Shown: in pieces, positions 1 through 64,000 of the stretch | Layout of the letters: each line of letters starts with the position of its first letter | Position numbering within the stretch: the stretch's first letter is position 1 | Virus record (IMG/VR): IMGVR_UViG_3300035670_000009 | Coordinates: 128,001-192,000 of that record | Length of the DNA stretch: 64,000 bases | Reading direction: 5' to 3' (one strand) | Source: a virus | Lineage: Duplodnaviria; Caudoviricetes | Program-made: the position numbers and the translations under genes | The notes under the pieces: model-generated | What the model was told of the DNA's origin: nothing | Seen by the model: only the letters and a program-made list of their open reading frames with translations | The model's database searches: none

Positions 1-76
1 CGGACGGTTCCACCCGCCAAAGAGTGACCCGGCCGCGCACACCCGAACCGTTAATGCCGATTTTATCGCGGGCCAT
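1..76 (-). CDS. 5-prime end of a gene running off the window (MARDKIGINGSGVRGRVTLWRVEPS...), probably a baseplate/tail structural protein
   Basis: ATG at 76 preceded by AAGGA just after the stop of 86..1669; frame open to the window edge. Confidence 0.5.
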   Translation of the reverse strand, partial: MARDKIGINGSGVRGRVTLWRVEPS

Positions 77-85
77 GATGCTTCC

Positions 86-1669
86 TTATTGACACGTCCC
101 AGAAATGACTCTCAGCGTCGCCCCGCGGTCGTAGACTAGTTCTTCTGACACGCTGTCAAACTGCGGCGCCATTCCGGTAAACGAGGTCGCGGTGTCGGTC
201 ACGTTTTCCTCGCCGTCTAGGGCGTCCCGGATGCCGCCAATCTCGTAAATAACGATCATGGCGGCCTGGGGCGGCATAAGCTGGCGCAGGTGCCTCATAT
301 TGTACAGGCCGAGCCGATTTTGCCCCAATGCCGCGCCTTTGATGCGCACGAGAAAAACGTTGTTTCTTAGGACATTTTCAGCAATGAAACGCAACGGATT
401 GATTGTGGCAGGAAGATTGCTCGCAGTCGGCTCGCCGTCAGGATTTGTGCGCTCGTCGAGCACGTGCGCAAGCGTGCCGCGCCGCTGGCGGCGAGGAACA
501 CACGGGTCGACTGGGACCAGCGCTTCAGAAATCCCCCGGGCGTGCAGTTCGTCAAAAAAGCGCGCGACATCGGCTGGAAAGCCGCCTAGCGCGAACCGCA
601 CGCAGGTGTAACCAGACGGATGCGCCGTGTCGACAATTAGCGGCAACTCTTTGTTCTCAAAGACCAAATCGCCGTAGAAGCAGGCAGAAAGAAACCCGCT
701 GTCCAGGGCAAGCGCGGTAATTGTCTCGGGAACTATCCCGCTCGTTAGCTCTACGATCTCCACAGAATCAACCAGCGCCGCACCCGCGCGCAGCTGCGCG
801 CCAATCGTCACAACGGGCGTAGCGTCTTCGGGAAACCGGTAAACGTGCTTATCAGTGACAATCAGCGTGCCGTGCGCGTCGCGCTGGAGCACTTCGACAA
901 CCTCGCCGTCTTCGCGGGCAACGGCTACCCCTGTGATTGCCGCCAAGGCCAGGTCAAGATCGGCGGCCGTGGCGCCGCCGTTAACAAGCCCTGAAAACAC
1001 GGCATTCATGAACTCCTTGGCGCCCGAGCTAGTGCGCAGTTTGATGCCCAGGGAGTACGCGAACTGCGTGTAAACGTATTCGTAATCAAATTGGCCCTGG
1101 AAAGCCCAGAGCGTGATCTCTTCGTCAACAAGCTGCCCATTTTCGTAAATACCCCGCTTGAGCAGCGCGAGTTGTTCGAATGGGTCCTCGACGAACACGA
1201 TTGCGTTGCGCTCTTGATCGATCGCGTAGTCGACGTTTTCAGACAAAGCAAATGTTGGCGCAATGAGCCGATCTAAAATCTGCCCAGCTCCGACGAGTTT
1301 CTCTGGCCGCGGGTAAGCAAAGAAAGGCTGCTCGGCCGCAGTGTCGAAAACCAGCGCGCCGTTAAACAACTCAGTCGTGCGGTCGAAACGCGCAATGCTT
1401 GTTAACACGCTATTGCGTTGACTCTTGCGCAGCACGACGGGCGTCCACAACTCCGTGTGATAAAGTGGCACGTCGAAACGACTGAGCGCCGCTACCGTTT
1501 CCAGAATGTTGCGATGGTTCTGTGCTGCCAACAGCGCAGTGCCCTCGGCATACGAGTTGACTTGATCTGCCCGGCTATACGTACGCGACCAGAAACTGCC
1601 CAGCAGCGCCAGCATGTCGCGGCCGCGGTCGAGGTCCGAGCCGGGATAGACAAAAGACGGTGTTTTCAT
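86..1669 (-). CDS. putative baseplate wedge subunit
   Basis: 527 aa ORF directly downstream of the baseplate J-like gene; function from synteny only. Confidence 0.5.
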   Translation of the reverse strand: MKTPSFVYPGSDLDRGRDMLALLGSFWSRTYSRADQVNSYAEGTALLAAQNHRNILETVAALSRFDVPLYHTELWTPVVLRKSQRNSVLTSIARFDRTTELFNGALVFDTAAEQPFFAYPRPEKLVGAGQILDRLIAPTFALSENVDYAIDQERNAIVFVEDPFEQLALLKRGIYENGQLVDEEITLWAFQGQFDYEYVYTQFAYSLGIKLRTSSGAKEFMNAVFSGLVNGGATAADLDLALAAITGVAVAREDGEVVEVLQRDAHGTLIVTDKHVYRFPEDATPVVTIGAQLRAGAALVDSVEIVELTSGIVPETITALALDSGFLSACFYGDLVFENKELPLIVDTAHPSGYTCVRFALGGFPADVARFFDELHARGISEALVPVDPCVPRRQRRGTLAHVLDERTNPDGEPTASNLPATINPLRFIAENVLRNNVFLVRIKGAALGQNRLGLYNMRHLRQLMPPQAAMIVIYEIGGIRDALDGEENVTDTATSFTGMAPQFDSVSEELVYDRGATLRVISGTCQ

Positions 1670-1676
1670 GCGTCAC

Positions 1677-3320
1677 CTAGTCGGCAAAGCCCGCGACTTC
1701 GACAGAAATGGCGATGTCTTCTAGACCGACAAGAAAGACCGTCGTACGACCAGTCACCAGTCGCCCCGGATCATTAGGAATCGTTAACAACGTACTGTCT
1801 CGCAGGTACTGAATCGCCCCGTCCGGACGGCGAATGCGGCCAAACATATCGATGGCGCTCACGGCCTGGCGGCCCGATAGATATCTATGCGCGACGCCGT
1901 TAATGACCGAACTGTGGAGCTGGCCAGAAAATCCGATTTTTTGAATTTCCTCAACCAGGGCGAGCTTGATTGCAGCAGTGTCAATCGTCGCAGTTGTGTT
2001 TTCTTTGCGGATCGTGAAATTGATCTTCGTGAAACAAGGGACGGCCGCTTTGACGAGCACATCTGCCGACCGGCTGCGCACGTCGCGACGGTTGAGAAAA
2101 TCCTGCACGTCGTCGATAAGCGGCAGGCTCGCAGTGGTCACTGTGTAGTACGCGCGACTTTGGTTTACTACTAAGCCAGTCGACACCGTGTCGGTGTCCT
2201 CAAACTGAATGACAGCGGTCTGGTAGCGCGTGTACGCGCTTTCGGCCGTGGTTGTGATATCAGGAACGTGGTCGAGCTGGCTGAGATCTGTGCCGCGAAT
2301 ATCGTTGACAATCTCGTACCCGGTTGCCGTTTTGTCGTTCGGCTTGGTGACGCGGCGGACCTCGTAGAACCCTGGCGCTGTGTCGCGCTCCAAGGTGACC
2401 TGCCAACGTGTGCCGATCGTTCCTTCGCCAATGTAAACGGCCGTCAGCAAATGCTCTTTTTCCTGCGCGGCATAATGGGTTTGGCAATAGATATCTATTC
2501 GCCCGCCGCCCGAGACCGGAAACAAACCGTGCTGGTCACGCTGCTGCTCCGGATCGCCGCAGCCCAAAACGGAAAAATGCGGAATATTGGCGAACGCCGC
2601 TTGATTGCGAATAGCAGCTGCGTAACTTGCCCGCCCGCCAATAGTTTTAGCCGCCAGTCCAGAAGGAAGGCGGGTCAAATAATCTGCATTGCTTTCAGGC
2701 GCGGCGCCGGAAACAAAATCTACCGCCGCAAACGCCTCGCGCATGTTGTTGGGCACAAAATCTGGGACAAGTGTTGCTCCGCGGCGGATGTTCCCGGCCA
2801 CGCCGATTTCTAGCGCCTGCATGAGAATATTTATGGAATAGGTGCCGTCTCCCACAGCAATCATTTCCAATTCATCGGCACTTCTCGCGGCTGTCCCCGG
2901 CGGCACGGCAATCACGGACGCCACGGGCCGAAACTCGACGCCATCTGCCGCAAACGTGATATTGTCCGAAATCGCTGTGCTGACAGGAAGATTGAACACG
3001 ATGGTGGCCTCGCCCTTGGAACGAGTGCCGTTATTGCGTACGAGGTTGAAGTTCGACAGCACCTGGTCAACCAGCTCGGGCTCAGCCAACACCGGGTTGG
3101 CATTGATCTGCAGCAGGCTGTTACTCTGCAACACGCGATCAATGTTCTCCCGTACGGCGGCGTTAAGTGCGGCGTTAAAGTAAAGTACGAGGTCGTGAAA
3201 AACGCCCCGAGTCAGCTCGACGTCAGGGTGCTTTTCTTGCATGTACTGCGTAAACAGCGCGAACATTCGGTCGACTGTCGCGCCGTCGAGCTCGTCAAGT
3301 TTGGCAATTTCCAGGGGCAT
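1677..3320 (-). CDS. baseplate J-like (gp6-type) wedge protein
   Basis: 547 aa; gpJ-like pattern (G...SGEATIVF...TFAADGVEF; GVAGNI..G; GAAPESNADYLTRL); follows the gp25-like gene. Confidence 0.75.
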   Translation of the reverse strand: MPLEIAKLDELDGATVDRMFALFTQYMQEKHPDVELTRGVFHDLVLYFNAALNAAVRENIDRVLQSNSLLQINANPVLAEPELVDQVLSNFNLVRNNGTRSKGEATIVFNLPVSTAISDNITFAADGVEFRPVASVIAVPPGTAARSADELEMIAVGDGTYSINILMQALEIGVAGNIRRGATLVPDFVPNNMREAFAAVDFVSGAAPESNADYLTRLPSGLAAKTIGGRASYAAAIRNQAAFANIPHFSVLGCGDPEQQRDQHGLFPVSGGGRIDIYCQTHYAAQEKEHLLTAVYIGEGTIGTRWQVTLERDTAPGFYEVRRVTKPNDKTATGYEIVNDIRGTDLSQLDHVPDITTTAESAYTRYQTAVIQFEDTDTVSTGLVVNQSRAYYTVTTASLPLIDDVQDFLNRRDVRSRSADVLVKAAVPCFTKINFTIRKENTTATIDTAAIKLALVEEIQKIGFSGQLHSSVINGVAHRYLSGRQAVSAIDMFGRIRRPDGAIQYLRDSTLLTIPNDPGRLVTGRTTVFLVGLEDIAISVEVAGFAD

Positions 3321-3796
3321 TACGACACCTGTGGCAATGTTTCAATAGGAAAAACAATAGTTCTGCTTGTGCCTGCGCGACTTACAACCGTGACCCGCAG
3401 GTCGGCATATCCGGGTTGAAGAGTTGCGTTTGTCAAAATCGCCTGGTCAAAACGTTCATCGTCGGGCATTTCCTCATATTCCTCACGGCGAAGGTTACGA
3501 GTAATTTCAAGACTGGCGAGTACAAAATTAGACAACAGATCACTCTGCGTTCGCACACGGCCCTGCCGAACATCCGTCATAAAGTCACAACCCCGGTCGG
3601 GCCTGTATGGCATTGAACCACGTTCAGTCAAGAACTCTAGCGCCCACCGCTGCGCCAACTTTTGCGCACCTGTGCAAATTTTACCGCTACTGCTTTCGGC
3701 ATAAAGCGCCATGTCTTGCAGTCCGTCCGAGCGGTCTGCGACTGGTTGAAAAGCGAGGTAGTCGTATTTGCGGTTGACAAAATCTTTGAGGGACAT
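3320..3796 (-). CDS. gp25/GPW-like baseplate wedge protein
   Basis: 158 aa; TERGSMPYRPDRGCDF resembles the gp25 T..GE....P.FG motif; 1-nt overlap with the J-like gene. Confidence 0.65.
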   Translation of the reverse strand: MSLKDFVNRKYDYLAFQPVADRSDGLQDMALYAESSSGKICTGAQKLAQRWALEFLTERGSMPYRPDRGCDFMTDVRQGRVRTQSDLLSNFVLASLEITRNLRREEYEEMPDDERFDQAILTNATLQPGYADLRVTVVSRAGTSRTIVFPIETLPQVS

Positions 3797-3799
3797 GAG

Positions 3800-4267
3800 T
3801 TACCCTCCGTGTGCGCTGCCGACGTTAATAGTATTTTCCACAGCTTGCTTAAAAAACGAAAACACGCCTCTGCCGCCTAATCCGTGGCCCTTTAGCCGCC
3901 CGTGCATTAAAGACGCGCAGCGCACAAGAGAGGCGTGCCGCATACGAAAAGCGCGCTCTTCACTGGCCATAAAATCGGCCTGCCACTTCATTGCGATCAG
4001 GTCGCCCGAGTTGCCGCCTTGCTGCCCAGGACCCGCCAAAATGGTTTCAGAGTAAAGCTGATTGATGTTGTTGCGATCCCACGGCGGGTTGTGCAAACTG
4101 GGCACATCGAGCAGGTCTCGGGTTTTAAGCTCCTCGGGTGTGTGCCACAGTCGGAGATCGCTCTGTGTTTTGAACTGCTCAGACATCTTCTGAGCTTTCT
4201 GTTCCAGATCGCTGATCCGCTTTGAGTACTTCGGATCGACCTGTCCGCGGCTGGTACCGTGTCCCAT
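3800..4267 (-). CDS. hypothetical protein in the baseplate module
   Basis: 155 aa, strong SD (AAGGAGG), tightly packed. Confidence 0.6.
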   Translation of the reverse strand: MGHGTSRGQVDPKYSKRISDLEQKAQKMSEQFKTQSDLRLWHTPEELKTRDLLDVPSLHNPPWDRNNINQLYSETILAGPGQQGGNSGDLIAMKWQADFMASEERAFRMRHASLVRCASLMHGRLKGHGLGGRGVFSFFKQAVENTINVGSAHGG

Positions 4268-4269
4268 TT

Positions 4270-5082
4270 TTAGAACCCTCCTTGGCTGTAACGCTTATCG
4301 AGCATGGCCTGAATCTTGGCGGCGCGCTGGCTCACGGCGCCTGGCGTGATGTTCAATCGCTTGGAGATCTCCTGAGTGCTGGCCGCGCGACGGCCGTTGC
4401 GCCCCAAAGTCATATCCATAATCAGCTTGTCGGTCGGGCCCAGATCTTCGTAGACGAAGTTCGCCCAGGCGTCTGCGCCGCGGTTGGCGCCGGGGACCGT
4501 GCTCGCTACGCCGCCGTCCTGGCTCTCGTCGTCGTTTTCAAGAATCGTTGCGCTCTCGGGAAGCGGCTGGTGAAACGCGCGGATCTTCTTGATTCGCCGG
4601 GCCGAGAGGTTTGTGTGGTCGGACAACTCGTCGTCAGTCGGGTCGCGCCCCAGGCGGTCGCGCAGCTCGTTCTCGCTTTCGGAAAGCCGTTGGAAGTCGA
4701 GGCCCACCTGCTCGGGCACCGAAATGATGTTCTGTTCTTGAGCTGACAGGCGGCGCAGGCTTTGAAGCTGGCTGAGCAGGTGCGTCCGGACGTTGCCTTT
4801 TTTGGGGTCGTAGCTTTCCATAGCCTTTAGTGCCATCAGCCGCGCCCGTGTCTTAATCGTCGGGCTCGGGTTGTTCGCTGCGTAGCTGGAAACGGCCGTA
4901 TCGATGACCGGCTGCACCGTTGAGAGCAGCCGCGTGTTTACTTCCGGCGTGCGCGTAGTCTGCCACTGCTGGTAAACCGAATCGAACTCGTCGCCGACGC
5001 CGGTCGGGTTCTTAGGCTTGGAAAACGGCGGGGCGATGTCGCCCAGAATTGACGGCATACCTTGAAGTTTGTCTTGGGGCAT
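4270..5082 (-). CDS. sigma-70 family RNA polymerase sigma factor (regions 2, 3 and 4)
   Basis: Region 2-like ALKAMESYDPKKGNVRTHL and IISVPEQ; region 3 ELRDRLGRDPTDDELSDHTNLS; region 4 HTH STQEISKRLNITPGAVSQRAAKI. Confidence 0.8.
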   Translation of the reverse strand: MPQDKLQGMPSILGDIAPPFSKPKNPTGVGDEFDSVYQQWQTTRTPEVNTRLLSTVQPVIDTAVSSYAANNPSPTIKTRARLMALKAMESYDPKKGNVRTHLLSQLQSLRRLSAQEQNIISVPEQVGLDFQRLSESENELRDRLGRDPTDDELSDHTNLSARRIKKIRAFHQPLPESATILENDDESQDGGVASTVPGANRGADAWANFVYEDLGPTDKLIMDMTLGRNGRRAASTQEISKRLNITPGAVSQRAAKIQAMLDKRYSQGGF

Positions 5083-5091
5083 TGTTCAACC

Positions 5092-6801
5092 TCAAAATCC
5101 AAATATGCCTAAAATGCCGCCGCCACCTTGTTTTATTGCAAGCGGCGCGCCGGTCCACGGCTGCTCGTACATTGGAGGTCTCTCCGCAGAGCCGCACGTT
5201 TCGCAATTTGTAATCGTGCGCGTGTTATTTTCCTCGTTTGTTCGAATGTGCGCCAGCGCGAAACTGGTTCCAGCAGTGGCCTTTTCAGAGTTGATTACAA
5301 ACGACACCTGCGTCACCGTTGCGTATAACGAGTCGTCAGGCGCGGGCGTAAGCCAGCCGCCCGGTCGTTGGTCGCGCGGCGGGATCTCGATTTTCACGAT
5401 GCTTCCCGGCGCAATGTCAAAACGCAGCTTGCCCGACATTTCGCCATAGCGCTGGCTGAGCAGCTCGGTTTTGTACCAGTGCTCGGCGAATCTGGTGAGC
5501 GCTTTGCTTTCCTGCTGTTCCCGCAAGGCATCGTGCGGCACTAACCAATTAGGCGGCGGGGAGCCCTCACCCGTTTGCGGTTCCATTGTGTCGCCCACCG
5601 GTCGCGCCGTCGTGCCGGTTGTGCGACCGGTAAAAACGGCATCTGGCACAAAGTTCGCCATCCACCCAGGCGCTTCCTTGAGAAGTTTTAATCCCTGCTT
5701 GTCTTGATTGACTTGCAGTGGGTAATAGCCCAACGGCGCTTGCAGGCTGGGCGGCGGCGGAGTTTCACCGCCAATCTGATAGTTCGTAAAGGACGGCTGC
5801 TGGGAGTAAAAGATATCTACTGATTCCAGCAACTGCGACATGTTCGCGTTGAAATTAGCGTAACCGTACTCGTCGGCGTAAATCGTGATGTATTCTTTTT
5901 TCAACCCAGCAAAGAACGGCACAGGCAACGCGAACTCAACGCTGGGAGAAATAGCGAAAAAGAATTGCGACGCGTATTCTCCAATGAGTTTGCTCCAGTA
6001 AGTTGTGTACGCGAACGATTCAAGTGCTTCTTTGCTGATAGCCATTTGGACAGCGTACTGAATGTTGTTTGAATCAAGCCCGTTGATATCTAAAGCCAGT
6101 GGTTTGTAGTATTGTTCGCCTTTGCCGGGCATGCGCTCTAGCGCGGCTAGTGCGGCGGTGTTCGTCTCGCCGCCCGCGTCGGTCTGATAACGCGGCGACG
6201 GAAACCGCGCAATGCTTTCAAACGCGGGGCGAAGTACTTTTTTCCACATGTCTGCGCGGATGTTGGTCGGCGTAATAAGTGTGCCGTCCGGATCAATTGC
6301 AGGAACAGTAGACCACCGACCCCCGCCGGTGCCTGCGTTCGGGTCGACAATGTAATAAGCCGCATTTTGCGCCAGGTCATACGGGGCGCCGGGCTGCCAA
6401 TTGCCGTTGATCATTGACGAGTTATTCAAGTCGTCAAGCCAGTGGATTAAGTTGAGCGTGTAGTTTGACGAATTGAAAGAACGCGAATAGCCAATGCCGA
6501 TGTAAAAACCCTCAAAAATGGTGAACGTCCCGGCAGGCATCTTGTCTTCCTGCCCGTCTGTGGTTTCGATAGTCAGTGTTACTGTGGCTTTATCGCGCGG
6601 CTTCAACTGGCTTTTTACGCGGTGGATTGTTGCTTCTTCGTTCGTGTCGACGCGCCTGCCAGTGGCGACCATCATTGACGCGCAGGGAATTGAGTTCAAC
6701 CCAAACGTCGCCGAGAAAGAAATGACGTCCAGAAACTCGACGCCGCCGATTTTGGCGCTGAGCTTAAATTTTGAAACGACGTAGGGCGTGCTGAATGCCA
6801 T
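5092..6801 (-). CDS. putative baseplate hub (gp27/late control D-like)
   Basis: About 569 aa from MAFSTPY; C-terminal GKLRFDIAPGSIVKIE...LYATVTQVSFVI resembles hub C-termini; synteny. Confidence 0.5.
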   Translation of the reverse strand: MAFSTPYVVSKFKLSAKIGGVEFLDVISFSATFGLNSIPCASMMVATGRRVDTNEEATIHRVKSQLKPRDKATVTLTIETTDGQEDKMPAGTFTIFEGFYIGIGYSRSFNSSNYTLNLIHWLDDLNNSSMINGNWQPGAPYDLAQNAAYYIVDPNAGTGGGRWSTVPAIDPDGTLITPTNIRADMWKKVLRPAFESIARFPSPRYQTDAGGETNTAALAALERMPGKGEQYYKPLALDINGLDSNNIQYAVQMAISKEALESFAYTTYWSKLIGEYASQFFFAISPSVEFALPVPFFAGLKKEYITIYADEYGYANFNANMSQLLESVDIFYSQQPSFTNYQIGGETPPPPSLQAPLGYYPLQVNQDKQGLKLLKEAPGWMANFVPDAVFTGRTTGTTARPVGDTMEPQTGEGSPPPNWLVPHDALREQQESKALTRFAEHWYKTELLSQRYGEMSGKLRFDIAPGSIVKIEIPPRDQRPGGWLTPAPDDSLYATVTQVSFVINSEKATAGTSFALAHIRTNEENNTRTITNCETCGSAERPPMYEQPWTGAPLAIKQGGGGILGIFGF

Positions 6802-6802
6802 G

Positions 6803-7627
6803 TTATGCCGCAACCTCGATGTGTGTGCCGGACTGCAGTATTTCGTTGGTGCGGTAAATCGTAGCCAAAATCAATCCGCCGAGCCGGTAGATCGGATTAG
6901 GGTGGTCAAACCAGAGCTGCTTGAATGTGGCAAACGGTTCTCGGCCAGTGCCCACGCCAAACAGCTCCAGAAACAACGGCTCGCCCAAAAGCTCTAAGAT
7001 CGGCACGGCAGTGGTGAGAATGTTGCCGGGTTGGACGCGGGTATAAATCGTCCAGTCGACGGTCATCGGGGGGCGCGGCACTTGGAACGACACGCCGGTG
7101 TTGTCGAGCGGCACCGTTTGAGACAGGTCATTTAAAAACACCAGCGGCGTTGTCACGCTGTTGCTCCGCGTACCAAGCGGCGTGAGAATCGCCTCCCAAT
7201 CACCGTCAGCCGCGGTGACGCGCAGCGTAAACTCGCGAACGCTCCGGCCCCGGGCGCTGTCAGCGAACAAGTCGCCGCGCAGGAACGGCGGCTGCGCGGC
7301 GAAGCCGAAGTACTGCGTGATTACTAGTCTTTTTTCTGTTTCGTAAAACGGGCGGGCCGGTTCTGGCCAATAAGTCACGCGCGGATCGAGCGCGTAGACA
7401 AATTCTGCCAACTCGGTTTGATGTAAATGCGCCATCAGCTCACGAACACGGAAATTCAAAAAGTACCGGTCTGGCGCCGTGCCAAACAAGATCCGCCGCA
7501 CGCGCTGCAGGTACGACGGCAGCGAAAGCGGCGCGTAGTTTGCCGGGATGTATTCCTCGCCAAGTTCTTGGCGCTGATTGCTGGCGCCAGAAACGTTCAG
7601 CAGGAGAGTGCGGGCGTGGTTAATCAT
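6803..7627 (-). CDS. hypothetical tail/baseplate protein
   Basis: 274 aa, packed between the tape measure and hub genes. Confidence 0.55.
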   Translation of the reverse strand: MINHARTLLLNVSGASNQRQELGEEYIPANYAPLSLPSYLQRVRRILFGTAPDRYFLNFRVRELMAHLHQTELAEFVYALDPRVTYWPEPARPFYETEKRLVITQYFGFAAQPPFLRGDLFADSARGRSVREFTLRVTAADGDWEAILTPLGTRSNSVTTPLVFLNDLSQTVPLDNTGVSFQVPRPPMTVDWTIYTRVQPGNILTTAVPILELLGEPLFLELFGVGTGREPFATFKQLWFDHPNPIYRLGGLILATIYRTNEILQSGTHIEVAA

Positions 7628-7633
7628 GACAAA

Positions 7634-8119
7634 TCAGTTCTTCGGGATAACGTGAATACGGAGCACGTACTGGCACACAGGGATGTCTGGCCGCGCAATT
7701 TCGGCGCGCATACCAGTGAGAAACCCATAAAAAGCCTGCACGTTGCCAAACGACACTCGAATTGCTTCTCTTTTCGAGCTGATGCGGTTGCGTTCGTAAA
7801 GATCCCAAAGATCGTCGATCGCGTCTTTCTGTTCGGCAAAGAACCCGCCAAAAATACCCGCCGCACATGCCCGTTTGATAAAAGCCATGCCGGTGACATT
7901 CAATTCTCCGACGCGGTCACCAAACGCGTAGAAATAGATGAAATCGCTGACTGTGTGTAAGAACTGATAGTTGCCGCCAACTTCTAGCGCAAAGCCTGTG
8001 ACTGGTAATGTAATTTGACGATTGTCGAGTTTGATACGAAACAACACGCTGTCATCATTGCATTTGGTTGGCAAGCGGGCCACAACTCCATCACATTGTT
8101 TGAACAAAAGATTTGCCAT
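7634..8119 (-). CDS. hypothetical tail protein (possible tube initiator)
   Basis: 161 aa, beta-rich, immediately after the tape measure gene; synteny. Confidence 0.5.
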   Translation of the reverse strand: MANLLFKQCDGVVARLPTKCNDDSVLFRIKLDNRQITLPVTGFALEVGGNYQFLHTVSDFIYFYAFGDRVGELNVTGMAFIKRACAAGIFGGFFAEQKDAIDDLWDLYERNRISSKREAIRVSFGNVQAFYGFLTGMRAEIARPDIPVCQYVLRIHVIPKN

Positions 8120-8121
8120 GA

Positions 8122-11100
8122 TTAAGTTCCAAACACGGGCACGCCGCCTTCTGGCGTTTCCATCGGGCGATTGCCCGTGGCGCTGAGCATTGCCTCTTGC
8201 AGGCCGCGAAGTGAAAGCGTGCCGTTGATTGAGATTTCTTTTCCTCCGCCGCCAGGCTCAGCGGCCTGCTGCGGCGGTGGGCGGTCGGCTTGCGAGGTGT
8301 TGACCGTCTGCTGCACCGCTTGCGTAGCGGCAGTCGCGGCGGGGTCTTCTTCCGTGAAAATCTTGTACGCTTCTGCCCCGAGCCCGGCGACGCCGCCAAT
8401 CACGGCACCGGCGGCAGCGCCAATACCCGCACCGACGCCAAAAAAAGGCGTGCCGATCGCGGCGCCAATTGCTGCTCCGGTCATCGCTCCGCCGCCCGCG
8501 GCGCCGAGCATACCCATCGCTTTGTCTTTGTCTGACCCTTTCTCGATGCCAACCAAGTCGCTCATCATGCTGCCGCTGGAGGCGTCGCCCGTGAGCATGC
8601 CCAAAATACCGCCCTCGATCGCGCCGCGTCCGTTTTCTGCGCCTTCAAAAGCACCAGCCACGCCTCCGAGCAAAGGCGAAAGAAACGGCGCGACTTTACT
8701 GACGGGTGCAAGAAACCTGGCGGTAGCGGCAGCCCTGGAGCCAAATGACGCGGCAGCAGAAACACCTGATACGCGGCTGGCCGCGCGGGCCGCCATGCCC
8801 GCGCCCGTAGCTACGTTGTCTGCCGTATCGAGGACGGTCTTGGCAGTAGAGGCGGCGAACTGGCCGTGATTGACGTCCTCGCCGTTAAGGGCGGCCAGGC
8901 CCGTGCTGGCGCTGTCGTATACGCTCGCGGCACTGGCGGCCGTGTTTACGGCGAACATGGCGGTGTCGATGGCGCCGCCTACCCTCGGGCCGCCAGCCTC
9001 TTCATCAGCCATAGCGGTTCGAAAAGCCGCGGCACTTTCAGGGTCGATACGTGCGTCGGCGCGGTGAAATGCTGTAGCCTGATTCACTGCTTCAGCAGTT
9101 TCTCCTTCTGCGCCAATCGTATGAAGTTGGTCGGCAGCGGCGGCTCTATTTATAGATACCGCCGTACGGCTGAAGCGCGCGGGCGAAACAATATCGCGCG
9201 CTGCTGGTTGCTGCTCGGCAGAAACTGCCGTGCGAGCTTGTTGCACAGCCGATGTAGTGTCACTCACCGCCAGTGGTTGCTGCTCGGCAGAAACTGCCGC
9301 GGCGATGTCTTGCGCCGCAGTATTTGAAATACTTGCGCCGCGTTGATTTACAGTTTCATCAGATTCTGCAGCGGCACTTTGTGTTTCGTTTTGTGCGTTA
9401 ACGTTGTTAACGTCCAACGCGCGAAAAGCGTCAAACTCTTGACCGGTCATGCGCCCGACCAATTCGTTTTCGGCTGTCTGGTTCCTGGTCGTGTTCGGCG
9501 CAGTCGTTACAGCTTCGGCAACTTGCTCTGCGGGTGTGCTTCGTGTTGCAATAGCCTCTGCGCGACTAAAACCCGCGCCAGACAAATCTGCGCGCTTGGC
9601 GTTGCGCAGGGCGTCTGCTTGCGCCATCATCTGTTCTCTTTGGCGGCGCGGAAGGCGTCTTGAGAGCTGTTCTGCTGTCACGTCGCTGGCACCGGCGACG
9701 TACTGCCGCAGCATGTCAGCGTCGCGCCCTGTGCCGCGCCCGAAAGCCTGCTCAGCTAGAGCGGTCACGCCTTCGGTCCGGGCGCTGTCGTTGGCGCCCT
9801 CATACATCCCCGTGAGAATACGTTCGGCCCGCGTGCGTTCTGTGTCGTTTCGGGCGCCCTGGTACATGTCGAGCGCAGCCCCGATTCCAGCCGCCATTTC
9901 GGGGGCGTACCGGTTCTGCATCTGGTTGATGTCTTGAACGTTGAGCAGATCTTTCGCCGCCTGTGCGCCAGAGTAATTTGGATCCTTTCCCATCTTCTCG
10001 AGTACTTCGCCACTGCGCTGAAGAAAACTCGACTTCTGGCCCATTGAGACCCGCTTCTCGCGCTCAGCCCGGTCGGCGTATTTAACGCCGTCATCGCGGA
10101 CGCGTTCCTGGCTGCTGTTGATCTGGTCATGCGCTGTAAGTTGCTGCCCGGTACGCGAGGTTACGTAGGCGTTGCTCTGCGCGGCGATGCCCGAGAGGCT
10201 TTCAATGCGCTGCCCTTCGGTCTCGCCAAACATCGCCTGACTGGCCTGCTCGGCGCGTTGCCGGGCTTGCCGCCGGGGCACGCCGCGGGATTCGTAATAT
10301 TGCGCCATCATGTCGACATGGCGCTTTTCCAAATGTTTGGCGCGGTCCTCGCTCGACATGCCGCCCGTCTCTTCAACAATGACCTGCGCGAAACCGCGGC
10401 TGAGCGCTTGCGCCATGTCGTTACGCTCGCGCTCAAAATCTTCTTCACTTTGGGCGCCTATGCCCATGAAGCCACGATTGCGCAAGGCGTCAAACCGATC
10501 ACCGGTCATCCGCCCGATCAGCTCACCCTGGATGACCTGGTTGCCCAGGTGCTTTTGCATTTCCCGCTTCTGAGCCTCTAGCTCCAGGCCCGAGCTGTAC
10601 TTTTCGGCGGTGGCGGGGTCGTAATAGAAAGAGTTAAACGTCTGTGCGTTACCGCCGGAAGCCTGGAGAATCCCCAAGGCACCCCCGCGCCCGGACTGCG
10701 CCACAATCTCAGCCAAGTTGCGCTGCTGGCCGCCAAACTCGTAGGTGCCGCCCGAACTGGGGTCGTTGTAGGCCTTCATTGCGGCCTCCAACTCAGTTCC
10801 TGCGTACATCTCCTTGTTCTGCTGGTACATCCGGTTGAGCGCGGCCATGCTCTTTCCGGCTTCGGATTTTTGCCCGCGGTAGATTCGCTCTTGAGTTTCC
10901 TGGATCGCCTCGCCCTCGGTCATGTCCCCATAGAGCTTGCGGCTGAACATTCCTTCCCGTTGCATGGCGGCCACGTTCTGCATGGTCTGCATGTTGGCCG
11001 CCATCTGCATGTGCGCCGGGGTGCCGTGCATTTGGCCCAGTGCCGTACCATGCGCGCCGATCATCGCGATGGACTCGAGATTCATGCCAGCGTCCTGCGC

Positions 11101-12240
11101 AACAAGCCGCATTTGCCGCATCGAATTCTCGACCTTGTTGGGATCTAGCCGGTCGATCGATCCCGCACTGAACTCGTCCAGCGCCTCGATGAGCGCCGAC
11201 ATGGGAGCGTCGCCAGCGCCGTTGTCGCCGAAGATCTCGCGTACAGCGTCCAGCGCGCCCATGTAATCTTTGGCGACCTTGCCAACGCGCTGGGCGTCAA
11301 CGTTGCGCGCTGACATGCCGTAACCGTCCATCTTTTCAATATCTTGGGGGCTGCGCGCGCGGGCGTCTCCTGCGTTAAACCGGTCGATCTCCTGAAAGGT
11401 GTTGTCAAGGCGCTTACGAAACTCCGGTTTGCGCGCTTCGAGCATCTTGGCCCGCTCTTCTGTCGTAGCGCTGGCGTAGTCCTCCTGTTTCAGCATCTCG
11501 CTGTGACCAAACTGCTCAGCCAGGCGGTTCATTGTTTTGTCGTCGCGCTGCGAAGCGGATATTGCGCGGACTCGTTCGGCGGGATTTAATTCGCCCAGAC
11601 TTTGCGGCAGCTGGCCGCGCTGAAATAAGTTTGTAAGCACCTCGCCAGTCTGCCCGGCCATAAAGCCGTGCATTTGGTCTATATCTGCTTCTTCCCCGTA
11701 CAGCGTCTGATACAGACCGCGAGAAAAGTCCGTCATCGATTCGGCGGTCATTCGAGTACCGCCCATCGTGTCTTTTCGAAAAAAGTTCATCTGGTTGGCC
11801 GCGTTTGCCAACGCTCCCGGGTCGCCCTGGCGCCCAAACATGAGGGCCTCCAGGTTCTCCGGCCCGACAGCCATTGCCGCGAGCGATTTGACGATGGGGT
11901 TGTTCGCGACCTGGGCGAACATGGCCGCCTGCTCGCGATTGAGATCTGTCGCTGGGGAGTCGGTTACCAGCGCCCGCAACCCGAGAAACCGCGAGGCTAC
12001 GGCGGCATTTCCCTGCTCATTGCTCGCTCCGGCCGCGGCGAGCTGGTCGCGCTGGTAGCGACTGGCAAGAAACTGGTCCGAAAGCGCCTGCGACGGGACC
12101 AGATGCGGAATGAAGTTTTGCGGGCCAGCCGCTTGTTGCAAAAGCGGCGACCCAAACATCATAAAGGTCAGCGCCATGGGGTCGTCCATGAGCGCCTGAT
12201 TCATGCCAGGAGAGTAATTGGGCGGCCGGAAACTGTTCAT
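8122..12240 (-). CDS. tail tape measure protein
   Basis: 1372 aa, Ala/Gln/Gly-rich helical, C-terminal Gly-rich hydrophobic segments; follows the chaperone pair. Confidence 0.75.
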   Translation of the reverse strand: MNSFRPPNYSPGMNQALMDDPMALTFMMFGSPLLQQAAGPQNFIPHLVPSQALSDQFLASRYQRDQLAAAGASNEQGNAAVASRFLGLRALVTDSPATDLNREQAAMFAQVANNPIVKSLAAMAVGPENLEALMFGRQGDPGALANAANQMNFFRKDTMGGTRMTAESMTDFSRGLYQTLYGEEADIDQMHGFMAGQTGEVLTNLFQRGQLPQSLGELNPAERVRAISASQRDDKTMNRLAEQFGHSEMLKQEDYASATTEERAKMLEARKPEFRKRLDNTFQEIDRFNAGDARARSPQDIEKMDGYGMSARNVDAQRVGKVAKDYMGALDAVREIFGDNGAGDAPMSALIEALDEFSAGSIDRLDPNKVENSMRQMRLVAQDAGMNLESIAMIGAHGTALGQMHGTPAHMQMAANMQTMQNVAAMQREGMFSRKLYGDMTEGEAIQETQERIYRGQKSEAGKSMAALNRMYQQNKEMYAGTELEAAMKAYNDPSSGGTYEFGGQQRNLAEIVAQSGRGGALGILQASGGNAQTFNSFYYDPATAEKYSSGLELEAQKREMQKHLGNQVIQGELIGRMTGDRFDALRNRGFMGIGAQSEEDFERERNDMAQALSRGFAQVIVEETGGMSSEDRAKHLEKRHVDMMAQYYESRGVPRRQARQRAEQASQAMFGETEGQRIESLSGIAAQSNAYVTSRTGQQLTAHDQINSSQERVRDDGVKYADRAEREKRVSMGQKSSFLQRSGEVLEKMGKDPNYSGAQAAKDLLNVQDINQMQNRYAPEMAAGIGAALDMYQGARNDTERTRAERILTGMYEGANDSARTEGVTALAEQAFGRGTGRDADMLRQYVAGASDVTAEQLSRRLPRRQREQMMAQADALRNAKRADLSGAGFSRAEAIATRSTPAEQVAEAVTTAPNTTRNQTAENELVGRMTGQEFDAFRALDVNNVNAQNETQSAAAESDETVNQRGASISNTAAQDIAAAVSAEQQPLAVSDTTSAVQQARTAVSAEQQPAARDIVSPARFSRTAVSINRAAAADQLHTIGAEGETAEAVNQATAFHRADARIDPESAAAFRTAMADEEAGGPRVGGAIDTAMFAVNTAASAASVYDSASTGLAALNGEDVNHGQFAASTAKTVLDTADNVATGAGMAARAASRVSGVSAAASFGSRAAATARFLAPVSKVAPFLSPLLGGVAGAFEGAENGRGAIEGGILGMLTGDASSGSMMSDLVGIEKGSDKDKAMGMLGAAGGGAMTGAAIGAAIGTPFFGVGAGIGAAAGAVIGGVAGLGAEAYKIFTEEDPAATAATQAVQQTVNTSQADRPPPQQAAEPGGGGKEISINGTLSLRGLQEAMLSATGNRPMETPEGGVPVFGT
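9205..9299. repeat. 26-bp perfect direct repeat (two copies 69 bp apart) within the tape measure gene
   Basis: tggttgctgctcggcagaaactgccg at 9205-9230 and 9274-9299, encoding AVSAEQQP twice. Confidence 0.9.
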
Positions 12241-12248
12241 GCGCGTAC

Positions 12249-12656
12249 CTATTTTTCAAGCGTTTCCTGTCGCCACCGTTCTTGTGCGCGCTTATAGCGG
12301 TCAATCAAGTTTCGTATTTCAGGCTTTATTGTATCTTTTTGTCCTTCAGCTTCGGGTCGCGATTGATCAATTGCGACCCACGGGTAAATCACTTTTTGCA
12401 GGTCAATAAGCGCGGTTTCCACGCGTTTTTTGACGTCCTCGTAGCTTTCTTCCGTCAAACGGCCGTGCGCAATAAATGCGAGCCAGTGCCGCTGTACAGC
12501 CTCAAACAGCTCTTCGTCATTCCTCCGCTGCATTTCTTTGATGACAAGGCGGTGGCGAATTCTCCAATAGATATCTTTGGGATCGGCTCGGGAGTAATCG
12601 ATCGCTCCCGATGCGGCGGCCCGCACCATTAAGGCCGCTAGGCGATCCCGTTCCAA
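12249..12656 (-). CDS. second tail assembly chaperone ORF (T-like), possibly translated by -1 frameshift
   Basis: 135 aa, TTG start without SD, overlaps the end of 12638..13618 in the -1 frame, precedes the tape measure gene. Confidence 0.55.
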   Translation of the reverse strand: MERDRLAALMVRAAASGAIDYSRADPKDIYWRIRHRLVIKEMQRRNDEELFEAVQRHWLAFIAHGRLTEESYEDVKKRVETALIDLQKVIYPWVAIDQSRPEAEGQKDTIKPEIRNLIDRYKRAQERWRQETLEK

Positions 12657-13618
12657 AAAGACGGTTCGAGCGCCATCGCTTCGAGGGCTTCTACCAGACG
12701 CTGAAACTGTCGGAGGTGCTGTCCGACAAGTCGCCTGGTAACCTCGTGAGCGAGAACTTTGGTGTTCACGTAATTCGTCAAAGTGACTATCGGGCTTTCT
12801 CCGTCAACCGCAGGAAGCTCGCCCAGCGCAGGAACAACCGCCGTCGGTTTACCGTTGGCGTCAACAATTGCCACAAGGCTTAACGCCATGCGGTATTCGA
12901 GCATCTGTACAAACCATTCTGCTTCCGTCACGATGCGCTTGGATTCCTGGTCTAAAACCAGCTGGCGGTGAATCATCTTGTTTTCATCTGCCAAAATGGT
13001 GTTAAACATTACCACCATCTTGCCGCCAAACATCGGATAGTCCCGCTTGAATTTCGTGCCTCCCAGCGCGGCTGCCAAGAAGTCTTCCTTGTCCAAATCG
13101 GTGGGTACGATTTCAAACCGTTGCCGCATGTCCCAGCCGCACCGCGGGCAAAAAGGCAACACTGCCATCGGCGTCGTGCCTGTGGTGTCTGCCGATGTTG
13201 CGGGCACCTCGGGCGGCGTGGCGCGTTCTTCTGGTCGCGGTTCTGTTGCCGCGTCCGTGACTGTGGCGCGATCGTCGATGATCTGCGGGGTCGCGTCGTC
13301 GTCCTTGAGCGTACGCAGTAATTGCTGCGCCGCCGGATTTAAGTGCTCCATCGCGGCGTCAGCCGCCCGCTGTTTTGCGGCAGCAGCGGCGGCGACTCGC
13401 GCAGCCGCCAACATTTGCTTGATTTCTTCGACAGTGGCGGGTGGCAGTGCGGCGACGTCAACTAGCACGTCCGTTCGCGGAGACGGCGGTAACGTCTCGC
13501 GCAACTTAACGAGCATCGGGCCCAGTTCGGCGGGAATTGCGTCGCCGTCTTTCCAGCCGAATTGGCCAAGTGTTTTCTTGGTGAATTCAGATACGTGCGG
13601 TGTATCGACCAGGTCCAT
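12638..13618 (-). CDS. tail assembly chaperone-like protein with a CPRCG motif
   Basis: 326 aa; position before the tape measure gene; ends ALEPSFW, like the hydrophobic-F-aromatic ends of many chaperones. Confidence 0.55.
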   Translation of the reverse strand: MDLVDTPHVSEFTKKTLGQFGWKDGDAIPAELGPMLVKLRETLPPSPRTDVLVDVAALPPATVEEIKQMLAAARVAAAAAAKQRAADAAMEHLNPAAQQLLRTLKDDDATPQIIDDRATVTDAATEPRPEERATPPEVPATSADTTGTTPMAVLPFCPRCGWDMRQRFEIVPTDLDKEDFLAAALGGTKFKRDYPMFGGKMVVMFNTILADENKMIHRQLVLDQESKRIVTEAEWFVQMLEYRMALSLVAIVDANGKPTAVVPALGELPAVDGESPIVTLTNYVNTKVLAHEVTRRLVGQHLRQFQRLVEALEAMALEPSFWNGIA

Positions 13619-13630
13619 GGGGCACTCCTT

Positions 13631-16519
13631 TTAAACCACGCCAACAATCGGATACGTACCGTTGATGATCTGTGGTTCGGGTTCTTTGAATTCCGGTTGC
13701 CGGTATTCGCCTGCCAAATCGCCGGAACCGCTGTTGCGCCGTTTATCGCGCAACCCGTCGCCAATTATTTCGACAATTTCGAAATCCTGCTCAGCGAAGG
13801 CTGGCTCTTCGTTCAGCCATTTCCTGCCTGGAAATGGAAACGTCTCTCCGGCAACCTTTGTTTCAACAGACTTTTCTGTCCAACGTTCAGGGATTTTGCC
13901 AGCCAACCGGGCCAACTGCTGCCAACGATCTTCGTAAAGCATGAAATCTGGAACGCGATATTGCTCGTCGTTACGGAAAGAAAATTCCATGATGTCGATC
14001 ACGCGCGCGTTGCCCGGTTGTTTGTCTTCATACCACAACCCTTCGAGGTATGTTTCGTCAACTGCGTCGCCGAGGTTTGGCAGTACGTCTTCAATGTACG
14101 CGCGTATTTTGTCAACGCCCTCGTCGACCTGCGCCTGGCACTTTCCGTCGCACGGCCCCACGAAAATGAAACCGTTGGCTGCTTCTTGCGTGAAAACGTG
14201 CCCTTCGCTGGCGAGCAAGTTGCCGCGCGCCAGTACGTTACCGTCGACCACCAAATCTTTGTTGCAGCCGAGCGGCCCGCAAACCAGCGTGAAATCTTTG
14301 CTGAAATAATTCGCTTTTTGCGTATCGTCGTCGGCGCTGGCGCGGAAAAAATGCGCGATCTGGCCGTTTTGGCCAATGTAATGAAAAAGCTGGTCGCTCT
14401 TCGTGACTAGGTCTGCCTCGCCTTTTCCGGCGTCGATCGTGATGTTGCCCGGTTCAATTGTTGAACCACCGCCGCCGGTGCGCAGATAGATTTGATGCGC
14501 CAGGCTCACCACATTCGAGTCTGGTGCGCGCAGCACTACGCCGCCAAAACGAATATCGTCGCCGACCTCTTCGAAGTCGTAATCCTGCACTTCGGAACGA
14601 CTCTCAATAAGCACGCCGCCCGGGCCGCCTTTATTGCCAGCCAGCACGAGCACGTCTTTCTCGCTTTTGATGCGCACGCTCTTTTCGGTCGTGGAGATGT
14701 CCACAGTGCCGTTCGAGCGAATAATGGCGTCGCCGCCGGACCAGATTTGAGAATGGCGGCCGCTTTTGATCCACACGTCGCCCGGCGCTGAGAGCGTAAG
14801 TATGCCGCCGCTCATTTTGATTTCAGCGCCATAACCGTCGCCGATAACCACGCTGCCGTCTTCCAGGATTGAGAGGAACGCCTCAGTTTCGTAGAAGTCT
14901 TGCGTGTTGTACCGGTGATCGACCTTAATCTTTTTTGGCTCGGGTTGTTCGAGGTACATCGACCCTTTGAGGCTCGTGTAGTCTGGCACCTTGAGGTTGT
15001 ACTCAGCGTACGGCAACTCGTCTTGTTCGTAAGTCTTGTAGTCCTTGTAATGCCAGTGGAACGGATGCAGTCCGGCGTAGTTAAAGAGGTAACCGTGCAG
15101 ATCTAGTACGGCGGTGGCGCGCTGCAAATTCGGGTGGTCGCCGCTGGTTTTGATGTCGCCGGTAATATCGTGGTCTGGCCCTGCGCCGAACTGTGACGCG
15201 GCCTTGTAATTCTTTTCAGCGTCATCGCCGTCGCCCGCCTCGATCCGTTTGAGGCGCACCTGCGTGGGCAACAACATTCTTTTGCTGATCGTGATTCCCT
15301 TAGCGCTGGCGATAAATCGGCGCCCGTCCAGCGCTACATTATCTTCGTGCAAACCAATTGGCGGCTTGCCCTCGATTTCGTACGCGGTGTCTTTATCCGG
15401 GCCGCTGTCGCAATTCGGCGCAGCGCCATCGCGGCTCTGGATATTGGAATCGTAAACGCTGCCCGGGCTGCCCGTAGCGCCCTTTTTGTACATCCACCGC
15501 TGTACGCCCTCCGGCGGCGCTTGCACGACAAATCGGCGGCCTTGCCCCAAATAGCCGTAGAATTCTTGCGCGCGGTGGTATGGCTGCTGATATTCGTGTT
15601 TGTTTTCCCAGTGCGCGTAATACGGTTTGCCGTCATAGCACTGATAACAGTTAGGCGGGTACTCCTGAATCATCTGGCCGCCCGGTTGGATCAGGCCAAA
15701 ATGTTCCCACGGATACGGCGAGTAGCCCTGGTAGTCGTTGTACTCACCCTGGTCCATAAACGCGTCGCGTTCGTGGCCTGCGGTCCACGTTTGAAAGTTG
15801 TAACCGCTGATGCGCAACAACGAGTCGTGGTAAAACCCAAACACGCCCGTGAACTCATTCACGGCCATTTGGACCATAAAGTCGTCAAGCGTGACTTTAA
15901 GGCCCGTGGTTGAAATCGCGCCCCATTCGCTGGCTAGCGTTGCGTCGAATGGGCGCCAGGCGCTCCAGTCAACTACCTGGCCCGAGAGCGGCTGCTTAAT
16001 GTACTTTTTGTGGCAGTCGTCAACGCGCTTGCGCGACGCTTGTGTAATGTAGTCGTGGTAAGCGCGCTTGCCGACATCGAGCACGCCAGGAACAGCGCCA
16101 AGAATGTAGCCGGTAGAAAGTTTGTCGTGGACCATTAGGACCACGGGAGTGCCGGGCGAAAAAGTGTTAAGCTCTGCCGCCCCGAAGCAGACTGCGCTGG
16201 TGTTGGTCACCGAGGCGGCAATAATCGGAGCGCGGCCTTTTTCAACCTGCACCCGATAGCAATTGGCAATCGCCGTGCCGTCGACGATCCAGCCAACACA
16301 AACACGCCCGGTGTCCTGAAACCCGGTCTTGAAGCCGACCAGGTTTATATTTGGATCCGCTACCGGCGTGAGCTGCCCGCCGTAAGCTGCCGTTCCCGTG
16401 CGGCTGCCAAACTGTGTGGCGTTTTGCAGCCGCCGGGCGGCCTGCGTCGGGTCGTACGTGTTGTTCGTGCCAGACTGGGGAGTAACCCCAACCGGCTTTC
16501 CGGGAGGCTGCGCGGTCAT
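13631..16519 (-). CDS. putative baseplate central spike (gp5/VgrG-like)
   Basis: 962 aa; N-terminal OB-fold-like segment (GTPVVLMV...GYILGAVP) and beta-helix-like repeats (GSVVIGDGYGAEIKMSGGILTLSAPGDVWIKSG). Confidence 0.55.
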   Translation of the reverse strand: MTAQPPGKPVGVTPQSGTNNTYDPTQAARRLQNATQFGSRTGTAAYGGQLTPVADPNINLVGFKTGFQDTGRVCVGWIVDGTAIANCYRVQVEKGRAPIIAASVTNTSAVCFGAAELNTFSPGTPVVLMVHDKLSTGYILGAVPGVLDVGKRAYHDYITQASRKRVDDCHKKYIKQPLSGQVVDWSAWRPFDATLASEWGAISTTGLKVTLDDFMVQMAVNEFTGVFGFYHDSLLRISGYNFQTWTAGHERDAFMDQGEYNDYQGYSPYPWEHFGLIQPGGQMIQEYPPNCYQCYDGKPYYAHWENKHEYQQPYHRAQEFYGYLGQGRRFVVQAPPEGVQRWMYKKGATGSPGSVYDSNIQSRDGAAPNCDSGPDKDTAYEIEGKPPIGLHEDNVALDGRRFIASAKGITISKRMLLPTQVRLKRIEAGDGDDAEKNYKAASQFGAGPDHDITGDIKTSGDHPNLQRATAVLDLHGYLFNYAGLHPFHWHYKDYKTYEQDELPYAEYNLKVPDYTSLKGSMYLEQPEPKKIKVDHRYNTQDFYETEAFLSILEDGSVVIGDGYGAEIKMSGGILTLSAPGDVWIKSGRHSQIWSGGDAIIRSNGTVDISTTEKSVRIKSEKDVLVLAGNKGGPGGVLIESRSEVQDYDFEEVGDDIRFGGVVLRAPDSNVVSLAHQIYLRTGGGGSTIEPGNITIDAGKGEADLVTKSDQLFHYIGQNGQIAHFFRASADDDTQKANYFSKDFTLVCGPLGCNKDLVVDGNVLARGNLLASEGHVFTQEAANGFIFVGPCDGKCQAQVDEGVDKIRAYIEDVLPNLGDAVDETYLEGLWYEDKQPGNARVIDIMEFSFRNDEQYRVPDFMLYEDRWQQLARLAGKIPERWTEKSVETKVAGETFPFPGRKWLNEEPAFAEQDFEIVEIIGDGLRDKRRNSGSGDLAGEYRQPEFKEPEPQIINGTYPIVGVV

Positions 16520-16576
16520 TGTCCACCAGTCACGGTGAGGTTGCGGGCCGAAGCCCCAGGCTTTCGCCTATTACCG

Positions 16577-16611
16577 TAAACGGCGGCTGCGCTTAGCGCA
16601 ACCGCCGTTTA
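16577..16611 (-). terminator. strong hairpin after the tail tube gene (terminator or mRNA-stabilising stem)
   Basis: TAAACGGCGGTTGCGC-TAA-GCGCAGCCGCCGTTTA, 16-bp stem with one G-U on the minus strand; no long U tract. Confidence 0.55.
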
Positions 16612-16641
16612 TTCGGCATCAGATTGTCTCGCGCGCGCCGA

Positions 16642-17112
16642 TCACTTGTAGTAGAGATCGATGAACACAAAACTCATGTTTTCACTGATCACAACGCCTT
16701 CAGCGGTGACGGATCCGCCAAGCTCGTTGAGCGTGGCGTCAACGCACGTGTAGTTAACGCCGCCGCCGATGACATTCTGCCCGCACGGCTTCTGGCGGGC
16801 GTCAATCTCCAAGTTACGCGGGTTGCAGATGTTGCCGAAAGCCTGGGCCATATCCTTGAAAGACTCTCTACCGCCCACGACGCGGCGGAACTGGGCCGTG
16901 CCCGAGCGCCGGTTACCGACGTAGTAAACGGCTGGAGAGCCGATTTCGTACAGAATGCTCACCTGACGCGCGCAGCGCCACTGAGCTTCCTGTACCAGAA
17001 GACCCTCAAGGTTTCTATTGCCGGTCCACGAAAGAACCACGTCCTCGGCGCGAAAAGTACCGGCGTGATACTGATCCGCGCCGCCAATGGGCGTGAAAAC
17101 GCTACCTGCCAT
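16642..17112 (-). CDS. tail tube protein
   Basis: 156 aa directly after the sheath gene; RQVSILYEIGSPAVYYVGNRRSGT tube-like pattern. Confidence 0.7.
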   Translation of the reverse strand: MAGSVFTPIGGADQYHAGTFRAEDVVLSWTGNRNLEGLLVQEAQWRCARQVSILYEIGSPAVYYVGNRRSGTAQFRRVVGGRESFKDMAQAFGNICNPRNLEIDARQKPCGQNVIGGGVNYTCVDATLNELGGSVTAEGVVISENMSFVFIDLYYK

Positions 17113-17130
17113 GTGTGATTTCTCCTAAGC

Positions 17131-19965
17131 TCAGACGACCAAATGAAGCTCAATGTTATTGAGCGGGGCCGGAACAACCAGGTCGAGAACGATCTCGATC
17201 CGATCGCGCAGCAGCGGATGAATCCGCAAAATGCGGATCGTGCCGTCGATCAGCTGCGAGCCCAGCTCAATGGTATTACCGTTGGTTTTGAAGAAGTCGA
17301 TGATCTTCGTGACCTCGTAATCCAGCTGGCGCACCATCGACGGAGTCGCATTGGTCCGGCCGATGTACGGACGGAGCCGACGGAGGAACAGGTAGGAAAT
17401 CGAGTCCACGTTGCGGCGGATCATCTCTTCCCGACGATTCAGGTCGAGATTGTCCGTCGTCAACGCGTGCCGCGTGTGCGGCGTGCCGTCACGGTCCTCC
17501 GTCACGATCCACACTCCTGCCTCGGCCATCCGATTCAGCTGCGTTTCGTTGAAGTACTTGTAACTACGCGTGAAATCGTCGAAACCGGCAACCTCGACGT
17601 TCGTGAGTCCCTGCTGCGGGACCACGCCCGACGCAAGACCCGCGAGCGCCGCGGCGAGGTAATAACCCGCCATAAGCGTGCCTGCTTCGCCCACCTGGTC
17701 CGGCCACACTGCGGCGACGCGGCGGTTCGAAAACGCACCGGCCCGCGTTGCGATGTCATCAGCGATCTCGTTGCGGTTGAGATTGTGATGCACCTCGACC
17801 CGCTGCGCGATAGACACAGGAGCGTCGGCGCCCGAGTAAAGCAGCAGCGAATTTTCAGAAAGCACCGCGTCTACAACGAACTCCTGATACTGTTCCTCGC
17901 CGAAACCGTCCACCGTGTACAGGTAACGTACGAGGTCGCCCGGCTGCACTTCGTTCGTAACGAAGTAGCCGCTTCCCTCGGACACCTGCAGCAGCGTGTA
18001 CTGCGTATTGGTGGCGTTCGGATCGTCGCTCAAGGTCGCCAGCACCGGCTCGGGCATTGTGAGTCCGGCCACGCCGGTGATTGCCGCGCCTTCGCCAACC
18101 AGGAGCTTGCTGGTCACCGCCTGCAAGGCGAAGAAACCAGCCTTCCAGTTGTTGGCGTACTCGTTCGACTCACCGTTGATATGCGCGGCGTACAGGTTGT
18201 GAACGCGAACGTCAAACGTCATCGGGACGAGGTTATACATGTCGTCCCGGCCCTTGATGCGCTCAAGAACCTGAACCCAGCTATCAAGATCCGTCGGCTC
18301 AAGAACCGCTGTGTACTTCACCACGGTTCCGTTGCTGTTGGAAAGCGCCTTGTAGACGCCCCACTTCAGCGGGTTGTCCGGGTGAAGCTGACCCGCAATC
18401 TTGTCCAGCTCGGCCACGCTCTGCACGCTGTTGACCTCGTCGGTCAGATCGCTAAGCCACTCGCGGTACTCGACGTAAAGCGTACCGCCACGAACGTCGA
18501 GCGGCTGTTCAACGCCGTTATCGGTCCATTCGGGATGGTAGGCGACGATGCCCTCGTGCACACAGATCTGCGTTGCTTCCTGCGCGTAGTTCTTCAACGG
18601 CGCAAAACCGATGCGGTTCTCAGACACCTGAATGTTGTCTTTGATGAACAGCCGCAGCTCGATGTCAGAAGCCGACGCAATTTCAAGCGGAAGATCGTCG
18701 CGAAGGATCAGCCGCCGAACAGGTCCGGCCTGGCTCGATTCCGCATTGATGTACCACTTGTCGCCCTTACGCAGCCCAGGAACCGGATCACCGGCATCTG
18801 CACCGTGGAAAGTGATCGTCACACCGTGCGAACCGATAGCCACCGCCACGTTGTGATCAACGACTTCGGTCGGGCCCGAATAGTCGAGACCCTTCACAGT
18901 GCGAACGGTGATCTCGGGAAAACCGGTCGGGCTGCTCTCGTCGAACAGGCCGCCCTTGGTGCACTCGACGATGTAGACGTCGTTCTTGTCGCCGTCGTAG
19001 CCGTCGCCGCCCGAGGTCGCTTCGACCTTGGTGAACTCCTGCTCCACGACTACGCGCCACTTCTGGCCGGTCACTAGCGCGTCCGGCGCGACGTTATCGT
19101 CGTCCGCCGCCACTGAGCAAGCGCTCGACGGATCGTAATCGAATGTCACCGTAAGCCCGCGGGTACCGATCGCCGTCGGCGTGCCCCAGTCTTCGGGCGT
19201 AACCTCAGCCACGTCGTCGTTGCCACTCGCCGAGCGGACGCGCAGCCGAGCAGCCGCGCAACCAACGACTGAGCTCTTGATAACCTCGATTGTGTACTCT
19301 TCTTCGATGTCGCCATCGACGAGGCCGTCGTACTCAGAAGCGTCGACCGAGGCCACGATGCAGTTATCGGGCCCCGCGATCTTCGTGAGCGTAGCGCTCG
19401 TCGACCCAACGGCATCCTGATTGTCCTGATCAGCCGCGGCCTCTTCGATCTGCGACGCGACCAGCTCGCTGGCGAAACCGGTGACAGTTGTCCACAGTTC
19501 CTTTTCCTCGCAGCTCTCGCTGTCGACTGCGCGAAGATAAACCACGTCGCCGCGCTGAACATCGCGATCGTTGAAGACCGAGCTGCGCGGATAGGCCACG
19601 CCATTGCTCTTGAACGCCAAGTCGCTCGACTGAATCCAGTTCGTGCGACCGCTGACCGCGGTGATCGTGGTCGACGTGTCGCCGAGCATGTGCTCGTAGA
19701 AGAGCAGCAACGCGTCGTCGATGTACAGCTTGGTGTACGACTCGTCGACGTTCGAACCCGGCAAACGACGCGGCCATGCGTAGCAGGCGTCGTTCAGATA
19801 GTCGTACGCGCCCAGACGGCAATCTCGTTTTTCGTCCGCGTCGTTGTAGCGATGGAGCATCGCGTGCGGGCCGGAGATATGAGCGCGCAGCGGCTCCGTG
19901 ATCTCCGTCGGGATGATCTGGAATTCCTGGAAAACGAGAACTTGTGGTTTAACGTAGCTCGACAT
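17131..19965 (-). CDS. contractile tail sheath protein
   Basis: 944 aa; N-terminal YVKPQVLVFQEF; C-terminal sheath domain (AAALAGL...QGLTN...LNRMAEAGV...IRRNVDSI...LRPYIG). Confidence 0.85.
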   Translation of the reverse strand: MSSYVKPQVLVFQEFQIIPTEITEPLRAHISGPHAMLHRYNDADEKRDCRLGAYDYLNDACYAWPRRLPGSNVDESYTKLYIDDALLLFYEHMLGDTSTTITAVSGRTNWIQSSDLAFKSNGVAYPRSSVFNDRDVQRGDVVYLRAVDSESCEEKELWTTVTGFASELVASQIEEAAADQDNQDAVGSTSATLTKIAGPDNCIVASVDASEYDGLVDGDIEEEYTIEVIKSSVVGCAAARLRVRSASGNDDVAEVTPEDWGTPTAIGTRGLTVTFDYDPSSACSVAADDDNVAPDALVTGQKWRVVVEQEFTKVEATSGGDGYDGDKNDVYIVECTKGGLFDESSPTGFPEITVRTVKGLDYSGPTEVVDHNVAVAIGSHGVTITFHGADAGDPVPGLRKGDKWYINAESSQAGPVRRLILRDDLPLEIASASDIELRLFIKDNIQVSENRIGFAPLKNYAQEATQICVHEGIVAYHPEWTDNGVEQPLDVRGGTLYVEYREWLSDLTDEVNSVQSVAELDKIAGQLHPDNPLKWGVYKALSNSNGTVVKYTAVLEPTDLDSWVQVLERIKGRDDMYNLVPMTFDVRVHNLYAAHINGESNEYANNWKAGFFALQAVTSKLLVGEGAAITGVAGLTMPEPVLATLSDDPNATNTQYTLLQVSEGSGYFVTNEVQPGDLVRYLYTVDGFGEEQYQEFVVDAVLSENSLLLYSGADAPVSIAQRVEVHHNLNRNEIADDIATRAGAFSNRRVAAVWPDQVGEAGTLMAGYYLAAALAGLASGVVPQQGLTNVEVAGFDDFTRSYKYFNETQLNRMAEAGVWIVTEDRDGTPHTRHALTTDNLDLNRREEMIRRNVDSISYLFLRRLRPYIGRTNATPSMVRQLDYEVTKIIDFFKTNGNTIELGSQLIDGTIRILRIHPLLRDRIEIVLDLVVPAPLNNIELHLVV

Positions 19966-20013
19966 GCGTCAGGCCTCCATGCCTAAATGTCGTGATGGAC
20001 GTGGCTGCGAGTT

Positions 20014-20019
20014 AGTATA
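20014..20019 (-). promoter_or_regulatory. candidate -10 element TATACT upstream of the sheath gene
   Basis: gcTATACTaac in the 19966-20071 gap, downstream of a hairpin and T8 run; no clear -35. Confidence 0.35.
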
Positions 20020-20071
20020 GCGCACCCCAGCGCAACAAAAAAATCCGTTTCACGACGATGTGAAAAGTCCC

Positions 20072-20785
20072 TTAATACGACAACAGGTCGGTCGCCTTAA
20101 AGACAATCCGCTTGAGGCGCGGCGCATACGGCTGGAGCGTCCAGGCTTCCTCGGCCATGTATGCCACTGTTACAGGTACGGCGTAGCCCTGCAACGCTTC
20201 TTGAACTTCGCCAACCCCGCCAACTTCGCTGACAAAAAACTGGTGAAGGTTCATTTGTTCGCGAATCCAGGGTCCGAAGTTGTGCAAAAATTTAACGGTC
20301 TCCGTTGCGAGAAACTCTGTTTCAGCGCCCGCGGGAGCCAGGCAAAACAGCGTGTGGCTGCCTTCCCAAAAACCCACGTATGAAGTCGCCCCCTCGTATA
20401 CGTTTGTGAACAACTTGTCGCCAATTCCCTGCCGCATCCAGCGCCAACCATTTCTTTTTATCAAAATAGCCGGGCGCTTGTCGGCCGTTGCTGGCTGCCA
20501 GCGTGTGATACTTTCTATCAAAATACCGCCCGCGTTTAAACCGTTGTCGCTCGGCCGCCACATGCCGATTTCTGCAAGCTGCCGCCGGACGCGCGGTTCT
20601 TCAATATTGTTCGGATCGGAGAAATGGGCCAGCAAAAGCTGCCGCAACAGCCCCGTCATAACATGCGGCCGCATGCCATACGAGCAAAGCGAAGAAACCT
20701 TATCGACGCGGTTTTCCGGCTGGCTTCCCGCGGGAAACTGCTCTTCGACCTCCGGCGGATTCGGCGAGTTGTTGCAGTCGCTCAA
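20072..20785 (-). CDS. putative tail completion/terminator protein
   Basis: 237 aa between the neck and sheath genes; TTG start with AAGGA SD; synteny. Confidence 0.5.
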   Translation of the reverse strand: MSDCNNSPNPPEVEEQFPAGSQPENRVDKVSSLCSYGMRPHVMTGLLRQLLLAHFSDPNNIEEPRVRRQLAEIGMWRPSDNGLNAGGILIESITRWQPATADKRPAILIKRNGWRWMRQGIGDKLFTNVYEGATSYVGFWEGSHTLFCLAPAGAETEFLATETVKFLHNFGPWIREQMNLHQFFVSEVGGVGEVQEALQGYAVPVTVAYMAEEAWTLQPYAPRLKRIVFKATDLLSY

Positions 20786-20929
20786 GAAAACCGTCCTTTG
20801 CTGCGTTTTCGCCCGTCATGCGGATTATTGCCAGCATACGCTTTGGCGGGTCGTACAGCCTAATTTTTGGCAGCCCTACCGAAATCTTTTTTGCGTTACT
20901 CATACAATACCTAATTACACAAGAGCACG

Positions 20930-22240
20930 CTAGAAGCGCCAGAAATCGTCCTCTTCTTCCGGCGACGGCGCGGGTAGTCGTTCTTCAGTCTCGGTAATAA
21001 CAGATTCGCTGACCTCGGTTGCCAAGTCGGCTGGCAGGGCGTCGCTTGTTTCAACACCCAGCGCCGCAACAGTCCACACGAATGAGCTTTCAGCGTCTGC
21101 TGGCACGGCGGCAATGTAATCGTAATCAGGCCCCCATTCGCCCGGTTTTTCGTAAAGCACGGCGTAATCACCCGGCTCGACCCGCAGAGATTCTGTCCAG
21201 CGACCGTTTACGCGTGTCGTGGTTCCAGCGACGGCCAAATTGCGGCTAGGCAGCGCCGGGTAAGCGGCGTCAAAAACATCTTTCGGAAAAATGTAAACGT
21301 TTGCGCCCACCACGCTGTAGCCGGTCGCATCCCGGTAGGCCAGGTTGTCGACACCGCCGTAATTGTGATCGACCAGCACGGAACCGCAGCCCAAAATCGG
21401 CAAGGTCGGGCCAGGCCGTTCAGCTGGTTCGCCGCCTATTTCTATCGCATAAATAGCGTTGGTCAGCGGCACGAGGCCCATTTCGACGTCGTAAATCAAC
21501 GGTACGCCCCGGATGGCGGCGGCTACCTTGATGGAGTGAATGATCCAGCGCTCATCGCTTGCGCCATTCACCCAGATGTCATTGGTGTTCAGGGTCGGAA
21601 AACCGATGACGCGCGCGCGGGTCATGTGGTCTTTGCGGGTCGTGCCCAGGGCGTTGGTGTCCTGGTCCTCGGTGATCGTGTACGGCGCCACGTCCCAGCA
21701 CTGCAGCGGCAGGGCCGGGTGGTAGCCCACTTCAAAACCTGTGCCCGAGCAGACCGGGCAGTTGGAGTCTAAAACTTCGCCGGTGAGCTGGTCGCGGCAG
21801 CGGGTGCAGGGCCGTCCAAATCGGAAGGGCTTGATCAGGAAGCCGGAAACAGAGACGTACTTGTGACGAAGCTGCTCCTTGCGGATGATTTCGCGGGCAA
21901 TGTTCCAATCTCGCTCGGCCAGCTCGCCGAAACAAGAAACAGGCTGGCTGACATAGATATCTTTCGGCGTAGTTAGCGTCACGCGGTAATGCGTTACCAG
22001 GTCGCTACCGGCAGCGCGCCAGACGTCGTCGTAGGCGACGTACCCGTCTGTGACCGGGCCGCCGACGTTGCGCCAGTCCGCCGCGTCGTTTAACGGGGTG
22101 TTGCCATACTGGAGCTGAAAGACGTACGGACCGGGGTCGTTAAAGGTCCGCTCTAGCTGCCACCAGACCCGGGTGACGCCGCGGACCATGTGATCCACGG
22201 CCACCTGGCGGAACGGAAATAAGCGTTTAAAACTGGACAT
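20930..22240 (-). CDS. putative head closure/neck protein with zinc finger
   Basis: 436 aa; CTRC...NCPVCSGTGF motif as in neck proteins of large myoviruses. Confidence 0.6.
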   Translation of the reverse strand: MSSFKRLFPFRQVAVDHMVRGVTRVWWQLERTFNDPGPYVFQLQYGNTPLNDAADWRNVGGPVTDGYVAYDDVWRAAGSDLVTHYRVTLTTPKDIYVSQPVSCFGELAERDWNIAREIIRKEQLRHKYVSVSGFLIKPFRFGRPCTRCRDQLTGEVLDSNCPVCSGTGFEVGYHPALPLQCWDVAPYTITEDQDTNALGTTRKDHMTRARVIGFPTLNTNDIWVNGASDERWIIHSIKVAAAIRGVPLIYDVEMGLVPLTNAIYAIEIGGEPAERPGPTLPILGCGSVLVDHNYGGVDNLAYRDATGYSVVGANVYIFPKDVFDAAYPALPSRNLAVAGTTTRVNGRWTESLRVEPGDYAVLYEKPGEWGPDYDYIAAVPADAESSFVWTVAALGVETSDALPADLATEVSESVITETEERLPAPSPEEEDDFWRF

Positions 22241-22247
22241 AGACGTT

Positions 22248-22253
22248 ATTGTA
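22248..22253 (-). promoter_or_regulatory. candidate -10 element TACAAT, 7 nt before the ATG (possible leaderless mRNA)
   Basis: gcTACAATaacgtctATG; no SD before 22240; follows an intrinsic terminator. Confidence 0.4.
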
Positions 22254-22272
22254 GCTGGCCGCGCTGATAGCT

Positions 22273-22308
22273 AAGAAAAACGCTGCGCCCGCCCCGAAGG
22301 GCGGCGCG
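22273..22308 (-). terminator. intrinsic terminator with cUUCGg tetraloop
   Basis: GCGCGCCGCCC-TTCG-GGGCGGGCGC followed by AGCGTTTTTCTT on the minus strand. Confidence 0.7.
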
Positions 22309-22330
22309 CGAACGCTTTTCTGAATCACGA

Positions 22331-22615
22331 TCACTCGTCTTTCGTCTCGGCCAGCCGTTGTCGGACTATTCCGGGCCAGTCGATACTTTGAACGCAGTCC
22401 TTGAACACGTTTTTCAGGAACGTCGGCGCAACCAGCAAGAACGGGGCGTTCAAGCTCATGAACGCCGCGCGGATCGCGACGCCAATTTTCTCAGCGTCGC
22501 CTGCGTCGCCGTGGTTTTCCGTTACCTCGCGGAGCGTTGGGCCCTCTTCTTGGTCCATCTCGCGAATCCAATTAAGAATTATGGTGCTCAGCTCATTCAG
22601 CTCTGCGGTGCTCAT
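22331..22615 (-). CDS. small helical protein, paralog of 22615..22899
   Basis: 94 aa; shares RE.D...G..L...D...IG.A...PF...AP...DW with its neighbour. Confidence 0.7.
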   Translation of the reverse strand: MSTAELNELSTIILNWIREMDQEEGPTLREVTENHGDAGDAEKIGVAIRAAFMSLNAPFLLVAPTFLKNVFKDCVQSIDWPGIVRQRLAETKDE

Positions 22616-22899
22616 TAGTTCAGCTCCGGACGAACGAGAAGGTTGTCGATGACATAAGTCCAGTCGACTTTAGCCATAAAGTTGTTGAGCAGCGCCACCG
22701 TCGGGGGCGGGGCCAATGCGACAAACGGGACGTAGGCGACACGAATTGCGTTGGCCAGCGCCTCTCCTATGCTCGCCACGTCGTCTTCTTTGGCGCGCGC
22801 CACTGCCTTTTCCACAAGTGCGCCGCCCGTTCGCTTGTCGAGCTCACGCAAGCTCCGCAACGCGAGCAGCGTTTCTTTGTTAGCCACTGCCAGTGGCAT
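22615..22899 (-). CDS. small helical protein, paralog of 22331..22615
   Basis: 94 aa; SD GAGGAGG; 1-nt overlap. Confidence 0.7.
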   Translation of the reverse strand: MPLAVANKETLLALRSLRELDKRTGGALVEKAVARAKEDDVASIGEALANAIRVAYVPFVALAPPPTVALLNNFMAKVDWTYVIDNLLVRPELN

Positions 22900-23086
22900 G
22901 ACGTAGCCTCCTCAGCGGGCTACTGGGTAGCGCCCAGCGCGCAGCGGCTTTCCGATACAGCCGCCAATAGATATCTATTCCGCGCGTTTCACACGGTAGC
23001 GTGATACTACCGCGCCGAAACACCGCAGGGAATGCGCTCCGGTGCAAAACCCTGGGCAATTAATATGCCCGCGTTTCCGGACTTTT

Positions 23087-24100
23087 TTAGTAGCGCATCC
23101 GGGCGCCGCTGGTGTAAGCCGAATACTTGTAAGTGCTAGTAACTTCGCCGTAGCAACTCTCGAGATTAATCGCGGCCTTTGTGACCCGGACCCAATCTCG
23201 ATAGGCCTGCCAGCGGGCCTGTCCGGCCTGGTCATACGCCTGGGACTTGTTTTGATCGTTGATCTGAAGCCCGGCGGCGGCGTACTGGAAATCGTTGCGG
23301 CGGAACTGCTCGGCGACCATGAAAAACAAGTTGGCGCAGATCCCCTCGAGCCAGTGGTATCGAAATGGGAAACTTTGGGTCGTGTACGTATCAATCGGCG
23401 GTGGCGTCTCGTTCCAGTACATAACTGGGCGCGAGACGGCCAGCGCGATTTCGGCGTCGTCAAACATCAGATTATCGAGCAGGTAGCTTTCGCCGGGCGA
23501 GCTGTCGCGAAGATGAAGCCGAATCTCAGAAATTGACGGCGGGCCGCCTTCCTGTCCTTGGGGGCCGAAGGTGCCGCGGTTGATGACCACCGAGAAGGTG
23601 TTTGAGAAAACAACGCAAGGCTGCCCGGCTGCTTCGGCCTGGACGCTCACCAGGGCCATCTCGCCGTAATAGACGCCAGGCAGGTCGGTCATGCCTTTAG
23701 TCAGCTCAGCTCGCACGCGCCCTTCTGACGCGTCGACAACGGCTGCCTCGACCTCCAGCGGCGGCCGTTGGTTGCCCAGGCTAAGTTGCTCCTTGAGGCG
23801 CAGGACGACTCTGAAATCGGCGTCTGCGACGCTCTGAGAACCGTCTGTAAGGCCACAAGGCTCCAGGTTTACCGGATGGCCGTGCTGGTCGTGCAGCTGC
23901 CAGTCGAGAAATCCGCACTGCCCTTGCGTAAAGTTTACGGCGCGCATCCGGCCGTAGACCGGCGCGCCATTTACCGTAGAAACCGGCGCGCTGATGACGT
24001 TCTGTGTGGCGCAAGGTACTGGATTTAACTGGCCGTTAGACAGTTGTGGTTCTGGATACGGAACTTGTGGATACGGATTGGGCGTGGCGACGACAACCAT
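23087..24100 (-). CDS. putative head-tail adaptor (neck 1) with N-terminal Ig-like domain
   Basis: About 337 aa from MVVVATP (SD GGAG); C-terminal SISEIRLHLRD...LMFDDAEI adaptor-like; synteny after the capsid genes. Confidence 0.55.
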   Translation of the reverse strand: MVVVATPNPYPQVPYPEPQLSNGQLNPVPCATQNVISAPVSTVNGAPVYGRMRAVNFTQGQCGFLDWQLHDQHGHPVNLEPCGLTDGSQSVADADFRVVLRLKEQLSLGNQRPPLEVEAAVVDASEGRVRAELTKGMTDLPGVYYGEMALVSVQAEAAGQPCVVFSNTFSVVINRGTFGPQGQEGGPPSISEIRLHLRDSSPGESYLLDNLMFDDAEIALAVSRPVMYWNETPPPIDTYTTQSFPFRYHWLEGICANLFFMVAEQFRRNDFQYAAAGLQINDQNKSQAYDQAGQARWQAYRDWVRVTKAAINLESCYGEVTSTYKYSAYTSGARMRY

Positions 24101-24104
24101 TGGT

Positions 24105-24209
24105 TTACTCCATAAAACAGTGGATAACCCACAAACCGGGCGCGCCCAGCGCGACCTCGGGCCATAGGACAAACGCAGTCGCAAGGAGCATTACAAAAAA
24201 ACGACGCAT
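24105..24209 (-). CDS. 34-aa hydrophobic small protein
   Basis: MRRFFVMLLATAFVLWPEVALGAPGLWVIHCFME; GAGG SD 8 nt upstream; fills the gap exactly. Confidence 0.45.
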   Translation of the reverse strand: MRRFFVMLLATAFVLWPEVALGAPGLWVIHCFME

Positions 24210-24228
24210 CGTGCGGTCCTCATAGCGA

Positions 24229-24260
24229 AGAAGGCTGGCCGCATGCGCAGCCAGCCTTCT
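24229..24260 (-). terminator. hairpin after the capsid-associated genes
   Basis: Perfect 11-bp inverted repeat AGAAGGCTGGC/GCCAGCCTTCT. Confidence 0.55.
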
Positions 24261-24288
24261 CTTACGCGTGACGATCGGTTTGCGCGAC

Positions 24289-24654
24289 TCAGTCGTCGTT
24301 GTCGACCCAGTCGCTCGTGCCGGTACCGGTCGGATCCCACTGGGGGTCGACCGTGCCGAGCACAAGGCCGTCGAGTGCAAGCTCGCGAGTCACCTCAGCC
24401 TCAGCGCTGTAGAGATACGTAGCTGGCGAGCTGACGATCTTCAGATCGCCCGCCTGCAGCGCGGTCTCGAGCGCCTTGAACTTCCGCTGGCTCCTCTGTC
24501 CGCCCAGCTTGCTGACGAGGTCGCCCGGAACCGTATAGGTCTCGTTCGCCTCGAGTCGCTTGCCGTGCGTACCGAGGAAGCCGAACACCTTGGCGGCGCC
24601 AGAAGTGTTCTCAACCGTCGTATACAGGCCAGTAGTCACAGGGGTGTAGGGCAT
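24289..24654 (-). CDS. hypothetical virion protein (head module)
   Basis: 121 aa, strongly GC3-biased codons like the capsid gene. Confidence 0.6.
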   Translation of the reverse strand: MPYTPVTTGLYTTVENTSGAAKVFGFLGTHGKRLEANETYTVPGDLVSKLGGQRSQRKFKALETALQAGDLKIVSSPATYLYSAEAEVTRELALDGLVLGTVDPQWDPTGTGTSDWVDNDD

Positions 24655-24672
24655 GATTCACTCTCTTTCTGT

Positions 24673-25071
24673 TCACTCGGCGTTCTGCATCGCCGCGGCG
24701 GCAGCAGCCTGCAGCGTGAGAATCGCGTTGGCGATCTCAGGCTGGCCGACCACCACATCCGCAGCCCCGTTAAACGCCGCCGACTTCTCGGTCGCCGCAG
24801 CGTCCGCACCGCCCATGCCAGCAGCAGCAAGCATGGCATCCAGCTCCTGGTTCACAGCGACCAGGCCCGAAGCGCTCGCCGCGGCGGCCTTCTCCTGCTC
24901 AGCCGTGTAGAGCACATGAAGCTTCTGCGCAGCCGACCACATGTCGGCGGCTTCCTGCTCAGACCGCGGCGCGATGCCGTGAGCAGACAGCTTCTCAAAG
25001 AAATACGGCGCAGCAAGCTCCGACACAATCGTGTTGTAGGCCTGCTCGGCCGCGACTTTTACATCATCCAT
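24673..25071 (-). CDS. hypothetical Ala-rich head-module protein
   Basis: 132 aa, SD AAGGAG, K-x-A motifs (KVAA, EKAA, EKSAA). Confidence 0.7.
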   Translation of the reverse strand: MDDVKVAAEQAYNTIVSELAAPYFFEKLSAHGIAPRSEQEAADMWSAAQKLHVLYTAEQEKAAAASASGLVAVNQELDAMLAAAGMGGADAAATEKSAAFNGAADVVVGQPEIANAILTLQAAAAAAMQNAE

Positions 25072-25098
25072 GAGTAGTGCTCTCCTTGTTTTGATCCG

Positions 25099-25130
25099 GG
25101 GCAGCGGGCGTTTTTAAGCGCCCGCTGCCC
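25099..25130 (-). promoter_or_regulatory. 12-bp stem hairpin after the major capsid gene
   Basis: GGGCAGCGGGCG/CGCCCGCTGCCC; no U tract after it, so possibly a stability or processing element. Confidence 0.55.
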
Positions 25131-25151
25131 GAAGATCGCTATATCACGGCA

Positions 25152-26078
25152 TCACTTGAAATCGACGCGAGCGAGACCGTTCGTGTGACCGAACGAGCCG
25201 CCCTGCGTGTTGTAGGCGAAGTACTCGAGCATGTACGCCTCACGACGGATGTACATCGTGGTGGGCTCCAGCTCGTAATTCTTGCCAATGAACTTGGGCG
25301 ACGCGAACATGAACATCGAGTCGTCCGGCACAAGGTCGCGCTTGATCGTGACGATCCAGCGGCAGTTGAGGAAGTTGGTCTCCGCCCAACCGTTCTTGAT
25401 GATGTCCTGCGAGAAATCACCGCCCATCTCGTCGCGGCCGAACTTCAGCAGCTCTTTGATGGTGATGTTGTTCACCAGGCAGGTCTCGACCTCGAAGTGC
25501 GAGGGCGTCCGCGGCATAACCTTCAGCGCGTCGACAATCGTCTCACGCGTGATGCCGCCGTGGATTTCCTCGTACTGCACGACACCGGACGCAACGTTCG
25601 CCACGCCCGGGGTCGGGAGGACGGCGTTGAACGCGGCGATGAACTTGGAATCCTCTTCCGCCAGCATGTCCTTGATCATGTTGTCGGAAAGGACCTGACG
25701 GATGTCGATCACGTAGGTACGCAGCTCGTCGACGTCCTTCACAGCGCGGGGCGACACGATCCGGTCAAACATGACGCGGTATCGCGGGCCACGGATGTAG
25801 AAGTTGATCGGGAGCGTCGCGAACGGGAGCGACACAGCCGCCGGGGAGTCGGGTTCCTTGTCGACCACCTTGACGGGCTTGTCAGTGTCAACCTGACGGT
25901 CAAGCTCGTCGTTGGTGATGGTCAGCGGCGGCATAATCCGCCGGTAGAACCCGTCTTCACGCATCTTGGTGCGCGTGAAGTCGTTAACAGCGTCAACGGC
26001 CTGCTTCTGCATGCCGGGGGTGTCAAGCTGCTCGAAGAGCGTCTCGTTGAGCAGCTGGATTTCTTGCGGAGTGGGCAT
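25152..26078 (-). CDS. major capsid protein (HK97 fold)
   Basis: 308 aa; HK97-like pattern (KDVDELRTYVIDIRQVLSDNMIKDMLAEEDSKF); extreme GC3 bias; follows protease, scaffold and cement genes. Confidence 0.8.
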   Translation of the reverse strand: MPTPQEIQLLNETLFEQLDTPGMQKQAVDAVNDFTRTKMREDGFYRRIMPPLTITNDELDRQVDTDKPVKVVDKEPDSPAAVSLPFATLPINFYIRGPRYRVMFDRIVSPRAVKDVDELRTYVIDIRQVLSDNMIKDMLAEEDSKFIAAFNAVLPTPGVANVASGVVQYEEIHGGITRETIVDALKVMPRTPSHFEVETCLVNNITIKELLKFGRDEMGGDFSQDIIKNGWAETNFLNCRWIVTIKRDLVPDDSMFMFASPKFIGKNYELEPTTMYIRREAYMLEYFAYNTQGGSFGHTNGLARVDFK

Positions 26079-26118
26079 TTAAGGAACCTCCATGTTCCGG
26101 GTGTAACTAGGGATGGAC

Positions 26119-26667
26119 TCAGGCGGCCTCGCCCGGGAGCCACACGGTCCAGAAGGACAGTGCGAAGACCCCGTTGTGGTTTTTGGCCTTACCGGACGAC
26201 ACGACACCGACCACCGGCGTCACAAACTGCTCGACCGACTCGTTGGTGATCCGACCACCGGTCGTGGCGTCGGAATTCGAAGCCACCGCGGTGAGAAGAT
26301 CGCCGGGAGTGTAAGTGCGAGACGAGTCGAACTCCGTCGACGCGATCTCATAACCACCCGTCGCCACAAGGCCGGACATCTTGCCGGTCGGGGCGATGGC
26401 CCGGTGCATGAAATTGCCAGACGCCGTGGTGCCGGGGTTACTGACGTCCGCTTCGGCCGAGCCGTTGAGCAGAAAGACCGCAACGCCGGTGTTGTGCGCA
26501 CCCGGCCGGAAATTGCCGTCCGTATCAACGTGAACCACGCGACCGCGCGGGACGTCGAAAGAAACGACCGAAGCGAGCTTGGCGTCGTAGTCAAGGGCGG
26601 CCATCTGGAACCAGCCCTTTTTGACGTCGAGCCCCTTCTCAGTGATCAGATTGGGAGCAGTTGCCAT
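26119..26667 (-). CDS. putative capsid decoration/cement protein
   Basis: 182 aa, Gly-rich beta protein immediately before the capsid gene. Confidence 0.55.
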   Translation of the reverse strand: MATAPNLITEKGLDVKKGWFQMAALDYDAKLASVVSFDVPRGRVVHVDTDGNFRPGAHNTGVAVFLLNGSAEADVSNPGTTASGNFMHRAIAPTGKMSGLVATGGYEIASTEFDSSRTYTPGDLLTAVASNSDATTGGRITNESVEQFVTPVVGVVSSGKAKNHNGVFALSFWTVWLPGEAA

Positions 26668-26715
26668 GTTAAGACCTCCATGTCTTTTTGGTGAAAATCA
26701 CAGATCCATGTGAAA

Positions 26716-27141
26716 TCAGGCAGTGGGCGGGTTCAGACCAAGACCCTGGAACAACTTGATGTCCGAGGCCTTGAGCTTGCCGTCACGAGCGCCCACATAC
26801 CCGCTCGTCAGGCTGTTCGACGGGTCGTAACCGGCGGTTTTGGTAGCCACCGGCGTGCCCAGGCGTGCCATCTCGGCAGCGTTTTTGTGCGCTGCGAGCT
26901 TGATCACGAGTTCCATGGCGCGCACCGGATTAGCGAGAGCCGCTGCAAGGGCCTCTTTCTGGTGCGGCTCGACCCGTTCGTTTTCGAGACAGGCCTTCAC
27001 AGCTTCAGGGATCAGGCGCGCCAGCTTCTCGTTCTGCTCTTCGCGCTCCTTGATCACCGCGGCGGCCTTGGTCATCGCCGCATCGGAAAAACCGATGTAG
27101 TCGACGATGTTTTGGACCAGCGGGTTATTGCAGTTGGACAT
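26716..27141 (-). CDS. hypothetical head-module protein
   Basis: 141 aa, SD GGAGG, K-x-A motifs. Confidence 0.7.
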   Translation of the reverse strand: MSNCNNPLVQNIVDYIGFSDAAMTKAAAVIKEREEQNEKLARLIPEAVKACLENERVEPHQKEALAAALANPVRAMELVIKLAAHKNAAEMARLGTPVATKTAGYDPSNSLTSGYVGARDGKLKASDIKLFQGLGLNPPTA

Positions 27142-27162
27142 GGTTTCAAACCTCCGTGTGAT

Positions 27163-28452
27163 TTACCGGTTGACGAGTTCCAGAACGTGCTGCTTCATGA
27201 TGTCGCGCAGCTGACGCGACCGCTTGGTGCGTGCTTCCTTGACCTGGAACTTGCCGCTCCGCTTGAAGTTGATCACGGCCGCGCCGATCGCGTTCAGGTC
27301 GTTCACTGAAGCCATCTTGGGCGCCATCTCGGCGCCAGCCTCGGGGCCAGCGGGCGGCATGTCGCCTGCGCCGCCACCGCCCTGCAGGGCACCAATCAGA
27401 GCCTCGGGCGGAATGCCCAGCTCTTCAAGCGCCATGGCCAGCTCCTGAACCGCCTCGTCTTCTGACGGGGCGCCAGCGCCCTCGGCACCCATCGGCATTG
27501 CACCGGCGTCTTCGCCGCCCATCATGCCCTCGAGACCGGCGGATTCAGCGCCCATCTCTCCGGCCGGGCTTGCGCCGGACTCGTCGTCACCGGGAGCCGA
27601 GTGATCCTCGCCTTCCGCAGCCTCATCGCCCATGTCCGCAGCCGCGGCCTTTGAAGCGAGGAAGCCAATGAACAGGTCCGCCATCTCGTCGGCCTCGCGG
27701 AGCGTGTTTGCCGCAACTTCGCGCACGGACGCTTCAGCCGCCTCTTTGCTCATGCCGAGCGCCGCGGCCAGCTCGTAACCAGCTTTGAAAGCGGCTTCCT
27801 TGCCCTCGCGAAGAGCTGCGAGATCAGAACCCTCGATCTTGCCGTCGTTGTCAACGTCAAGTTTGTGCTGATCACCCTTCAGCTCCCCCTTCGGCGCGTC
27901 CTTCTTCTTTTCCTTGAGGAAGGCAGGCATCTCGGCGGACTTCTCTGCGCTGGCGTTGAGCAGCGTCGCGAGAATGTCGTTACCAAGCGCCGCGGCTCGG
28001 GTCATCGCTTCTTTGAAAGAAACCGACGAATACTTTTCGCCGTCGTTTGCCTTCGCGGGGTGCGAGGTGCCCGGGTCGTCCTTGTCGCCCTTGTAGTCGT
28101 GCTCGGCGGCCGGATCTTCGCCAGTGGCGGCAACGTTTGTGCCGATGTTCTGCTGGACTTCGTCCTGACGGCCCTCATAGGGAAGCTCGGGAGTGTTGTC
28201 CACTGCGAGCGCGCCCTGCTGCTTCTTGATGTCGGCTTCGTATTCCGACGCGCGCGAACCAGTCTCCGCCTTCTGCACGTTGTTGTCGACGTGCGCGGTG
28301 GGGTGCGTAGACGCGCCCATGTAAGTGCCGGGGTCCGCCGGGGTGGGGCCGCCCTCCGCCTTTTTCTCGGCGGCTGTTTTCACAGCAGTGTGTGAAATCT
28401 CTTCGGCCAGGGCGTTAAGCTGCGCGAAAAGCGATCGTTGCATCCGTGCCAT
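27163..28452 (-). CDS. putative capsid scaffolding protein
   Basis: About 429 aa from MARMQ; acidic, Ala/Glu-rich, low complexity; directly after the protease gene. Confidence 0.6.
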   Translation of the reverse strand: MARMQRSLFAQLNALAEEISHTAVKTAAEKKAEGGPTPADPGTYMGASTHPTAHVDNNVQKAETGSRASEYEADIKKQQGALAVDNTPELPYEGRQDEVQQNIGTNVAATGEDPAAEHDYKGDKDDPGTSHPAKANDGEKYSSVSFKEAMTRAAALGNDILATLLNASAEKSAEMPAFLKEKKKDAPKGELKGDQHKLDVDNDGKIEGSDLAALREGKEAAFKAGYELAAALGMSKEAAEASVREVAANTLREADEMADLFIGFLASKAAAADMGDEAAEGEDHSAPGDDESGASPAGEMGAESAGLEGMMGGEDAGAMPMGAEGAGAPSEDEAVQELAMALEELGIPPEALIGALQGGGGAGDMPPAGPEAGAEMAPKMASVNDLNAIGAAVINFKRSGKFQVKEARTKRSRQLRDIMKQHVLELVNR

Positions 28453-28497
28453 GTTCTTCTCCTTTAGGCTCCACACGCTCTAACGCGCGGACTCCAT

Positions 28498-29955
28498 TCA
28501 AGTGATGTAATTTTGCAGAACACAATGGTTTGCTGTCAACCAGCAATTTCCATATTTCTCGCTGAGGGTCGCGTAAGCCGCAATCTTATAGAAAGCGTAC
28601 TGCCGCGCAAGTGCCGAAGCCGCGGGTTTATTATCGCCCGCCTCCTTGGCAAGAGCTGCAACCTGCACGTCGCGAAGCGCGCTATGGTAAGCGCGCTTTT
28701 CCACGGCTTGCGGTCGTACACTGTGCGTCATAGCTACCTTTTCAGCCCAGACCTGGACAGGCATTGCCGCGGCCGGAGCCGGAAGAAATGCGTTGTTTTC
28801 AAGCTCGCCCGCGGTGTCCGGGTCGTTTGCAAGTTTACTGAAAATGCTATCTAGCGCGCTAGTCACAGCGCGCACCAGGTTATCGCTCGCGGCTTTTACA
28901 GTAAGCGTTAAGAAATCGCGGACGGGGAGCACCACTCCCGCATCGGCTAGCGCGCGCAGGACCTGCCCGAATTTCACGTTCTCGCAAGGCGCAAAGTCGA
29001 CCGGCGGCTGCGCGTTAGCCGTCGACGCCAGCGCAACTTGTGTCCAGGCGCGGGGGTCGTGGATTACCGCGCGCTCGGCCGCGGCCAGTTTTTCAAGTGC
29101 CGCGAGTTGGCTTTGCAGCTGCAGGCTGGTGGCAACACGATCGAAACCCAGCGGCGCTGTAACGCCCAGCTGTTCGGCCAACTCGGCCCCTGAGAGCACA
29201 CCAGCGCTGGCTGCCTTTTGCAGAGTGCCAGAGATGTAGGCAATGCGATCAGCGGGGCGGAAAACGTGGCTGATGTCGAAGAACGTCGGATCGGGGTTGT
29301 CGGCGTGAAGGATGTGGCCGTCAGCGAGAACCCGCCCCAGGTTGTGTTTCAGCCCGCCCGCCTTGCACATGCCGCCATTCTCGACAGAGTCGCAATACTC
29401 TGCGCGCGTGCGAGCTTTGTTTCCGCAGCCAGAGCAAACGTCGAAAGGAATCTTGCAGGCCATCGAAACACCGATATCGTCGCCGCGAGCCAATTTCTCC
29501 GTTTCTTTGTCGGCGAGCAGGCCGCCGTTGCGCTCGGCAGCCTCCTTGCTGGCATTTAGCGCGCAGATCAGCTCGATCCGGTGCATTGGCTCGTTGTAGG
29601 CAGCGAGCTTCACAACGCCGTAGCTTTTGGCCGGGTTCTTGTTGAGATGGTCGCGGTAGAAACGCGCAAACTTCTCGAACGTGTGGTGGTGCTTGCGGCA
29701 GCAGTCGCGAGTGAAACCGTCGGCATTGCGGTTTGGGCCGTAATCTTCGGTGGCGCCGATCGCGATCATGTGGACCGGGATCTCGTCCGCCGCGAACTTG
29801 ATGCGGCTGAGGCGCTCGGCGAAATCCACGCCCGCGCGTTTCACAAAAGCGTCCTTGTCGGCTCCCAGTAGGCCGCGGCTGGAAATTTTAATTAGCGACG
29901 CTACCGGCTCGCTGAAATCCTGCGAGTTCGGCTGGATGATCTTGATCATGCTCAT
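28498..29955 (-). CDS. putative prohead maturation serine protease with Cys-rich insert
   Basis: 485 aa; RDHLNKNPAKSYGVV and GVSMAC resemble the His and Ser motifs of HK97/assemblin-type proteases; CSGCG...YC...C insert; upstream of scaffold and capsid. Confidence 0.6.
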   Translation of the reverse strand: MSMIKIIQPNSQDFSEPVASLIKISSRGLLGADKDAFVKRAGVDFAERLSRIKFAADEIPVHMIAIGATEDYGPNRNADGFTRDCCRKHHHTFEKFARFYRDHLNKNPAKSYGVVKLAAYNEPMHRIELICALNASKEAAERNGGLLADKETEKLARGDDIGVSMACKIPFDVCSGCGNKARTRAEYCDSVENGGMCKAGGLKHNLGRVLADGHILHADNPDPTFFDISHVFRPADRIAYISGTLQKAASAGVLSGAELAEQLGVTAPLGFDRVATSLQLQSQLAALEKLAAAERAVIHDPRAWTQVALASTANAQPPVDFAPCENVKFGQVLRALADAGVVLPVRDFLTLTVKAASDNLVRAVTSALDSIFSKLANDPDTAGELENNAFLPAPAAAMPVQVWAEKVAMTHSVRPQAVEKRAYHSALRDVQVAALAKEAGDNKPAASALARQYAFYKIAAYATLSEKYGNCWLTANHCVLQNYIT

Positions 29956-29964
29956 AGGAGTGCC

Positions 29965-30591
29965 CTAGTTGTTGCCGCGGTTCAAGAGCGAATACATCAA
30001 AAGGGCGCCAGCAGCTGGAATGCCGAGCTTTCCCGCTCGCGGAAGTTTGCTGAAATTTTTGGCCAGTTCGCCGCTCCCTCGGAGCGTACTTTTGATGTAG
30101 GGCGCGGCAGCTGGTACTGCCTTGCCAGCCTGCAACGCGCCGCGCACCGCCGCGCGATTAATCTGTTTGGCCGCGATCGGCGCATAGCCTGCAGCGGCAG
30201 CGGCACCAGCAGCGCCCAGGCCGACGCCGACGCCCTTGGCTACTGGGCTGAGTTTGCTTTTTACCGGCGCCTGAAGACTCTTTGGAGGCGGCGCAGTCGC
30301 GTCGCCAAGCATTTTTGCGCCGAGCGTCAAACCACCTGCGCCCAAACCGCCAAGCAGCGCGTAGTGAAGCGCTTTCCGTTTTTTGTCTTCGCCGCCGGTT
30401 GCAAGGCCGAGCAGCCCGCCTGCGCCAGCGCCTAGCAACGCATTACGCAGCGCAGGATTTTCCAGCGCTCCCGAAAGATGCGACTGGATGTCGCCCATAT
30501 TCAGCGCCGCCTTCACCATTGGATCTGGCTCGCCGTACACCGCTTGGTGCGCCAGGTTTTCGGCAAGGGCTTGAAGTGTGGTGTCTTCCAT
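29965..30591 (-). CDS. Gly-zipper hydrophobic protein, possible internal virion protein
   Basis: 208 aa; LLGAGAGGLLGLA, LLGGLGAGGLTLG, GVGVGLGAAGAAA. Confidence 0.65.
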   Translation of the reverse strand: MEDTTLQALAENLAHQAVYGEPDPMVKAALNMGDIQSHLSGALENPALRNALLGAGAGGLLGLATGGEDKKRKALHYALLGGLGAGGLTLGAKMLGDATAPPPKSLQAPVKSKLSPVAKGVGVGLGAAGAAAAAGYAPIAAKQINRAAVRGALQAGKAVPAAAPYIKSTLRGSGELAKNFSKLPRAGKLGIPAAGALLMYSLLNRGNN

Positions 30592-30598
30592 GACTTCC

Positions 30599-32455
30599 TC
30601 AAATCATCTGCCGTTCGAGATTTTTTGTGTCCATCTGAGCTTTTGCAGTTTCGGCCCTGGCCTTCTCCATGTCGATGAGCTGCTTCACATCGAAGTCGGC
30701 CATCTGCCCGGACTCAAGCCGTTTGCGCAGCAGCGCTTGCATAGCGGCCGGGGAGTCAACAAACTGCGGCGCCACGTCTGCCAGCTCGTTGAAAGCCTGC
30801 GCCACCTCGGTTGGATCGTGGCCGGAGATCACCGGGTCGTTAAGCACCATATCGTGGAGCATGCTCTGTGCCCGGATGTTGCGCAGGGCCGTCTCGTGCT
30901 CCGGATCGGTAAGGCTCTGGTAGGCCTTGGTCTTCATCTTTTTCTCGCCTTCAGCCGCGCCCTGCGCCATTCGGCTGGCGATGGCCTTGGCCGCGCTGAG
31001 GAAACCGCTGCGCACCGGAGCAAGGCTAAAGCCGCCGCTTTCGCGCTCGCCGCCGCGGCTACCTTGTCGCCGCTGCCGACCAGAACGTGATGGTTGAGAA
31101 GGGCGGCCACCGCCGCCAGAACCGCCACCGCCAGAACCGCCACCGCCAGGACCGCCACCGCCAGGACCGCCGCCTACTGGCCCCGCGTCTTCAAAGCTGT
31201 CGGGTTCCGCGCCCTCGTCTGAGTAATCGAGTTCGTCGTCTTCTGGAATTAGCGGCGAGCCGGAGTTTCGCTGTTGCTGCTGGCGCGCAGCTCGATTAGC
31301 AGCCTCGTGCGCCAGTTGCTCGGACCGCATCCGGTCGTATTCATCTTCGGGCATTGTTTCGTCCTGATGCACCCAAACAGGGTTGCCGAGCTTATTGTCA
31401 GGCATAACAAGTCGGAAATTGTCGCCCGGCGATGGTCGCCGATTGACAAAGTCTGCATGCGCTGCCGGGTCGACCTCAGTTCCCTTGTTGCCAAGCCGCG
31501 GCGCGCCTTCTTGCCCAGCGCGCGGCGGATCGACTAGGCCCCAGCGATCGCCAGCCGCCATGGCGCCCTTTAACACCAGCGGTTCATCGGCCGGGTTGTG
31601 CAGAATGCTTCCGGTGACGACCGCTGGCTCAGCTTTTTTTGCTGCGGCCTGCTTCGCCGCGGGCACCCGCGCCTGCGCCTCGTTGTAAGCTTCAAGGGCG
31701 CTGAGCACCGCGGCGGCCAGCTTGCAGGGCTGGCAATCGCCGATGATGACGTCCTTTGTGGCGGCCTGCTTGGTCAGGTGCGGGTAAACGGCGGCTAGCT
31801 TGTTAAGCACGGTCACGCCGTCCTCGCCGTAGCGCAATTCGGTCTCGCGCACGGCGTCTTGAAAACTCAAATTGCCCGGACGGCGGAAATACTCGTGAAG
31901 CTCTTCCATCGCCGCCGCGGCTTTGCTGTAAGCCGCCGTGGCCTGACGACGAAGCTCTTCCTGGGCCAACTCTGCAGCCCGCTTCTCAGAGGCAGCCCGT
32001 CGAACGGCCGCTTCTTCGTCGCGAGGCGGAGGGACCCACGTCTTCTCGGGCAAAGATATCTTTGCAGCGGCCTCCTTGGACTGCGCGGCCTTGCGGCGCG
32101 CCAGCATTCCGGCAGGACTAACGGCGTAGTCGGCCGAAACCGCATGCGCGCTTGAAAGTTCAGCAGAAGTTTTCACCGCTTTGGGAAACAACGCGTCCAT
32201 CACGGTGTCGGCGTCGGCCAGAGGGAAGTCGGCTGCCTTTTCCAGCGTGCTTTCGCCCTGCTCGCGTTGTTTGGTCGTGCGGCCCGTGTTGTAGGCGTGG
32301 ACCATAAGATTGATATGGCCCGCGGGAACGTCCGACTCGCTGGCGCTCTTGATGATCGCGGCGTTCGGAGTAAGACCGGCGTTCACGTAGCTGGCCGCGC
32401 GCTCAATCGCGCTGATCAGCTGTGCTTCAGCCTGTTTCGAAAGGGGCTGCATCAT
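30599..32455 (-). CDS. large helical head-module protein with a low-complexity insertion
   Basis: 618 aa; many K-x-A motifs (SKQAE, EKAAD, SKEAA, TKQAA, AKQAA). Confidence 0.7.
   Translation of the reverse strand: MMQPLSKQAEAQLISAIERAASYVNAGLTPNAAIIKSASESDVPAGHINLMVHAYNTGRTTKQREQGESTLEKAADFPLADADTVMDALFPKAVKTSAELSSAHAVSADYAVSPAGMLARRKAAQSKEAAAKISLPEKTWVPPPRDEEAAVRRAASEKRAAELAQEELRRQATAAYSKAAAAMEELHEYFRRPGNLSFQDAVRETELRYGEDGVTVLNKLAAVYPHLTKQAATKDVIIGDCQPCKLAAAVLSALEAYNEAQARVPAAKQAAAKKAEPAVVTGSILHNPADEPLVLKGAMAAGDRWGLVDPPRAGQEGAPRLGNKGTEVDPAAHADFVNRRPSPGDNFRLVMPDNKLGNPVWVHQDETMPEDEYDRMRSEQLAHEAANRAARQQQQRNSGSPLIPEDDELDYSDEGAEPDSFEDAGPVGGGPGGGGPGGGGSGGGGSGGGGRPSQPSRSGRQRRQGSRGGERESGGFSLAPVRSGFLSAAKAIASRMAQGAAEGEKKMKTKAYQSLTDPEHETALRNIRAQSMLHDMVLNDPVISGHDPTEVAQAFNELADVAPQFVDSPAAMQALLRKRLESGQMADFDVKQLIDMEKARAETAKAQMDTKNLERQMI
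31106..31175. repeat. 15-bp tandem repeat (about 4.5 copies) encoding a GGGGP/GGGGS linker
   Basis: accgccaccgccag(a/g) units at 31121, 31136 and 31151 plus flanking partial copies. Confidence 0.9.
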
Positions 32456-33384
32456 TATTCTCCCGGGAACCGTAGGTCCTGGATCAATTTTTGGTCGGTT
32501 AGTTTACCGCCAGCGGCGACAATCATCAGCTCGTCGTTGCGCAACTCTGCCGCTCTGTCATCGTAAGGTAACATTTTCTCGGCTGCGGATTCCAGTTTTG
32601 TCCCAATTCGGAACGGCAAGGCGCCCAGCATGGCGCCTATGTTCTCAACGATTGTGCTTTGTGCTTTCCCGGCGTTTTCGCTGGTTTTTTCGATCTGCAC
32701 GTACTGTACAAAACTGTCAATAATCGCCAGCTGCGTGTGCGTGTTAATAGGCACCGTAAGCGTGGCGATAGCCGCTTTGTGCTTCACGGTGTTCACGGCA
32801 AAGTCCTGGAAGAACTGGCCGACGTCCTCGGGTCGTTCAGGCTTGGAAATAGGGCTGCACTTCGAAATAACCGACTCCAGCACATAGGGGCCGCCTTGGT
32901 AGCCAAAAAGCTTCCAGAGCAGGTCGTACTGTCGCTCAGACACGCCGCGAGTTACAGCGTCGGCCATAACTACGTTTACAACGTAAAGTTTGTCGTTGAG
33001 CCGGTCCCGGACGTCGAAGAACACGTTCTCGTACGCCTCAATGATCTCGGAGTTGGTGCCGATCTTTGCGGCAATCTGCTGACTGGTCATTCCCGCCAGG
33101 ACGCAAGCCTCTATGGCCCAGCGCATCGGGCTTCGTTCGTCGAGCCACATTGAATGCGCCCAAAACAAATCCCGGTCGTACTGGATCAGGCGGTACAGCG
33201 CGTCAGGTCGGTTGCCAGCCTTTTCGTAACGCCGCTTCATCCGCGACGCCCGGCGGATCCACGCAAAACCGGTTTCGCCGTCCGCGGCCCTGGTCGCCCG
33301 CGGACCGCCAGTGTCGATCTGAACAGCCCGCAGCCAACGCCAATTCGGCGCGCGGCGCGGGTTATCGCGAAGTGCTTGAAGCAT
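32455..33384 (-). CDS. hypothetical protein
   Basis: 309 aa, 1-nt overlaps at both ends. Confidence 0.7.
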   Translation of the reverse strand: MLQALRDNPRRAPNWRWLRAVQIDTGGPRATRAADGETGFAWIRRASRMKRRYEKAGNRPDALYRLIQYDRDLFWAHSMWLDERSPMRWAIEACVLAGMTSQQIAAKIGTNSEIIEAYENVFFDVRDRLNDKLYVVNVVMADAVTRGVSERQYDLLWKLFGYQGGPYVLESVISKCSPISKPERPEDVGQFFQDFAVNTVKHKAAIATLTVPINTHTQLAIIDSFVQYVQIEKTSENAGKAQSTIVENIGAMLGALPFRIGTKLESAAEKMLPYDDRAAELRNDELMIVAAGGKLTDQKLIQDLRFPGE

Positions 33385-33779
33385 TAGCCCATCTTCGGGA
33401 CTTCAATCGTCACCGAGAACACAAAGTTCTTGGCGCCCGAGCCCGCCGGGGTGATCTTCAGGTAAAGATATCTTTGTGGATTTGTCGGCGTGCCGTCTCG
33501 GTTGATATAGGCCACTTCAGCGCTGTGGTCGTCGACCTTGGCCGCCGTGGGCAGCGTGATGTCGAGAATGTGAAACGCCTCAGCGGGCAACGTGCTGTTT
33601 GGCGCAGTGTCCTGTTTGCTGGTGTAGAGCGCCGCAGCGGCACCGGCATTGGCGCCGCTAGTCTGTGTCAGGCTGTAGCCGCGAATAATGCCGCGGTGCG
33701 GCACGCGAATTGGAACCACCGTCTGCGTGCCGCTCGCAGCTTCAAACGTCGTTTCGCCTGACCAAATCGTACTTGCCAT
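33384..33779 (-). CDS. hypothetical beta-rich protein
   Basis: 131 aa, tightly packed. Confidence 0.65.
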   Translation of the reverse strand: MASTIWSGETTFEAASGTQTVVPIRVPHRGIIRGYSLTQTSGANAGAAAALYTSKQDTAPNSTLPAEAFHILDITLPTAAKVDDHSAEVAYINRDGTPTNPQRYLYLKITPAGSGAKNFVFSVTIEVPKMG

Positions 33780-33788
33780 GTTTCACCT

Positions 33789-36164
33789 TTAAGCGCTTGC
33801 GACATTGGAGAGGTCGGTGTCTGAGCCGCCTTCTTCTGGATACGGCTCAATCGTCTTTTGCTTGAGGAAGAGAATTACGTCGCCCAGCATTTCAAAGGCG
33901 TTACGCAACGAATCTTCCAGCTCTGGCATATCAGATTTGCCATAACGATCAGCGAACCGATCACCGTGCCAATAGAACATGAACAAAATGCGGCCCAGCT
34001 TGTCGAGGCCATTGGTCAGCTCGCCCATATAACGATCGACCAACGAATCGTCCCGGACAGCGCGCAGCATCGAGCCGATCATCGCCGTGTCGAACACTTC
34101 TTTCTGGCCTGTCTCGGCGGCCTGCATCACGCTGCGGATATCTTTTTTGTCCAGTCGCGTGTTCGGGTTATAGATCTGCCGATCGGTGTTGGCGGCCGCC
34201 ATGTCCGACACCGGCATACCAATATCTATGCCCATTTGAGTTGGGACGTCGGCGCCCATGATTGTTTCGCCGCCCATCACCGGACCCGGATCGGTCGGCG
34301 CCGTTGGGCCCTGATTGACCATCATCGGCGCGCCGTACGGATTGGCATACTTCACGCGGCAAGCGAACTTCTTTTTTGCCGCCGCTGTCTTGAGGATCGC
34401 GCGAGCAGCGTCCTCACGCAGACCATGATGCTCAACAAGCGTCACCAGCGCGGCAATCGGGCTGCGCGCGGCTTCTTTGTTGATCGTGACTTCTGTGCCG
34501 TTGTGGTAGACCTCGAGCGCGGCGGTCTTGCCTAGCAGTTCAAGCTGCGCGTCAGCCAGGTTGCCGGGCATCAGCGGCGGCATCTCGCTCTGGCCGCATC
34601 CGCACGCGCCCTGGTCCTCGGCCGTCTCATCGTCATCTTCGCCGGGAGCGCACTTGAGCAGCTTGTAGCCCTCGGGGACAAAAATGTCGCCCATCGAGCT
34701 GCGCAAACTGGAACCTTTCTTGCCGTTGAGATGGATCCGGACGCCGTCGCGCCACTTGTCGTAGTTCAGCGGGTCGGTATAGCAGCAGCTGGAGATGTGA
34801 CCCTTTGGCGGAAACTTCGAATGGTCCTCCATGTGGACCTCGTAACTCGTCACGCCGAATTCGCTCTCGCCGTACTCGCGGATCACGCGAACCGGAACGG
34901 TGGCGTCGCCGTTCTTGTGCACCAACATGTAGCGCCCGCTCGACGGAAGGCTGTTTGCGTCTGGTAAGCCGTTAAACCACTCTTCTTCTTCCTTGTCGGT
35001 CGGGCAGGCGACACAAAACACCTGGTCTGCGCGCGTGTTAATCCACTCAGGCTTGCCCTCGGTACGGACGACGGTGACAAAGTCCGAACGCTTCGCGGGC
35101 CCCATCGGGAACATGGCGATGTAAACCCGCTCAATGTTGCCCGGCTTGACGAGGATGTCGTAAAGACCCGAGCTGGTCGGGTTCCAAAGTTTCTTTTCAA
35201 CCTGAATGTGATAGGGAATCGACACGTTGTCCCGCTCGCGCTGATCGAGAATCAGCACGCCGTCGCGGAGCAGCTTTTCCTGGTCTTCCTCGGTAGTCTC
35301 CGGCGGAAGCTTGGTCTGCATTGTGACGTTCATCGTGATGATCTTGAGCCCTGCGACGGCCGGGCTCTTTTCAGGTGCCTCCGACAGCACACTGGCGATC
35401 TTCGGGCGATTTTCGCGTTCCTTGGCCGCCGCGATGGCTTCCTTGATCACGCCCAGGCCGTGAAACTCATCAAATGCCTTGGCCAGCGCCGGGGCGTCTT
35501 GGAACGTCTTGACGAGCATGTCGATCGTCGTGACGCGGGCTTCTTTAAGAAACCGCGGCAGATCTAACGCCCGGCCGATTTCCTGAAACACCAGCGCCGT
35601 GTTCATCGTGGCGCACTTAGCAAAAGTCGGCATCGCGGCCGTCATCATCTCGCGCAGCGTTGGCTTGGCCGAGCCAAACTTCGCCGGACTGCGAGAGAGC
35701 TGCGTGAAATCGGGCTGCCGCTGGCCCATTGACGACCGATTGCGGTCCACCGCGCTGCCCAAAATGTTGGGCTTGCGGTTCACCAAGTAGTTAATCCAGT
35801 TTTCTTTAAGCGGCACGAACATGTCCTGGTTTTTGATGTACAGGAGTTCGTGACCTTTAAGGTCGCCGTTAAGAAAAAAGACTGGAGCATAAAGCCAATT
35901 CGAGCCAACTTTGAACGCAAAAACGCCAATAGCTTTGGTGTTTTCGCGATTGCGGTCTAGCAGCTGAAAACCGATTTCGTGGTCCAGCAGCCGCGGAGCT
36001 GAATCACGCAGATAGGCGTGCGCCAGGTTACTGAACGCCTGCTCAAACGACGTGGAGTCGCCTTTGCCGCCAAAATCGGCGGCTTTCGTTTGCGTCCGGT
36101 CGTGCAAACGTACTACGTTCAGCCAGTGCGCCTGGGACGATTCAGTCTTCTTGCGGTTGTACAC
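33789..36164 (-). CDS. large head-module protein of unknown function
   Basis: About 791 aa; GTG start 8 nt after GGAGG; K-x-A motifs (TKAA, KEAR, GKTAA, NKEAA). Confidence 0.7.
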   Translation of the reverse strand: MYNRKKTESSQAHWLNVVRLHDRTQTKAADFGGKGDSTSFEQAFSNLAHAYLRDSAPRLLDHEIGFQLLDRNRENTKAIGVFAFKVGSNWLYAPVFFLNGDLKGHELLYIKNQDMFVPLKENWINYLVNRKPNILGSAVDRNRSSMGQRQPDFTQLSRSPAKFGSAKPTLREMMTAAMPTFAKCATMNTALVFQEIGRALDLPRFLKEARVTTIDMLVKTFQDAPALAKAFDEFHGLGVIKEAIAAAKERENRPKIASVLSEAPEKSPAVAGLKIITMNVTMQTKLPPETTEEDQEKLLRDGVLILDQRERDNVSIPYHIQVEKKLWNPTSSGLYDILVKPGNIERVYIAMFPMGPAKRSDFVTVVRTEGKPEWINTRADQVFCVACPTDKEEEEWFNGLPDANSLPSSGRYMLVHKNGDATVPVRVIREYGESEFGVTSYEVHMEDHSKFPPKGHISSCCYTDPLNYDKWRDGVRIHLNGKKGSSLRSSMGDIFVPEGYKLLKCAPGEDDDETAEDQGACGCGQSEMPPLMPGNLADAQLELLGKTAALEVYHNGTEVTINKEAARSPIAALVTLVEHHGLREDAARAILKTAAAKKKFACRVKYANPYGAPMMVNQGPTAPTDPGPVMGGETIMGADVPTQMGIDIGMPVSDMAAANTDRQIYNPNTRLDKKDIRSVMQAAETGQKEVFDTAMIGSMLRAVRDDSLVDRYMGELTNGLDKLGRILFMFYWHGDRFADRYGKSDMPELEDSLRNAFEMLGDVILFLKQKTIEPYPEEGGSDTDLSNVASA

Positions 36165-36247
36165 AGCGGCCACCTCCGTGCGGCATTTTCAGGGCGTGTA
36201 AATAGCGATTTACCGCGCCGAGACCTCTACATCCTACAGAATCGGGC

Positions 36248-38122
36248 TTATGGGCGCCATCCGCTCGTTGCGCCAGTCATTCCAAAGGTTTCTCCGCGGG
36301 CCAGCCCTGGCACAAAGCTGCTGCCCGCGGTGTCGCTAGTTGCGCCCCGATGCACGCTGCTAAGCAGGCCGCGTTCTTGGTACGAGCCGAGCATACGCGT
36401 CATCCAGTCCGGGTCGTTCGAAATATTCGCCATGCCGCGAACCATTTCTGGCTGAAAAGGCGGCTGCTGCTTGTGCGCCTCGATATTGTTAATGCCGTAT
36501 TTTTGCAGCGTATTAACGACGTTACGGCCAATTTTCGTGCCAATTGAATAGTGCAACACGGGCCGCTCCAAATAATGGCCCTGCAGGCTCTTGGGCGCGC
36601 CTGTCACACTGCCCGCGCGGGGTTGCCAATTTCGCTCGATCATCGAATATGGCACAACGTCGTCTGGGTTGTATTCGCCATGCTCGTCGGTCATACGGAC
36701 GTGATTCACCAGCCCGCGCGCGAGCAGCTCGATGTTGCGGCGGTGGCCGTTGACGTTAGAGTTTTGAAGTACCTGCCGCATGGCTTGAACGAAATACCGG
36801 CGGCCCTCGCCGATGCCCTTGTGGCGCACCACTTCGGACGGATTAGGCATGCCGTCGGTGAGCGAGTCACCTGCCTCGATCTCCTGGCCCTTTTTGACGG
36901 TGATCTCGCGGTCCACCGGGATGTAGTGGTCCTGGCCGCCGACCTGGACGTAGTAACCGCCCTGGGGCGCCTCCTTGATCTCTTGGACGTGGCCGTCAAC
37001 TTGGGCGTGCGTGGCGCCATTGGGGTATTTCTTGGGAACCTGGACCAACGCGTTGATCGCTTTGAAGCCGCCAATAGCGCTCGCGCCACCGACGCCGCCG
37101 GAATGTTTAGACGAGATCTGCGCTTGGGTAACTGGTTCCGACAGAGCTTGCGCTGCGGCGATGCCAACGTAGTCGCCAATAGGCGGCATTTTGCCCTTCT
37201 CGCGATAGCCGACGTCTCTGGCGTACACGCCGCCGTCGTCTGGGCCGCCGACCAACGGACTGCGAACCAGCAGATCCTGCACGCCCATTCCTTTGATATC
37301 TTTCAAAATCTTCGGCGTCAGAACAGTATTGCGCTTGTATGGTCCGACGGGTCGGGCGAGCAGCGCGCCTTCGTTGTCCATGTCGTCGACGTCAGTGGGA
37401 TAGCCGCGGTCGTGCGCGGTGGCATTGCGCTCCTGATCGTCGTCATCGTCGGCGGTGACGAGCAGCCGATGCGTCATTTGGCTGAGCTGCTTGCCGAAAA
37501 AACCCGCGTCCGCAGTAGCCGTCTTCAGGTCGAGCACGCCCTTGCGGGCGCCAAAGGCGCCCGCAAAATACTCTACGGGCCGTAAACCCTGGCCGTAGCC
37601 GCGCAGTACGGGAATAGGAATAGGCTCGTTTTTATGGTCGACGTACTGCAAGTCTGCGCCGATAAGTGAGTTGAGGCTGAACTTGTTTCCGCGGCTAACG
37701 CCGTGGACCTGGTGAGCCAGCGGGTTGTCCGTTGCCTTGGCTTCTTCGTAGACCTTTTCAACGAGGTCTTTTTGCGCGGTCGAGGCGAGCTGGAGCAGCT
37801 TGAGGTTACGCGTTTTCTCGTCGAGCGCGCGGTCGGCGAGAATGCCGCGGAGCTGCATCTGCACTTTGTGCTGCGCCTCCTTGGCGGCGACGGTCTGCTT
37901 GATGTCCTTCAGCCCGAACGAAAGACCACCCGCCGAATAAGACGTGTCGCGGGCCACGTCGTGAAGGTTCTTCATGACCTCCCGATACTTGTCGGGATGC
38001 TTTTCGGCGAGCTGCGTCGCGAGATTACCCATGTCTTTCTTAGTGAGGACGCGGTTGTAGTCGCGCAGATCTTCCGGCAGCGCTTCGTTAACGAGAATCT
38101 GGCCGAGTGTGGTTTTAAGCAT
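36248..38122 (-). CDS. rpoC: DNA-directed RNA polymerase beta-prime C-terminal chain (bridge helix, trigger loop)
   Basis: KTTLGQ start; bridge helix YFAGAFGARKGVLDLKTATADAGFFGKQL; trigger loop VGIAAAQALSEPVTQAQISSKHSGG; HRRNIELLARG. Confidence 0.9.
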   Translation of the reverse strand: MLKTTLGQILVNEALPEDLRDYNRVLTKKDMGNLATQLAEKHPDKYREVMKNLHDVARDTSYSAGGLSFGLKDIKQTVAAKEAQHKVQMQLRGILADRALDEKTRNLKLLQLASTAQKDLVEKVYEEAKATDNPLAHQVHGVSRGNKFSLNSLIGADLQYVDHKNEPIPIPVLRGYGQGLRPVEYFAGAFGARKGVLDLKTATADAGFFGKQLSQMTHRLLVTADDDDDQERNATAHDRGYPTDVDDMDNEGALLARPVGPYKRNTVLTPKILKDIKGMGVQDLLVRSPLVGGPDDGGVYARDVGYREKGKMPPIGDYVGIAAAQALSEPVTQAQISSKHSGGVGGASAIGGFKAINALVQVPKKYPNGATHAQVDGHVQEIKEAPQGGYYVQVGGQDHYIPVDREITVKKGQEIEAGDSLTDGMPNPSEVVRHKGIGEGRRYFVQAMRQVLQNSNVNGHRRNIELLARGLVNHVRMTDEHGEYNPDDVVPYSMIERNWQPRAGSVTGAPKSLQGHYLERPVLHYSIGTKIGRNVVNTLQKYGINNIEAHKQQPPFQPEMVRGMANISNDPDWMTRMLGSYQERGLLSSVHRGATSDTAGSSFVPGLARGETFGMTGATSGWRP

Positions 38123-38123
38123 C

Positions 38124-38363
38124 TCACGGCTTCCAGAGCATCTTGTCGATCGGCTTGGGTGTGAGGTCGTTGACCACTACAGTCTTATCAACGCCGAGAA
38201 CGCGAAGAAGATTATGAAAGTCGTCATCGCCAACGTGCGAGCAGATGATGTGATCGTCATGCTGCAGCGCCACGTAGATCGGGTTTCCCAGGTCATCTTC
38301 AACGATGACGCTGTGCGCCCGCTGCTCGTGTGGCTGCAGGTTGTGTTGCAGCTTAACGCGCAC
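38124..38363 (-). CDS. small hypothetical protein
   Basis: 79 aa, overlaps the upstream stop and ends 1 nt before the next ATG. Confidence 0.65.
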   Translation of the reverse strand: MRVKLQHNLQPHEQRAHSVIVEDDLGNPIYVALQHDDHIICSHVGDDDFHNLLRVLGVDKTVVVNDLTPKPIDKMLWKP

Positions 38364-39087
38364 GCTCGAGGCTCCTGAACAACGCCGCCACGGCCGCTGC
38401 CTTCAGCTGCGTCTCTGTCGGCGCGTCCGGGTTCTGCTCGGCAAATTGGGCCAGCGGTTTATCCCACCAATGCGCCATTTTTCCGGCCGACGGGTCCATC
38501 GGTGCCTGGCTCGGATCCATCGGCCCGCCCGGGGGCATCGGGCCGCCGGGGGGCTGCGGACCAGCTGGCGCGTTGGGGTCCTGGGGCGGCGGGGCCATCG
38601 GGCCGCCAGGTAATGCCGTCTCGGCAGGCGGCGCGCCGGTTGTGCCCGGCGGAAGAACGAGCGACTCGGGCGGAACCTGGACCCCCATCGCGTTCATAAT
38701 TGCCGTTAGCTGCTGCTGCATGTTATAGAGCCGATAGTCAAGCATCTGCATCATCTGCTCGGGCTTGAGTTTTTGCTGGCCAGGAACTCCGCCCTGCGGC
38801 GTGGCAGGCGGCATCGGGGCCGGAGCGGCCGCGGGAGGAGCGGCAGCTGTTGCGGCGCCAGTCGGATCCTGCGAGGGGTCAATCGGCGCAGCGCCCATGG
38901 CGGCCGTGGCAGGATCGACGGGCTGCGCAGCGCCCTGAACGCCCAGCTGCGAAGGGTCGGGAGCTTCGCCGCCCATTGGAGGCGCGCCCTGAGCGGCCAT
39001 CATGGCAGCATCCGACGGCACGACCGCGGACTTCTCGAACGCGTGACGAGCCATCTTTAGCAGCTCGGGATTGACCGTGAAACTCAT
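38353..39087 (-). CDS. Pro/Ala/Gln-rich, probably disordered protein
   Basis: 244 aa; SD GGAGG; central helix QMLDYRLYNMQQQL. Confidence 0.7.
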   Translation of the reverse strand: MSFTVNPELLKMARHAFEKSAVVPSDAAMMAAQGAPPMGGEAPDPSQLGVQGAAQPVDPATAAMGAAPIDPSQDPTGAATAAAPPAAAPAPMPPATPQGGVPGQQKLKPEQMMQMLDYRLYNMQQQLTAIMNAMGVQVPPESLVLPPGTTGAPPAETALPGGPMAPPPQDPNAPAGPQPPGGPMPPGGPMDPSQAPMDPSAGKMAHWWDKPLAQFAEQNPDAPTETQLKAAAVAALFRSLERAR

Positions 39088-39100
39088 GGGAACCTCCGTG

Positions 39101-42100
39101 TTAACTCTCGACTATATGCACCGGGGTATCGACCTCAATCTCGCCTCGCCGATAGGCCTTAATGGCGTCCTGCCGTGACTTATATACCCGCGGCTTCGCG
39201 CGTTTGTCGACCCGGCTGCTGGCCAGGTAAATCCCGGACTGAAACTCAGCCTGCGGAATATAGTGCGCTTTGAAGTTAGCCGCCGCAAACAAGTTTTTTG
39301 AGGGAAGCATCTTTTCGACGGCTTCCTTTGCCGCGTCGTCCGTGCTAGGAACGTGATACTGCATCGCGTCCCCGTCGAAGTCGGCGTTAAAACCCTTGGT
39401 AATGACCGGATTGACCTCCATCACCTTGTTCTTAGTGAGCTTTGGGTAGAAGGCCATCATACCGTATCGATGAAGCACCGGCGCACGGTTGATTACAATC
39501 GGCCGGGACGACATCTGCCGCTCCAGCTCCGCGTGCGCCTCCTTGTTGCGGTCCTCGACGTGCTGGAGGGCCTGCATCCGCGGCAACCCCCGCCGCACCA
39601 AGCCGCGCACCACGAACGGCTTGTAGACCTCCCAGGCTTTGTCCTCGGGCAGCGCCACCTCGTCCATGTCCAGGTCCGGGTTTGGCGTGATTACGGCGCG
39701 GCCCACCAGGTCGACCGTGGTGCCTAGAAGTTTGCGTTGAACGGTGCCGTACTTCGGCGAACTGCCGAAAATGTGCTTCAAGAATCCCTTGACCTGCCGC
39801 TCCTGATTCTTGGGCTGCGTCGGATCTCCCAGGCCAGAGACCGCCTTCATCGCGTCATACAGGCCGAGGCGCTCGTTGCCGTACTCCGCCAGGGCGCCGG
39901 AGGCGTCCTTCAGCGCGCTGTTTGAGTCGATCAACTCCTTGTACAGATAATTCGCGTCAGCCACGAGCGGGAGCTTCTTGGCGCCCATCGTCGAGACCGG
40001 CCGGAACAACGGCGGCAAGACGGGCATCTTGGTGAGCATCCACTCCTGGGGATGAATTCCCTGGCTCTCGGCGGCCTTGAGAAAACCGAGCTTGCGCACG
40101 GCGGCGTCGCGGAGCGTTTTGCGGCCCGACTTAATGTCTTCTCGGCACTGTTCAATAGCCTTGGGAAGATTAATCCGGCCAAGCGCGTCTTTAATCGCGC
40201 TAGGACCCGACTTGTCGAACAGCTGCGTCTCGCCCGCCAAGACAGAGCGAAACTGCTTTTCGGTAAGTCCCAAAACTCGACGAATTGGCTCTTCCATAAC
40301 CGGATTGGGCATCGGCTCGTGCAAAGATATCTTTGCCCAACGATTTCCGCCGTGTCCGCCGGTTAATTTCTCGTCGAATAGGCCGCCCGGAACTGGCTTC
40401 AATCGTCCTTTCCAGTCCACTGTTTCAGAACTGGTGATTTCTCGATCTTCAGCCAGCTGATCGACGTCTTTGTCGGCGATGGCCATGATGTGCGTTTTAG
40501 TACCGGTGCGGACAGTGTTAATGCCGCTGGCCCGCAATTGATTGACAAATTTCTCATAAACGTGCGGCACTTTGGGCAGCGGCGGCGTATAGCCCGACAT
40601 GAACTGTGACCAGTACTCGGGGTTGGCCTGCCCGCGGACCATCTTTGCGTCACGGATGACCTTTCCGGCGCCGTGGCTTAAAAGCGCGCCCAGGTCCAGC
40701 ATGCCAACGCGCTTGGCGCCCTCCGAGCCGCCTTTAGCGGGAGTTCCTTCTGCCGTGTACGCGCCCATTGCGCGACCCTGCCCCTTAGACTCCGACGTGT
40801 GGTGAAGTTTCATAAAGAACCGGTGGCCGGTCAGCACGCCTTTGATCTTACGACCGGTCTCCGGATCAATGACGTCCTCAGTGTCGGAGAGGCCGTGCTT
40901 CCCAAGCTCGTTCTGCGCAAACGCAATGATGTCTTTTTCGCTGTCGAAGTCCTTTATCTTGAAAGGCTGTCCGGTTTTCGCGGCGACTTTACCCAGTGCA
41001 GCTTCGATAACCTGAGAGGCATTTACGCGAGAGATCAGCCCCAGCGGCGAAACCAGAACCTCCATCGGGCTGCCGTCCTTGTCGTGCGGCATCTGGTGGT
41101 CCGGGACGATGTCGGCAACAACGCCTTTGTCACCAAAACGCCCTGTAAGCTTGTCGCCCACCTGCATCTCGGCGGTGCTTTTCACGACGACCGACACGCC
41201 CTTATCAGTGTGCTCGACGTCAGTGACGATACCCGGCGAGTGATGATCCCAGGTGATCGTATCATTACTGAACGCGCCCGCGCGTCCGCGGTGAACTTTG
41301 CCGTAAGTGGTTTCCTTGGCTTTAGCCTGCAGCACCAGCGGGTCGCCGTAGTTGACTACGGTCCCCTTTTGAATAGCGCCCTTGTCGTCGAACTGGGCCA
41401 GCGTCTTCTTGTCGTACTCAGAGGGGAAGAGCGACACGAAAGCTTTCTTGCCAACGTGCGTGTTGTCGCTCCACTCAGCCTCGTGCTGGTACATGTGCTG
41501 GCTAGTGAGCTTCTTGGCCGCCGACTCCGAAATCACCACGGCATCTTCGTAGACCTTGCCCCTGAAAGGAAGGTAGCCAACGCGAAGGTTCTTGCCCAAA
41601 GCAGCTGAGCCCTGCTTGTCGGTGAAGTTCGAGTGCGCCAAAAGCTGCCCGGGCTTAATCGTGTCGCCCGGCTGCACAGCTGGCGTCTGGTGCCAAAAGG
41701 TCTTGCGGTTGAACGGCATGTCGTTGTAGAGATCGACTGTCGATTTGTTACCGTCTCGATCGCGGAGCACGATCTCGTCGGGCGACACGGAAACAACCTG
41801 GCCGTGGAACTGGGCCTTCACGGCGCCAAGCTTTTCGCCCATCTCGTCTTCGTGGCTGATGCCGTCCTTGTCGACAACAGCCGACTGCACGAAGGGCGCT
41901 TCTGCGTCGTTCAAGGGCAGCGCTTGGGTAAACATGCGGCTGCCCATGATCGCGCGCTGGCCCTTAATCATGCTCTTGAGCGGCAGCATGTTCGAGAGCG
42001 CCGAGAAGGTGCTGTCCATGTGCGGCAGAGAATATTGAACCTCTTCCCGCGGCATGTACTTCATCTTGCCGCCCACGAGAGCCGCGACCATCGGCAGGTC

Positions 42101-43471
42101 GGTTTTCTCCTCGCCAGGAAACGCCACGGGCATGTCGGCCAGTTCGCCCGGCGTCTTGTATTCCTGCGCGCCGGTCTGCATGTTGCGCACCGGCGTATAG
42201 ATCTTGCCGTCAGAACCCTTGACGGCGCCCCGCGCGAAGCGCATGTCGACGCCCGCTTTGCCCGACTCCGGCGTGCGCAGAAAATCGATGTAGCCAAGGT
42301 GGCTGGGCTGCACGGCGCGGGATTCCACCGGCACTGCGTCCAGCGAACCGATGCCGCCCTCGCCCATACGAGTCACGCGGTTCTGGTGGTCGAAGATTTC
42401 GGCCGGGTTAATTTCTTCGAGCGAGCTGCCCAAGCCCGAGCCAATCAACGCAGCATTGATCGCCTTGTTGAAGAACCCCGTAGGCACGTGGTCAAGATTT
42501 TTCTTCGCCGTGGCCTTCCAAAGCAACTTGCGCAGCGCCTGCTTGTCTTTACTGAAGCGCTCAGCAATCAGGTCCTCGGGTCCGACAACGCTTTGATATG
42601 CCATTGCGTCGCGGTCGTCTGGATCGGCCTCTTTGCGATTAACGGCAATGAGCTTTTTCGTAATGTCGAGAATCGCTTCGGGGGTAAGGTTCTTGTATTC
42701 CTTGCCAAGAGTGCGCCGCGTAACGTCGGGGTCGAGTTCCATGCGGGCAAACTCTGTCGCAATAGCTTGCTGCTTAGCGGCCGCGTCCAATCCCGGAGTT
42801 TGCTTGTAAACAAGTCGCTGGTAGAGCTTGTCGAGAGTGCCCGCGTCGCCCTTCTCCATGTTGACGGCGGTGATCTCGTTGCCCCAAGCGCCGCGGATAT
42901 CGGCATCTTTGGCGCCGAGCGCTTTGAGCAGCGGCATCAGCGGAATCTGGGCCTGGCCAATGTTAATTTTCATCACGCCGGTCTTCGGGTCGAGGAAGTA
43001 CCGGTGCATGCGTCCCTTGCCGGGCAGCACGTTAACGTGCGCCTCCAGCTCGCCGTTGTCTTTCTCGCGCGTGTAGACGCCCGCCTTGAGCCGCATCTGG
43101 TGGGCCAGGGTGTACTCGACGCCCCGGTTCACAAACGTGCCCGAGTCAGTGAGGTACGGCACGTGCGCAATCGTCTGCTGACGTTTGGCGATCGGCTGCC
43201 CGGTGGCGTTGTCGATTAAATTCCAAGTGCCGGTGAGCCGCCGGTGCAACGAGTTTCCGGTAAGAACGGCCCGTTTTTGATCGCGCTTGTTGTAGCGCTC
43301 CGGCCCCGTGTAATTCACGTCCGAAAGTTGGAGCGTGTAGAGATCGTTTTTGATCGGCTCGATCGCGCTGGCGCTTTGGAGCGCGCGATCAAAAATGCCG
43401 GAACGCAGCGCGTGGATGTCACCAAATGCGCGGTGTTGCGGCGGCGTTTGCCCGAGAATCGAGTCTGGCAT
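39101..43471 (-). CDS. rpoB: RNA polymerase beta subunit fused to the beta-prime N-terminal half (catalytic chain)
   Basis: Beta motifs PYLTDSGTFVNRGVEY, GDKLTGRFGDKGVV, FMKLHH, GAKRVGML; beta-prime motifs PVLPPLFRP, LLGTTVDLVGRAVI, NRAPVLH and catalytic FNADFDGD. Confidence 0.93.
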   Translation of the reverse strand: MPDSILGQTPPQHRAFGDIHALRSGIFDRALQSASAIEPIKNDLYTLQLSDVNYTGPERYNKRDQKRAVLTGNSLHRRLTGTWNLIDNATGQPIAKRQQTIAHVPYLTDSGTFVNRGVEYTLAHQMRLKAGVYTREKDNGELEAHVNVLPGKGRMHRYFLDPKTGVMKINIGQAQIPLMPLLKALGAKDADIRGAWGNEITAVNMEKGDAGTLDKLYQRLVYKQTPGLDAAAKQQAIATEFARMELDPDVTRRTLGKEYKNLTPEAILDITKKLIAVNRKEADPDDRDAMAYQSVVGPEDLIAERFSKDKQALRKLLWKATAKKNLDHVPTGFFNKAINAALIGSGLGSSLEEINPAEIFDHQNRVTRMGEGGIGSLDAVPVESRAVQPSHLGYIDFLRTPESGKAGVDMRFARGAVKGSDGKIYTPVRNMQTGAQEYKTPGELADMPVAFPGEEKTDLPMVAALVGGKMKYMPREEVQYSLPHMDSTFSALSNMLPLKSMIKGQRAIMGSRMFTQALPLNDAEAPFVQSAVVDKDGISHEDEMGEKLGAVKAQFHGQVVSVSPDEIVLRDRDGNKSTVDLYNDMPFNRKTFWHQTPAVQPGDTIKPGQLLAHSNFTDKQGSAALGKNLRVGYLPFRGKVYEDAVVISESAAKKLTSQHMYQHEAEWSDNTHVGKKAFVSLFPSEYDKKTLAQFDDKGAIQKGTVVNYGDPLVLQAKAKETTYGKVHRGRAGAFSNDTITWDHHSPGIVTDVEHTDKGVSVVVKSTAEMQVGDKLTGRFGDKGVVADIVPDHQMPHDKDGSPMEVLVSPLGLISRVNASQVIEAALGKVAAKTGQPFKIKDFDSEKDIIAFAQNELGKHGLSDTEDVIDPETGRKIKGVLTGHRFFMKLHHTSESKGQGRAMGAYTAEGTPAKGGSEGAKRVGMLDLGALLSHGAGKVIRDAKMVRGQANPEYWSQFMSGYTPPLPKVPHVYEKFVNQLRASGINTVRTGTKTHIMAIADKDVDQLAEDREITSSETVDWKGRLKPVPGGLFDEKLTGGHGGNRWAKISLHEPMPNPVMEEPIRRVLGLTEKQFRSVLAGETQLFDKSGPSAIKDALGRINLPKAIEQCREDIKSGRKTLRDAAVRKLGFLKAAESQGIHPQEWMLTKMPVLPPLFRPVSTMGAKKLPLVADANYLYKELIDSNSALKDASGALAEYGNERLGLYDAMKAVSGLGDPTQPKNQERQVKGFLKHIFGSSPKYGTVQRKLLGTTVDLVGRAVITPNPDLDMDEVALPEDKAWEVYKPFVVRGLVRRGLPRMQALQHVEDRNKEAHAELERQMSSRPIVINRAPVLHRYGMMAFYPKLTKNKVMEVNPVITKGFNADFDGDAMQYHVPSTDDAAKEAVEKMLPSKNLFAAANFKAHYIPQAEFQSGIYLASSRVDKRAKPRVYKSRQDAIKAYRRGEIEVDTPVHIVES

Positions 43472-43476
43472 TGCGC

Positions 43477-44685
43477 TTACTCATCGGACTCAACAGTCGA
43501 TTTGATATGCGCGAGCGACTCCGGGTCGACCCACACGGGCGGCAAGCCCTTTGTCCGCGCGCGGGACGCCTGCGCCTTAGCCAGGTTCTCGCCTTCGGTG
43601 AGATTCTTGGTGCGGTCGTACATGTATTTGGCGCCAAGCCCGCCAGCGCCCAGCAGCGTAAGCAAGTAAGCAGTCCGCAAAGTTTGCGGCGTGTTCCACA
43701 AAGCGCTGGCCGTACTCGAGAGCATGTTGGCTTGCTTGACGCGATCAAAAGCGACGTCGAGGGCGCTCGCGGACTTCCCGCCCAGCGCGTTGTAATACTC
43801 GGCACGCGCGGCTTCGAGCGCGGATTCGCGATCGCGTTTCTTCTTGGCCTTCACGAGCGAATTAATGAGCTTCGCGCCTGCATAGGTACCCAACGCCGCG
43901 CCACCGATGTTGGCGGCCGTGCTCCAGCTTTTTCGCCACGGGTGCGGGTCAGCAGACGGCGCCGGACCGCGGCCTGGTACGTTCGGGGCGCCGAACGGCA
44001 CCATCGTCGTGGGGAGCGCCTTGCCAACCGATTCTGAAAGGCTGTTCAGGTCGAAACTGTTCTTAATCGCGAACGGGTTATTCGCGGTCGAGAACGGGCC
44101 CTGGTTGTTGTTCGGCATGCCATTTACGAAACCAAACGGCTGCGGCGCGGCAGGAACAATATTTTTGTTAATGCCGGGGTTCATCTGCTGCTGCGGGGCG
44201 AATGAATTAGCCGCGCTCGTTGTCTCGAACGGTCGTGCGGCCTGCATGGCCTGTCCGACACGTGCGTACATACTCCCAGAGGAGAACGGAATTTTTGTGA
44301 GAGACTGCATAAAAGGCACATATTGCCGCATGCTTTCGGGATTAAAGCCGCCAAACGGGCCATTTTGGGCGGGTCGATTCTGCGGCATAATTCCGGAACC
44401 ACCGACAAGCGACATGTCGAGCGGGCGACTGGGGTCATATCTGAGATTGGCTTCCTTGGCGATCATCGGCGTACCCGAGCCATAGCTCGGGTACTTTTTT
44501 TCCTTTTTGCCTTCGGGTTTCATACCGCGAAGCAAGTGGTACAGCGCCGCAGCGCCGAGACCAATACCGGCACCGGCTCCCGTGCTCGACAGGAGCCGCT
44601 TGCCGTAAAACTGCTGCAAAAGCTGCTCGCGCTCAGCAGCAGACGGGCCACCAAAGATTCCAGCGAGCTTTTCAGTGTTGTTCAT
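43477..44685 (-). CDS. Gly-zipper/low-complexity protein, possible internal virion protein
   Basis: About 402 aa from MNNTEKLAG (ATGA overlap); three GxxxG hydrophobic helices each following a K-x-A motif. Confidence 0.65.
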   Translation of the reverse strand: MNNTEKLAGIFGGPSAAEREQLLQQFYGKRLLSSTGAGAGIGLGAAALYHLLRGMKPEGKKEKKYPSYGSGTPMIAKEANLRYDPSRPLDMSLVGGSGIMPQNRPAQNGPFGGFNPESMRQYVPFMQSLTKIPFSSGSMYARVGQAMQAARPFETTSAANSFAPQQQMNPGINKNIVPAAPQPFGFVNGMPNNNQGPFSTANNPFAIKNSFDLNSLSESVGKALPTTMVPFGAPNVPGRGPAPSADPHPWRKSWSTAANIGGAALGTYAGAKLINSLVKAKKKRDRESALEAARAEYYNALGGKSASALDVAFDRVKQANMLSSTASALWNTPQTLRTAYLLTLLGAGGLGAKYMYDRTKNLTEGENLAKAQASRARTKGLPPVWVDPESLAHIKSTVESDE

Positions 44686-45038
44686 GACGTTGCCTTCGGC
44701 GGAATCATCCCGTAAACCTGGGCCCATTCCAGCCATACGCGGTAGTGCTTGTTTTCTTCGTCATAGACGTCTGCCCGCTTCAGCAGGCGATACCAACCGT
44801 TCACTATCTTATCATTTATGTCGTCAAACTCGGCTTTTGCCTCGGGTTCCCAGAGTAGGAACATCTTCGAGCGGTAGTCGTAGCGCAGCTCGAGGTTTTC
44901 CAGCTCATCCTGTTTGAGATTGGCCGTCGCGCTCTGCGGGCCGATGACGGGAAAGCCGTCCAGCGTGCCCGGCCAGCTCAGGCGCTCTCCGCTGTGCTGC
45001 GGGCCGCCCATTTCTGCGTGAAACTTGCGCAAACTCAT
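44682..45038 (-). CDS. hypothetical protein
   Basis: 118 aa, SD AGGAG. Confidence 0.7.
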   Translation of the reverse strand: MSLRKFHAEMGGPQHSGERLSWPGTLDGFPVIGPQSATANLKQDELENLELRYDYRSKMFLLWEPEAKAEFDDINDKIVNGWYRLLKRADVYDEENKHYRVWLEWAQVYGMIPPKATS

Positions 45039-45056
45039 CGCACTGCTCCTTCAGTT

Positions 45057-45404
45057 TTAGCGGGCAGTACGGTACTCCCGCAGTTTCCGCCGCGCCTTCG
45101 CCCGGGCCGCCATCACCTTGTAGGTGTTGATCAGCTCCTCGTTTTTCATCTCGTCTTCATCGAGCTTGGGCGCGGTTAGTTTAGCGGCGCCATAACCAAG
45201 TGCGCCACCGCCTAAAAGCGAGGCGGCTACGGGCAGCCCGACGATGCCGCCCGCGGCAGTTGCGATGTCGCCCACGACACCTGCGGTTTTCTCGTTGAAT
45301 TCGGCAACACGGCTCAGGCGCGCGGCCAGATCTTCGCCGGTCAGGCCTTCTTCAGCGCAGCGAGTAAGAAAACCAAGTTTGAACAGCTGGGCGGCATCCA
45401 TCAA
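45057..45404 (-). CDS. small Gly-zipper hydrophobic protein
   Basis: 115 aa; EKTA followed by GVVGDIATAAGGIVGLPVAASLLGGGALGYG. Confidence 0.65.
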   Translation of the reverse strand: MMDAAQLFKLGFLTRCAEEGLTGEDLAARLSRVAEFNEKTAGVVGDIATAAGGIVGLPVAASLLGGGALGYGAAKLTAPKLDEDEMKNEELINTYKVMAARAKARRKLREYRTAR

Positions 45405-45889
45405 AACTCTCCTGGCAGAATCAGTTTTTTGGGCTTGGCGCCGAGAGAGAAGTCGGGCGTGACGTGCTTGCCGGTGTCCTTGCCTAGCGGCAAAACGCCC
45501 GGCAGCGCAGTGTTAAAGTTGGCCGCGCCTGCCATTGACACCCGCCCGCGCTTGTGCGGTCGGTGTCTGGCAAACCACTCAGCAACTTCAGGATCACTTC
45601 GGTCGCCCTGCTCTTTCGCCTCCTTGCAACATTCCACCATGTTCTCAATTGCCTGCTGTAACTCCAAACGATCAGCCAAAATCCAAGTTTTTCCTGGGTT
45701 TTGAACAGCCTGCTGCCGCAGGCGTTTCGCTTCGTCCGAAAGCGCTAAAGCGCGCTGGAGAAACTCTTTGCGCGTCAGCACAACGAACGACCCGTCTTCC
45801 TCGTCGTGGAGGCAGATGTAGCCGTTTTTGGCGTAAAACTTCAAATCACGCCAGGAGTAGCACTTGCCGACCGTGTTTTCGCCGGGCAT
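45401..45889 (-). CDS. hypothetical protein
   Basis: 162 aa, overlaps the next gene. Confidence 0.65.
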   Translation of the reverse strand: MPGENTVGKCYSWRDLKFYAKNGYICLHDEEDGSFVVLTRKEFLQRALALSDEAKRLRQQAVQNPGKTWILADRLELQQAIENMVECCKEAKEQGDRSDPEVAEWFARHRPHKRGRVSMAGAANFNTALPGVLPLGKDTGKHVTPDFSLGAKPKKLILPGEF

Positions 45890-45892
45890 GAA

Positions 45893-46363
45893 TTACCGCC
45901 TCCGAAAGATGCGGCGCGGCGATACCGGCACCGGAACAACCGGAAAGCCAGAGAGCGGCGCCGCAGGCGCCGCTTTTTCTACTGGGCACGTTCCAGTTAC
46001 GCAAGGCGCCGGAGGCGCAGCAACTGGCGCCGGAACAGCAGAGGTCTGCTGCGGTTTAGCGAACGGACCCGGCGGCAAAGTTACTTTCGCTCTAGGCAAC
46101 TCGCCCGGCGCGGTTAACGGCTGGCACGTGGGGCATTTCGTCCATTCGTGCCCGTCGCCTGACCGTACTTTGCCGGTACCCTTGCAGGTCGGGCAATTCG
46201 GGTCGACGGGTTGCGGCTGCGGTTTGTCGGGCCGGGCGGTGTCAGGAAGCAGAGCAGCATAAGCAGCCTCTGCAGCGACCATGCCGATATAGTCCGAAGC
46301 TGGCGCTGGTTCGGCATATGGCAACACCGGCAAAAACAGCAGTGTGTAAAGCCAGCCGTTCAT
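45893..46363 (-). CDS. exported protein with a DnaJ-type zinc finger
   Basis: About 156 aa from MNGWLYTLLFL; CPTCKGTG...CPTC; Pro-rich tail. Confidence 0.7.
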   Translation of the reverse strand: MNGWLYTLLFLPVLPYAEPAPASDYIGMVAAEAAYAALLPDTARPDKPQPQPVDPNCPTCKGTGKVRSGDGHEWTKCPTCQPLTAPGELPRAKVTLPPGPFAKPQQTSAVPAPVAAPPAPCVTGTCPVEKAAPAAPLSGFPVVPVPVSPRRIFRRR

Positions 46364-46386
46364 GTTAACGCCTCCCACGTGCCAAG

Positions 46387-47412
46387 TTAAATGTTTCCTA
46401 GCGCGCCCCAATTTTTAAGCGCTTTACGCTTCCAGCCGTTAAAGCTGGAGAAGGCGATCGCGTCGCGGTTCTTGAGGTCGCTCCAGCGCGCCCAAAAAGC
46501 GCCAATCGGAATAAGCAAGTTCGTGTCCATGATCTTGCGCGAACCGTCATTCCAATTTCCCCAACTGTTGGCCACGCAAATCAAGGGTTCTTTGTAAACG
46601 TCGATAATTTCTGGCCGATCATCTGCCGCAATATAGGCCATAGCGTGCGCCCAGCCTTTGGCGGTGCGTTTCGATACGCCGTTCGCGTCGCGCTCCGCCG
46701 AAAAAGACTCGCCGCCGCACGAGCTGATGCCGTAACCGTTCGCGAGCATGTCCCGAACTTCTTCATAACTATTCAGGACTGTAGTCGACCGAATCAGGTG
46801 CTGCTGCCCGATCTCGAGCCACGATTTAGGCGGCGTCTTGCTGCCGTAAATACCGGCGGCGCGCGATGAGTACTGCTCAAAGTCGACGTTAATTTCAGGG
46901 TAGGCTTTGCGCAGCCAGAGCCCCGATTCTTTCATCACCACTCGCGCAGCGTCGGAGCAAAACCAACCGTCTCCGCCATGACGACGCCAATTGTAAATCG
47001 CTTCAGTGCTGAGCACGCCGTTGAGTCGGGCCTTGTCGGAGATCTCCGGCGCGCCTTCGACGTTACCAGTCTCCTCGTCGGCCAGTCCGCTAGTAATGTC
47101 GGTGCACATCGTGATCAGCCCGGCGTTCCGGGTTGACCATGAAACACAGTCGCCGCGTCCTTGAGCGCCGCCAGGGAGGCAATCTGGATAAAGCGAAAAC
47201 ACGTCCAGAAATGGCGCGCTGAGCTTTCCCTTGCCGGTTTCCTCGAGCCCATAAGCCGAGCAGGCCATCGCGCCCTCGGGAAGTCCGCCCGCTTCGGCAA
47301 TAGCGGCCTTGAGCATGTCGGCGCGCTCGGGATCGCACATCGCGCCGACAAAACCGTCTTCGTACGCTTTCTGTACGTCAAACACCGATTCAAAAAATAC
47401 TTCGCCGTCCAT
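46387..47412 (-). CDS. papain-like (C1 family) cysteine peptidase
   Basis: QGRGDCVSW (catalytic Cys), WAHAM (His), ANSWG (Asn). Confidence 0.8.
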   Translation of the reverse strand: MDGEVFFESVFDVQKAYEDGFVGAMCDPERADMLKAAIAEAGGLPEGAMACSAYGLEETGKGKLSAPFLDVFSLYPDCLPGGAQGRGDCVSWSTRNAGLITMCTDITSGLADEETGNVEGAPEISDKARLNGVLSTEAIYNWRRHGGDGWFCSDAARVVMKESGLWLRKAYPEINVDFEQYSSRAAGIYGSKTPPKSWLEIGQQHLIRSTTVLNSYEEVRDMLANGYGISSCGGESFSAERDANGVSKRTAKGWAHAMAYIAADDRPEIIDVYKEPLICVANSWGNWNDGSRKIMDTNLLIPIGAFWARWSDLKNRDAIAFSSFNGWKRKALKNWGALGNI

Positions 47413-47446
47413 GGCTACCTCGTTTCCGAATTGCGAACGACGTATG

Positions 47447-47944
47447 TCAGCGCGCCGAGTTTGCGATCAGCGTGCAGGCCTCGACAAGCTTTGCGCGTAC
47501 GGCGTCGTCGACAGACTGTACGTCTTTCGGATCGCGCTTTCCTTCGGGATCTAGTTCACGAAGTTTTGCGTCAAACACGGCCTCGATCGCCGCGTCGAGT
47601 CCGGAATACTTGCCACGCATCTCAGGGTCGATGGCATTCTTGAGCGTGTTGGCCTGCCACAGCGCTAGCTGCTCAGTCGTCTTGATGAGTCGCGTCTTTG
47701 CGTCGCGCTCGAGCACGACCACCATAGCTGTGTAGACGCCGCGAACGCGCGCCTTGTCCGCGGGCGACGCATTGGCGAGCAGCTCGACGATCTTCGCGTC
47801 TGTCACTACAGCTGGTTCCGGCGGTACCGGAGTAACTGGAGTGACAGGCGTAACTGGACCAGTCGGCAGTTTGAGAGAAATGCCGTTAGGAAATAGCAGG
47901 GCAAAAGCAAGCAGCAGCCCAGCAGGCCAGATCAGCTTTTTCAT
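47447..47944 (-). CDS. exported or membrane-anchored protein with a PVT-repeat linker
   Basis: About 165 aa from MKKLIWPAGLLLAFALLF; PVTPVTPVTP. Confidence 0.7.
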   Translation of the reverse strand: MKKLIWPAGLLLAFALLFPNGISLKLPTGPVTPVTPVTPVPPEPAVVTDAKIVELLANASPADKARVRGVYTAMVVVLERDAKTRLIKTTEQLALWQANTLKNAIDPEMRGKYSGLDAAIEAVFDAKLRELDPEGKRDPKDVQSVDDAVRAKLVEACTLIANSAR

Positions 47945-47949
47945 GGTAC

Positions 47950-48243
47950 TCACCCCGCGTGCGGATGTTTGTGGTCGATCAGGATTTTGAGCAAGAGCGA
48001 GCACGCCTCGACGCCCTCTTCACAGCCCTCAGCGGCAAACCGGTCCCGAAGCTCGGAAACATCGAGCAGGTCGTCGACGAGCAGATCGCCCGTGACCGGC
48101 GGCGCGTCAGGCGCGACGGGATTGACCACCGGCCGCGGCAATTTGGGCAGCCTGGCCTTCAGCCGGGCATAGATATCTTTGCCGTAAGCTGCGAGGACTA
48201 CACCGGCAAAGAGAAGCAAAGCAAGAAGCTGAAACGTAGTCAT
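47950..48243 (-). CDS. small membrane-anchored protein
   Basis: 97 aa; N-terminal hydrophobic helix; SD GGAGG. Confidence 0.7.
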   Translation of the reverse strand: MTTFQLLALLLFAGVVLAAYGKDIYARLKARLPKLPRPVVNPVAPDAPPVTGDLLVDDLLDVSELRDRFAAEGCEEGVEACSLLLKILIDHKHPHAG

Positions 48244-48293
48244 GGGACCTCCATGCGCAAAACTGTCAGAAACTGACAGAGTCTAGCAAAAAC

Positions 48294-49103
48294 TCAATTC
48301 TTGGGTACGAGGATGTACGGCTTTCCGTTGATCACAATGGTGCCGCCCAGCTCAACTGAAGTGTCTTTGAACTTGGAATACGGCACCTTACGTTTGCCGT
48401 ACAGCTCCTGAATCTCGCGGACATCGCCGTCCTGTGGTTCAGTAACGTTCGGGTCGTAGTAAGGGGCCATAAGGTTGCCGTTGGCCAGGTGCGGCAGACC
48501 CAACGCATGACCAAGCTCGTGGCAAATCACAGCCACAGCCATATTGAAGTTCCAGTGCTCAGCTTCGTCGTACATCTGGTCAAGCTGAATGCCCTCATGT
48601 ACGCCGCAGGGCAGCTCGCTCCAGGCAAGCGTGCCGCCCTTGCTATCCAGGCCGTGCTTCTGCCCTTTTCCCGATCGCGCCAAAATATTGGCTTTCGTTG
48701 GATCCTCGACGGGCTCGGGCTCGATGTTGCACACGCGCGCCCACTGGCTGAACGCAATATCAAACGCCTGCTTAGCCTGAGCCGTCGTGATGCCGGGCAG
48801 CACAATGTCGGGATGGTAAGTGATCGCCTTGTGCGGCCACTTGCACTCCGTGTCGCCTGCCGAAAAGTTGAAATCGGGCAGGCCGCAACGACGACGTTCA
48901 AGCACATGCGCCGTGGTTTCGTCGACGCGGCCATCCGGATCCAGCCCGTGAAAACGCTGGTACTCGCGAATGGCGCGCGTCAATTCCGCGCCTTTAATCT
49001 GCCGAACCTTTGCCCAGGTTTTAGTACCGAAGTATCCGAACGCGAATAGTTTTCGAAGGATCTCTTCGGTCGGCAGAACGTGATTTGATGGCATCCTTGC
49101 CAT
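48294..49103 (-). CDS. peptidoglycan-binding domain plus M10 (matrixin-like) zinc metalloprotease
   Basis: AIREYQRFHGLDPDGRVDETT (PG-binding 1); RRCGLPD cysteine switch; HELGHALGLPH; Met-turn LMAPYY. Confidence 0.85.
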   Translation of the reverse strand: MARMPSNHVLPTEEILRKLFAFGYFGTKTWAKVRQIKGAELTRAIREYQRFHGLDPDGRVDETTAHVLERRRCGLPDFNFSAGDTECKWPHKAITYHPDIVLPGITTAQAKQAFDIAFSQWARVCNIEPEPVEDPTKANILARSGKGQKHGLDSKGGTLAWSELPCGVHEGIQLDQMYDEAEHWNFNMAVAVICHELGHALGLPHLANGNLMAPYYDPNVTEPQDGDVREIQELYGKRKVPYSKFKDTSVELGGTIVINGKPYILVPKN

Positions 49104-49132
49104 GATAAGTCGCGTCCCTGCGAGAAATGCGG

Positions 49133-49546
49133 TTAGTCGCCGGGCGGCTTATACATTTCTCCCAGCCACAACAGCTCGTCGACGGTTTCGTCGTCGGCTT
49201 CGTCGCTGAGATCGTAAACGGCCTCCACGAGCGGATTCTCTGATTGTAACAGTTCTATTGGGCAGTTGTTGCGCCACAGCTCATTGAGCTTGCGCCGCAA
49301 CCGTACGCTGCGGATTGGGCCAATGTTGCGCAAGTCGCGCATGTCCAAGCGAATTTCGTTGGACGGGCGCTTTTCGCGGCAGTGGATTATGACCTGCACG
49401 ATAATTGAAATGACCGAGATCACCAGGAGCGGATTGAACGCGTAGCCCTGCGGAGCACGAAACGCGATTTCATCTTGAAGTCGGTTTCGAAGCCGCGTGA
49501 GCGCCGGGGAGTTCTCGATCCGCTCCTGGAGAGCTTCGGGCGTCAT
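49133..49546 (-). CDS. hypothetical single-TM protein
   Basis: About 137 aa from MTPEALQE; TM NPLLVISVISIIVQVII. Confidence 0.65.
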   Translation of the reverse strand: MTPEALQERIENSPALTRLRNRLQDEIAFRAPQGYAFNPLLVISVISIIVQVIIHCREKRPSNEIRLDMRDLRNIGPIRSVRLRRKLNELWRNNCPIELLQSENPLVEAVYDLSDEADDETVDELLWLGEMYKPPGD

Positions 49547-49547
49547 T

Positions 49548-49913
49548 TCATTCTTTCTCGGCGCGAATGCGCTCAACTGCGATCGCTTCCATATACCGGT
49601 ACCGCGCGTCGATCATGGCTTCTTTCACGGCAACGCGTGCCGAGATGTACTTCCAGACGAGCGCCGCATTCACAATGATCACCTGCGCCGCGCCGATCAA
49701 CGCAGCAAGGCTTCGGCTAACCGTCTCGGCATCACTGGCGCTAATCCAACCCAGCACCACGCCCACCGCGATGAGATTTGTGACGGCCGAGACGACCATC
49801 GTCCAAAACTCAGGGGTGAACCAATCGGAACCAGCGGGCGCCACCTCGTCGGCAGCCTGTCCCAACTCGCGCAGCTCTTCGCGAATCGACGCAATCGGCT
49901 TCTTTGTCGCCAT
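49548..49913 (-). CDS. two-TM holin-like protein
   Basis: 121 aa; WFTPEFW followed by two TM helices and a charged C-terminus. Confidence 0.45.
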   Translation of the reverse strand: MATKKPIASIREELRELGQAADEVAPAGSDWFTPEFWTMVVSAVTNLIAVGVVLGWISASDAETVSRSLAALIGAAQVIIVNAALVWKYISARVAVKEAMIDARYRYMEAIAVERIRAEKE

Positions 49914-49976
49914 GTTTAATTTTCTCCTAGTTACGTGGCCGGGCTATTCTGCCATCGGTCCGGGGGTCGCGCAAGG

Positions 49977-51011
49977 CTAATACCCGCGGAAAAGTGGCGG
50001 CATAGCCGCATGCATCATCCCGCCCCAAAGACCCAAATCCTGGAGCTTATGTTGTGTTGCAGGAGGCAGCACCGCCAGCGCTGAAAGCGTCCGCCCGGCG
50101 ACGTTAGCCGTCGCCATTCCGACACCGGCCGAGGCAAAGCCCCGGACCACGTCGATCGGGCGAATCATGGGGGACTGCAACCCCGTGCTAATGCCGCTCA
50201 TCAATCCCGTCGCGGCAGCAGCGAGCGGGGGCGGCGTGTGCTGACCAAACGGCCCGTAAGGATCAATCATGCCCTTGTGCACGTCACGCCACAGCGCCGT
50301 GTTGAACTGCGGCACAGAGATTGTCGGCTGATTTATGCCCACGGCGTCAGGAACCATCGGATTAGCTGGATTAAAACCGTAGTTGACGACGTAGCTTTCC
50401 TTTTCGAACGGATACACAACAGGTGTGTCGTTACTGGTTATCAGACTTTTCAAGTAGGGGCGCTTCAGAGCTTGCGCATTGGCGTAGGCGTTCAGCGCGC
50501 CCACTCCCAAGCCAGTTCCGGCACCCAGGAGGCCAAGTGTTTTACTTAACCGGCCGCGGCGCCTAGCTCGCTCTGGAAACAGACGCTCAGCAAGCGCGCC
50601 GGTGCCGTAACCCAGGCCGCCCAGCATCAGCGCCGAAACAATGCCGTTTGAGAGCGGTGTCGGACCGCCCAGCGCAGCGTTGCCCAGCTCGAAGACGTGC
50701 TTTGCGCCAGGGAGCGCCGCCTGCTTGATAAGAATCTCGCGCTCCAGGTTCGGCGCCTGGCAGTTGCGCACGAAACCATAGTCGCCCAGATGCTCTCGGT
50801 AAATCGCGGCGTTTTTCTCAGGGAGCGGCGCCTTTGTCCAGAGCGTAATCGTGTTGCACTCGGCCATCCATGTCGCGACGGCCAGCGGAAGAATATCGGC
50901 AGCCAGCGCCGCTTTCTCGTGCGCAACGCGTGCCCGAGCCGCCGCAGGCAGCAGCTCGGCCACCCGCGCAGGGACCGCCTCCCACGCATAGATATCTTTG
51001 GCTGCCGTCAT
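49977..51011 (-). CDS. Gly-zipper protein with K-x-A motifs, possible internal virion protein
   Basis: 344 aa; EKAA, KQAA; LMLGGLGYGTGA, LLGAGTGLGVGA. Confidence 0.65.
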   Translation of the reverse strand: MTAAKDIYAWEAVPARVAELLPAAARARVAHEKAALAADILPLAVATWMAECNTITLWTKAPLPEKNAAIYREHLGDYGFVRNCQAPNLEREILIKQAALPGAKHVFELGNAALGGPTPLSNGIVSALMLGGLGYGTGALAERLFPERARRRGRLSKTLGLLGAGTGLGVGALNAYANAQALKRPYLKSLITSNDTPVVYPFEKESYVVNYGFNPANPMVPDAVGINQPTISVPQFNTALWRDVHKGMIDPYGPFGQHTPPPLAAAATGLMSGISTGLQSPMIRPIDVVRGFASAGVGMATANVAGRTLSALAVLPPATQHKLQDLGLWGGMMHAAMPPLFRGY

Positions 51012-51017
51012 GGCTGC

Positions 51018-51281
51018 TCACGCAAAAACAGATTTAATGAACTTCCAGGCGCTACGGCACAGAACGTAGACCCAAAGTACCACACCGGATAACGCCAAGA
51101 ACACCATCACAGGAATAGTGACGACCGCCACGCCCAGTTTCTGTTTGTCGATCTGCCGCAGCAAAAACAACGCTTTGAGCCAGGCAGCGCGGGCTGGATT
51201 CGCCACGTCGTCGGGCGCTGGGACTGGCGGCGTCGGGGACGGCTCGTCGGGCTTTTTGGGCTTCCAGGGAAACCAGGGCAT
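51018..51281 (-). CDS. small membrane protein
   Basis: 87 aa; long C-terminal hydrophobic stretch. Confidence 0.6.
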   Translation of the reverse strand: MPWFPWKPKKPDEPSPTPPVPAPDDVANPARAAWLKALFLLRQIDKQKLGVAVVTIPVMVFLALSGVVLWVYVLCRSAWKFIKSVFA

Positions 51282-51283
51282 GT

Positions 51284-52417
51284 TTATTTCCTTCCGGGGG
51301 AGAACTGCGCCAGCACGTCGTCGCCGTAACGAGCGATGACCTGGTCAATGAGGTTGGGGCGCTCCGTCTGGCCGCGAATGGCTTTCAGTGCAAGCTGGTG
51401 CCGATAGCGCGGGTCAAGCTGCGCCCGCCACATTTTGTGATTTCGATCGCTGTCGCGGATGAAGTCGCCCCGACGCTTGGCCTCGGTGAGCTGGCTCTTG
51501 ATGTTCTCGAAAACCGGCTTGCTGGGGTCGTAAGGAATCGGCTTCTGGATAGCGAGCGGGTCAAGCATCTGTCGCCCCTGATCGAGGTAGACGCTGCCGC
51601 CGTCCTTCTCTAGTTGCTGGATTTTTTTGTAGTAGGCCGGTTCTTCGGACAAGTGATCCTTGGCAATTTCTTTGGCGACTTCTGCATTGTTCGTGTGTTC
51701 GCGCTCATGCTTCTTGCCTTCTGCCAAGGCCTCCGGTGGAAACTGCTCATCGGGCACATGATCCGCCTGGCCGCCGGGCAAGACGTCCAGGACTTTTTCA
51801 GCCGCCGCCTTCAGCTCGCCCCGGCTGGTGGCCGAGTCAAACTTGCTAACGTTGTTGTTACCGAGCACCTTCGCGCGTCGGACAGCCACCGTGATGTGGA
51901 ACTGATGATCGCCATTGGGCAGAGCTGACAAACCGTAGCTCTTACGCAAAGCGGCCAACTCTGGGCTGGCGACTTGAATCGCCCAGACGCGGCTGATGCC
52001 GTCGATGTTCTTAGGCGCGAGTTCTTTAACGGGACCAAGGGCGTAGTGAAAATTGTGCCCGCGCTCGTTGATCTTGTTCGCGCCAATTTTGCTGACCTCG
52101 TCAGCGGTCATCACCGAAATGTGCGCATTCAGCAAATCTGGCTTTACGTCTGGAACGTTAAGGGCACCAGCAAGTGGTAATTCAGCGCCTGGAGCAGTCA
52201 TGGCGTCGAATACGCCGCGCACCAGGGCATTTGGGACCGACAGCAACAGCCAGCCGCTTTTAGAGACGTACAGCCGCCCGGCGAGATAGTGATTGGTCGT
52301 CGCCGCGGCACCGGTCTTTGAAAGCCAACCGGCCGCGTTTCCAACGGCATAGGCCGGATGAAGCTTGAAACCGGTCGCGTCCCACGCCAAAGGATCGAGA
52401 ATGGAAAACCCGTCCAT
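51284..52417 (-). CDS. 2H phosphoesterase domain fused to a DUF5661-like domain
   Basis: Two Hx(S/T) motifs, NAHISV and QFHITV; downstream EHT..AKEIAKDHLSEEPAYYKKI. Confidence 0.65.
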   Translation of the reverse strand: MDGFSILDPLAWDATGFKLHPAYAVGNAAGWLSKTGAAATTNHYLAGRLYVSKSGWLLLSVPNALVRGVFDAMTAPGAELPLAGALNVPDVKPDLLNAHISVMTADEVSKIGANKINERGHNFHYALGPVKELAPKNIDGISRVWAIQVASPELAALRKSYGLSALPNGDHQFHITVAVRRAKVLGNNNVSKFDSATSRGELKAAAEKVLDVLPGGQADHVPDEQFPPEALAEGKKHEREHTNNAEVAKEIAKDHLSEEPAYYKKIQQLEKDGGSVYLDQGRQMLDPLAIQKPIPYDPSKPVFENIKSQLTEAKRRGDFIRDSDRNHKMWRAQLDPRYRHQLALKAIRGQTERPNLIDQVIARYGDDVLAQFSPGRK

Positions 52418-52427
52418 GGCCGCTACC

Positions 52428-53099
52428 TCATTTCAACTGCGAGGGCGGAGACACGGACAAATCAGCGGGCTGCGCGGGTTTCTTGACGGCATCCTGCAGC
52501 TCGGCCACCGGCGTAATGAACGCGAAGAACTGTGGCGCGCCGAAGTGGAGAACGCTGCCGACGCTCACCAGGCACATGACCGGCAACTTGTCTTTGCGCA
52601 GCACCGGATAGACCGCGCGGTAATGAATGCCTTCAATGCCGCGATCGCTTTTGGTCCTGGCCCGGTCGAGGCCCTGAAGATGCTTGTCGCGCAAATAGTC
52701 TGGAATAATCTGCGACAGGCCGTGATCAATCAATTCGCGCTCGGTGTAGCCAGTAATCTCCCAGACTGCGTCGTTGGCAAACAAAACGTCGCCTGATCGG
52801 TCACAAACAATTACGGCGTCGGCCGAATAGTTCATTATCTTGATCAGCTCGCTTTCGCGCGCGTTCAGCGCAGCGGCGTAACGCCAAAGCAAAATGGCGC
52901 ACAACGCCGACGCAGCCACAGCCCACCACGCGGCGGCGCTGCGCAGTTTTCCAGCGCGTGGTTCAACCATCATGGCGGCGAACATAGTCATGGCCTGGTT
53001 GATGTGCCGGATTGCGCACCCGCGACGGCGCGAGCGTGACTGGCTACTGCCGCCGCGGTCGACAGCAACGCCAATGAACAGAGCAGCGTCGCCACCCAT
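52428..53099 (-). CDS. membrane-anchored stand-alone PAS domain protein (start uncertain, possibly 52991)
   Basis: TM WWAVAASALCAILLW; PAS signature IMNYSADAVIVCDRSGDVLFANDAVWEITGYTERELI...LSQIIP; no output domain. Confidence 0.75.
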   Translation of the reverse strand: MGGDAALFIGVAVDRGGSSQSRSRRRGCAIRHINQAMTMFAAMMVEPRAGKLRSAAAWWAVAASALCAILLWRYAAALNARESELIKIMNYSADAVIVCDRSGDVLFANDAVWEITGYTERELIDHGLSQIIPDYLRDKHLQGLDRARTKSDRGIEGIHYRAVYPVLRKDKLPVMCLVSVGSVLHFGAPQFFAFITPVAELQDAVKKPAQPADLSVSPPSQLK

Positions 53100-53126
53100 G
53101 CCGCGGCAGCCAATGTGTTTCGCACT

Positions 53127-53465
53127 TTACGATCCGCCATTGTCGTTACTCCTATCGTGCTCGTGCGTGATTTTTACCTTAATGCCCGCGCCGGAAAGAA
53201 CTGACCACACGACATCGGTCACCGCTGAGCCGCTCATACCAGCGAACACGCAAATGCCAATCAGCCCATAAATGTTCTCTGATTCTCGGTAGTGCTGGTA
53301 CCAAAGCAGCGAAATAGCCAAACCCAGGCAGCCCGCATTCAGCATTGCGCTAAACAACCCAAGCCGGGTCATTTTACGAGAAAACCGGAGATATGTGGCC
53401 AGCCCCGCAAACGACGACACTCCGAACGCGCTCAAAAACACCCAGAACGGATGAGTCAAATCCAT
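53127..53465 (-). CDS. three-TM holin-like protein
   Basis: About 112 aa from MDLTHPF (SD AGGA); three Gly-containing TM segments and a hydrophilic C-terminus. Confidence 0.55.
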   Translation of the reverse strand: MDLTHPFWVFLSAFGVSSFAGLATYLRFSRKMTRLGLFSAMLNAGCLGLAISLLWYQHYRESENIYGLIGICVFAGMSGSAVTDVVWSVLSGAGIKVKITHEHDRSNDNGGS

Positions 53466-53474
53466 AAACATCCT

Positions 53475-53860
53475 ACTGGCCCCCGGCGCGCTAATTGTGC
53501 TGCTGATATACCGCAAGCTCCTGGGATCCCCTACCCACAGGTCCGGCCCTGGAAAACCAGGGTTTAGCGGTGACTTACAAAGGCAAATGTTTGCCCCGTG
53601 TGGCATTCACCGCGCCTCCAACCGTGTTCACGCCATGCTCTGACCACGGATCCAGCTACCCCGGCAACTTCCATGTTGCCGAAATAGCGCCTAACCGATC
53701 GGCCACCACGACCAGCTTGCGATATTTGCGCACTTTCGCGCGCAAATACTAATTTATCACGTCGCGACAGGCGGGCGCAAAGCGGGATGTCAAAGAGCAA
53801 ACAACGGCTGACTTATTACAAATAGCGCGAAACGGCAGATTCGACCAGCCCCAAAAAGAG
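53475..53860 (-). ncRNA. candidate structured RNA or long 5-prime leader
   Basis: Largest gene-free gap; hairpins at 53847-53864, 53724-53747 (GAAA tetraloop, G-U on minus), 53662-53681, 53582-53595 and 53547-53562. Confidence 0.4.
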
Positions 53861-53862
53861 GG

Positions 53863-54486
53863 CTATCGTCCAAATCGCGCACGTTGCTCACGCCAAAAAG
53901 CGAGTTTTGCGGTGCGCGGAATATCAGAATCGTCTCCGCGTTGAAAGACCAACGCGCGCGCTTGTCGAACGCCGTACACCTGCCCGCCCACCTGGCGCAC
54001 CAATTGGCTGACGCGCACGTCGACTGGTTCGATGTTTGGTAGCTCGAGAGCCAGCTGACAGCCCCGCAAGTTAATTATGTAGCCATGCGTGCCCCAAATC
54101 GCGCCGACAATGCGCACAACGTATTCGCCCAGCGCAACGTGCGGGGCGCGCGTGGCGTGCAGATGCCATACGTGCCAATCTGCGGGCAGCTCGGCTACGG
54201 CAGCAGCAAAAACGGCGCTGAAATCACTCGCAAACACTACGTCATCTTCAAAAACGGCGACAGCGGGCAACTGTGCATCAATACAGTGCTGCCAGATCTG
54301 CCTGTGACTGTCCAAACAACCAGCCGCTGCGCGATGCAACGTCCGATAGGGCGAGCGTTGATGCGTCACGGCGGGCCAGCGGACAACAGGCAACGCAATG
54401 CGCGCAAACTCGGCCTGTGCCTGCGTCCAACGATCAACTCGCCGATCGAGATTCACGCAAAACGCAGCCAGGTCGCCGATGTTCAT
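53863..54486 (-). CDS. glycosyltransferase family 25
   Basis: About 207 aa from MNIGD (ATGA overlap); VNLDRRVDRW, GCLDSH, VFEDD. Confidence 0.8.
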   Translation of the reverse strand: MNIGDLAAFCVNLDRRVDRWTQAQAEFARIALPVVRWPAVTHQRSPYRTLHRAAAGCLDSHRQIWQHCIDAQLPAVAVFEDDVVFASDFSAVFAAAVAELPADWHVWHLHATRAPHVALGEYVVRIVGAIWGTHGYIINLRGCQLALELPNIEPVDVRVSQLVRQVGGQVYGVRQARALVFQRGDDSDIPRTAKLAFWREQRARFGR

Positions 54487-55784
54487 GTCTTTGTGCGCGG
54501 AAAAAAGGCCGGGTGATGTGCCTGGTGCTGCTTTACCAATTCTCGCGGAGCGTACCGCCGCATTTGGGCAAACACGAACTGCATCGTGCTGTCCTCTGGC
54601 GCCATCGGCGGTTGAAACAAATATTTCACCGCGCACGCCGTCACTTCGTGCCCGACCGCGGCAAGCTGCACGTCATATTCTATTGGCGCGCAGACGGGTT
54701 GCCCACGGTACACGTCCACGACGCGCCCCATAACATCGTAATTAAACACTTCCAATTCCGTGCCGATGTACGTCAACGGATAAAGCGTTGGTCGAAATGG
54801 CTCAAGTTGCGTCGGCATTGCGCAATAGATGTACGGTAAAGTAACGCCCGTTGCGGCGGCAAAAGTGTTAACGCTTTTGCCTGTGCCTTGCAAATCGACA
54901 AACAGACATTTTGGCGTTTGCGCCGCAGCTTGCGCGTAAGCACGAAAAGCCGGAGAAGGATCTTCGTACGTTTGGCGGCTGGCGTAGAACGTGGCCGTGT
55001 CAATGCTCGGGTAAAGGGCGTTGTACACCCGCTGAAGCAGACACGTGTCGCGCGATAAAAACCACAAATGACGATAACCATGTTCGGTTACGTACTGGTG
55101 TAACCGGGCGGCGCATAGCATCAGAAACGGAAGGTTGAATTGCGCTTGTTTGTTCCACACGCTCCAACGCGGATCAGGGCGATAGTACGGATTCTGCAAC
55201 CGCACACAGCGGGAAATACCCACAACGTCCCAGTGCCCCGCGGCATGCAGCATCTTGTCAAACCCGGTAGCTTCACCTCCCCTATAGATAACGGCGGGAA
55301 AACCATAGCGGCGAGCCTGCTCATAATCTGCAAAACGGTTGTCGCCAGTGTGCGCTCGTATTTTGCGCGTTTTACGCCTCAACTCTTTCCAGACCGTTCC
55401 GTGGTGCTTGCCGCCGTAAGTCGCGACGATCTCGACCGGCGGTAAGCCGATGCAATCCGCCAACTGCCGAATTTCCGCCGCGTTGAAATACGTGTCCGTT
55501 ACAACAAGATCGTTCGCAGCAACTCCGGAGACGTTTTCGAGAATCGGAAACGCCAACCGCTGTTCCCATTGCCACTCTTGGTTTTGCAACTCGTTAATGC
55601 GGTGGCTAGACCACCCCGTCATTTGCCGCAACGCCCGGTAGATGTCGTCGAAAGTCTTGTCACTCTTTTGCTCTGCCTGTTGTCGGAGCCGGGAAAATTC
55701 TTCGCCGCCGATTAGCTCGAAGACCCGATATGGCGCGCCGCAGGCACGACCAAGCAGCGTGTCGAAAAAATCCCAGCTTCGCAT
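54483..55784 (-). CDS. HAD-superfamily hydrolase of the type found in glycan clusters
   Basis: WDFFDTLLGR (motif I) and HTGDNRFADY (motif IV). Confidence 0.7.
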   Translation of the reverse strand: MRSWDFFDTLLGRACGAPYRVFELIGGEEFSRLRQQAEQKSDKTFDDIYRALRQMTGWSSHRINELQNQEWQWEQRLAFPILENVSGVAANDLVVTDTYFNAAEIRQLADCIGLPPVEIVATYGGKHHGTVWKELRRKTRKIRAHTGDNRFADYEQARRYGFPAVIYRGGEATGFDKMLHAAGHWDVVGISRCVRLQNPYYRPDPRWSVWNKQAQFNLPFLMLCAARLHQYVTEHGYRHLWFLSRDTCLLQRVYNALYPSIDTATFYASRQTYEDPSPAFRAYAQAAAQTPKCLFVDLQGTGKSVNTFAAATGVTLPYIYCAMPTQLEPFRPTLYPLTYIGTELEVFNYDVMGRVVDVYRGQPVCAPIEYDVQLAAVGHEVTACAVKYLFQPPMAPEDSTMQFVFAQMRRYAPRELVKQHQAHHPAFFPRTKT

Positions 55785-55839
55785 GACGTGGGGTCCTGCA
55801 GCATTTACGTGTGCGGGTTCATTTTAGCGCCCGCGGCGC

Positions 55840-56868
55840 CTACGCTACTGGTCGTAAAACACGCCACACGTCGGCCAGTCGGACCTCGGCGAGCCAGCAG
55901 TCAGTGTCATGGTGGCCAAAAGAAATGAGCAAATTGTCTTGTTTACGCGCCAGTCCGGCAGCGAATTCCACGCTCAAAGGCGTCAAAAAGTGAAAAGGCG
56001 GCGAAACAGCAACCGCGGCCAGCGGATCTCGGCGGTAAAGCACGAAACGGTGCAAATATGCGCGGTGATACCCGTGCCGCCGTTCTTTGGCGTTCGGCAC
56101 GTTAAGCAGCGTCTCGTGCACTACCCCGATCGCGTGTTCTTGGTCGATGTTGACGATTTGCGTGCCGCCGCGCGCGCGGTTTAACACCGCAGGCGTGGCT
56201 GTCGGGGCATCGTAAGTAAATTCTCGGCCGCTTTCGCTAACGCGGCATTGCACTGTAGCGGCGGGACTGTACAGCCAGGCGAGCGCGCCCTCAATCGGCA
56301 TCCAGTTTTTCTCATTCTGTGGGCCGCGGCCGGGCAAAATGCTCAATCGCGTCCAATTGAACGCAGCGTCGAAAAACATCAGACCGATGCGCACCAACAA
56401 CTCGCCGTTATGCGAACACTCCGGCACGTCCGCAAAAGACGCGCTGGCAAACCAATTTCCGCCGACCTGAAACAGTCTGGCATCTTCGGGGCCAAAACTG
56501 GAGAAAAAAGAGGCGGCGGTAGGTCGTTCGAGCGCCTGCACATGTTTGATTTCCGCCAGCTCCAGCCGATCAGTGACGGTTACGATCACCAGCTCTGAGT
56601 GCGTGGGAAATCCCTTTACGACCGGCCAGGAAGCGTACCGCACCGCGCAGCGGTACCCGCCTGCCGGATGCGCGCAAATGCTGGGATTTTTGTAGGTCCA
56701 ACCCGGGTGCCGCGACACAATCTTCATCGGGTAGTAATGGCTGCCCACCAACCGATCGAGACTATCGGCGTGCGCAGCAAGTTCCAGCCGCAACGCGTCC
56801 TGCTCTGGCGCAGTTGCAGGCAGCGCCACGAGACGACGTTCAATCTCGGCGGCAGCGGCGTTCTGCAT
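55840..56868 (-). CDS. five-bladed beta-propeller glycosidase/phosphorylase (GH130/DUF377-like)
   Basis: NPSI, GPEDARL, NEKNWMP, RGGT, VEFAAGL, LLISFG. Confidence 0.6.
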   Translation of the reverse strand: MQNAAAAEIERRLVALPATAPEQDALRLELAAHADSLDRLVGSHYYPMKIVSRHPGWTYKNPSICAHPAGGYRCAVRYASWPVVKGFPTHSELVIVTVTDRLELAEIKHVQALERPTAASFFSSFGPEDARLFQVGGNWFASASFADVPECSHNGELLVRIGLMFFDAAFNWTRLSILPGRGPQNEKNWMPIEGALAWLYSPAATVQCRVSESGREFTYDAPTATPAVLNRARGGTQIVNIDQEHAIGVVHETLLNVPNAKERRHGYHRAYLHRFVLYRRDPLAAVAVSPPFHFLTPLSVEFAAGLARKQDNLLISFGHHDTDCWLAEVRLADVWRVLRPVA

Positions 56869-56871
56869 GAT

Positions 56872-57291
56872 TTAGAGCGGCTCAGGGCGCCACACGGCGG
56901 CAGGATCGACAGCGCCGAATTCAACCACGGGAAGAGTTTCCGTAACCGATTGCCGCGCCCTAAACGCGTCGAGCCACTCCAGATCGGCGCGGCCAACCAA
57001 CTCCGGCAGGTCGTCGATCCAAATGTCGACCAGCAACCCCCGAGCTTCGGCAGCCGCCCGCTTCGGACGGTGACTGGTGAAAACTAGCGCAGCCAAAAGC
57101 TGCAGTGTCGGCGCGCCGATCACGTCGGCGACCAAGGCGCGGTTCTCTGGCGTATCGTGCCGCGCCGTAACCAGGCACACAGCGTGGCCGCGACGACCGG
57201 CGAGCTGCACAAACAAGCGCCAGAACTCGATGTCCGATGTGAACGTGCAGTCAAAATCCAGCGCGATCGTCGTGTTGCGGCGCGGCGTCAT
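56872..57291 (-). CDS. small HAD-superfamily phosphatase
   Basis: IALDFDCTF, LVTAR, K, WIDD. Confidence 0.75.
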   Translation of the reverse strand: MTPRRNTTIALDFDCTFTSDIEFWRLFVQLAGRRGHAVCLVTARHDTPENRALVADVIGAPTLQLLAALVFTSHRPKRAAAEARGLLVDIWIDDLPELVGRADLEWLDAFRARQSVTETLPVVEFGAVDPAAVWRPEPL

Positions 57292-57557
57292 TAGTGCCAG
57301 TCACTCAGGTGTTTCACGGCGATGTAGGTGCCCGCAAACGCGCCGCAGGCAAGCGGAATCAAGTACCAGGGATTGTGAAGATAGCTCATCACGCCATACG
57401 CGCCCAGGCTGTAAAGCGCAGAGCTGATAAAACTAGCTGCGAGCACCTGTTTGCGGCTCACGCAGAGCACGTACAGCGCGTACAGAATGTCGAACACGAC
57501 GTAGACGACGAACACGATCGCCGCCATAAACCAGCTGAACTCGCCTGCCGCGTCCAT
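57291..57557 (-). CDS. small three-TM membrane protein
   Basis: 88 aa; ends LACGAFAGTYIAVK. Confidence 0.7.
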   Translation of the reverse strand: MDAAGEFSWFMAAIVFVVYVVFDILYALYVLCVSRKQVLAASFISSALYSLGAYGVMSYLHNPWYLIPLACGAFAGTYIAVKHLSDWH

Positions 57558-57573
57558 GGTATTACCCTGCCCC

Positions 57574-58554
57574 TTACGTTTTCGGCTCGTAATCGAGATG
57601 CGCCATGTAACGCTCGATCTGCCGGGCCACGTCGTCCACGGTGATTAACGACATGCAGTAGGCGATCCACTGCCCGTCTTCCATCGCGACCGGGATCTCG
57701 CAAAGACTCTTGTCTTTGCCGTCTTTATCGCCCAGCGTCACGACACGGCTTTTCCAGCACCCGCCCTGGCTGCAGCAGTTGAGCATGCCGCAGGTGTGCA
57801 GAAACTGGTGACTGGGGCCCTGCTCCCAATGCGCCGGTTCGCGCCCGCCCGCAATCGTAATGTTGGCGCGATAGGCCCGCTTGAAACGCGGATGCGCGGG
57901 AACAGCGTACGCCAGGTGCATGGGAAAGCTGACACCAGAGATTACGCCGAACGAGTTGTACACAAGCCGAATGAGCTGCCGCGCGTTTGTTTTCCCCACG
58001 AAGTTCAACACATTGGGCCCTGAAAGCACAGGATGACGGTGCTCTTTAGAGCCGACTTGCGCAAACCATAGGTTAGGAAACCGCTCAACCAGCTCTTGGT
58101 AGCGCTTGAAACTCCAGGCCTTGGCCGTGTAATCCAACTTGTGCCCGGCGTTGATCACCCAATATGGCACGTCACGTTTAAGAATCTCGTGAACGCCGGA
58201 ATACCACTGAGCCTCTTGCTCAGTGATTGGCAAGAAATCCTGAAACCGACTGGAGCGGATCGGAACGCCCAGCTTTCGGCTGAGATCTTCGCTGAACGAC
58301 TCGACAAAGCGAACCGGATGAGTGTTGCTGCGGTGGATACTGGGATACTCGACCCGAATCTTTTTCACTTCGGGGTCGTTCTTGTCGAGCGGCGTGATCA
58401 GCGAATTGCCGTAAAAGATATCTTTGACCGAGCAATCGACGTCGGTAAGAAATGCGCCGGGATGCGTCTCGTGAAGACTCGTAACAGCGTGCAACAGCAT
58501 CACCAAGTCGCCCGGACTTTGAAAATTCTGAAACACGACTTTAAGCGGCGCCAT
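57574..58554 (-). CDS. glycosyltransferase family 9 (ADP-heptose:LPS heptosyltransferase-like)
   Basis: About 326 aa from MAPLK; SPGDLVML, AKAWS, NFVGKTNARQL, SFPMHLAYA. Confidence 0.75.
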   Translation of the reverse strand: MAPLKVVFQNFQSPGDLVMLLHAVTSLHETHPGAFLTDVDCSVKDIFYGNSLITPLDKNDPEVKKIRVEYPSIHRSNTHPVRFVESFSEDLSRKLGVPIRSSRFQDFLPITEQEAQWYSGVHEILKRDVPYWVINAGHKLDYTAKAWSFKRYQELVERFPNLWFAQVGSKEHRHPVLSGPNVLNFVGKTNARQLIRLVYNSFGVISGVSFPMHLAYAVPAHPRFKRAYRANITIAGGREPAHWEQGPSHQFLHTCGMLNCCSQGGCWKSRVVTLGDKDGKDKSLCEIPVAMEDGQWIAYCMSLITVDDVARQIERYMAHLDYEPKT

Positions 58555-58567
58555 GGTACTCCTGCGT

Positions 58568-59962
58568 TCACGTGAGACTGAATTGGTGTTCGATCTTGTC
58601 GGCGTTGTAAATAAACGGCCCAGCAAGCACGCCGTCTGATCTTGGCAGCATGATTGTCGCTGTTTGCCCAAGATGCGTCTTTAAAATCATCCGCTCAGCA
58701 ATAACCGTCCAGAACGTCTCATTACTGCTCGCGGGCGCTAAACGGCCGCTTGGCGTCAGTTTAGTGTCCATCAAATGAGCGCCGTCGCCGCGAAGAAACC
58801 GCACTGTCGGCGCCTGTGTAAACGCCAAGAACTTCTTTTCGGTCAAGTAGTCCAGCCACGACGTCTGCACAATATTCATTTTCGGCGTCTGCGCCAGTGC
58901 CGCCAGAAGATGAGCCCTGATCGTTGGAACGTCGAGAAAATAATCCAGTTGCCAGTGCGCAATTGCCGCGTGCTCTTCCGCAGCGGAAAACATCGGCGCC
59001 GTATCTGCGCACATCCACGTCAGCGTGGCTTCCTCTGTGTAAGGCACAATCCCGTACCTGTGCTGATGCATCTTGCGCACGATCATTTCCGTCTCGTCGG
59101 TGTAGAACCGGTCGGCGGCGCCGATGCACATCGCCAACACGCCGGGCGCGACGGCGAACACGTGCGAGCTACCTGCGCCTGTCAGCAGGCGGCAGTTGTT
59201 GAATAGCGTCGTAAGAATTTGCAGTGCCATGAAATGCGTGCCGTGCTTCCGCACCAGATCGCGCTGCATTGTTTTGTCGAGACCCGCGAGCGGCGTGCCG
59301 GACTCTTGCAACACACGCAGGCGGGCATTGAATTTACCGAACTTCTCTTTGACCTCGCACCAAAACGCGTTGCGGGGCAGCTCGTGTTTAGCGTTGAGGG
59401 CGTGAAAAGTCTCGAGGCTCGACTCCCGCAGGAATATGCGGCAGTCGCTAAATTGCGCAATCACGTGCTCAGCAGAATAGTGGCCGTAAATCGCGCGCCA
59501 CGGCGATTTGTACCGGCGGCGCGCGTCTGGAATTTTGTCCGCTGCGATTGGCAGGGCGTCCCAGGGCAGGTCGTCGTGCTTATAGATATCTTTCCAACCG
59601 GCGAGCTGGTCAAACCCTTTAGTGCTCGTCGAAAACGTCGAGAACCAGCCGAACATGGCGTCCAGCGAGCCTTTTTGCAGAATCACCGCGTCTGAAAACA
59701 TGCCAAAAAACGGCAACTGGTTTTCGTGACCGATCGAAATCAGCTTGATCTTGTGCTCGCGGCAGAACAGCGCCAGCTTGAAAAGATGTACGTTCAGCCA
59801 CGCTTCGTGATGATGCGGCGCGACGATGATGGCGCTGTCGTACGCGCGTTCTGGATAGAGATCCAGATAAACGTGAGGCCGGTCATTCCCCGGTACGTCG
59901 TACGGCGTGAACGTAGCGTCGGGAATACTGACGATTTGTTGAATTGCAGTGACTGGTAACAT
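58568..59962 (-). CDS. hypothetical protein in the glycan cluster
   Basis: 464 aa; no motif recognised with confidence. Confidence 0.6.
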   Translation of the reverse strand: MLPVTAIQQIVSIPDATFTPYDVPGNDRPHVYLDLYPERAYDSAIIVAPHHHEAWLNVHLFKLALFCREHKIKLISIGHENQLPFFGMFSDAVILQKGSLDAMFGWFSTFSTSTKGFDQLAGWKDIYKHDDLPWDALPIAADKIPDARRRYKSPWRAIYGHYSAEHVIAQFSDCRIFLRESSLETFHALNAKHELPRNAFWCEVKEKFGKFNARLRVLQESGTPLAGLDKTMQRDLVRKHGTHFMALQILTTLFNNCRLLTGAGSSHVFAVAPGVLAMCIGAADRFYTDETEMIVRKMHQHRYGIVPYTEEATLTWMCADTAPMFSAAEEHAAIAHWQLDYFLDVPTIRAHLLAALAQTPKMNIVQTSWLDYLTEKKFLAFTQAPTVRFLRGDGAHLMDTKLTPSGRLAPASSNETFWTVIAERMILKTHLGQTATIMLPRSDGVLAGPFIYNADKIEHQFSLT

Positions 59963-59967
59963 GCACT

Positions 59968-60771
59968 TTAATCCACACTGACGTTGTGCCGCGCCACAAA
60001 TTCAAGAAACAGCGACCAATCGGGGTGCTCTGGATGAATAAAGTGAATGTGCGTAAAACGGCCGCCAAACAAACTGAAGTTCACGATGTTGGGCCACTGC
60101 GTCGTGAAATGACAATCGACCTGATGCACACGAACGAACCGCGCGGCAACGGCTAGGGCCTGGTCGCCGTAGCACCGCACCTGATCGTTGTGCGGCTGAC
60201 AAATGAAATTCAAAAACTTACGGCACTCTTCGTCTTCAACGATCATTTGCAAACAAGGCGAAGACAAAAAGCTGGACTCGCGTTCGTGGTGCAAAATTGC
60301 CTTGTCGCGTTGATTCGTGTGCAAAATGCGCGACGCGTGCGCAGAACGCGCAATACCGTTGAAGAACAACGGCTCGAGCCCGGCGCCATAATCGCCGCAA
60401 ATGTACAACGGGTGTTTCCAGTTGTAATCGGCATCCAATCGCGCCACCGTTCCGGCGACGTCATTGATCGAGTCGTCGTCGATCTTGTACCACCACCGCG
60501 CCGAAGCAGCCTGCGTTGGCGCAAGTTGCCGCACAAAGTCGTAGTTCTTGATTCCGCCAAACCGAAACGCTGACGAAACAAATTCCACCTCGAACGGCCA
60601 TGTGGCCGGAGCAAACTCGTTTGGCACCGGCTCGCTGCCGGACAAGAAGTACACCTTCATTGACACACCGGCCCTATTTAAAAGACCGTACTTGCGAAAC
60701 GCCGCAAGCCGCGCGTAATATTTTCCGTTGAACGAAACGGGCGCAAAATAAATAATATCGTACATGTGCAT
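59968..60771 (-). CDS. GT-A fold glycosyltransferase (GT31/fringe-like)
   Basis: WWYKIDDDS acidic motif; GDQAL. Confidence 0.55.
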   Translation of the reverse strand: MHMYDIIYFAPVSFNGKYYARLAAFRKYGLLNRAGVSMKVYFLSGSEPVPNEFAPATWPFEVEFVSSAFRFGGIKNYDFVRQLAPTQAASARWWYKIDDDSINDVAGTVARLDADYNWKHPLYICGDYGAGLEPLFFNGIARSAHASRILHTNQRDKAILHHERESSFLSSPCLQMIVEDEECRKFLNFICQPHNDQVRCYGDQALAVAARFVRVHQVDCHFTTQWPNIVNFSLFGGRFTHIHFIHPEHPDWSLFLEFVARHNVSVD

Positions 60772-60796
60772 CCCTTAAATCGACGGCGGACAACGC

Positions 60797-61570
60797 CTAT
60801 ATTTGCGGCGCAAGTTTTTCGTACTCTGCGAGTAGCGGCCCCGAATCCAGCAAAGCCCGTTGCGTGTGAAATGCAAAATGCGAACACAAAGCAGCTCCGC
60901 AAATCATCACAGGACCATACATGTGCGGCGCAATTTCAGTTAGCCAAAGCTCTTCGTCAGACACTGGGAGCTTTCCAGCAAATTGCTGAAACACATCGCC
61001 GCGCCAACTTATGGCATTAATGCTGATACGCTCACCAGGCGTAAGAAACCATCGATCAAATTTGTACCTGTCTCGGCCGCCCGATAAAAATTCGCGATGT
61101 ACTAGCTGGGCGAACTCTGGGTTTTGCCAACCAACCGGATCGAAGGAGTTGTACTTACACGGCGGCAAAATACCGAACCTAAAATGAAGATGCGAACAGA
61201 TCGCGTTGTTAATCACGTTTGCGGAGACAAGAAAAGCGCGATGCTCTCGTTCACGCGCTTGAAACATAATGTCCACAAAGTTGTCGTCGCACCACACAAT
61301 GTCGTCGTCCAACCGCAAATACAGCGCTGACGCATCGCAGCTATCAATCGGAAAGAAGGTATGAATATTTTGAATTCCCAACTCGGGCCGCGAATCTGGC
61401 GCAATAATAATCTTTGCCGGTAGCGACATGCAGTAAGCAATGTCGGCCGCGTCCGTGGTGTTAAGCCACAAGTGCCACTCATCAAATGAACTAGCTTGCG
61501 CTGCCAAATGCCGACTCAACAACCGCAAATAGCGCGCGCGACCGGCGGGCGTAACAATAATTCTGCGCAT
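60797..61570 (-). CDS. GT-A fold glycosyltransferase
   Basis: VTPAGRARYL; YLRLDDDIVW; SDEE. Confidence 0.55.
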   Translation of the reverse strand: MRRIIVTPAGRARYLRLLSRHLAAQASSFDEWHLWLNTTDAADIAYCMSLPAKIIIAPDSRPELGIQNIHTFFPIDSCDASALYLRLDDDIVWCDDNFVDIMFQAREREHRAFLVSANVINNAICSHLHFRFGILPPCKYNSFDPVGWQNPEFAQLVHREFLSGGRDRYKFDRWFLTPGERISINAISWRGDVFQQFAGKLPVSDEELWLTEIAPHMYGPVMICGAALCSHFAFHTQRALLDSGPLLAEYEKLAPQI

Positions 61571-61576
61571 TGTGTG

Positions 61577-62677
61577 TTACATCTTTATGTGTAAAAACTG
61601 TTTTGCGGTTGTCAGGGCGCTGCCAATGACCTGGTGCATGTCGTAATACCGGTACTCGGCCAGTCTACCGCCAAAAACGTATTTTGTCTCGGCTTTGGCT
61701 GCCTGCGCGTAGGCGGCGTAAATTCCGCGGTTGCGCGCGTCATCAATCGGGTAGTAGGGCACCGAATCCGGCCGCCACGTTTCGGGATACTCGCGCGTCA
61801 CGTAGGTGCAATCGCCGGACCCGCCGACAAAATGCCGGTGCTCGATACTGCGCGTAAACGCCACCGCTTCGTCGGTGTAGTTAATGATGGCGTTGCCTTG
61901 GTAGTCAGGCACGGCATAAAGCTCCGATTCAAACCGGAGCGTTCGGTACTCCAGCGCGCCGTGTTTGTATTCGTAAAACTGATCTAAGCAACCCGTAAAG
62001 ACCACGGTGCGGGCGCGGGCGTCCCAAACGTCGCGCTGCGCAAAGTAGTCGACGCCCAAAACAACGTCGGCGCCGGAAAGCATCTCCGTAATCATTGCCG
62101 TGTAACCCGCCGCTGGCACGCCTTGATAGGCGTCGTTGAAGTAGTTGTCGTCAAAGTTCAGCCGGATAGGCAACCGCCGCACAATGGCGGCCGGAAGGTC
62201 ACGCGGTTCGCGCCGCCACTGCTTCTTGGTATAGCCGTAAATGAACGTGCGGTAAATCTCCTCGCCTACCTGGGAGAGGATCCACTCTTCAAGATTGTCC
62301 GGTCGGGCAATTGGCACACGCACCTCGGCCAGCTTCTGGCGGGCCGCTTCAGGGGTCTGCACGCCCCAAAGCTGATACAGCGTAAAAAGATTGATTGGAA
62401 ACGAATAGAGCCGCCCGGCGTAGTGAACCTTGGGCCGGTTCACAAAAGTATTGAAGGTAGCGAACTGCCGCACGTAGTTCCAGATAGTTTCGCTGTTGGT
62501 GTGGAAAATGTGCGGGCCATAGACGTGCGCCTCAATACCGTGCCGCGACTCGGTGTAGCAATTACCCGCGATGTGCTCGCGCTTATCTATGACGAGCACC
62601 CGTTTGTTCGCATTGAGGCACTCGCGGGCAAAGGTTGCGCCAAACAGGCCGCCGCCCACGATTAGAACGTCGTACAT
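61577..62677 (-). CDS. glf: UDP-galactopyranose mutase
   Basis: GGGLFG FAD motif, HIAGNCY, YGPHIFHT, PYYP, GGRLAEYRYYDMHQVIGSAL. Confidence 0.95.
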   Translation of the reverse strand: MYDVLIVGGGLFGATFARECLNANKRVLVIDKREHIAGNCYTESRHGIEAHVYGPHIFHTNSETIWNYVRQFATFNTFVNRPKVHYAGRLYSFPINLFTLYQLWGVQTPEAARQKLAEVRVPIARPDNLEEWILSQVGEEIYRTFIYGYTKKQWRREPRDLPAAIVRRLPIRLNFDDNYFNDAYQGVPAAGYTAMITEMLSGADVVLGVDYFAQRDVWDARARTVVFTGCLDQFYEYKHGALEYRTLRFESELYAVPDYQGNAIINYTDEAVAFTRSIEHRHFVGGSGDCTYVTREYPETWRPDSVPYYPIDDARNRGIYAAYAQAAKAETKYVFGGRLAEYRYYDMHQVIGSALTTAKQFLHIKM

Positions 62678-62708
62678 TATTACAGCTTCACATATGTAGG
62701 CGTTTGAG

Positions 62709-63167
62709 CTACTTCAATGATTGCGCTGTTAACAACACGTGCCAAGCTTTTTCCCAAGGCACAAGCTGGCGGTAATAAAGCCAGTCTTTTGTGAAATCGA
62801 TCTCCGCAGCGGGCACAATAAAAATTGTGTTGTGCTTCATCGTGACGCAAATCATAACGTCGATCATAGACGTTGTGTACTGCTTGTCTCGATTCTCGGC
62901 GACGTTTTGCCCTGAAAAGCGTGCTCTTCGGCGACGCATGTTGAAACGAATTTGATGCAGCTGCGGGCGGTCAGCAAAACCCTCAAGCTCAGATTTGATT
63001 TGACAACGTTTCAACACCCCGTTTGCGTCAGTAATCAGATCGTATCCGACATCGACGGTTGGGTGCGCTGTTGCAATACCAACTTTGAAAAGCTCCATGG
63101 CCGCATAATGCGTTCCGGCCTGCCCAACCATCTGAGCAGTCCGTTTCGGCAATTCGAAGTCATCCAT
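62709..63167 (-). CDS. PD-(D/E)XK endonuclease (homing-endonuclease-like)
   Basis: About 152 aa from MDDFEL; P..YDLI...QIK and Y....IDVM; the longer ORF call overlaps the tRNA. Confidence 0.65.
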   Translation of the reverse strand: MDDFELPKRTAQMVGQAGTHYAAMELFKVGIATAHPTVDVGYDLITDANGVLKRCQIKSELEGFADRPQLHQIRFNMRRRRARFSGQNVAENRDKQYTTSMIDVMICVTMKHNTIFIVPAAEIDFTKDWLYYRQLVPWEKAWHVLLTAQSLK

Positions 63168-63221
63168 GACGCAAGCCCCAGCGAATGCGCCTGATCCGTC
63201 AAGCGCGGCGTAAGACAAAAG

Positions 63222-63293
63222 CTGCCCGACCAGGATTCGAACCTGGAACCTCACGATTAACAGTCGCGCGCACTACCGTTGTGCTATCGGGCA
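63222..63293 (-). tRNA. tRNA-Asn (GTT), CCA not encoded
   Basis: Full cloverleaf: acceptor TGCCCGA/TCGGGCA, D arm GCAC/GTGC, anticodon loop CT-GTT-AA, T arm CCAGG-TTCGAAT-CCTGG, discriminator G. Confidence 0.95.
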
Positions 63294-63980
63294 TCATGGG
63301 TCGTTTTCAGCGGGCCCGTCTGTTAATTCTTCAGGCGACAACTGCAGTCCCGTCCACAGATCGCGACCGCGAGCAAGGCGCGCGCGCAGCACTCGCGCGC
63401 GTTCACGGCGAATTTTCTCTTGCAGCGTCTGCAGGTTTTCGTGAGTTTCCGCAGCTGCGAGCTGCAGCGCGCGCTCGCGTTTTTTGAGGCGCTCTAAACG
63501 GATCACCTCCGCGTACGGCATTTTGAGCCCAAGGCGTGTTAGGTAAGACACGATCGAGCGCTTATTTAACGCGTGCTCGGGACACTGCTCGTTCCAAATT
63601 TCAGTCAATTCCCGGGGCGTGCGATTGGCAAAGTGCGCGCGCAGAAAAGACTTCAGCAAATCGCGCGTTTCGACGCTGAGCCGTTTGATGGGCATACGTT
63701 TCGACAGCCCCATGCGCCTGAGCTGCTTCTGAATTGACATCAAACTTCTAGGCAGAAGCGCCCGCCGCGCAATGAGCAGCGCAGAGAAACCCTGAGCAAA
63801 CAACTCGGCGAGTTTCTGTTTTTCTTCCTCGGCCCATCGAGAACGCAACGCACGCGGTTGGCGCAATGCAAGTTTTGTTCTGGCGTTTTGAATACTTCGC
63901 CGTGTGCGCCCTGGAATAATACCAGTGCGTCGGAGCGTTTCTAATTCGGCGGCAGTGTAGTGGCCCTTCATTAGACGCAA
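63294..63980 (-). CDS. basic protein with Myb/HTH-like repeats, putative DNA-binding
   Basis: YTAAELETLRR, WAEEEKQKLAEL, TPRELTEIWN; Arg-rich. Confidence 0.5.
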   Translation of the reverse strand: MRLMKGHYTAAELETLRRTGIIPGRTRRSIQNARTKLALRQPRALRSRWAEEEKQKLAELFAQGFSALLIARRALLPRSLMSIQKQLRRMGLSKRMPIKRLSVETRDLLKSFLRAHFANRTPRELTEIWNEQCPEHALNKRSIVSYLTRLGLKMPYAEVIRLERLKKRERALQLAAAETHENLQTLQEKIRRERARVLRARLARGRDLWTGLQLSPEELTDGPAENDP

Positions 63981-64000
63981 GTTAAAAAAGGCGGGCTGGG

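Follow-up and report, generated by a model that had tools for sequence, protein, structure and literature searches.

The 64-kb window analyzed here belongs to the 203,910-bp genome (G000) of an uncultured jumbo phage. Its genes include those for a multisubunit RNA polymerase (RNAP), present as a beta/beta'-N fusion and a separate beta'-C, and approximately 96% of all genes lie on one strand. Dispersed through the window, whose GC content is 54–61%, are copies of the 12-bp palindrome AWAGATATCTWT. The original prediction did not recognize this motif, and we likewise found no described motif of that sequence in the literature. A pattern search of the window matched all 12 exact copies that had been predicted as well as a copy with one mismatch, AAAGATATCTAC (Table 1). 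Shuffles that preserve dinucleotides, with up to one mismatch allowed, give an expectation of 0.08 matches and a maximum of 1, versus the 13 observed. Nor is the motif confined to the window: the entire genome carries 39 exact copies and no copy of the reversed control pattern. Ten variant copies bring the total for the general form, WWWGATATCWWW, to 49, and the density is roughly one site per 4–5 kb. Of 80 genomic GATATC sites, these 49 are WWWGATATCWWW, and the other 31 approximate the 33.7 that composition predicts for all GATATC. Some exact sites extend, as originally described and as their flanks confirm, to palindromes of 14 bp (AATAGATATCTATT) or 16 bp (GCAAAGATATCTTTGC). The flanks are unrelated to one another; their conservation ends within about 4 bp, and they show no conserved asymmetry.

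Table 1. Palindrome sites in the window (window coordinates) and the candidate reader genes (genome coordinates)
Feature	Position	Location	Remarks
ATAGATATCTAT, exact	1877..1888	inside ORF 1677..3320 (-)	
ATAGATATCTAT, exact	2487..2498	inside ORF 1677..3320 (-)	14-bp palindrome, 2486-2499
AAAGATATCTAC, one mismatch	5809..5820	inside ORF 5092..6813 (-)	
ATAGATATCTTT, exact	12567..12578	inside ORF 12249..12656 (-)	
ATAGATATCTTT, exact	21953..21964	inside ORF 20930..22240 (-)	letter-perfect in G006 and G016
ATAGATATCTAT, exact	22967..22978	intergenic, 68 bp upstream of next minus-strand gene	14-bp palindrome, 22966-22979
AAAGATATCTTT, exact	32052..32063	inside ORF 30599..32455 (-)	16-bp palindrome, 32050-32065; kept in G006 and G016
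AAAGATATCTTT, exact	33464..33475	near 3' end of ORF 33384..33779 (-)	encodes QRYLY
TTTGATATCTTT, variant of WWWGATATCWWW	37292..37303	inside RNAP beta' C-terminal gene 36248..38122 (-)	
AAAGATATCTTT, exact	40323..40334	inside fused RNAP beta/beta'-N gene 39101..43471 (-)	16-bp palindrome, 40321-40336
ATAGATATCTTT, exact	48169..48180		kept in G006 and G016
ATAGATATCTTT, exact	50988..50999	12 nt inside 5' end of ORF 49977..51011 (-)	
AAAGATATCTTT, exact	58414..58425	inside ORF 57574..58671 (-)	
ATAGATATCTTT, exact	59582..59593	inside ORF 58568..59962 (-)	
Candidate reader gene pair, tandem	genome 90313-91032 and 91076-91576	minus strand	outside the window

Selection keeps these sites as DNA, not as protein. 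By our own ORF-based gene calls, 26 of the 39 exact copies are intragenic, 2 straddle a gene end, and 11 are intergenic. Synonymous-codon shuffles produce 0.65 intragenic copies (maximum 4 in 300 shuffles) and codon-order shuffles 0.013, versus the 26 observed, and orthologues in close relatives retain the DNA letters rather than the peptide alone. The selection on DNA that had been proposed is thus upheld. Use of all three coding frames, first noticed in the window, extends genome-wide (14, 5, and 7 intragenic copies), and relative positions within genes are spread from 0.01 to 0.93. The one window copy predicted to fall between genes, at 22967, is indeed intergenic. Genome-wide, intergenic DNA is enriched 2.8-fold in sites (12 of 39 sites versus 11%, p=8e-4). 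Approximately 11 of the 39 sites lie 16–120 bp upstream of a start codon, and the next start codon is between 16 and 2863 bp away from a site. ATAGATATCTTT occurs 16 times and its reverse complement 3 times (p=0.004), a bias that we attribute to codon constraints on a one-strand genome and that could also reflect a real polarity.

The spacing of the sites is more even than chance. The gap CV is 0.34 for the first 25 sites, which occupy the first 110 kb (p<2e-5), 0.65 for the whole genome (p=0.002), and 0.59 when all 49 sites are included. When window sites within 3 kb of each other are merged, seven clusters result, with gaps of 7.6–10.4 kb and a CV of 0.10, a value reached by random placement in 42 of 19,965 trials (p=0.002); the quasi-periodic clusters of the original prediction therefore survive a formal comparison. 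Among relatives, spacing is even in G006 (CV 0.60, p=1.5e-4) and G001 (CV 0.66, p=0.004) and not significantly so in G016 (p=0.06) or G002 (CV 1.09). An operator for a specific gene is unlikely, as had been argued, given that the sites are regularly spaced and that about two-thirds of the copies occur at arbitrary points inside genes.

The motif is enriched in 18 of the 20 relatives searched and is absent from the two outgroups with 55–56% RNAP identity. Of 31 sites aligned with G006 (75% nucleotide identity), 15 are letter-perfect versus a 7.4% background, and 23 retain the GATATC core versus 21.9% (p about 1e-9 in each case). Half-sites are AAA or ATA in G000, G006, G013, and G016. In G001, whose RNAP is 83% identical, the half-sites are ATT, TTT, or AAT, that is, ATTGATATCAAT, present at 40 sites, most of them at positions new relative to G000. 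G002 possesses a loose form, TTGWTAWCAA. Specifically, the change between lineages is from A to T beside the GATATC core, with the mirror change from T to A on the opposite arm. Eight site positions are common to G000 and G001: four are rewritten on both arms (e.g., AAAGATATCTTT to TTTGATATCAAA), two are changed on one arm, and two keep the flanking base. Otherwise the sites are not retained between these two genomes, with 1 of 22 letter-perfect despite 71% overall identity. Orthologous positions that lack the motif differ by point substitutions, with no insertion. For example, the site at 40323 is missing at the equivalent position in G006, G016, and G001, and it originated by point substitutions with no indel. 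The joint change of both half-sites between lineages, including symmetric double changes at the same position, suggests that the site is read with two-fold symmetry by a reader that co-evolves with it, consistent with the dimeric reader first envisaged.

We consider it probable, from these sequence comparisons, that the copies constitute a genome-wide array of binding sites recognized by a single sequence-specific DNA-binding protein with two-fold symmetry, a dimer. Relatives with altered motif versions make a docking site for such a two-part, whole-genome DNA-binding protein the most likely role. The reader would be encoded by the phage lineage and would co-evolve with its sites. Each site would act as a docking or nucleation point, placing the whole 204-kb chromosome within reach of one. 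Since no part of the chromosome would then lie far from a docking point, the reader would act chromosome-wide and not on single genes. Possible roles include compaction or organization, coating or protection, and global control of transcription by the phage RNAP. We also entertain, more tentatively, that the array is a spacing-controlled nucleation lattice for a new phage chromatin-like protein that would coat, compact, or insulate the chromosome, with one site per 4–5 kb kept by selection and with reader and sites switching specificity together. Such a protein would combine a helix–turn–helix (HTH) and a Lys/Ala/Pro-rich linker with a helical hairpin, which might dimerize.

Two tandem HTH proteins, encoded just downstream of a conserved motif site, are weak candidates for the reader. 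Each gene specifies a three-helix HTH domain faintly resembling the ArgR DNA-binding domain. In the predicted model, a confident HTH (residues 110-157) precedes a disordered Lys/Ala/Pro-rich linker, which we take to recall histone H1-like tails, and a two-helix C-terminal hairpin. The candidate's fold matches, to winged-helix domains of ArgR, Fur, Zur, and PadR, are generic (Z about 5); 3ere_D (Z 5.0, rmsd 2.5 Å over 51 residues) is one among many such winged-helix matches. Pfam at its thresholds returns no match for the candidate protein. Below threshold, PF01316 (Arg_repressor; 14.4 bits versus a cut-off of 27, E 0.006) has its sole six-frame match in the genome in the candidate gene. We reject the idea that the candidate is a true ArgR: the C-terminal arginine-binding, hexamerizing domain (PF02863) has no Pfam match, the linker and hairpin are present instead, and only the HTH is similar. 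A motif site lies 120–160 bp upstream of the pair in G000 and G006, and one further contig has a similar layout. Lineages differ in the latter half of the predicted recognition helix, which reads QVSVTLRDF in G000 and G006, QVSVLVKKL in G001, and QVSQLLKKA in genomes with the loose motif. The outgroup G005, which has no array, lacks the family. Counting against the candidate, the family is present in G011, a genome lacking an array, and was undetected in G003 and G007, which carry 10–16 sites. The family-library scan covered less than half of the phage proteins, so further DNA-binding proteins may exist in this phage.

An alternative that we judge unlikely is that the sites punctuate transcription into units of approximately 4–5 kb, as promoters, enhancer-like activator sites, terminators, or roadblocks for the phage or host RNAP. 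The phage-encoded RNAP, the one-strand gene arrangement, the intergenic enrichment, the sites shortly before start codons, and the orientation bias all lend themselves to this idea, as do sites directly after intrinsic-terminator-like hairpins (e.g., genome 26588) and a strand-specific form in G004, TTTTAGATATCA, that abuts terminator T-tracts and early-promoter-like elements. However, sites sit mostly within genes and at widely spread relative positions, their flanks lack the asymmetry that a core promoter needs, and a perfect dyad with co-varying arms is unexpected of a directional promoter. Moreover, the early cassettes of G000 carry a different repeated element, CTGATAGCAAAAGGAAA. Promoters of phage multisubunit RNAPs are strand-specific and fixed in upstream position, and neither property is seen in a palindrome at such variable distances from start codons. 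A site-bound regulator of transcription would, for its part, be compatible with the dimeric-reader array. Improbable, in our estimation, is an enzyme target, with the sites serving a phage nuclease or nickase, whether for T5-like site-specific nicks or for breaks that start recombination-dependent replication, or a DNA-modifying enzyme. GATATC is a classic type II site, that of EcoRV, and palindromes of this kind are recognized by dimeric PD-(D/E)XK enzymes. Among the phage genes are those for a DUF1016/YhcG-like putative nuclease (genome 44862-45836) and a RecA-like recombinase, and even spacing would suit regularly placed entry points. Against this, GATATC outside the 12-bp motif is neither avoided nor enriched, and double-strand cuts at some 45 palindromes would break the genome into pieces. 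Searches for D12, N6_N4, phage Dam, and MT-A70 adenine methyltransferases found none, the one for MT-A70 lacking an informative positive control. Judged on these methyltransferase families and on the frequency of the 6-bp site itself, an EcoRV-like type II restriction–modification target does not fit.

We assign a similarly low likelihood to a host factor, with the array recruiting or titrating a host nucleoid protein or global regulator and the motif variants mirroring different hosts. The phage reader is, after all, a candidate only, the lineages with differing variants may have different hosts, and a feature-based comparison places the candidate HTH nearest to proteins assigned mostly to Planctomycetota, so such domains occur in cells. 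Yet genomes that differ in variant are otherwise as close as G000 and G001, and only a single base pair in each arm changes while the core stays intact, a pattern that would be expected if a cognate reader were diverging. Least credible of all is that the sites lack function and arise incidentally from composition, from repeats of codons or peptides, or from a small element that is mobile or duplicated. One copy lends itself to such an account: the site at 33464, the position most widely conserved across the clade, encodes a conserved QRYLY peptide within a protein that is itself highly conserved, so constraint on the protein may contribute there and could explain that copy. For the array, the shuffle and orthologue tests refute it: dinucleotide, synonymous, and codon-order shuffles all give less than one copy, copies fall in every reading frame and between genes, flanks are unrelated, spacing is regular, and motif-less orthologous positions bear no trace of insertion.

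The dimeric-reader array, which we favor, draws together several features. Selection maintains the sites as DNA, and essential genes pay for them with AT-rich codons. Positions turn over, but the number of sites and the spacing between them stay roughly constant, and the arms co-change between close relatives. Together, these features point to a co-evolving reader that would work chromosome-wide, and they place unusually clean constraints on any explanation of dispersed phage palindromes. The natural specificity variants AWAGATATCTWT, ATTGATATCAAT, and TTGWTAWCAA, combined with a candidate protein family, make the proposal testable in vitro without culture of the host. If a reader is confirmed, it would represent a genome-scale function of large phages, be it organization, protection, or global transcription control, that current annotation misses.

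Among phages, the stoperators of Cluster A mycobacteriophages such as L5 and Bxb1 comprise dozens of sites at which one regulator silences transcription genome-wide, and the phiC31 repressor binds conserved inverted repeats across the phage genome. Stoperators are asymmetric, oriented with transcription, mostly intergenic, and found in temperate phages. In contrast, the jumbo-phage site is a perfect palindrome, about two-thirds intragenic, and regularly spaced, and its 16:3 W-position bias is explicable by codon use; we therefore reject a stoperator-type site. Among bacterial and plasmid systems, ParB–parS, Noc–NBS, MatP–matS, and SlmA–SBS are likewise replicon-dispersed palindromes read by dimeric proteins, and the multi-copy 12–16-bp palindromes typical of ParB, KorB, and Noc have their counterpart in the 39 exact 12-bp sites, some extending to 14–16 bp. 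The analogy to parS, matS, and Noc sites originally drawn holds as a functional likeness only. The ParB N-terminal (CTP-binding) domain PF02195 had no match at E<=0.1 in a six-frame search of the 203,910-bp genome, with control genomes giving matches, and neither HTH_ParB (PF17762) nor KorB (PF08535) domains matched at E<=1. Set against the copy numbers and consensus sequences of the KorB, ParB, Noc, MatP, and SlmA systems, the phage sites are approximately four times more numerous, mostly intragenic, and evenly spaced. On the IncP plasmid RK2, KorB is loaded at OB sites and, by sliding, reaches promoters at distances of up to 1.5 kb (PMC11790492). The KorB–OB system (PMC11790492) and the phage array are alike in featuring a dispersed palindrome read by a dimer that acts distantly or replicon-wide, binding being a prediction in the phage case.

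A close likeness lies with Cluster O mycobacteriophages. According to the available passages of Cresawn et al. (2015; PMC4351075), these phages carry a 17-bp dyad repeat, 5'-TGTTCGGNNNCCGAACA, in more than 30 copies throughout the genome, inside and between genes, with near-invariant arms, no consistent orientation, and no assigned function. The jumbo phage shares the pattern of more than 30 dyad repeats genome-wide, with invariant arms, both intragenic and intergenic. Homology is not indicated: the motif differs, and the 1372-aa unannotated ORF at 8122..12240 had no tblastn match in 50,697 phage records. Motif sequence, phage group, and size are unrelated, a siphovirus of approximately 70 kb versus a jumbo phage of 204 kb that encodes an RNAP, and the jumbo-phage motif, unlike the Cluster O repeat as given in those passages, has no spacer between its arms. 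The same passages make no mention of regular spacing, codon-shuffle selection, or symmetric specificity change between relatives. Our literature search found no explanation for dispersed palindromes in phage genomes; precedent for the class, dispersed dyad repeats in phage genomes, is already published (PMC4351075).

The palindrome array is a real, strongly selected feature of this phage genome. A pattern search recovers each of the 12 exact copies of AWAGATATCTWT that the original prediction had located in the window, as well as the one-mismatch copy, AAAGATATCTAC, at 5809, and some copies do extend to palindromes of 14-16 bp. When the window is shuffled 100 times with dinucleotides preserved, the mean is 0.08 matches, and never more than one. 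The motif is also present outside the window. Specifically, the whole 203,910-bp record, which has direct terminal repeats and of which the window is bases 128,001-192,000, holds 39 exact copies, versus 0 copies of a reversed control pattern. Another 10 copies vary at one position, and in 6 of these the change is A/T at motif position 3 or at its mirror, position 10. The generalised form of the motif, WWWGATATCWWW, accounts for 49 of the 80 GATATC sites in the genome. The other 31 approximate the 33.7 that base composition predicts for all GATATC; thus, the excess is confined to the extended 12-mer and does not involve the EcoRV hexamer as such. The four positions on each side of the motif are G/C-rich, with T depleted immediately outside it; GC along the window is 54-61%.

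Selection acts on the DNA itself. By our own ORF-based gene calls, 26 exact copies are intragenic, lie at relative gene positions from 0.01 to 0.93, and use all three coding frames, as proposed, in a split of 14, 5, and 7. Two copies straddle gene ends, and about 12 exact copies genome-wide are intergenic or on a stop codon, which constitutes an intergenic enrichment (12/39 sites versus 11%). Against the 26 observed, 300 trials of synonymous-codon shuffling within genes yield 0.65 copies (4 at most), and codon-order shuffling yields 0.013. In the related genome G006, which is 75% identical in aligned DNA, all 12 letters are the same at 15 of 31 aligned sites versus 7.4% of background 12-mers, and the GATATC core is intact at 23 of 31 versus 21.9% (p~1e-9 for each). 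At orthologous places where relatives lack the motif, ordinary GC-rich codons occur with no indel (e.g., ATAGATATCTTT versus GTAGGTGTCCTT), and thus copies arose by point substitution rather than by insertion. The codon shuffles and the letter-perfect G006 sites bear out the original prediction of DNA-level selection, and none of the three outcomes it had named as contrary (similar counts in synonymous shuffles, codons lost in orthologues, absence elsewhere in the genome) is observed. We note that two convergent genes have one copy placed exactly between their stop codons, and that several further copies overlap stop codons, as TAG within ATAGAT or TGA within TTGATA.

The sites are regularly spaced. 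Gaps between the first 25 exact sites (1.5-110 kb) are 1.8-7.9 kb, with a mean of 4.5 kb and a CV of 0.34, and 0 of 50,000 random placements are as even. Over the whole circle, the CV is 0.65 for exact sites (p=0.002) and 0.59 for all 49 sites (p<1e-4); a 20-kb gap between exact sites (110-130 kb) holds two one-mismatch copies. The quasi-periodic clusters seen in the window hold up as well: merged into 7 singlets or doublets, they lie 7.6-10.4 kb apart, more evenly than under random placement (CV 0.10, p=0.002). Among relatives, the sites of G006 (CV 0.60, p=1.5e-4) and G001 (CV 0.66, p=0.004) are likewise even, those of G016 have a CV of 0.77 (p=0.06), and those of G002, which has a loose form of the motif, are not even (CV 1.09). 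G001 sites that are not shared with this phage lie a median of 747 bp from one of its sites versus ~920 bp for random positions, a difference that is not decisive.

The array is restricted to one clade. WWWGATATCWWW occurs at 20-31 copies per 100 kb in this phage (G000) and in G006, G016, G013, G014, and G001, at 19 in G010, and at 1-11 in the other relatives (73-79% RNAP identity), values still far above the chance expectation of ~0.3 per genome. Two outgroups have zero copies. Within the clade, the arms of the palindrome vary with dyad symmetry. Half-sites beside the GATATC core are AAA or ATA in 88 of 98 cases in this phage and mostly so in G006, G016, and G013 (the AWA type); in G001 they are ATT, TTT, or AAT in 69 of 80 cases, giving the motif (CTC)ATTGATATCAAT(GAG), and G002 has the loose TTGWTAWCAA form. 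At 71% nucleotide identity to this phage, G001 is just slightly more distant than G006, yet of 22 aligned sites only 1 matches in every letter, no more than background. The two genomes nevertheless share 8 site positions. Both arms are rewritten at 4 of these, e.g., AAAGATATCTTT to TTTGATATCAAA (genome 192105) and ATAGATATCTAT to ATTGATATCATT (31638); 2 are altered on one arm, and 2 have the core-adjacent base unchanged. That both arms change at the same base pair, throughout the genome and at positions that are conserved, is expected of a two-fold symmetric reader (a protein that recognises the motif) whose specificity has altered. Neither a directional signal nor chance explains such change easily.

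The array is carried by a jumbo phage of 57.7% GC with, by our ORF-based gene calls, 201 of 210 genes on the minus strand. Its RNAP is divided into a beta/beta'-N fusion and a separate beta'-C protein; phiKZ-like phages have separate beta and beta' halves, so the split here differs. The window also contains the tail sheath gene, and, among the virion and RNAP genes, a matrixin-like protein and a PAS-domain protein. DnaG-like, DnaB-like, and RecA-like proteins are encoded elsewhere. The sole long plus-strand gene is probably the GpA-type terminase large subunit, judging by synteny with related contigs. Just 42% of the length of the SF2 helicase is covered by alignments to relatives, suggesting that an intein or a homing endonuclease has inserted in this genome alone. 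One window protein was searched by tblastn against phage GenBank records and had no match; IMG/VR holds 44 related loci with RNAP identities of 55-86%.

Coordinates of features in the phage genome and, in the last line, in the relative G011
Feature	Position	Strand	Size or content
131-aa protein, no family	window 33384..33779	-	131 aa
RNAP beta'-C, separate protein	window 36248..38122	-	624 aa
RNAP beta/beta'-N fusion	window 39101..43471	-	1456 aa
Matrixin-like protein	window 48294-49103	-	PG_binding_1 + Peptidase_M10
PAS-domain protein	window 52428-53099	-	
Terminator-like hairpin elements	genome 11893-19028 (L061)		6 elements
Tandem inverted-repeat units, early region	genome 18517-18607 (L061)		23-bp units, GACTGC..GAGAGCAGTCG
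Family-A DNA polymerase	genome 50876-54238 (L063:12876-16238)	-	1120 aa; N-terminal uracil-DNA-glycosylase-superfamily (UDG-like) domain
SF2 helicase	genome 57785-60544 (L064:785-3544)	-	LAGLIDADG domain mid-protein
Candidate reader gene pair	genome 90313-91032 + 91076-91576	-	
Probable terminase large subunit	genome 93749-95719	+	
Motif copy between convergent genes (the probable terminase and a minus-strand gene)	genome 95720-95731 (L066:720-731)		
Ferritin/Dps-like gene	genome 197953-198420 (L068:6953-7420)	-	155 aa
Coding tandem repeat, G011	G011:C1:44309-44700 (L118)		~16 units of 18 nt

Other repeats and outliers exist in these genomes. In the early region, each of the six hairpins precedes, on the minus strand, TTTCCTTTTGCTATCAG and a TAAATA-type element, an arrangement that resembles early cassettes of the sigma-70 type. 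Within TTTCCTTTTGCTATCAG, the stretch TTGCTATCA is similar to a palindrome half-site; the equivalent element in the relative G004 is TTTTAGATATCA, and the strand-specific TGATATCTAAAA of G004 belongs to early promoter/terminator cassettes. The nearby tandem units, each an inverted repeat, start 6 bp from the motif copy at 18500. The sequence TTGCGCAA is over-represented about 5-7-fold in most relatives (whole records of G000, G001, G002, G004, G010, and G011; 21 versus 2.8 expected in G000), but it lacks even spacing and probably reflects composition or codon use. The coding tandem repeat of G011 (CTAGAGCTTGATAC; unit CTAGAGCTTGATACAAGG) is unrelated to the palindrome. Finally, the 131-aa protein contains the most widely conserved motif site and is the genome's strongest identity outlier of its kind: it is 95-97% identical among G000, G006, and G016 and 53-55% in G001, G002, and G004, versus 84-90% and 62-79%, respectively, for its neighbours. 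Its pI is neutral, and it is probably structural rather than a DNA-binding reader.

The search for a reader yields one tentative candidate. Pfam and PHROGs scans of ~85 proteins (18 in the window, the rest elsewhere) reveal no DNA-binding family, and most proteins have no family at all. Genes immediately downstream of intergenic sites (thymidylate kinase, ferritin/Dps-like, others) include no obvious reader; the site 61 bp upstream of the ferritin/Dps-like gene is occupied in G006 too and, in shifted register, in G001. The genes that the strict-motif genomes G000, G001, and G006 share, and that G002 and G004 lack, were set aside; most form an ADP-heptose/glycosylation set. The candidate is a tandem gene pair in which an HTH-like stretch, IRPRDIIAALEEQGVKVTAPQVSVTLRDF, was spotted by eye. 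None of its 44 homologues has a Pfam domain, and one carries the source name "arginine repressor." In the family alignment, an acidic N-terminal region precedes a near-invariant HTH core (RPRD..I..L, QVSV), which a Lys/Ala/Pro-rich linker joins to a conserved segment at the C-terminus. Only two parts of the AlphaFold model are confidently predicted, namely, a three-helix HTH (residues 110-157) and a hairpin of two helices at the C-terminus. Structural neighbours are winged-helix/HTH DNA-binding domains, including ArgR-DNA (3ere_D, Z 5.0), Fur, Zur, and PadR, with none standing out, and a profile search against PDB sequences returned nothing significant. The candidate HTH is the sole six-frame match in the whole genome to Pfam Arg_repressor, albeit below cut-off (E 0.006, 14.4 bits). 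A motif site lies upstream of the pair, at 120 bp in G000 and 159 bp in G006, and one further contig has a similar layout. Moreover, the latter half of the predicted recognition helix tracks the motif variant, reading TLRDF where the motif is of the AWA type, LVKKL in G001, and QLLKKA where the motif is loose. Counting against the candidate, G011 has a member of the family and no array, and G003 and G007 retain 10-16 sites with no family member detected. We regard its identity as the reader as possible but doubtful.

From sequence, the array is best read as sites at which a dimeric DNA-binding protein, of tentative identity, binds throughout the genome, with protein and sites co-evolving. The reader would probably be phage-encoded, and its docking sites would be spread so that every part of the chromosome lies within a few kb of one. 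If the candidate is correct, its basic, H1-like linker would suit a protein that nucleates at the sites and coats or compacts the DNA. Intergenic enrichment and the terminators near some sites leave room for a global role in transcription; that the sites are themselves promoter or terminator signals is, however, unlikely, because many lie inside genes, no asymmetric flank accompanies them, and their arms co-vary as a dyad.

Even less probable is a nuclease, nickase, or modification target: the phage encodes a putative YhcG-like nuclease, but searches of the genome for D12, N6_N4, Dam, and MT-A70 methyltransferases were negative. We give similarly little credence to sites for a host factor. The notion that the copies are a by-product without function is refuted by the shuffle and orthologue tests and merits virtually no weight.

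Arrays bound by dedicated proteins provide functional analogues of the one proposed here, namely, ParB-parS, Noc-NBS, MatP-matS, SlmA-SBS, and the stoperators of Cluster A mycobacteriophages. Stoperators are asymmetric and oriented, unlike this motif. The predicted analogy to parS, matS, and Noc sites is at most functional and does not extend to membership of the ParB/KorB family; searches of the phage genome for ParB N-terminal, HTH_ParB, and KorB domains had no match. Another functional analogue is KorB-OB of plasmid RK2, where dispersed palindromes serve as loading sites for a clamp whose effects reach distant DNA (PMC11790492). The closest published parallel is the 17-bp dyad repeat of Cluster O mycobacteriophages, which is present in >30 copies within and between genes, has invariant arms, and is of unknown function (PMC4351075). 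Our literature search on this motif and on dispersed palindromes found nothing specific. To this kind of dispersed dyad repeat, the present case adds a negative ParB/KorB result alongside a candidate reader of a different sort, codon-aware and orthologue tests, regular spacing reproduced in relatives, and sites rewritten at shared positions, on both arms in half of them.

Follow-up and report, generated by a model that had tools for sequence, protein, structure and literature searches.

A tailed phage that encodes its own bacterial-type RNA polymerase (RNAP) next to its head genes, in two chains that do not correspond to beta and beta-prime, raises two questions: where did this enzyme come from, and what does it do in infection? 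The window we analysed is a stretch of 64,000 nucleotides (positions 128,001 to 192,000 of IMG/VR record IMGVR_UViG_3300035670_000009). It belongs to an uncultured phage genome of 203,910 bp with 58% G+C and direct terminal repeats, which CheckV rates as 100% complete. The reading we favour, and hold to be reasonably probable, is that the phage owns a two-chain RNAP that belongs to a clade of fused phage enzymes, uses its own sigma factor, does without alpha and omega, is packaged in the particle, and carries out early transcription without the host RNAP. Table 1 gives the features on which the argument draws.

Table 1. Genes of the window referred to in the text (positions within the window).
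Feature	Position	Strand	Basis or remark
Sigma70-family factor, 270 aa	4270..5082	-	regions 2.2-4 recognisable
Major capsid protein (MCP), 308 aa	25152..26078	-	30% identity to Arash gp226 MCP, E 6e-35
gp222-like gene	28498-29955		Arash homologue
794-aa protein	33789..36173	-	weak homologue of Arash gp218 ('structural protein')
Beta-prime C-half, 624 aa	36248..38122	-	Rpb1_5, beta-prime alignments
79-aa conserved small protein, GTG start	38124..38363	-	between RNAP genes
244-aa Pro/Ala/Gly-rich low-complexity protein	38353..39087	-	between RNAP genes
Beta + beta-prime-N fusion, 1456 aa	39101..43471	-	Pfam, PDB alignment, NADFDGD motif

The sequence-only reading described the longer chain as running collinearly through beta and into beta-prime up to NADFDGD, and the domain and structure comparisons agree with it. 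The open reading frame is exact, and the Pfam domains follow in the order Rpb2_2, Rpb2_3, Rpb2_6 (residues 555-906, E 5e-49), Rpb1_1 (1121-1190) and Rpb1_2 (1311-1386), the three Rpb2 matches covering the beta catalytic barrel and its flanking domains. Alignment to PDB chains pairs residues 82-1009 with bacterial beta and residues 1061-1453 with beta-prime residues ~142-540. The layout is a complete beta (~1-1005), a linker of ~10 aa, and the N-terminal half of beta-prime (~1006-1456), with the catalytic NADFDGD at residues 1362-1368, within the Rpb1_2 match. The 624-aa chain begins at the TTxG motif, as had been claimed: its N-terminus, MLKTTLGQ, aligns with Streptomyces beta-prime at residue 659 (LKTTLGR), and its Rpb1_5 match takes in the bridge helix and the trigger loop region. 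The two chains add up to 2080 aa, where the E. coli PDB chains have 1342 + 1407 aa, and the earlier remark that the enzyme is far shorter and lacks the lineage-specific insertions also stands. By its sequence, the core retains all universal catalytic elements, whereas the beta-prime zinc ribbon, the two zinc sites and every lineage-specific insertion are gone.

An odd gene of this kind could be a recent capture of host rpoB-rpoC, or a chimeric open reading frame made by bacterial contamination or mis-assembly, and it is true that the top database matches are bacterial beta and beta-prime. The data refute these explanations, and we give them almost no chance of being right. The sequence comes from a complete phage genome that carries terminal repeats. 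The fusion has 881 homologues, and the best 120 of the 881 are all at least 74% identical to it and 1446-1486 aa long, except for eight of ~1800-1822 aa. Both genes are held by 64 of 67 related IMG/VR loci, and the fusion and the split point are identical in 64 of 64, the fusion ending at ~residue 1455 and beta-prime-C starting at residue 1. At 50% identity the homologues make up at least 150 protein clusters, whose top 150 representatives are all of the fusion family. The layout is also found in the cultured Salmonella phage Arash and the Vibrio phage D69 group. Its recurrence in 64 loci, at least 150 clusters, hundreds of independent assemblies and cultured phages excludes the assembly artefact that the sequence-only reading had kept in mind.

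The phylogeny argues against capture as well. In quick tree searches with SH-aLRT support only, and without archaeal, eukaryotic or published mReC sequences, the Bacteria form one clade (100) and the fused phage enzymes form another (100) that lies outside the Bacteria. Even where the enzyme is best conserved, its closest bacterial match is only 29-35% identical. The split form has a support of 91 under LG+G4 and 97 under the C20 mixture model, and its sister is a large clade of full fusions, single chains of ~2020-2200 aa. These single-chain enzymes come from uncultured phages of ~165-195 kb (IMG/VR loci L179-L255). They are collinear with the pair in the window, with the same short junction and the same zinc-ribbon deletion, but their beta-prime is continuous across TTxG, whereas in the window phage it is cut and at least one gene is inserted between the halves. 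The enzyme belongs to a large clade whose phages measure ~180-235 kb and whose ancestor probably carried a single-chain beta/beta-prime fusion, from which the split form would have arisen once.

Cells offer a parallel for each half of this layout. Helicobacter and Wolbachia have an rpoB-rpoC fusion, and cyanobacteria and plastids split beta-prime into gamma (RpoC1) and RpoC2, the cyanobacterial RpoC2 being split off after TTxGR and carrying a large SI3 insertion in the trigger loop. The cellular fused or split enzymes keep their zinc sites, alpha2 and omega, and we know of no cellular enzyme that combines the fusion with the split. Cyanobacterial gamma 189-557 aligns with residues 1089-1452 of the 1456-aa chain, and RpoC2 85-409 with residues 100-414 of the 624-aa chain. 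By arithmetic on the coordinates of 8h3v chains E and B, rather than by direct alignment, the phage cut would lie ~15 residues upstream of the cyanobacterial cut, before TTxGR and not after it. On this basis the likeness to the cyanobacterial split drawn earlier is supported, the two sites adjoining on opposite sides of the motif. The 624-aa chain starts with the motif itself and has no SI3-type insertion.

The phage enzyme has one cysteine in 2080 aa, found in the 1456-aa chain, and none in the 624-aa chain. A clean deletion has removed the zinc ribbon of beta-prime, and no second zinc site can form; neither the N-terminal Cys4 ribbon nor the second Cys4 site of a bacterial core is there. In the alignment, at least 80% of bacteria have a 31-column zinc-ribbon block that at least 80% of the fused phage enzymes lack. 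The observation that the window has no alpha or omega gene extends to the complete genome, where PF01000, PF01193, PF03118 and PF01192 find none (controls matched). Searches of the complete genome also found no second beta and no second RNAP.

The absence of a phage alpha gene suggests an alpha-independent enzyme, and host alpha or omega could still be recruited. The phage catalytic chains might form a hybrid with the host alpha dimer, and perhaps with host omega or sigma. The Helicobacter fusion still works with alpha, and apart from the zinc ribbon the regions on either side of the phage fusion (beta C-terminal and beta-prime N-terminal) are retained, as a hybrid would lead us to expect. However, even over its best conserved stretch the enzyme shares ~30% identity with any bacterial RNAP, which makes it unlikely that host-specific alpha contacts have been kept across such different hosts as Salmonella, Vibrio and that of the uncultured phage. 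A packaged enzyme that acts on entry would need alpha to be packaged too, and the phiKZ-type phage RNAPs work without alpha (PMC13282480). We consider a hybrid enzyme quite improbable.

The sequence-only reading overlooked a sigma70-family gene in the window, which is the only sigma gene found in the complete genome. Its product aligns with B. subtilis SigA 169-353, matches Sigma70_r3 at 35.5 bits (above the cut-off), r4 weakly, and PHROG 351, and is 27% identical to Arash gp10 (E 1e-18). Sigma homologues sit on the same contigs as the RNAP, and sigma-domain matches occur in 12 of the 15 fused-RNAP genomes searched. Judged from this gene the phage enzyme would not be sigma-less, and we infer that the factor pairs with the core. 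It could instead redirect the host RNAP, which is what reviews assume of the sigma factors of large phages (PMC7824862, PMC13282480). Region 2.3 of the phage sigma is without the aromatic residues responsible for melting the -10 element, and a simple k-mer search of the intergenic regions found no shared promoter motif.

Two unrelated genes had been said to separate the halves of the enzyme. Two genes are present, but the 79-aa gene is conserved and cannot simply be called unrelated. Its stop codon is 1 nt ahead of the beta-prime-C ATG. It is kept in ~50 of 67 related loci, where it mostly ends no more than ~40 nt upstream of beta-prime-C, and 27 aligned sequences of its product share 25-65% identity; in Arash and D69 it is not recognisable by eye in the small open reading frames directly upstream of beta-prime-C. 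An AlphaFold model (pLDDT 82.7) has five strands and one helix; the protein has no match in Pfam and the model no fold match. We regard it as a candidate accessory or assembly factor. The 244-aa protein has neither a Pfam nor a PHROG match, and relatives at ~50% identity carry 3-5 kb of other genes in its place. Because only closer relatives have it, it is probably not part of the enzyme.

The closest known systems are Arash (OQ632216) and, grouped with it, the Vibrio phages D69, D148 and D181; within the split clade, the branch with Arash and D69 is the deepest. Arash has the same two-chain layout (Gp206, 1525 aa, and Gp216, 606 aa), with 32.6% identity over 98% of the fusion and ~25-33% overall. 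Its gene order matches that of the window from the fusion and beta-prime-C through the gp218-like and gp222-like genes to the MCP, and its sigma homologue Gp10 is in the structural block. It differs in having a portal gene before the fusion and a helicase after beta-prime-C. The available part of the Arash paper names the chains 'beta' and 'beta-prime' with no mention there of a fusion, the loss of zinc sites or the missing alpha (PMC10585845). Our search of the literature found no published description of the two-chain fused and split layout.

It had been suggested that the class may already be known as mReC, a group of Caudovirales encoding multisubunit RNAP (Weinheimer and Aylward 2020; PMC7481178). 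The likeness is real: these are large tailed phages, many from freshwater, whose cellular-like beta and beta-prime branch outside the cellular clades (PMC7481178), and the window phage is likewise a tailed-phage contig with beta and beta-prime homologues that match cellular profiles. However, Supplementary Data 2 of that work lists separate and usually non-adjacent beta (~1144-1160 aa) and beta-prime (~1392-1428 aa) and no 1456/624 pair, although a single entry (1512 + 913 aa) could represent the split type, and the text mentions fusion only for crAssphage (PMC7481178). Since the published mReC set has separate full-length chains (~1150 and ~1415 aa) where ours are 1456 and 624 aa, membership is not established for the fused layout. 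The phiKZ/AR9 enzymes resemble ours as two-barrel phage RNAPs without alpha or omega. They have 4-5 chains in two sets, are very divergent, and use gp68 or gp226 with no sigma70 homologue (PMC7824862, PMC13282480), whereas the window phage has one set of two chains with beta intact and fused, strong Pfam matches and a sigma70-family gene. A bacterial-type phage RNAP with a phage sigma gene also occurs in Cobetia phage Carin-5 and IMG/VR contigs related to it, but there sigma, beta-prime (~900-1080 aa) and beta (~930-1010 aa) are separate adjacent genes of the replication module, unfused and with beta-prime ahead of beta, and these enzymes form a separate long-branched lineage in the tree.

What the enzyme does may be judged from where its genes lie. 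Both are inside a long same-strand block of late and structural genes, directly upstream of the head genes, in a context collinear with Arash; the position of the MCP shows that the head genes come after the RNAP genes on the same strand. The gene for the 794-aa protein is 74 nt downstream of beta-prime-C, and a gp218-like gene comes after beta-prime-C in every related locus that reaches that far. To place the enzyme inside the head module, as was done at first, is right as to the late block and the neighbouring head genes but should be amended to their upstream edge, because the portal and terminase genes are elsewhere in the genome.

Virion-packaged phage RNAPs are a functional class that includes N4 gp50, the phiKZ vRNAP, crAss gp66 and P23-45 gp96, and the virion RNAP of the phiKZ/AR9 type is made late and injected. 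The two-chain RNAP is probably carried in the particle and starts infection without the host polymerase. The earlier suggestion of packaging is supported, though not proved, by virion mass spectrometry of the Arash homologues. In that study, Gp206 is the most-detected protein with 3516 spectra, Gp216 has 1210, and the sigma Gp10 has 467 with 100% coverage (PMC10585845). The same preparation listed 116 proteins, including ribonucleotide reductases, kinases and nucleotide-metabolism enzymes, so contamination is possible (PMC10585845).

In a different reading, early transcription is left to the host RNAP, the phage RNAP is made during infection and takes over the middle or late genes, and the Arash particle signal is carry-over of an abundant cytoplasmic protein. 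The clearly non-structural enzymes in the Arash list fit this (PMC10585845). So does the single RNAP set, unlike the vRNAP and nvRNAP of phiKZ, and a sigma-dependent enzyme resembles ordinary intracellular transcription. However, one would look for an enzyme that switches transcription in the early or middle part of the gene set, and the RNAP genes lie in the late structural block on the head and tail strand, an arrangement conserved from Arash to the uncultured phage. No Arash protein gave more spectra than Gp206, and the sigma homologue, whose gene lies among the virion genes, was detected as well (PMC10585845). We think a non-virion polymerase is unlikely.

The favoured reading, a packaged enzyme of the phage's own, would work as follows. 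The catalytic core consists of just two chains: beta runs almost directly on into beta-prime, and beta-prime is interrupted at a variable surface loop just ahead of TTxG. The covalent link would stand in for the alpha-dimer scaffold and omega, and promoter recognition would come from the sigma70-family protein that the phage encodes. Produced late, along with the structural proteins, the enzyme would go into the particle and reach the cell together with the DNA, and the early genes would then be transcribed without the host RNAP. A bolder idea, which we offer tentatively and rather doubt, is a self-sufficient zinc-free holoenzyme without alpha or omega, made of the two chains, the phage sigma and the 79-aa protein, which would serve as a new small subunit or help in assembly; the whole would be packaged in the capsid and injected. 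If it were true, this would be the smallest known sigma-dependent RNA polymerase of cellular type, and nature would have shown by experiment that the alpha scaffold can be replaced by joining beta and beta-prime covalently.

In current reviews, large phages fall into those with highly divergent, sigma-less, multi-chain RNAPs and those with no RNAP and a phage sigma acting on the host enzyme (PMC7824862, PMC13282480). The lineage of the window phage has both a near-cellular core and a sigma70-family factor, and is without alpha, omega and the two zinc sites. Members of the fused clade are plentiful in metagenomes from freshwater and elsewhere, and the relation of the split form to the single-chain fusions shows how RNAP subunit boundaries get reshuffled in viruses. 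The cultured members, Arash on Salmonella and D69 on Vibrio, make the question of self-sufficiency testable. If the enzyme is active alone, it would be a minimal model for studying the parts that alpha, omega and the zinc ribbon play in bacterial transcription.

The window covers bases 128001-192000 of an IMG/VR phage record of 203,910 bp, which carries direct terminal repeats and is rated 100% complete by CheckV; its G+C is about 58% and about three quarters of its genes lie on the minus strand. The sequence-only reading had described a two-chain RNA polymerase here, made of a beta plus beta-prime-N fusion (P0001) and a separate beta-prime-C (P0002). This description is borne out by both reading frames, the order of their Pfam domains, the position of NADFDGD (P0001 1362-1368) and alignments with solved structures. 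In those alignments bacterial beta matches P0001 82-1009, beta-prime residues ~142-540 match P0001 1061-1453, and residues ~659-1170 of Streptomyces and Mycobacterium beta-prime match P0002 2-493. We regard the identity and two-chain architecture of the enzyme as near certain.

Features of the polymerase locus and of other genes discussed (positions in the window)
Feature	Position	Strand	Length	Remarks
P0001, fusion	39101-43471	-	1456 aa	Pfam order Rpb2_2, Rpb2_3, Rpb2_6, then Rpb1_1, Rpb1_2
P0002, beta-prime-C	36248-38122	-	624 aa	Pfam Rpb1_5
Gene ahead of beta-prime-C	38124-38363	-	79 aa	GTG start
gp218 counterpart	33789-36173			order shared with Arash
gp222 counterpart	28498-29955			order shared with Arash; PHROG 2774
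Major capsid protein, gp226 counterpart	25152-26078			30% identity, E 6e-35
Sheath	17131-19965			counterpart in Arash
Sigma70-family gene	4270-5082	-		PHROG 351
Metallopeptidase	48294-49103	-	269 aa	PG_binding_1 (peptidoglycan-binding), then matrixin-type M10 domain, E 4e-19
2H phosphoesterase	51284-52417	-	377 aa	2H-SAK domain and DUF5661

A fused gene in a metagenomic contig could be an artefact of assembly, but the recurrence of this layout rules that out. A word-indexed search found 881 homologues of P0001; the best 120 of these, many of them from contigs of ~200 kb, share at least 74% identity with it and have lengths of 1446-1486 aa, except for eight of ~1800-1822 aa. When 50%-identity representatives were searched exhaustively, the 150 top matches all belonged to the fusion family at 44-60% identity; about two thirds of them have 1-5 additional segments, inserted at sites that recur. 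The 67 related IMG/VR loci are 45-83% identical to P0002, and in every one of the 64 that have both genes the end of the fusion is near residue 1455 and beta-prime-C begins at residue 1. Downstream of beta-prime-C these loci continue with a homologue of the 794-aa protein, except for one that is truncated. The form is found in cultured phages as well. Compared with deposited phages by megablast, the locus gave no match; tblastn against them finds gp206 (1525 aa) of Salmonella phage Arash at 32.6% identity over 98%, along with Vibrio phages D69, D148 and D181.

The homologues of both polymerase genes carry a very heavy intein load (proteins P0125-P0274; loci L013, L040, L055, L058, L059, L063, L069 and L072), and those with insertions reach up to 3350 aa. 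In the two longest representatives scanned, the extra segments match the Intein_splicing, Hint, LAGLIDADG and Hom_end (homing-endonuclease) families. Insertion sites recur at P0001 residues ~402, 589, 775, 813, 894, 918, 1043, 1240 and 1370, the last just after NADFDGD. P0001 and P0002 themselves are free of inteins.

The way the chains were joined and cut is clear from an alignment of 93 concatenated beta and beta-prime sequences. In the fusion, ~10 residues separate the conserved beta C-terminal motif from the beta-prime N-terminal element, which in bacteria lies ahead of the zinc ribbon. The 31-residue Cys4 ribbon is itself missing. Among blocks of 12 columns or more, only this one and one other are found in at least 80% of the bacteria and are lacking in at least 80% of the fused phage enzymes. 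P0001 and P0002 have one cysteine between them, which means that the second zinc site has been lost as well. The end of P0001 falls in a region of variable length among bacterial sequences, P0002 opens with the LKTTLGQ motif itself, and the single-chain relatives run continuously across this point. The cyanobacterial gamma/RpoC2 cut (8h3v) differs, lying after the motif and ~15 residues further on, as inferred from coordinates. By our own mapping to E. coli numbering via T. aquaticus, the rifampicin pocket of P0001 differs from that of E. coli at Q513S, F514S, D516E, S531T and L533M and retains H526 and R529; judged from these residues, it is plausible that the phage enzyme would be insensitive to rifampicin.

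Over the most conserved 310 residues the best bacterial matches are only 29-35% identical, and they are scattered over Patescibacteria, Planctomycetota, Bacteroidota and others. Four polymerase layouts emerged when viral contigs were scanned: a single-chain beta/beta-prime fusion of ~2020-2200 aa, seen on dozens of contigs; the split form with its fusion and beta-prime-C; separate beta-prime then beta genes (~900 + 1010 aa), which in Cobetia phage Carin-5 adjoin a sigma gene; and giant-virus RPB1. The single-chain fusions lie on contigs of ~165-195 kb (loci L179-L255, for example L181, L183, L186, L192 and L194) and as a clade are sister to the split form. Carin-5 (L092, PV155638) is cultured and represents a second, unfused phage lineage with its own sigma: at 1083-7908 the genes for sigma, beta-prime (1083 aa) and beta (927 aa) are adjacent but separate, within the replication module.

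In our main tree (IQ-TREE, 93 rows, 1894 columns, LG+G4, SH-aLRT support) the Bacteria form one clade (100) and all fused phage enzymes another (100), within which the split clade (91) is sister to the full-fusion clade (99). Arash and D69 branch deepest in the split clade, then L207, then the group of the window phage. A 44-row subset under LG+C20+F+G4 gives 97 for the split clade, 89 for the full fusion and 100 for the Bacteria. Both trees come from quick searches on compositionally heterogeneous data in which some branches are long, with archaeal, eukaryotic and published mReC (multisubunit-RNAP-encoding Caudovirales) sequences left out; Rhizobium phage RHph_Y65 and Vibrio phage Va2 enter as beta-prime only, a quick search having found no beta in either. 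Given the unfused outgroups, the simplest history would be one fusion and then one split. Several contigs from MAGs assigned to 'uncultured Pseudomonadales' or 'Gammaproteobacteria' (L094, L097, L103, L111, L118, L145 and L162) carry rpoB and rpoC that group inside the Patescibacteria, and these assignments are probably wrong.

The published mReC enzymes differ in layout when compared by their length table, which has beta (~1150 aa) and beta-prime (~1415 aa) as separate chains, and crAssphage is the sole case for which the paper mentions a fusion (PMC7481178). Reviews of jumbo phages describe polymerase-encoding phages as lacking sigma homologues, and those without a polymerase as encoding sigma (PMC7824862, PMC13282480). 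Our literature searches found no published description of a fused bacterial-type phage beta/beta-prime polymerase with a sigma.

One sigma70-family gene was found in the complete genome of the window phage. Its product matches Sigma70_r3 above the Pfam cut-off and r4 weakly, aligns with B. subtilis SigA 169-353, is 27% identical to the Arash sigma gp10, and lacks the usual aromatic residues in region 2.3. Close relatives carry sigma homologues and the polymerase on the same contigs, and sigma-domain matches occur in 12 of the 15 fused-polymerase genomes searched, in both sub-clades. We lean slightly towards the view that the phage core pairs with this sigma. The absence of alpha and omega genes, first claimed for the window, holds for the complete genome, where three Pfam models for alpha, along with searches for omega and a second beta, found nothing while all control genomes matched. 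Because these genes are absent, identity to any host enzyme is low and alpha-less phage polymerases provide a precedent, the enzyme is probably independent of host alpha and omega.

No clear shared promoter motif emerged from k-mer enrichment across the 53 intergenic regions that are 60 nt or longer. The genome holds 39 copies of a 12-bp palindrome, AWAGATATCTWT, at a mean spacing of ~5.1 kb. In the window they lie at 1877, 2487, 12567, 21953, 22967, 32052, 33464, 40323 (inside the fusion gene), 48169, 50988, 58414 and 59582. We rejected it as a promoter since most copies lie within genes, a placement that is not promoter-like.

Two genes do separate the halves, as had been noted, but calling them unrelated is too simple for the smaller one. 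The 244-aa protein is Pro/Ala-rich and occurs only in closer relatives. The 79-aa gene is recognisable by tblastn in ~50 of the 67 related loci (30-65% identity), directly upstream of beta-prime-C in most of them; here its stop codon lies one base ahead of the beta-prime-C ATG. AlphaFold models its product confidently (pLDDT 82.7) as five strands and one helix. Pfam gave no match for the protein, nor did a fold search of the model against the PDB at E <= 0.001. Complex prediction from its 27-sequence alignment (A1) and the beta-prime-C family alignment (A2) scored 0.00, which counts neither for nor against an interaction.

Arash has the same gene order as the window: fusion, beta-prime-C (gp216), gp218, gp222, the major capsid protein and tail genes. 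The portal and terminase genes of the window phage sit elsewhere in its genome, therefore the polymerase genes are best described as lying within a long late/structural block, at its border with the head genes and upstream of them. This replaces the earlier placement inside the head module. Among the immediate neighbours (419, 794, 618, 309, 131, 437, 341 and 208 aa, and others), Pfam and PHROG gave no match beyond PHROG 2774 for 28498-29955.

Published virion mass spectrometry of Arash (PMC10585845) bears on whether the enzyme is packaged. The fusion Gp206 was the most detected protein (3516 spectra), ahead of the capsid protein Gp226 (1333); beta-prime-C Gp216 had 1210 and the sigma Gp10 had 467 with 100% coverage. 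The filter was passed by 116 proteins, including ribonucleotide reductases and a kinase, and the Arash authors note that abundant infection proteins may co-purify with virions. Packaging is for this reason likely but short of proof: the polymerase would be made late and packaged into the virion for injection.

Follow-up and report, generated by a model that had tools for sequence, protein, structure and literature searches.

The closest described counterparts of the RNA polymerase (RNAP) analyzed here are those of Salmonella phage Arash (Gp206 and Gp216; OQ632216) and Vibrio phages D69, D148, and D181, which have the same fusion of β with the N-terminal half of β′, the same split within β′, and the same five-residue stump in place of the β′ N-terminal zinc-binding domain. 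These phages also carry orthologous sigma factor, helicase, portal, terminase, and capsid genes. To our knowledge, the N-terminal zinc domain is near-universal in cellular RNAPs, and the second β′ zinc site is a feature of the bacterial type. The N-terminal domain touches promoter spacers, nascent RNA, and regulators, and its deletion was unobtainable in E. coli (10.1101/2020.01.02.893370; PMC9378689); it matters chiefly at promoters with a weak −35 element (10.1101/2020.01.02.893370). The accessible text of the Arash paper (PMC10585845) makes no mention of zinc or cysteine loss. It reports Gp206 as the most detected protein of the virion proteome and Gp216 as the fifth, with the sigma factor Gp10 and the helicase Gp217 also present, in a preparation of 116 proteins that includes replication enzymes and for which the authors allow co-purification. 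Virion presence of an Arash-like RNAP has been shown for Arash only, as described in that text (PMC10585845).

The phage studied here is uncultured and aquatic, and its 204-kb genome encodes one RNAP only, a bacterial-type enzyme of two chains. All coordinates refer to the window, the whole 64,000-nucleotide stretch of that genome that was analyzed, in which the RNAP region comprises three genes:

39101..43471, minus strand: fused RNAP chain, β plus the N-terminal half of β′, 1456 residues
38124..38363, minus strand: conserved 79-residue ORF between the two RNAP genes
36248..38122, minus strand: β′-C chain, a separate gene of 624 residues, Cys-free, with bridge helix and trigger loop

Identity to Arash Gp206 and Gp216 is 33% and 25%, and the only RNAP sequence families matched are of the two-barrel type. 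Compared with bacterial RpoC (E. coli/Salmonella), the folds match by Foldseek, and the catalytic Asp triad (residues 1364, 1366, and 1368 of the fused chain; invariant in 37 homologs), zipper, lid, clamp helices, bridge helix, and trigger-loop His (invariant in 28) are kept, whereas both zinc sites are gone and the trigger-loop Met/Arg/Phe is replaced by Ile/Ser/Lys. A search across the complete genome detected neither an α nor an ω subunit gene (14 of 14 controls positive), and host subunits may serve. Matching DNA is present in aquatic and subsurface metagenomes from five studies, and no RNA dataset was listed as containing the stretch. Contigs of three further studies cover the RNAP region, in one case without a break, and differ by substitutions only, with no indels or joints; these independent contigs, together with homologs in the same state, rule out an assembly artifact as the source of zinc-site loss. 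Genome bins containing homologs are scattered over many unrelated taxa and point to no host, and an atlas search with the 79-residue and 794-residue proteins returned no usable match.

The absence of both β′ zinc sites, first reported in a first-pass annotation of this DNA, holds at the following positions:

40322..40387, minus strand: stump of the β′ N-terminal zinc-binding domain, five residues for 37
37439..37459, minus strand: equivalent of C814, the first ligand of zinc site 2, now an Asp run
37208..37264, minus strand: equivalents of C888, C895, and C898, the other three site-2 ligands, now Gly292, Tyr300, and Asp303

At the first site, an anchor motif at residues 1029–1038 of the 1456-residue chain (40387–40358, minus strand) is followed by a five-residue linker (40357–40343) and then by the next anchor motif (40342–40322). 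The same anchors in Salmonella RpoC are separated by 37 residues, among them C70, C72, C85, and C88, giving a net deletion here of 32. The linker is five residues long in 48 of 49 distinct homologous stretches, the zipper loop lies directly before the stump and the lid after it, and AlphaFold pLDDT across the stump is 88–95. At the second site, the C814 position of the 624-residue chain is Asp (residue 227/228), and Asp303 is invariant across all aligned zinc-less homologs; in relatives that retain site 2, the β′-C chain holds exactly those four Cys.

In a rooted β′ tree, this phage, Arash, and D69 form one clade (100/100; 99 SH-aLRT in another analysis), and the clade without the zinc domain and the subclade without site 2 are each supported at 100/100. 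There were two nested losses: the zinc domain disappeared on a stem common with Arash, and site 2 later, in a large uncultured subclade, an order that depends on the starred branches and on rooting with two bacteria, and that carries a long-branch warning for Y65. Unlike this phage, Arash and D69 retain all four site-2 Cys. Three phage RNAPs outside the Arash-like clade retain the N-terminal Cys4 motif.

Two candidate transcription signals bear on how such an enzyme might initiate and terminate:

23063..23089, minus strand: window copy of a candidate phage-sigma promoter
22264..22310, minus strand: window copy of hairpin, U-tract, and terminator box (GCTATCAG), 60 nt past a stop codon

The candidate promoter, TAAA-N15-SGGCATAT, has a fixed spacer and occurs in 8 copies; the conserved box lies just after terminator U-tracts, with 91 copies in 24 relatives. 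Both motifs are nearly absent from Arash and D69. The box has four copies in one relative that retains site 2, which rules out a tie to site-2 loss, and, because it is barely present in Arash or D69, it does not track either zinc loss exactly. Across 59 sites, no −10 element recurs at a constant distance from the box, which disfavors its reading as a −35 element, and only 2 of 69 sites would suit an antisense promoter. The box is also distinct from a palindrome that occurs throughout this genome and is almost confined to it (39 copies here vs 0–2 in 15 relatives). The −35 box and 15-nt spacer of the phage promoter are similar to those of sigma-28 promoters, whereas its −10 box differs from their consensus. 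In T7 class II terminators, a fixed sequence contributes to termination, as proposed here, but that element precedes the U-tract, whereas the phage box follows it and accompanies a hairpin. The rigid promoter and the conserved terminator box lend circumstantial support to the altered promoter or termination behavior proposed in the first-pass annotation, while a causal tie to zinc loss stays conjectural, the box occurring also in a site-2-retaining relative. A literature search, with subscription journals mostly outside its coverage, found no paper on the zinc loss or on either motif.

A likelier cause of the zinc losses, which that annotation overlooked, is a clade-wide purge of cysteine in an enzyme that is probably packaged in the virion. 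The two RNAP chains contain 1 Cys in 2,080 residues against ~29 expected (genome mean 1.4%; Poisson P ~5e-12), and this residue, Cys1109 of the fused chain, is non-conserved, being Ala in 29 of 37 homologs. Close β′-C homologs are Cys-free in 118 of 118 cases. Among homologs at related loci, Cys frequency is 0.010% in the fused chain, 0.024% in β′-C, and 0% in both sigma and a 1372-residue protein, compared with 0.9–2.5% in several flanking genes and up to 3.8% in others. Within 150 divergent β′-C proteins, inteins carry 457 Cys in 24,206 residues, whereas fused C-terminal extensions carry 28 in 62,659. The purge also covers sigma, a helicase, and the tape-measure-like protein; three genes of the window are relevant here:

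4270..5082, minus strand: phage sigma-70-family factor, 270 residues, regions 2–4, Cys-free, ortholog of Arash Gp10, among baseplate-type genes
8122..12240, minus strand: 1372-residue Cys-free protein, judged tape-measure-like from size and position, our internal comparator for an ejected protein
25152..26078, minus strand: major capsid protein, 30% to Arash Gp226

The capsid gene places the RNAP genes in a head-gene block. Elsewhere in the phage, the sheath has 8 Cys and the capsid 2, and baseplate-region genes have 1–4%. The capsid and tail proteins Gp226–228 of Arash are Cys-free too, so freedom from Cys extends beyond ejected proteins. In N4-like phages, Cys suppression marks the ejection proteins and has been linked to periplasmic passage (PMC11445570).

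We infer that the single RNAP of this Arash relative is probably packaged and ejected, and that its zinc and Cys were lost on that route; carriage in the particle and delivery into the host is the most likely reason why both zinc sites and nearly all Cys are gone. Arash Gp206, Gp216, Gp10, and Gp217 all have orthologs here. The two chains and sigma would be packed in the head, cross the tail and host envelope unfolded or partly folded, and refold in the cytoplasm, where the polymerase would start early transcription. Such a route would penalize free thiols and any folding that needs zinc, a disadvantage already proposed for the ejection proteins of N4-like phages. The N-terminal zinc domain would have been excised cleanly; given the fixed −35 box and fixed spacer of the phage promoters, and with the zipper retained, the enzyme can probably do without the domain's promoter-spacer role. 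Site 2 would later have been rebuilt as a putative Gly/Tyr/Asp turn. The fixed sequence after the U-tract probably helps the enzyme pause and release, which is the weakest step of this explanation. Neither loss is a prerequisite for packaging: site 2 persists in Arash and in the ejected phiKZ RNAP, an enzyme with 16 Cys, so ejection by itself need not lead to Cys loss. A bolder version, possible but doubtful, is a zinc-free machine of two chains and sigma that is ejected, refolds without metal loading, α, or ω, recognizes a fixed-spacer promoter of its own, and ends transcription in a way undescribed for multi-subunit polymerases, with a specific sequence immediately downstream of the U-tract being read in place of the missing zinc-domain contacts.

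Other explanations weigh the same evidence differently. A packaged enzyme might have lost Cys and zinc for stability in oxidizing, metal-poor water outside the cell and not for periplasmic passage; this would accommodate the ejection by phiKZ of a Cys-containing RNAP, the Cys-free structural proteins of Arash, and the aquatic and subsurface origin of the DNA, but we think it unlikely, given that exposed virion proteins keep Cys and the purge centers on RNAP, sigma, helicase, and tape-measure-like protein. If the enzyme were made during infection only, its sites could have decayed by streamlining, with a dedicated sigma and few strong promoters making them unneeded. The rigid promoters agree with such decay, as does Vibrio phage Va2, whose RNAP likewise has no CxxC at site 2 but keeps many other Cys, and, since the genome has no other RNAP, late genes may depend on this one as well. 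We nevertheless judge streamlining improbable: it accounts neither for the 100-fold deficit of non-ligand Cys relative to background, nor for the matching purge of sigma and the fused extensions, nor for the Cys kept in inteins, nor for the virion data in the accessible Arash text (PMC10585845).

It is very improbable that zinc is still bound through His or Asp, or that the 79-residue ORF or a host factor provides the missing domain in trans. In the stump, 35 of 37 homologs share His1040, and Asp226 and Asp303 are conserved at the old site 2; yet His1040 is the sole conserved Cys/His candidate in the stump, no further conserved His is close to it along the chain, Gly and an aromatic residue occupy two of the four site-2 positions, and aligned homologs have no conserved replacement Cys/His cluster at either site. 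The 79-residue ORF, raised in the first-pass annotation as a possible source of the domain, adjoins the RNAP genes in many relatives, but its one Cys is non-conserved, its homologs have 1 Cys in 2,428 residues, their Cys and His positions 33–42 vary with Phe49 alone invariant, and it fails to match the zinc domain, all of which speaks against this role. A complex prediction of the ORF with the clamp region scored 0.00 and was counted neither for nor against. Pattern and profile searches of all six frames of the complete genome found no separate zinc-domain gene (best E 0.55; positive control, 3e-19). At the level of sequence, then, the proposal of a zinc-free polymerase is upheld.

A natural, widespread enzyme without both zinc sites offers a direct test of what these sites are needed for, and the nested losses supply intermediates, one of them cultured (Arash, with site 2 only). 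Now that a promoter and a terminator can be proposed, reconstitution from two chains plus sigma becomes a defined experiment. The finding also bears on delivery of multi-subunit polymerases from virions, which is hard to study because none had been purified as of a 2020 review (PMC7598289).

Among other known systems, the mReC clade (Weinheimer and Aylward 2020, PMC7481178) comprises, by its published description, uncultured tailed phages of ~200 kb with β and β′ homologs distinct from cellular ones; the accessible text gives no account of fusion, split, or zinc loss, and mReC capsids are described there as matching PF07068 (VOG11186), whereas the capsid at 25152–26078 has no Pfam match at E 0.1. 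The virion RNAP of N4 and DEV (Schitoviridae) has Cys suppression in common with its co-ejected proteins, which the literature ties to periplasmic passage (PMC11445570), and clade-wide Cys suppression is also present here, but that enzyme has a single-subunit T7-type fold unrelated to β/β′. The virion RNAP of phiKZ (gp178, gp149, gp180, and gp80) is, like the enzyme proposed here, a multi-subunit two-barrel polymerase without α or ω that is injected with the DNA, and its gp180 lacks the N-terminal Cys4 motif, which the non-virion gp55 has. It differs in having four or more chains, no sigma gene, 16 Cys, an intact site 2 in gp80, and a second, non-virion RNAP alongside it, whereas the phage described here has two chains, one RNAP, and a sigma factor of its own.

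The complete phage genome to which the window belongs is 203,910 bp long and has terminal repeats; almost all of its genes lie on the minus strand. The sole RNA polymerase (RNAP) of this genome is encoded by two genes that lie some 10 kb away from the capsid gene, within a block holding orthologues of virion proteins of the Salmonella phage Arash; no genes for alpha or omega were found in the genome.

39101-43471, minus strand: fused RNAP chain of 1456 aa, in which the beta domains come first and the N-terminal half of beta', with the catalytic Asp triad, after them

36248-38122, minus strand: beta'-C chain, the second half of beta'

The enzyme is a variant of the phage multi-subunit RNAP belonging to the Arash family, and its loss of zinc sites is real and clade-wide. 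The first-pass annotation had described both beta' zinc sites as missing, which is borne out by comparison with the RpoC proteins of Salmonella and Enterococcus: the 37-residue N-terminal zinc domain with C70, C72, C85, and C88 is reduced to a stump of five residues, and the four ligand positions of the second site, in beta'-C, are occupied by Asp, Gly292, Tyr300, and Asp303. The two chains together contain one Cys in 2,080 aa, where 29 would be expected; of 37 homologues, 29 have Ala in place of this lone Cys. No indel is seen in the assemblies of three further studies. Because AlphaFold predicts RNAP folds for both chains, with a pLDDT of 88-95 at the stump, excision of the N-terminal domain looks clean; the zipper, lid, clamp helices, and trigger-loop His are retained. 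At the sequence level, the enzyme is very probably zinc-free, and we found no description of a zinc-less phage RNAP in the literature searchable here. In the trigger loop (37103-37138, minus strand), the bacterial Met, Arg, and Phe that precede the catalytic His give way to Ile/Leu, Ser, and an invariant Lys, substitutions that may change NTP selection or pausing. A 12-bp palindrome with 39 copies genome-wide has one copy (40323-40334) within the codons directly past the stump.

A zinc-domain profile built from two bacteria and three phages gave no match in any frame of the genome (best E 0.55), with the control recovered at 3e-19. The 79-aa ORF at 38124..38363, previously raised as a possible supplier of the missing domain, is kept in many relatives, but its variable Cys and single invariant residue argue against that role. 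His1040 in the stump is conserved; alone, it is no zinc site.

All 118 close beta'-C homologues are devoid of Cys, and the site-2 motif is found in none of 150 beta'-C representatives (50% clustering). Site 2 is kept in Arash, the Vibrio phage D69, and several divergent metagenomic relatives, whose four ligands are the only Cys in their beta'-C chains. Among the relatives with a fused chain examined, the N-terminal domain is absent in Arash, D69, L076, and L068; it is present in three phage RNAPs outside the clade (RHph_Y65, Carin-5, and Va2). In a tree rooted on two bacteria, Arash/D69, then L076, then L068 branch outside the site-2-less subclade, every such branch with starred support. From this placement of site-2-keeping relatives, loss of the N-terminal domain probably preceded that of site 2. 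The beta' of Vibrio phage Va2 (L087:9734-13312) keeps the N-terminal domain and has no CxxC at site 2, possibly an independent loss. In five relatives (L049, L059, L061, L064, and L065), the fused chain is broken into two ORFs inside the beta part, which suggests introns or further splits.

The loss of cysteine is selective. In homologues from related loci, Cys makes up 0.010% and 0.024% of the RNAP chains and 0.9-2.5% of several flanking genes; the sigma factor (4270-5082) and the tape-measure-like protein of 1372 aa have none, and a single Cys occurs among the 928 aa of the helicase that is the orthologue of Arash Gp217. Inteins within the RNAP chains retain Cys, and fused extensions do not. 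Long Cys-rich intein-like insertions, some with homing endonuclease domains, occur in relatives (loci L003, L022, L046, L047, L057, and L068; proteins P0025 and P0114) and recur at a few fixed positions in both chains. C-terminal extensions exceeding 200 aa, mostly without Cys, are present in 104 of 150 divergent beta'-C proteins (P0123-P0272); their Pfam matches include DUF5661, and one carries NUDIX and SNF2 helicase domains. Genes 33384-33779, 43477-44736, 6803-7627, 49548-49913, and 49977-51011 also have nearly Cys-free homologues (0-0.06%) and are candidates for co-ejected head proteins. Several head-block proteins (27163-32455 and 43477-45404) show, by eye and a crude count, recurring Lys-x-Ala words close to what look like segment boundaries, and these words may mark sites for a maturation protease.

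In E. coli, the N-terminal zinc domain touches the promoter spacer and makes up for weak -35 binding; it is unneeded at strong promoters, yet its deletion was unobtainable (10.1101/2020.01.02.893370). It also binds put RNA at the exit channel (PMC9378689). The bipartite motif TAAA-N15-SGGCATAT has eight exact matches in the phage genome (0.15 expected), all on the coding strand and, by our gene call, each with an intergenic -10 box; six of them sit among small genes, between 12 and 28 kb on the genome. Allowing one mismatch yields ten copies, and a spacer of 14 or 16 nt occurs in none. Six close relatives carry 5-9 copies each on a single strand, and distant relatives mostly none. We read this motif as a putative phage-sigma promoter, with use by a host sigma-28-like factor a possible alternative.

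One and the same short box directly follows seven of nine strong hairpin and U-tract sites on the coding strand (an eighth is one base off) and none of six on the opposite strand. On the coding strand, the terminator pattern occurs eight times, always between genes, and in seven cases a stop codon lies within 120 nt. In 24 relatives, the pattern has 91 matches versus 3 for a reversed control; of 59 sites retrieved, 37 reach a folding energy of -15 kcal/mol or below, versus 13% of shuffles. The pattern reaches relatives with about 50% RNAP identity, one of them keeping site 2; Arash and D69 show no excess of it. That this RNAP reads the box is conceivable but somewhat doubtful; another protein may bind it instead.

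Among the proteins detected in Arash particles, the RNAP chain Gp206 ranks first and its partner Gp216 fifth, with sigma Gp10 and Gp217 also present (PMC10585845). Suppression of Cys is an established feature of N4-like ejection proteins, one that the literature connects with their passage through the periplasm (PMC11445570). We infer that the RNAP described here is a packaged, ejected enzyme; its packaging in the virion is likely, and we lean toward envelope passage as the cause of the loss. The injected RNAP of phiKZ is a counter-example: it has 16 Cys, and its site 2 is intact; phiKZ gp180 lacks the N-terminal motif, whereas the non-virion gp55 has it. Hence, loss of the first site is consistent with ejection in two lineages, but ejection does not compel the complete removal of cysteine.
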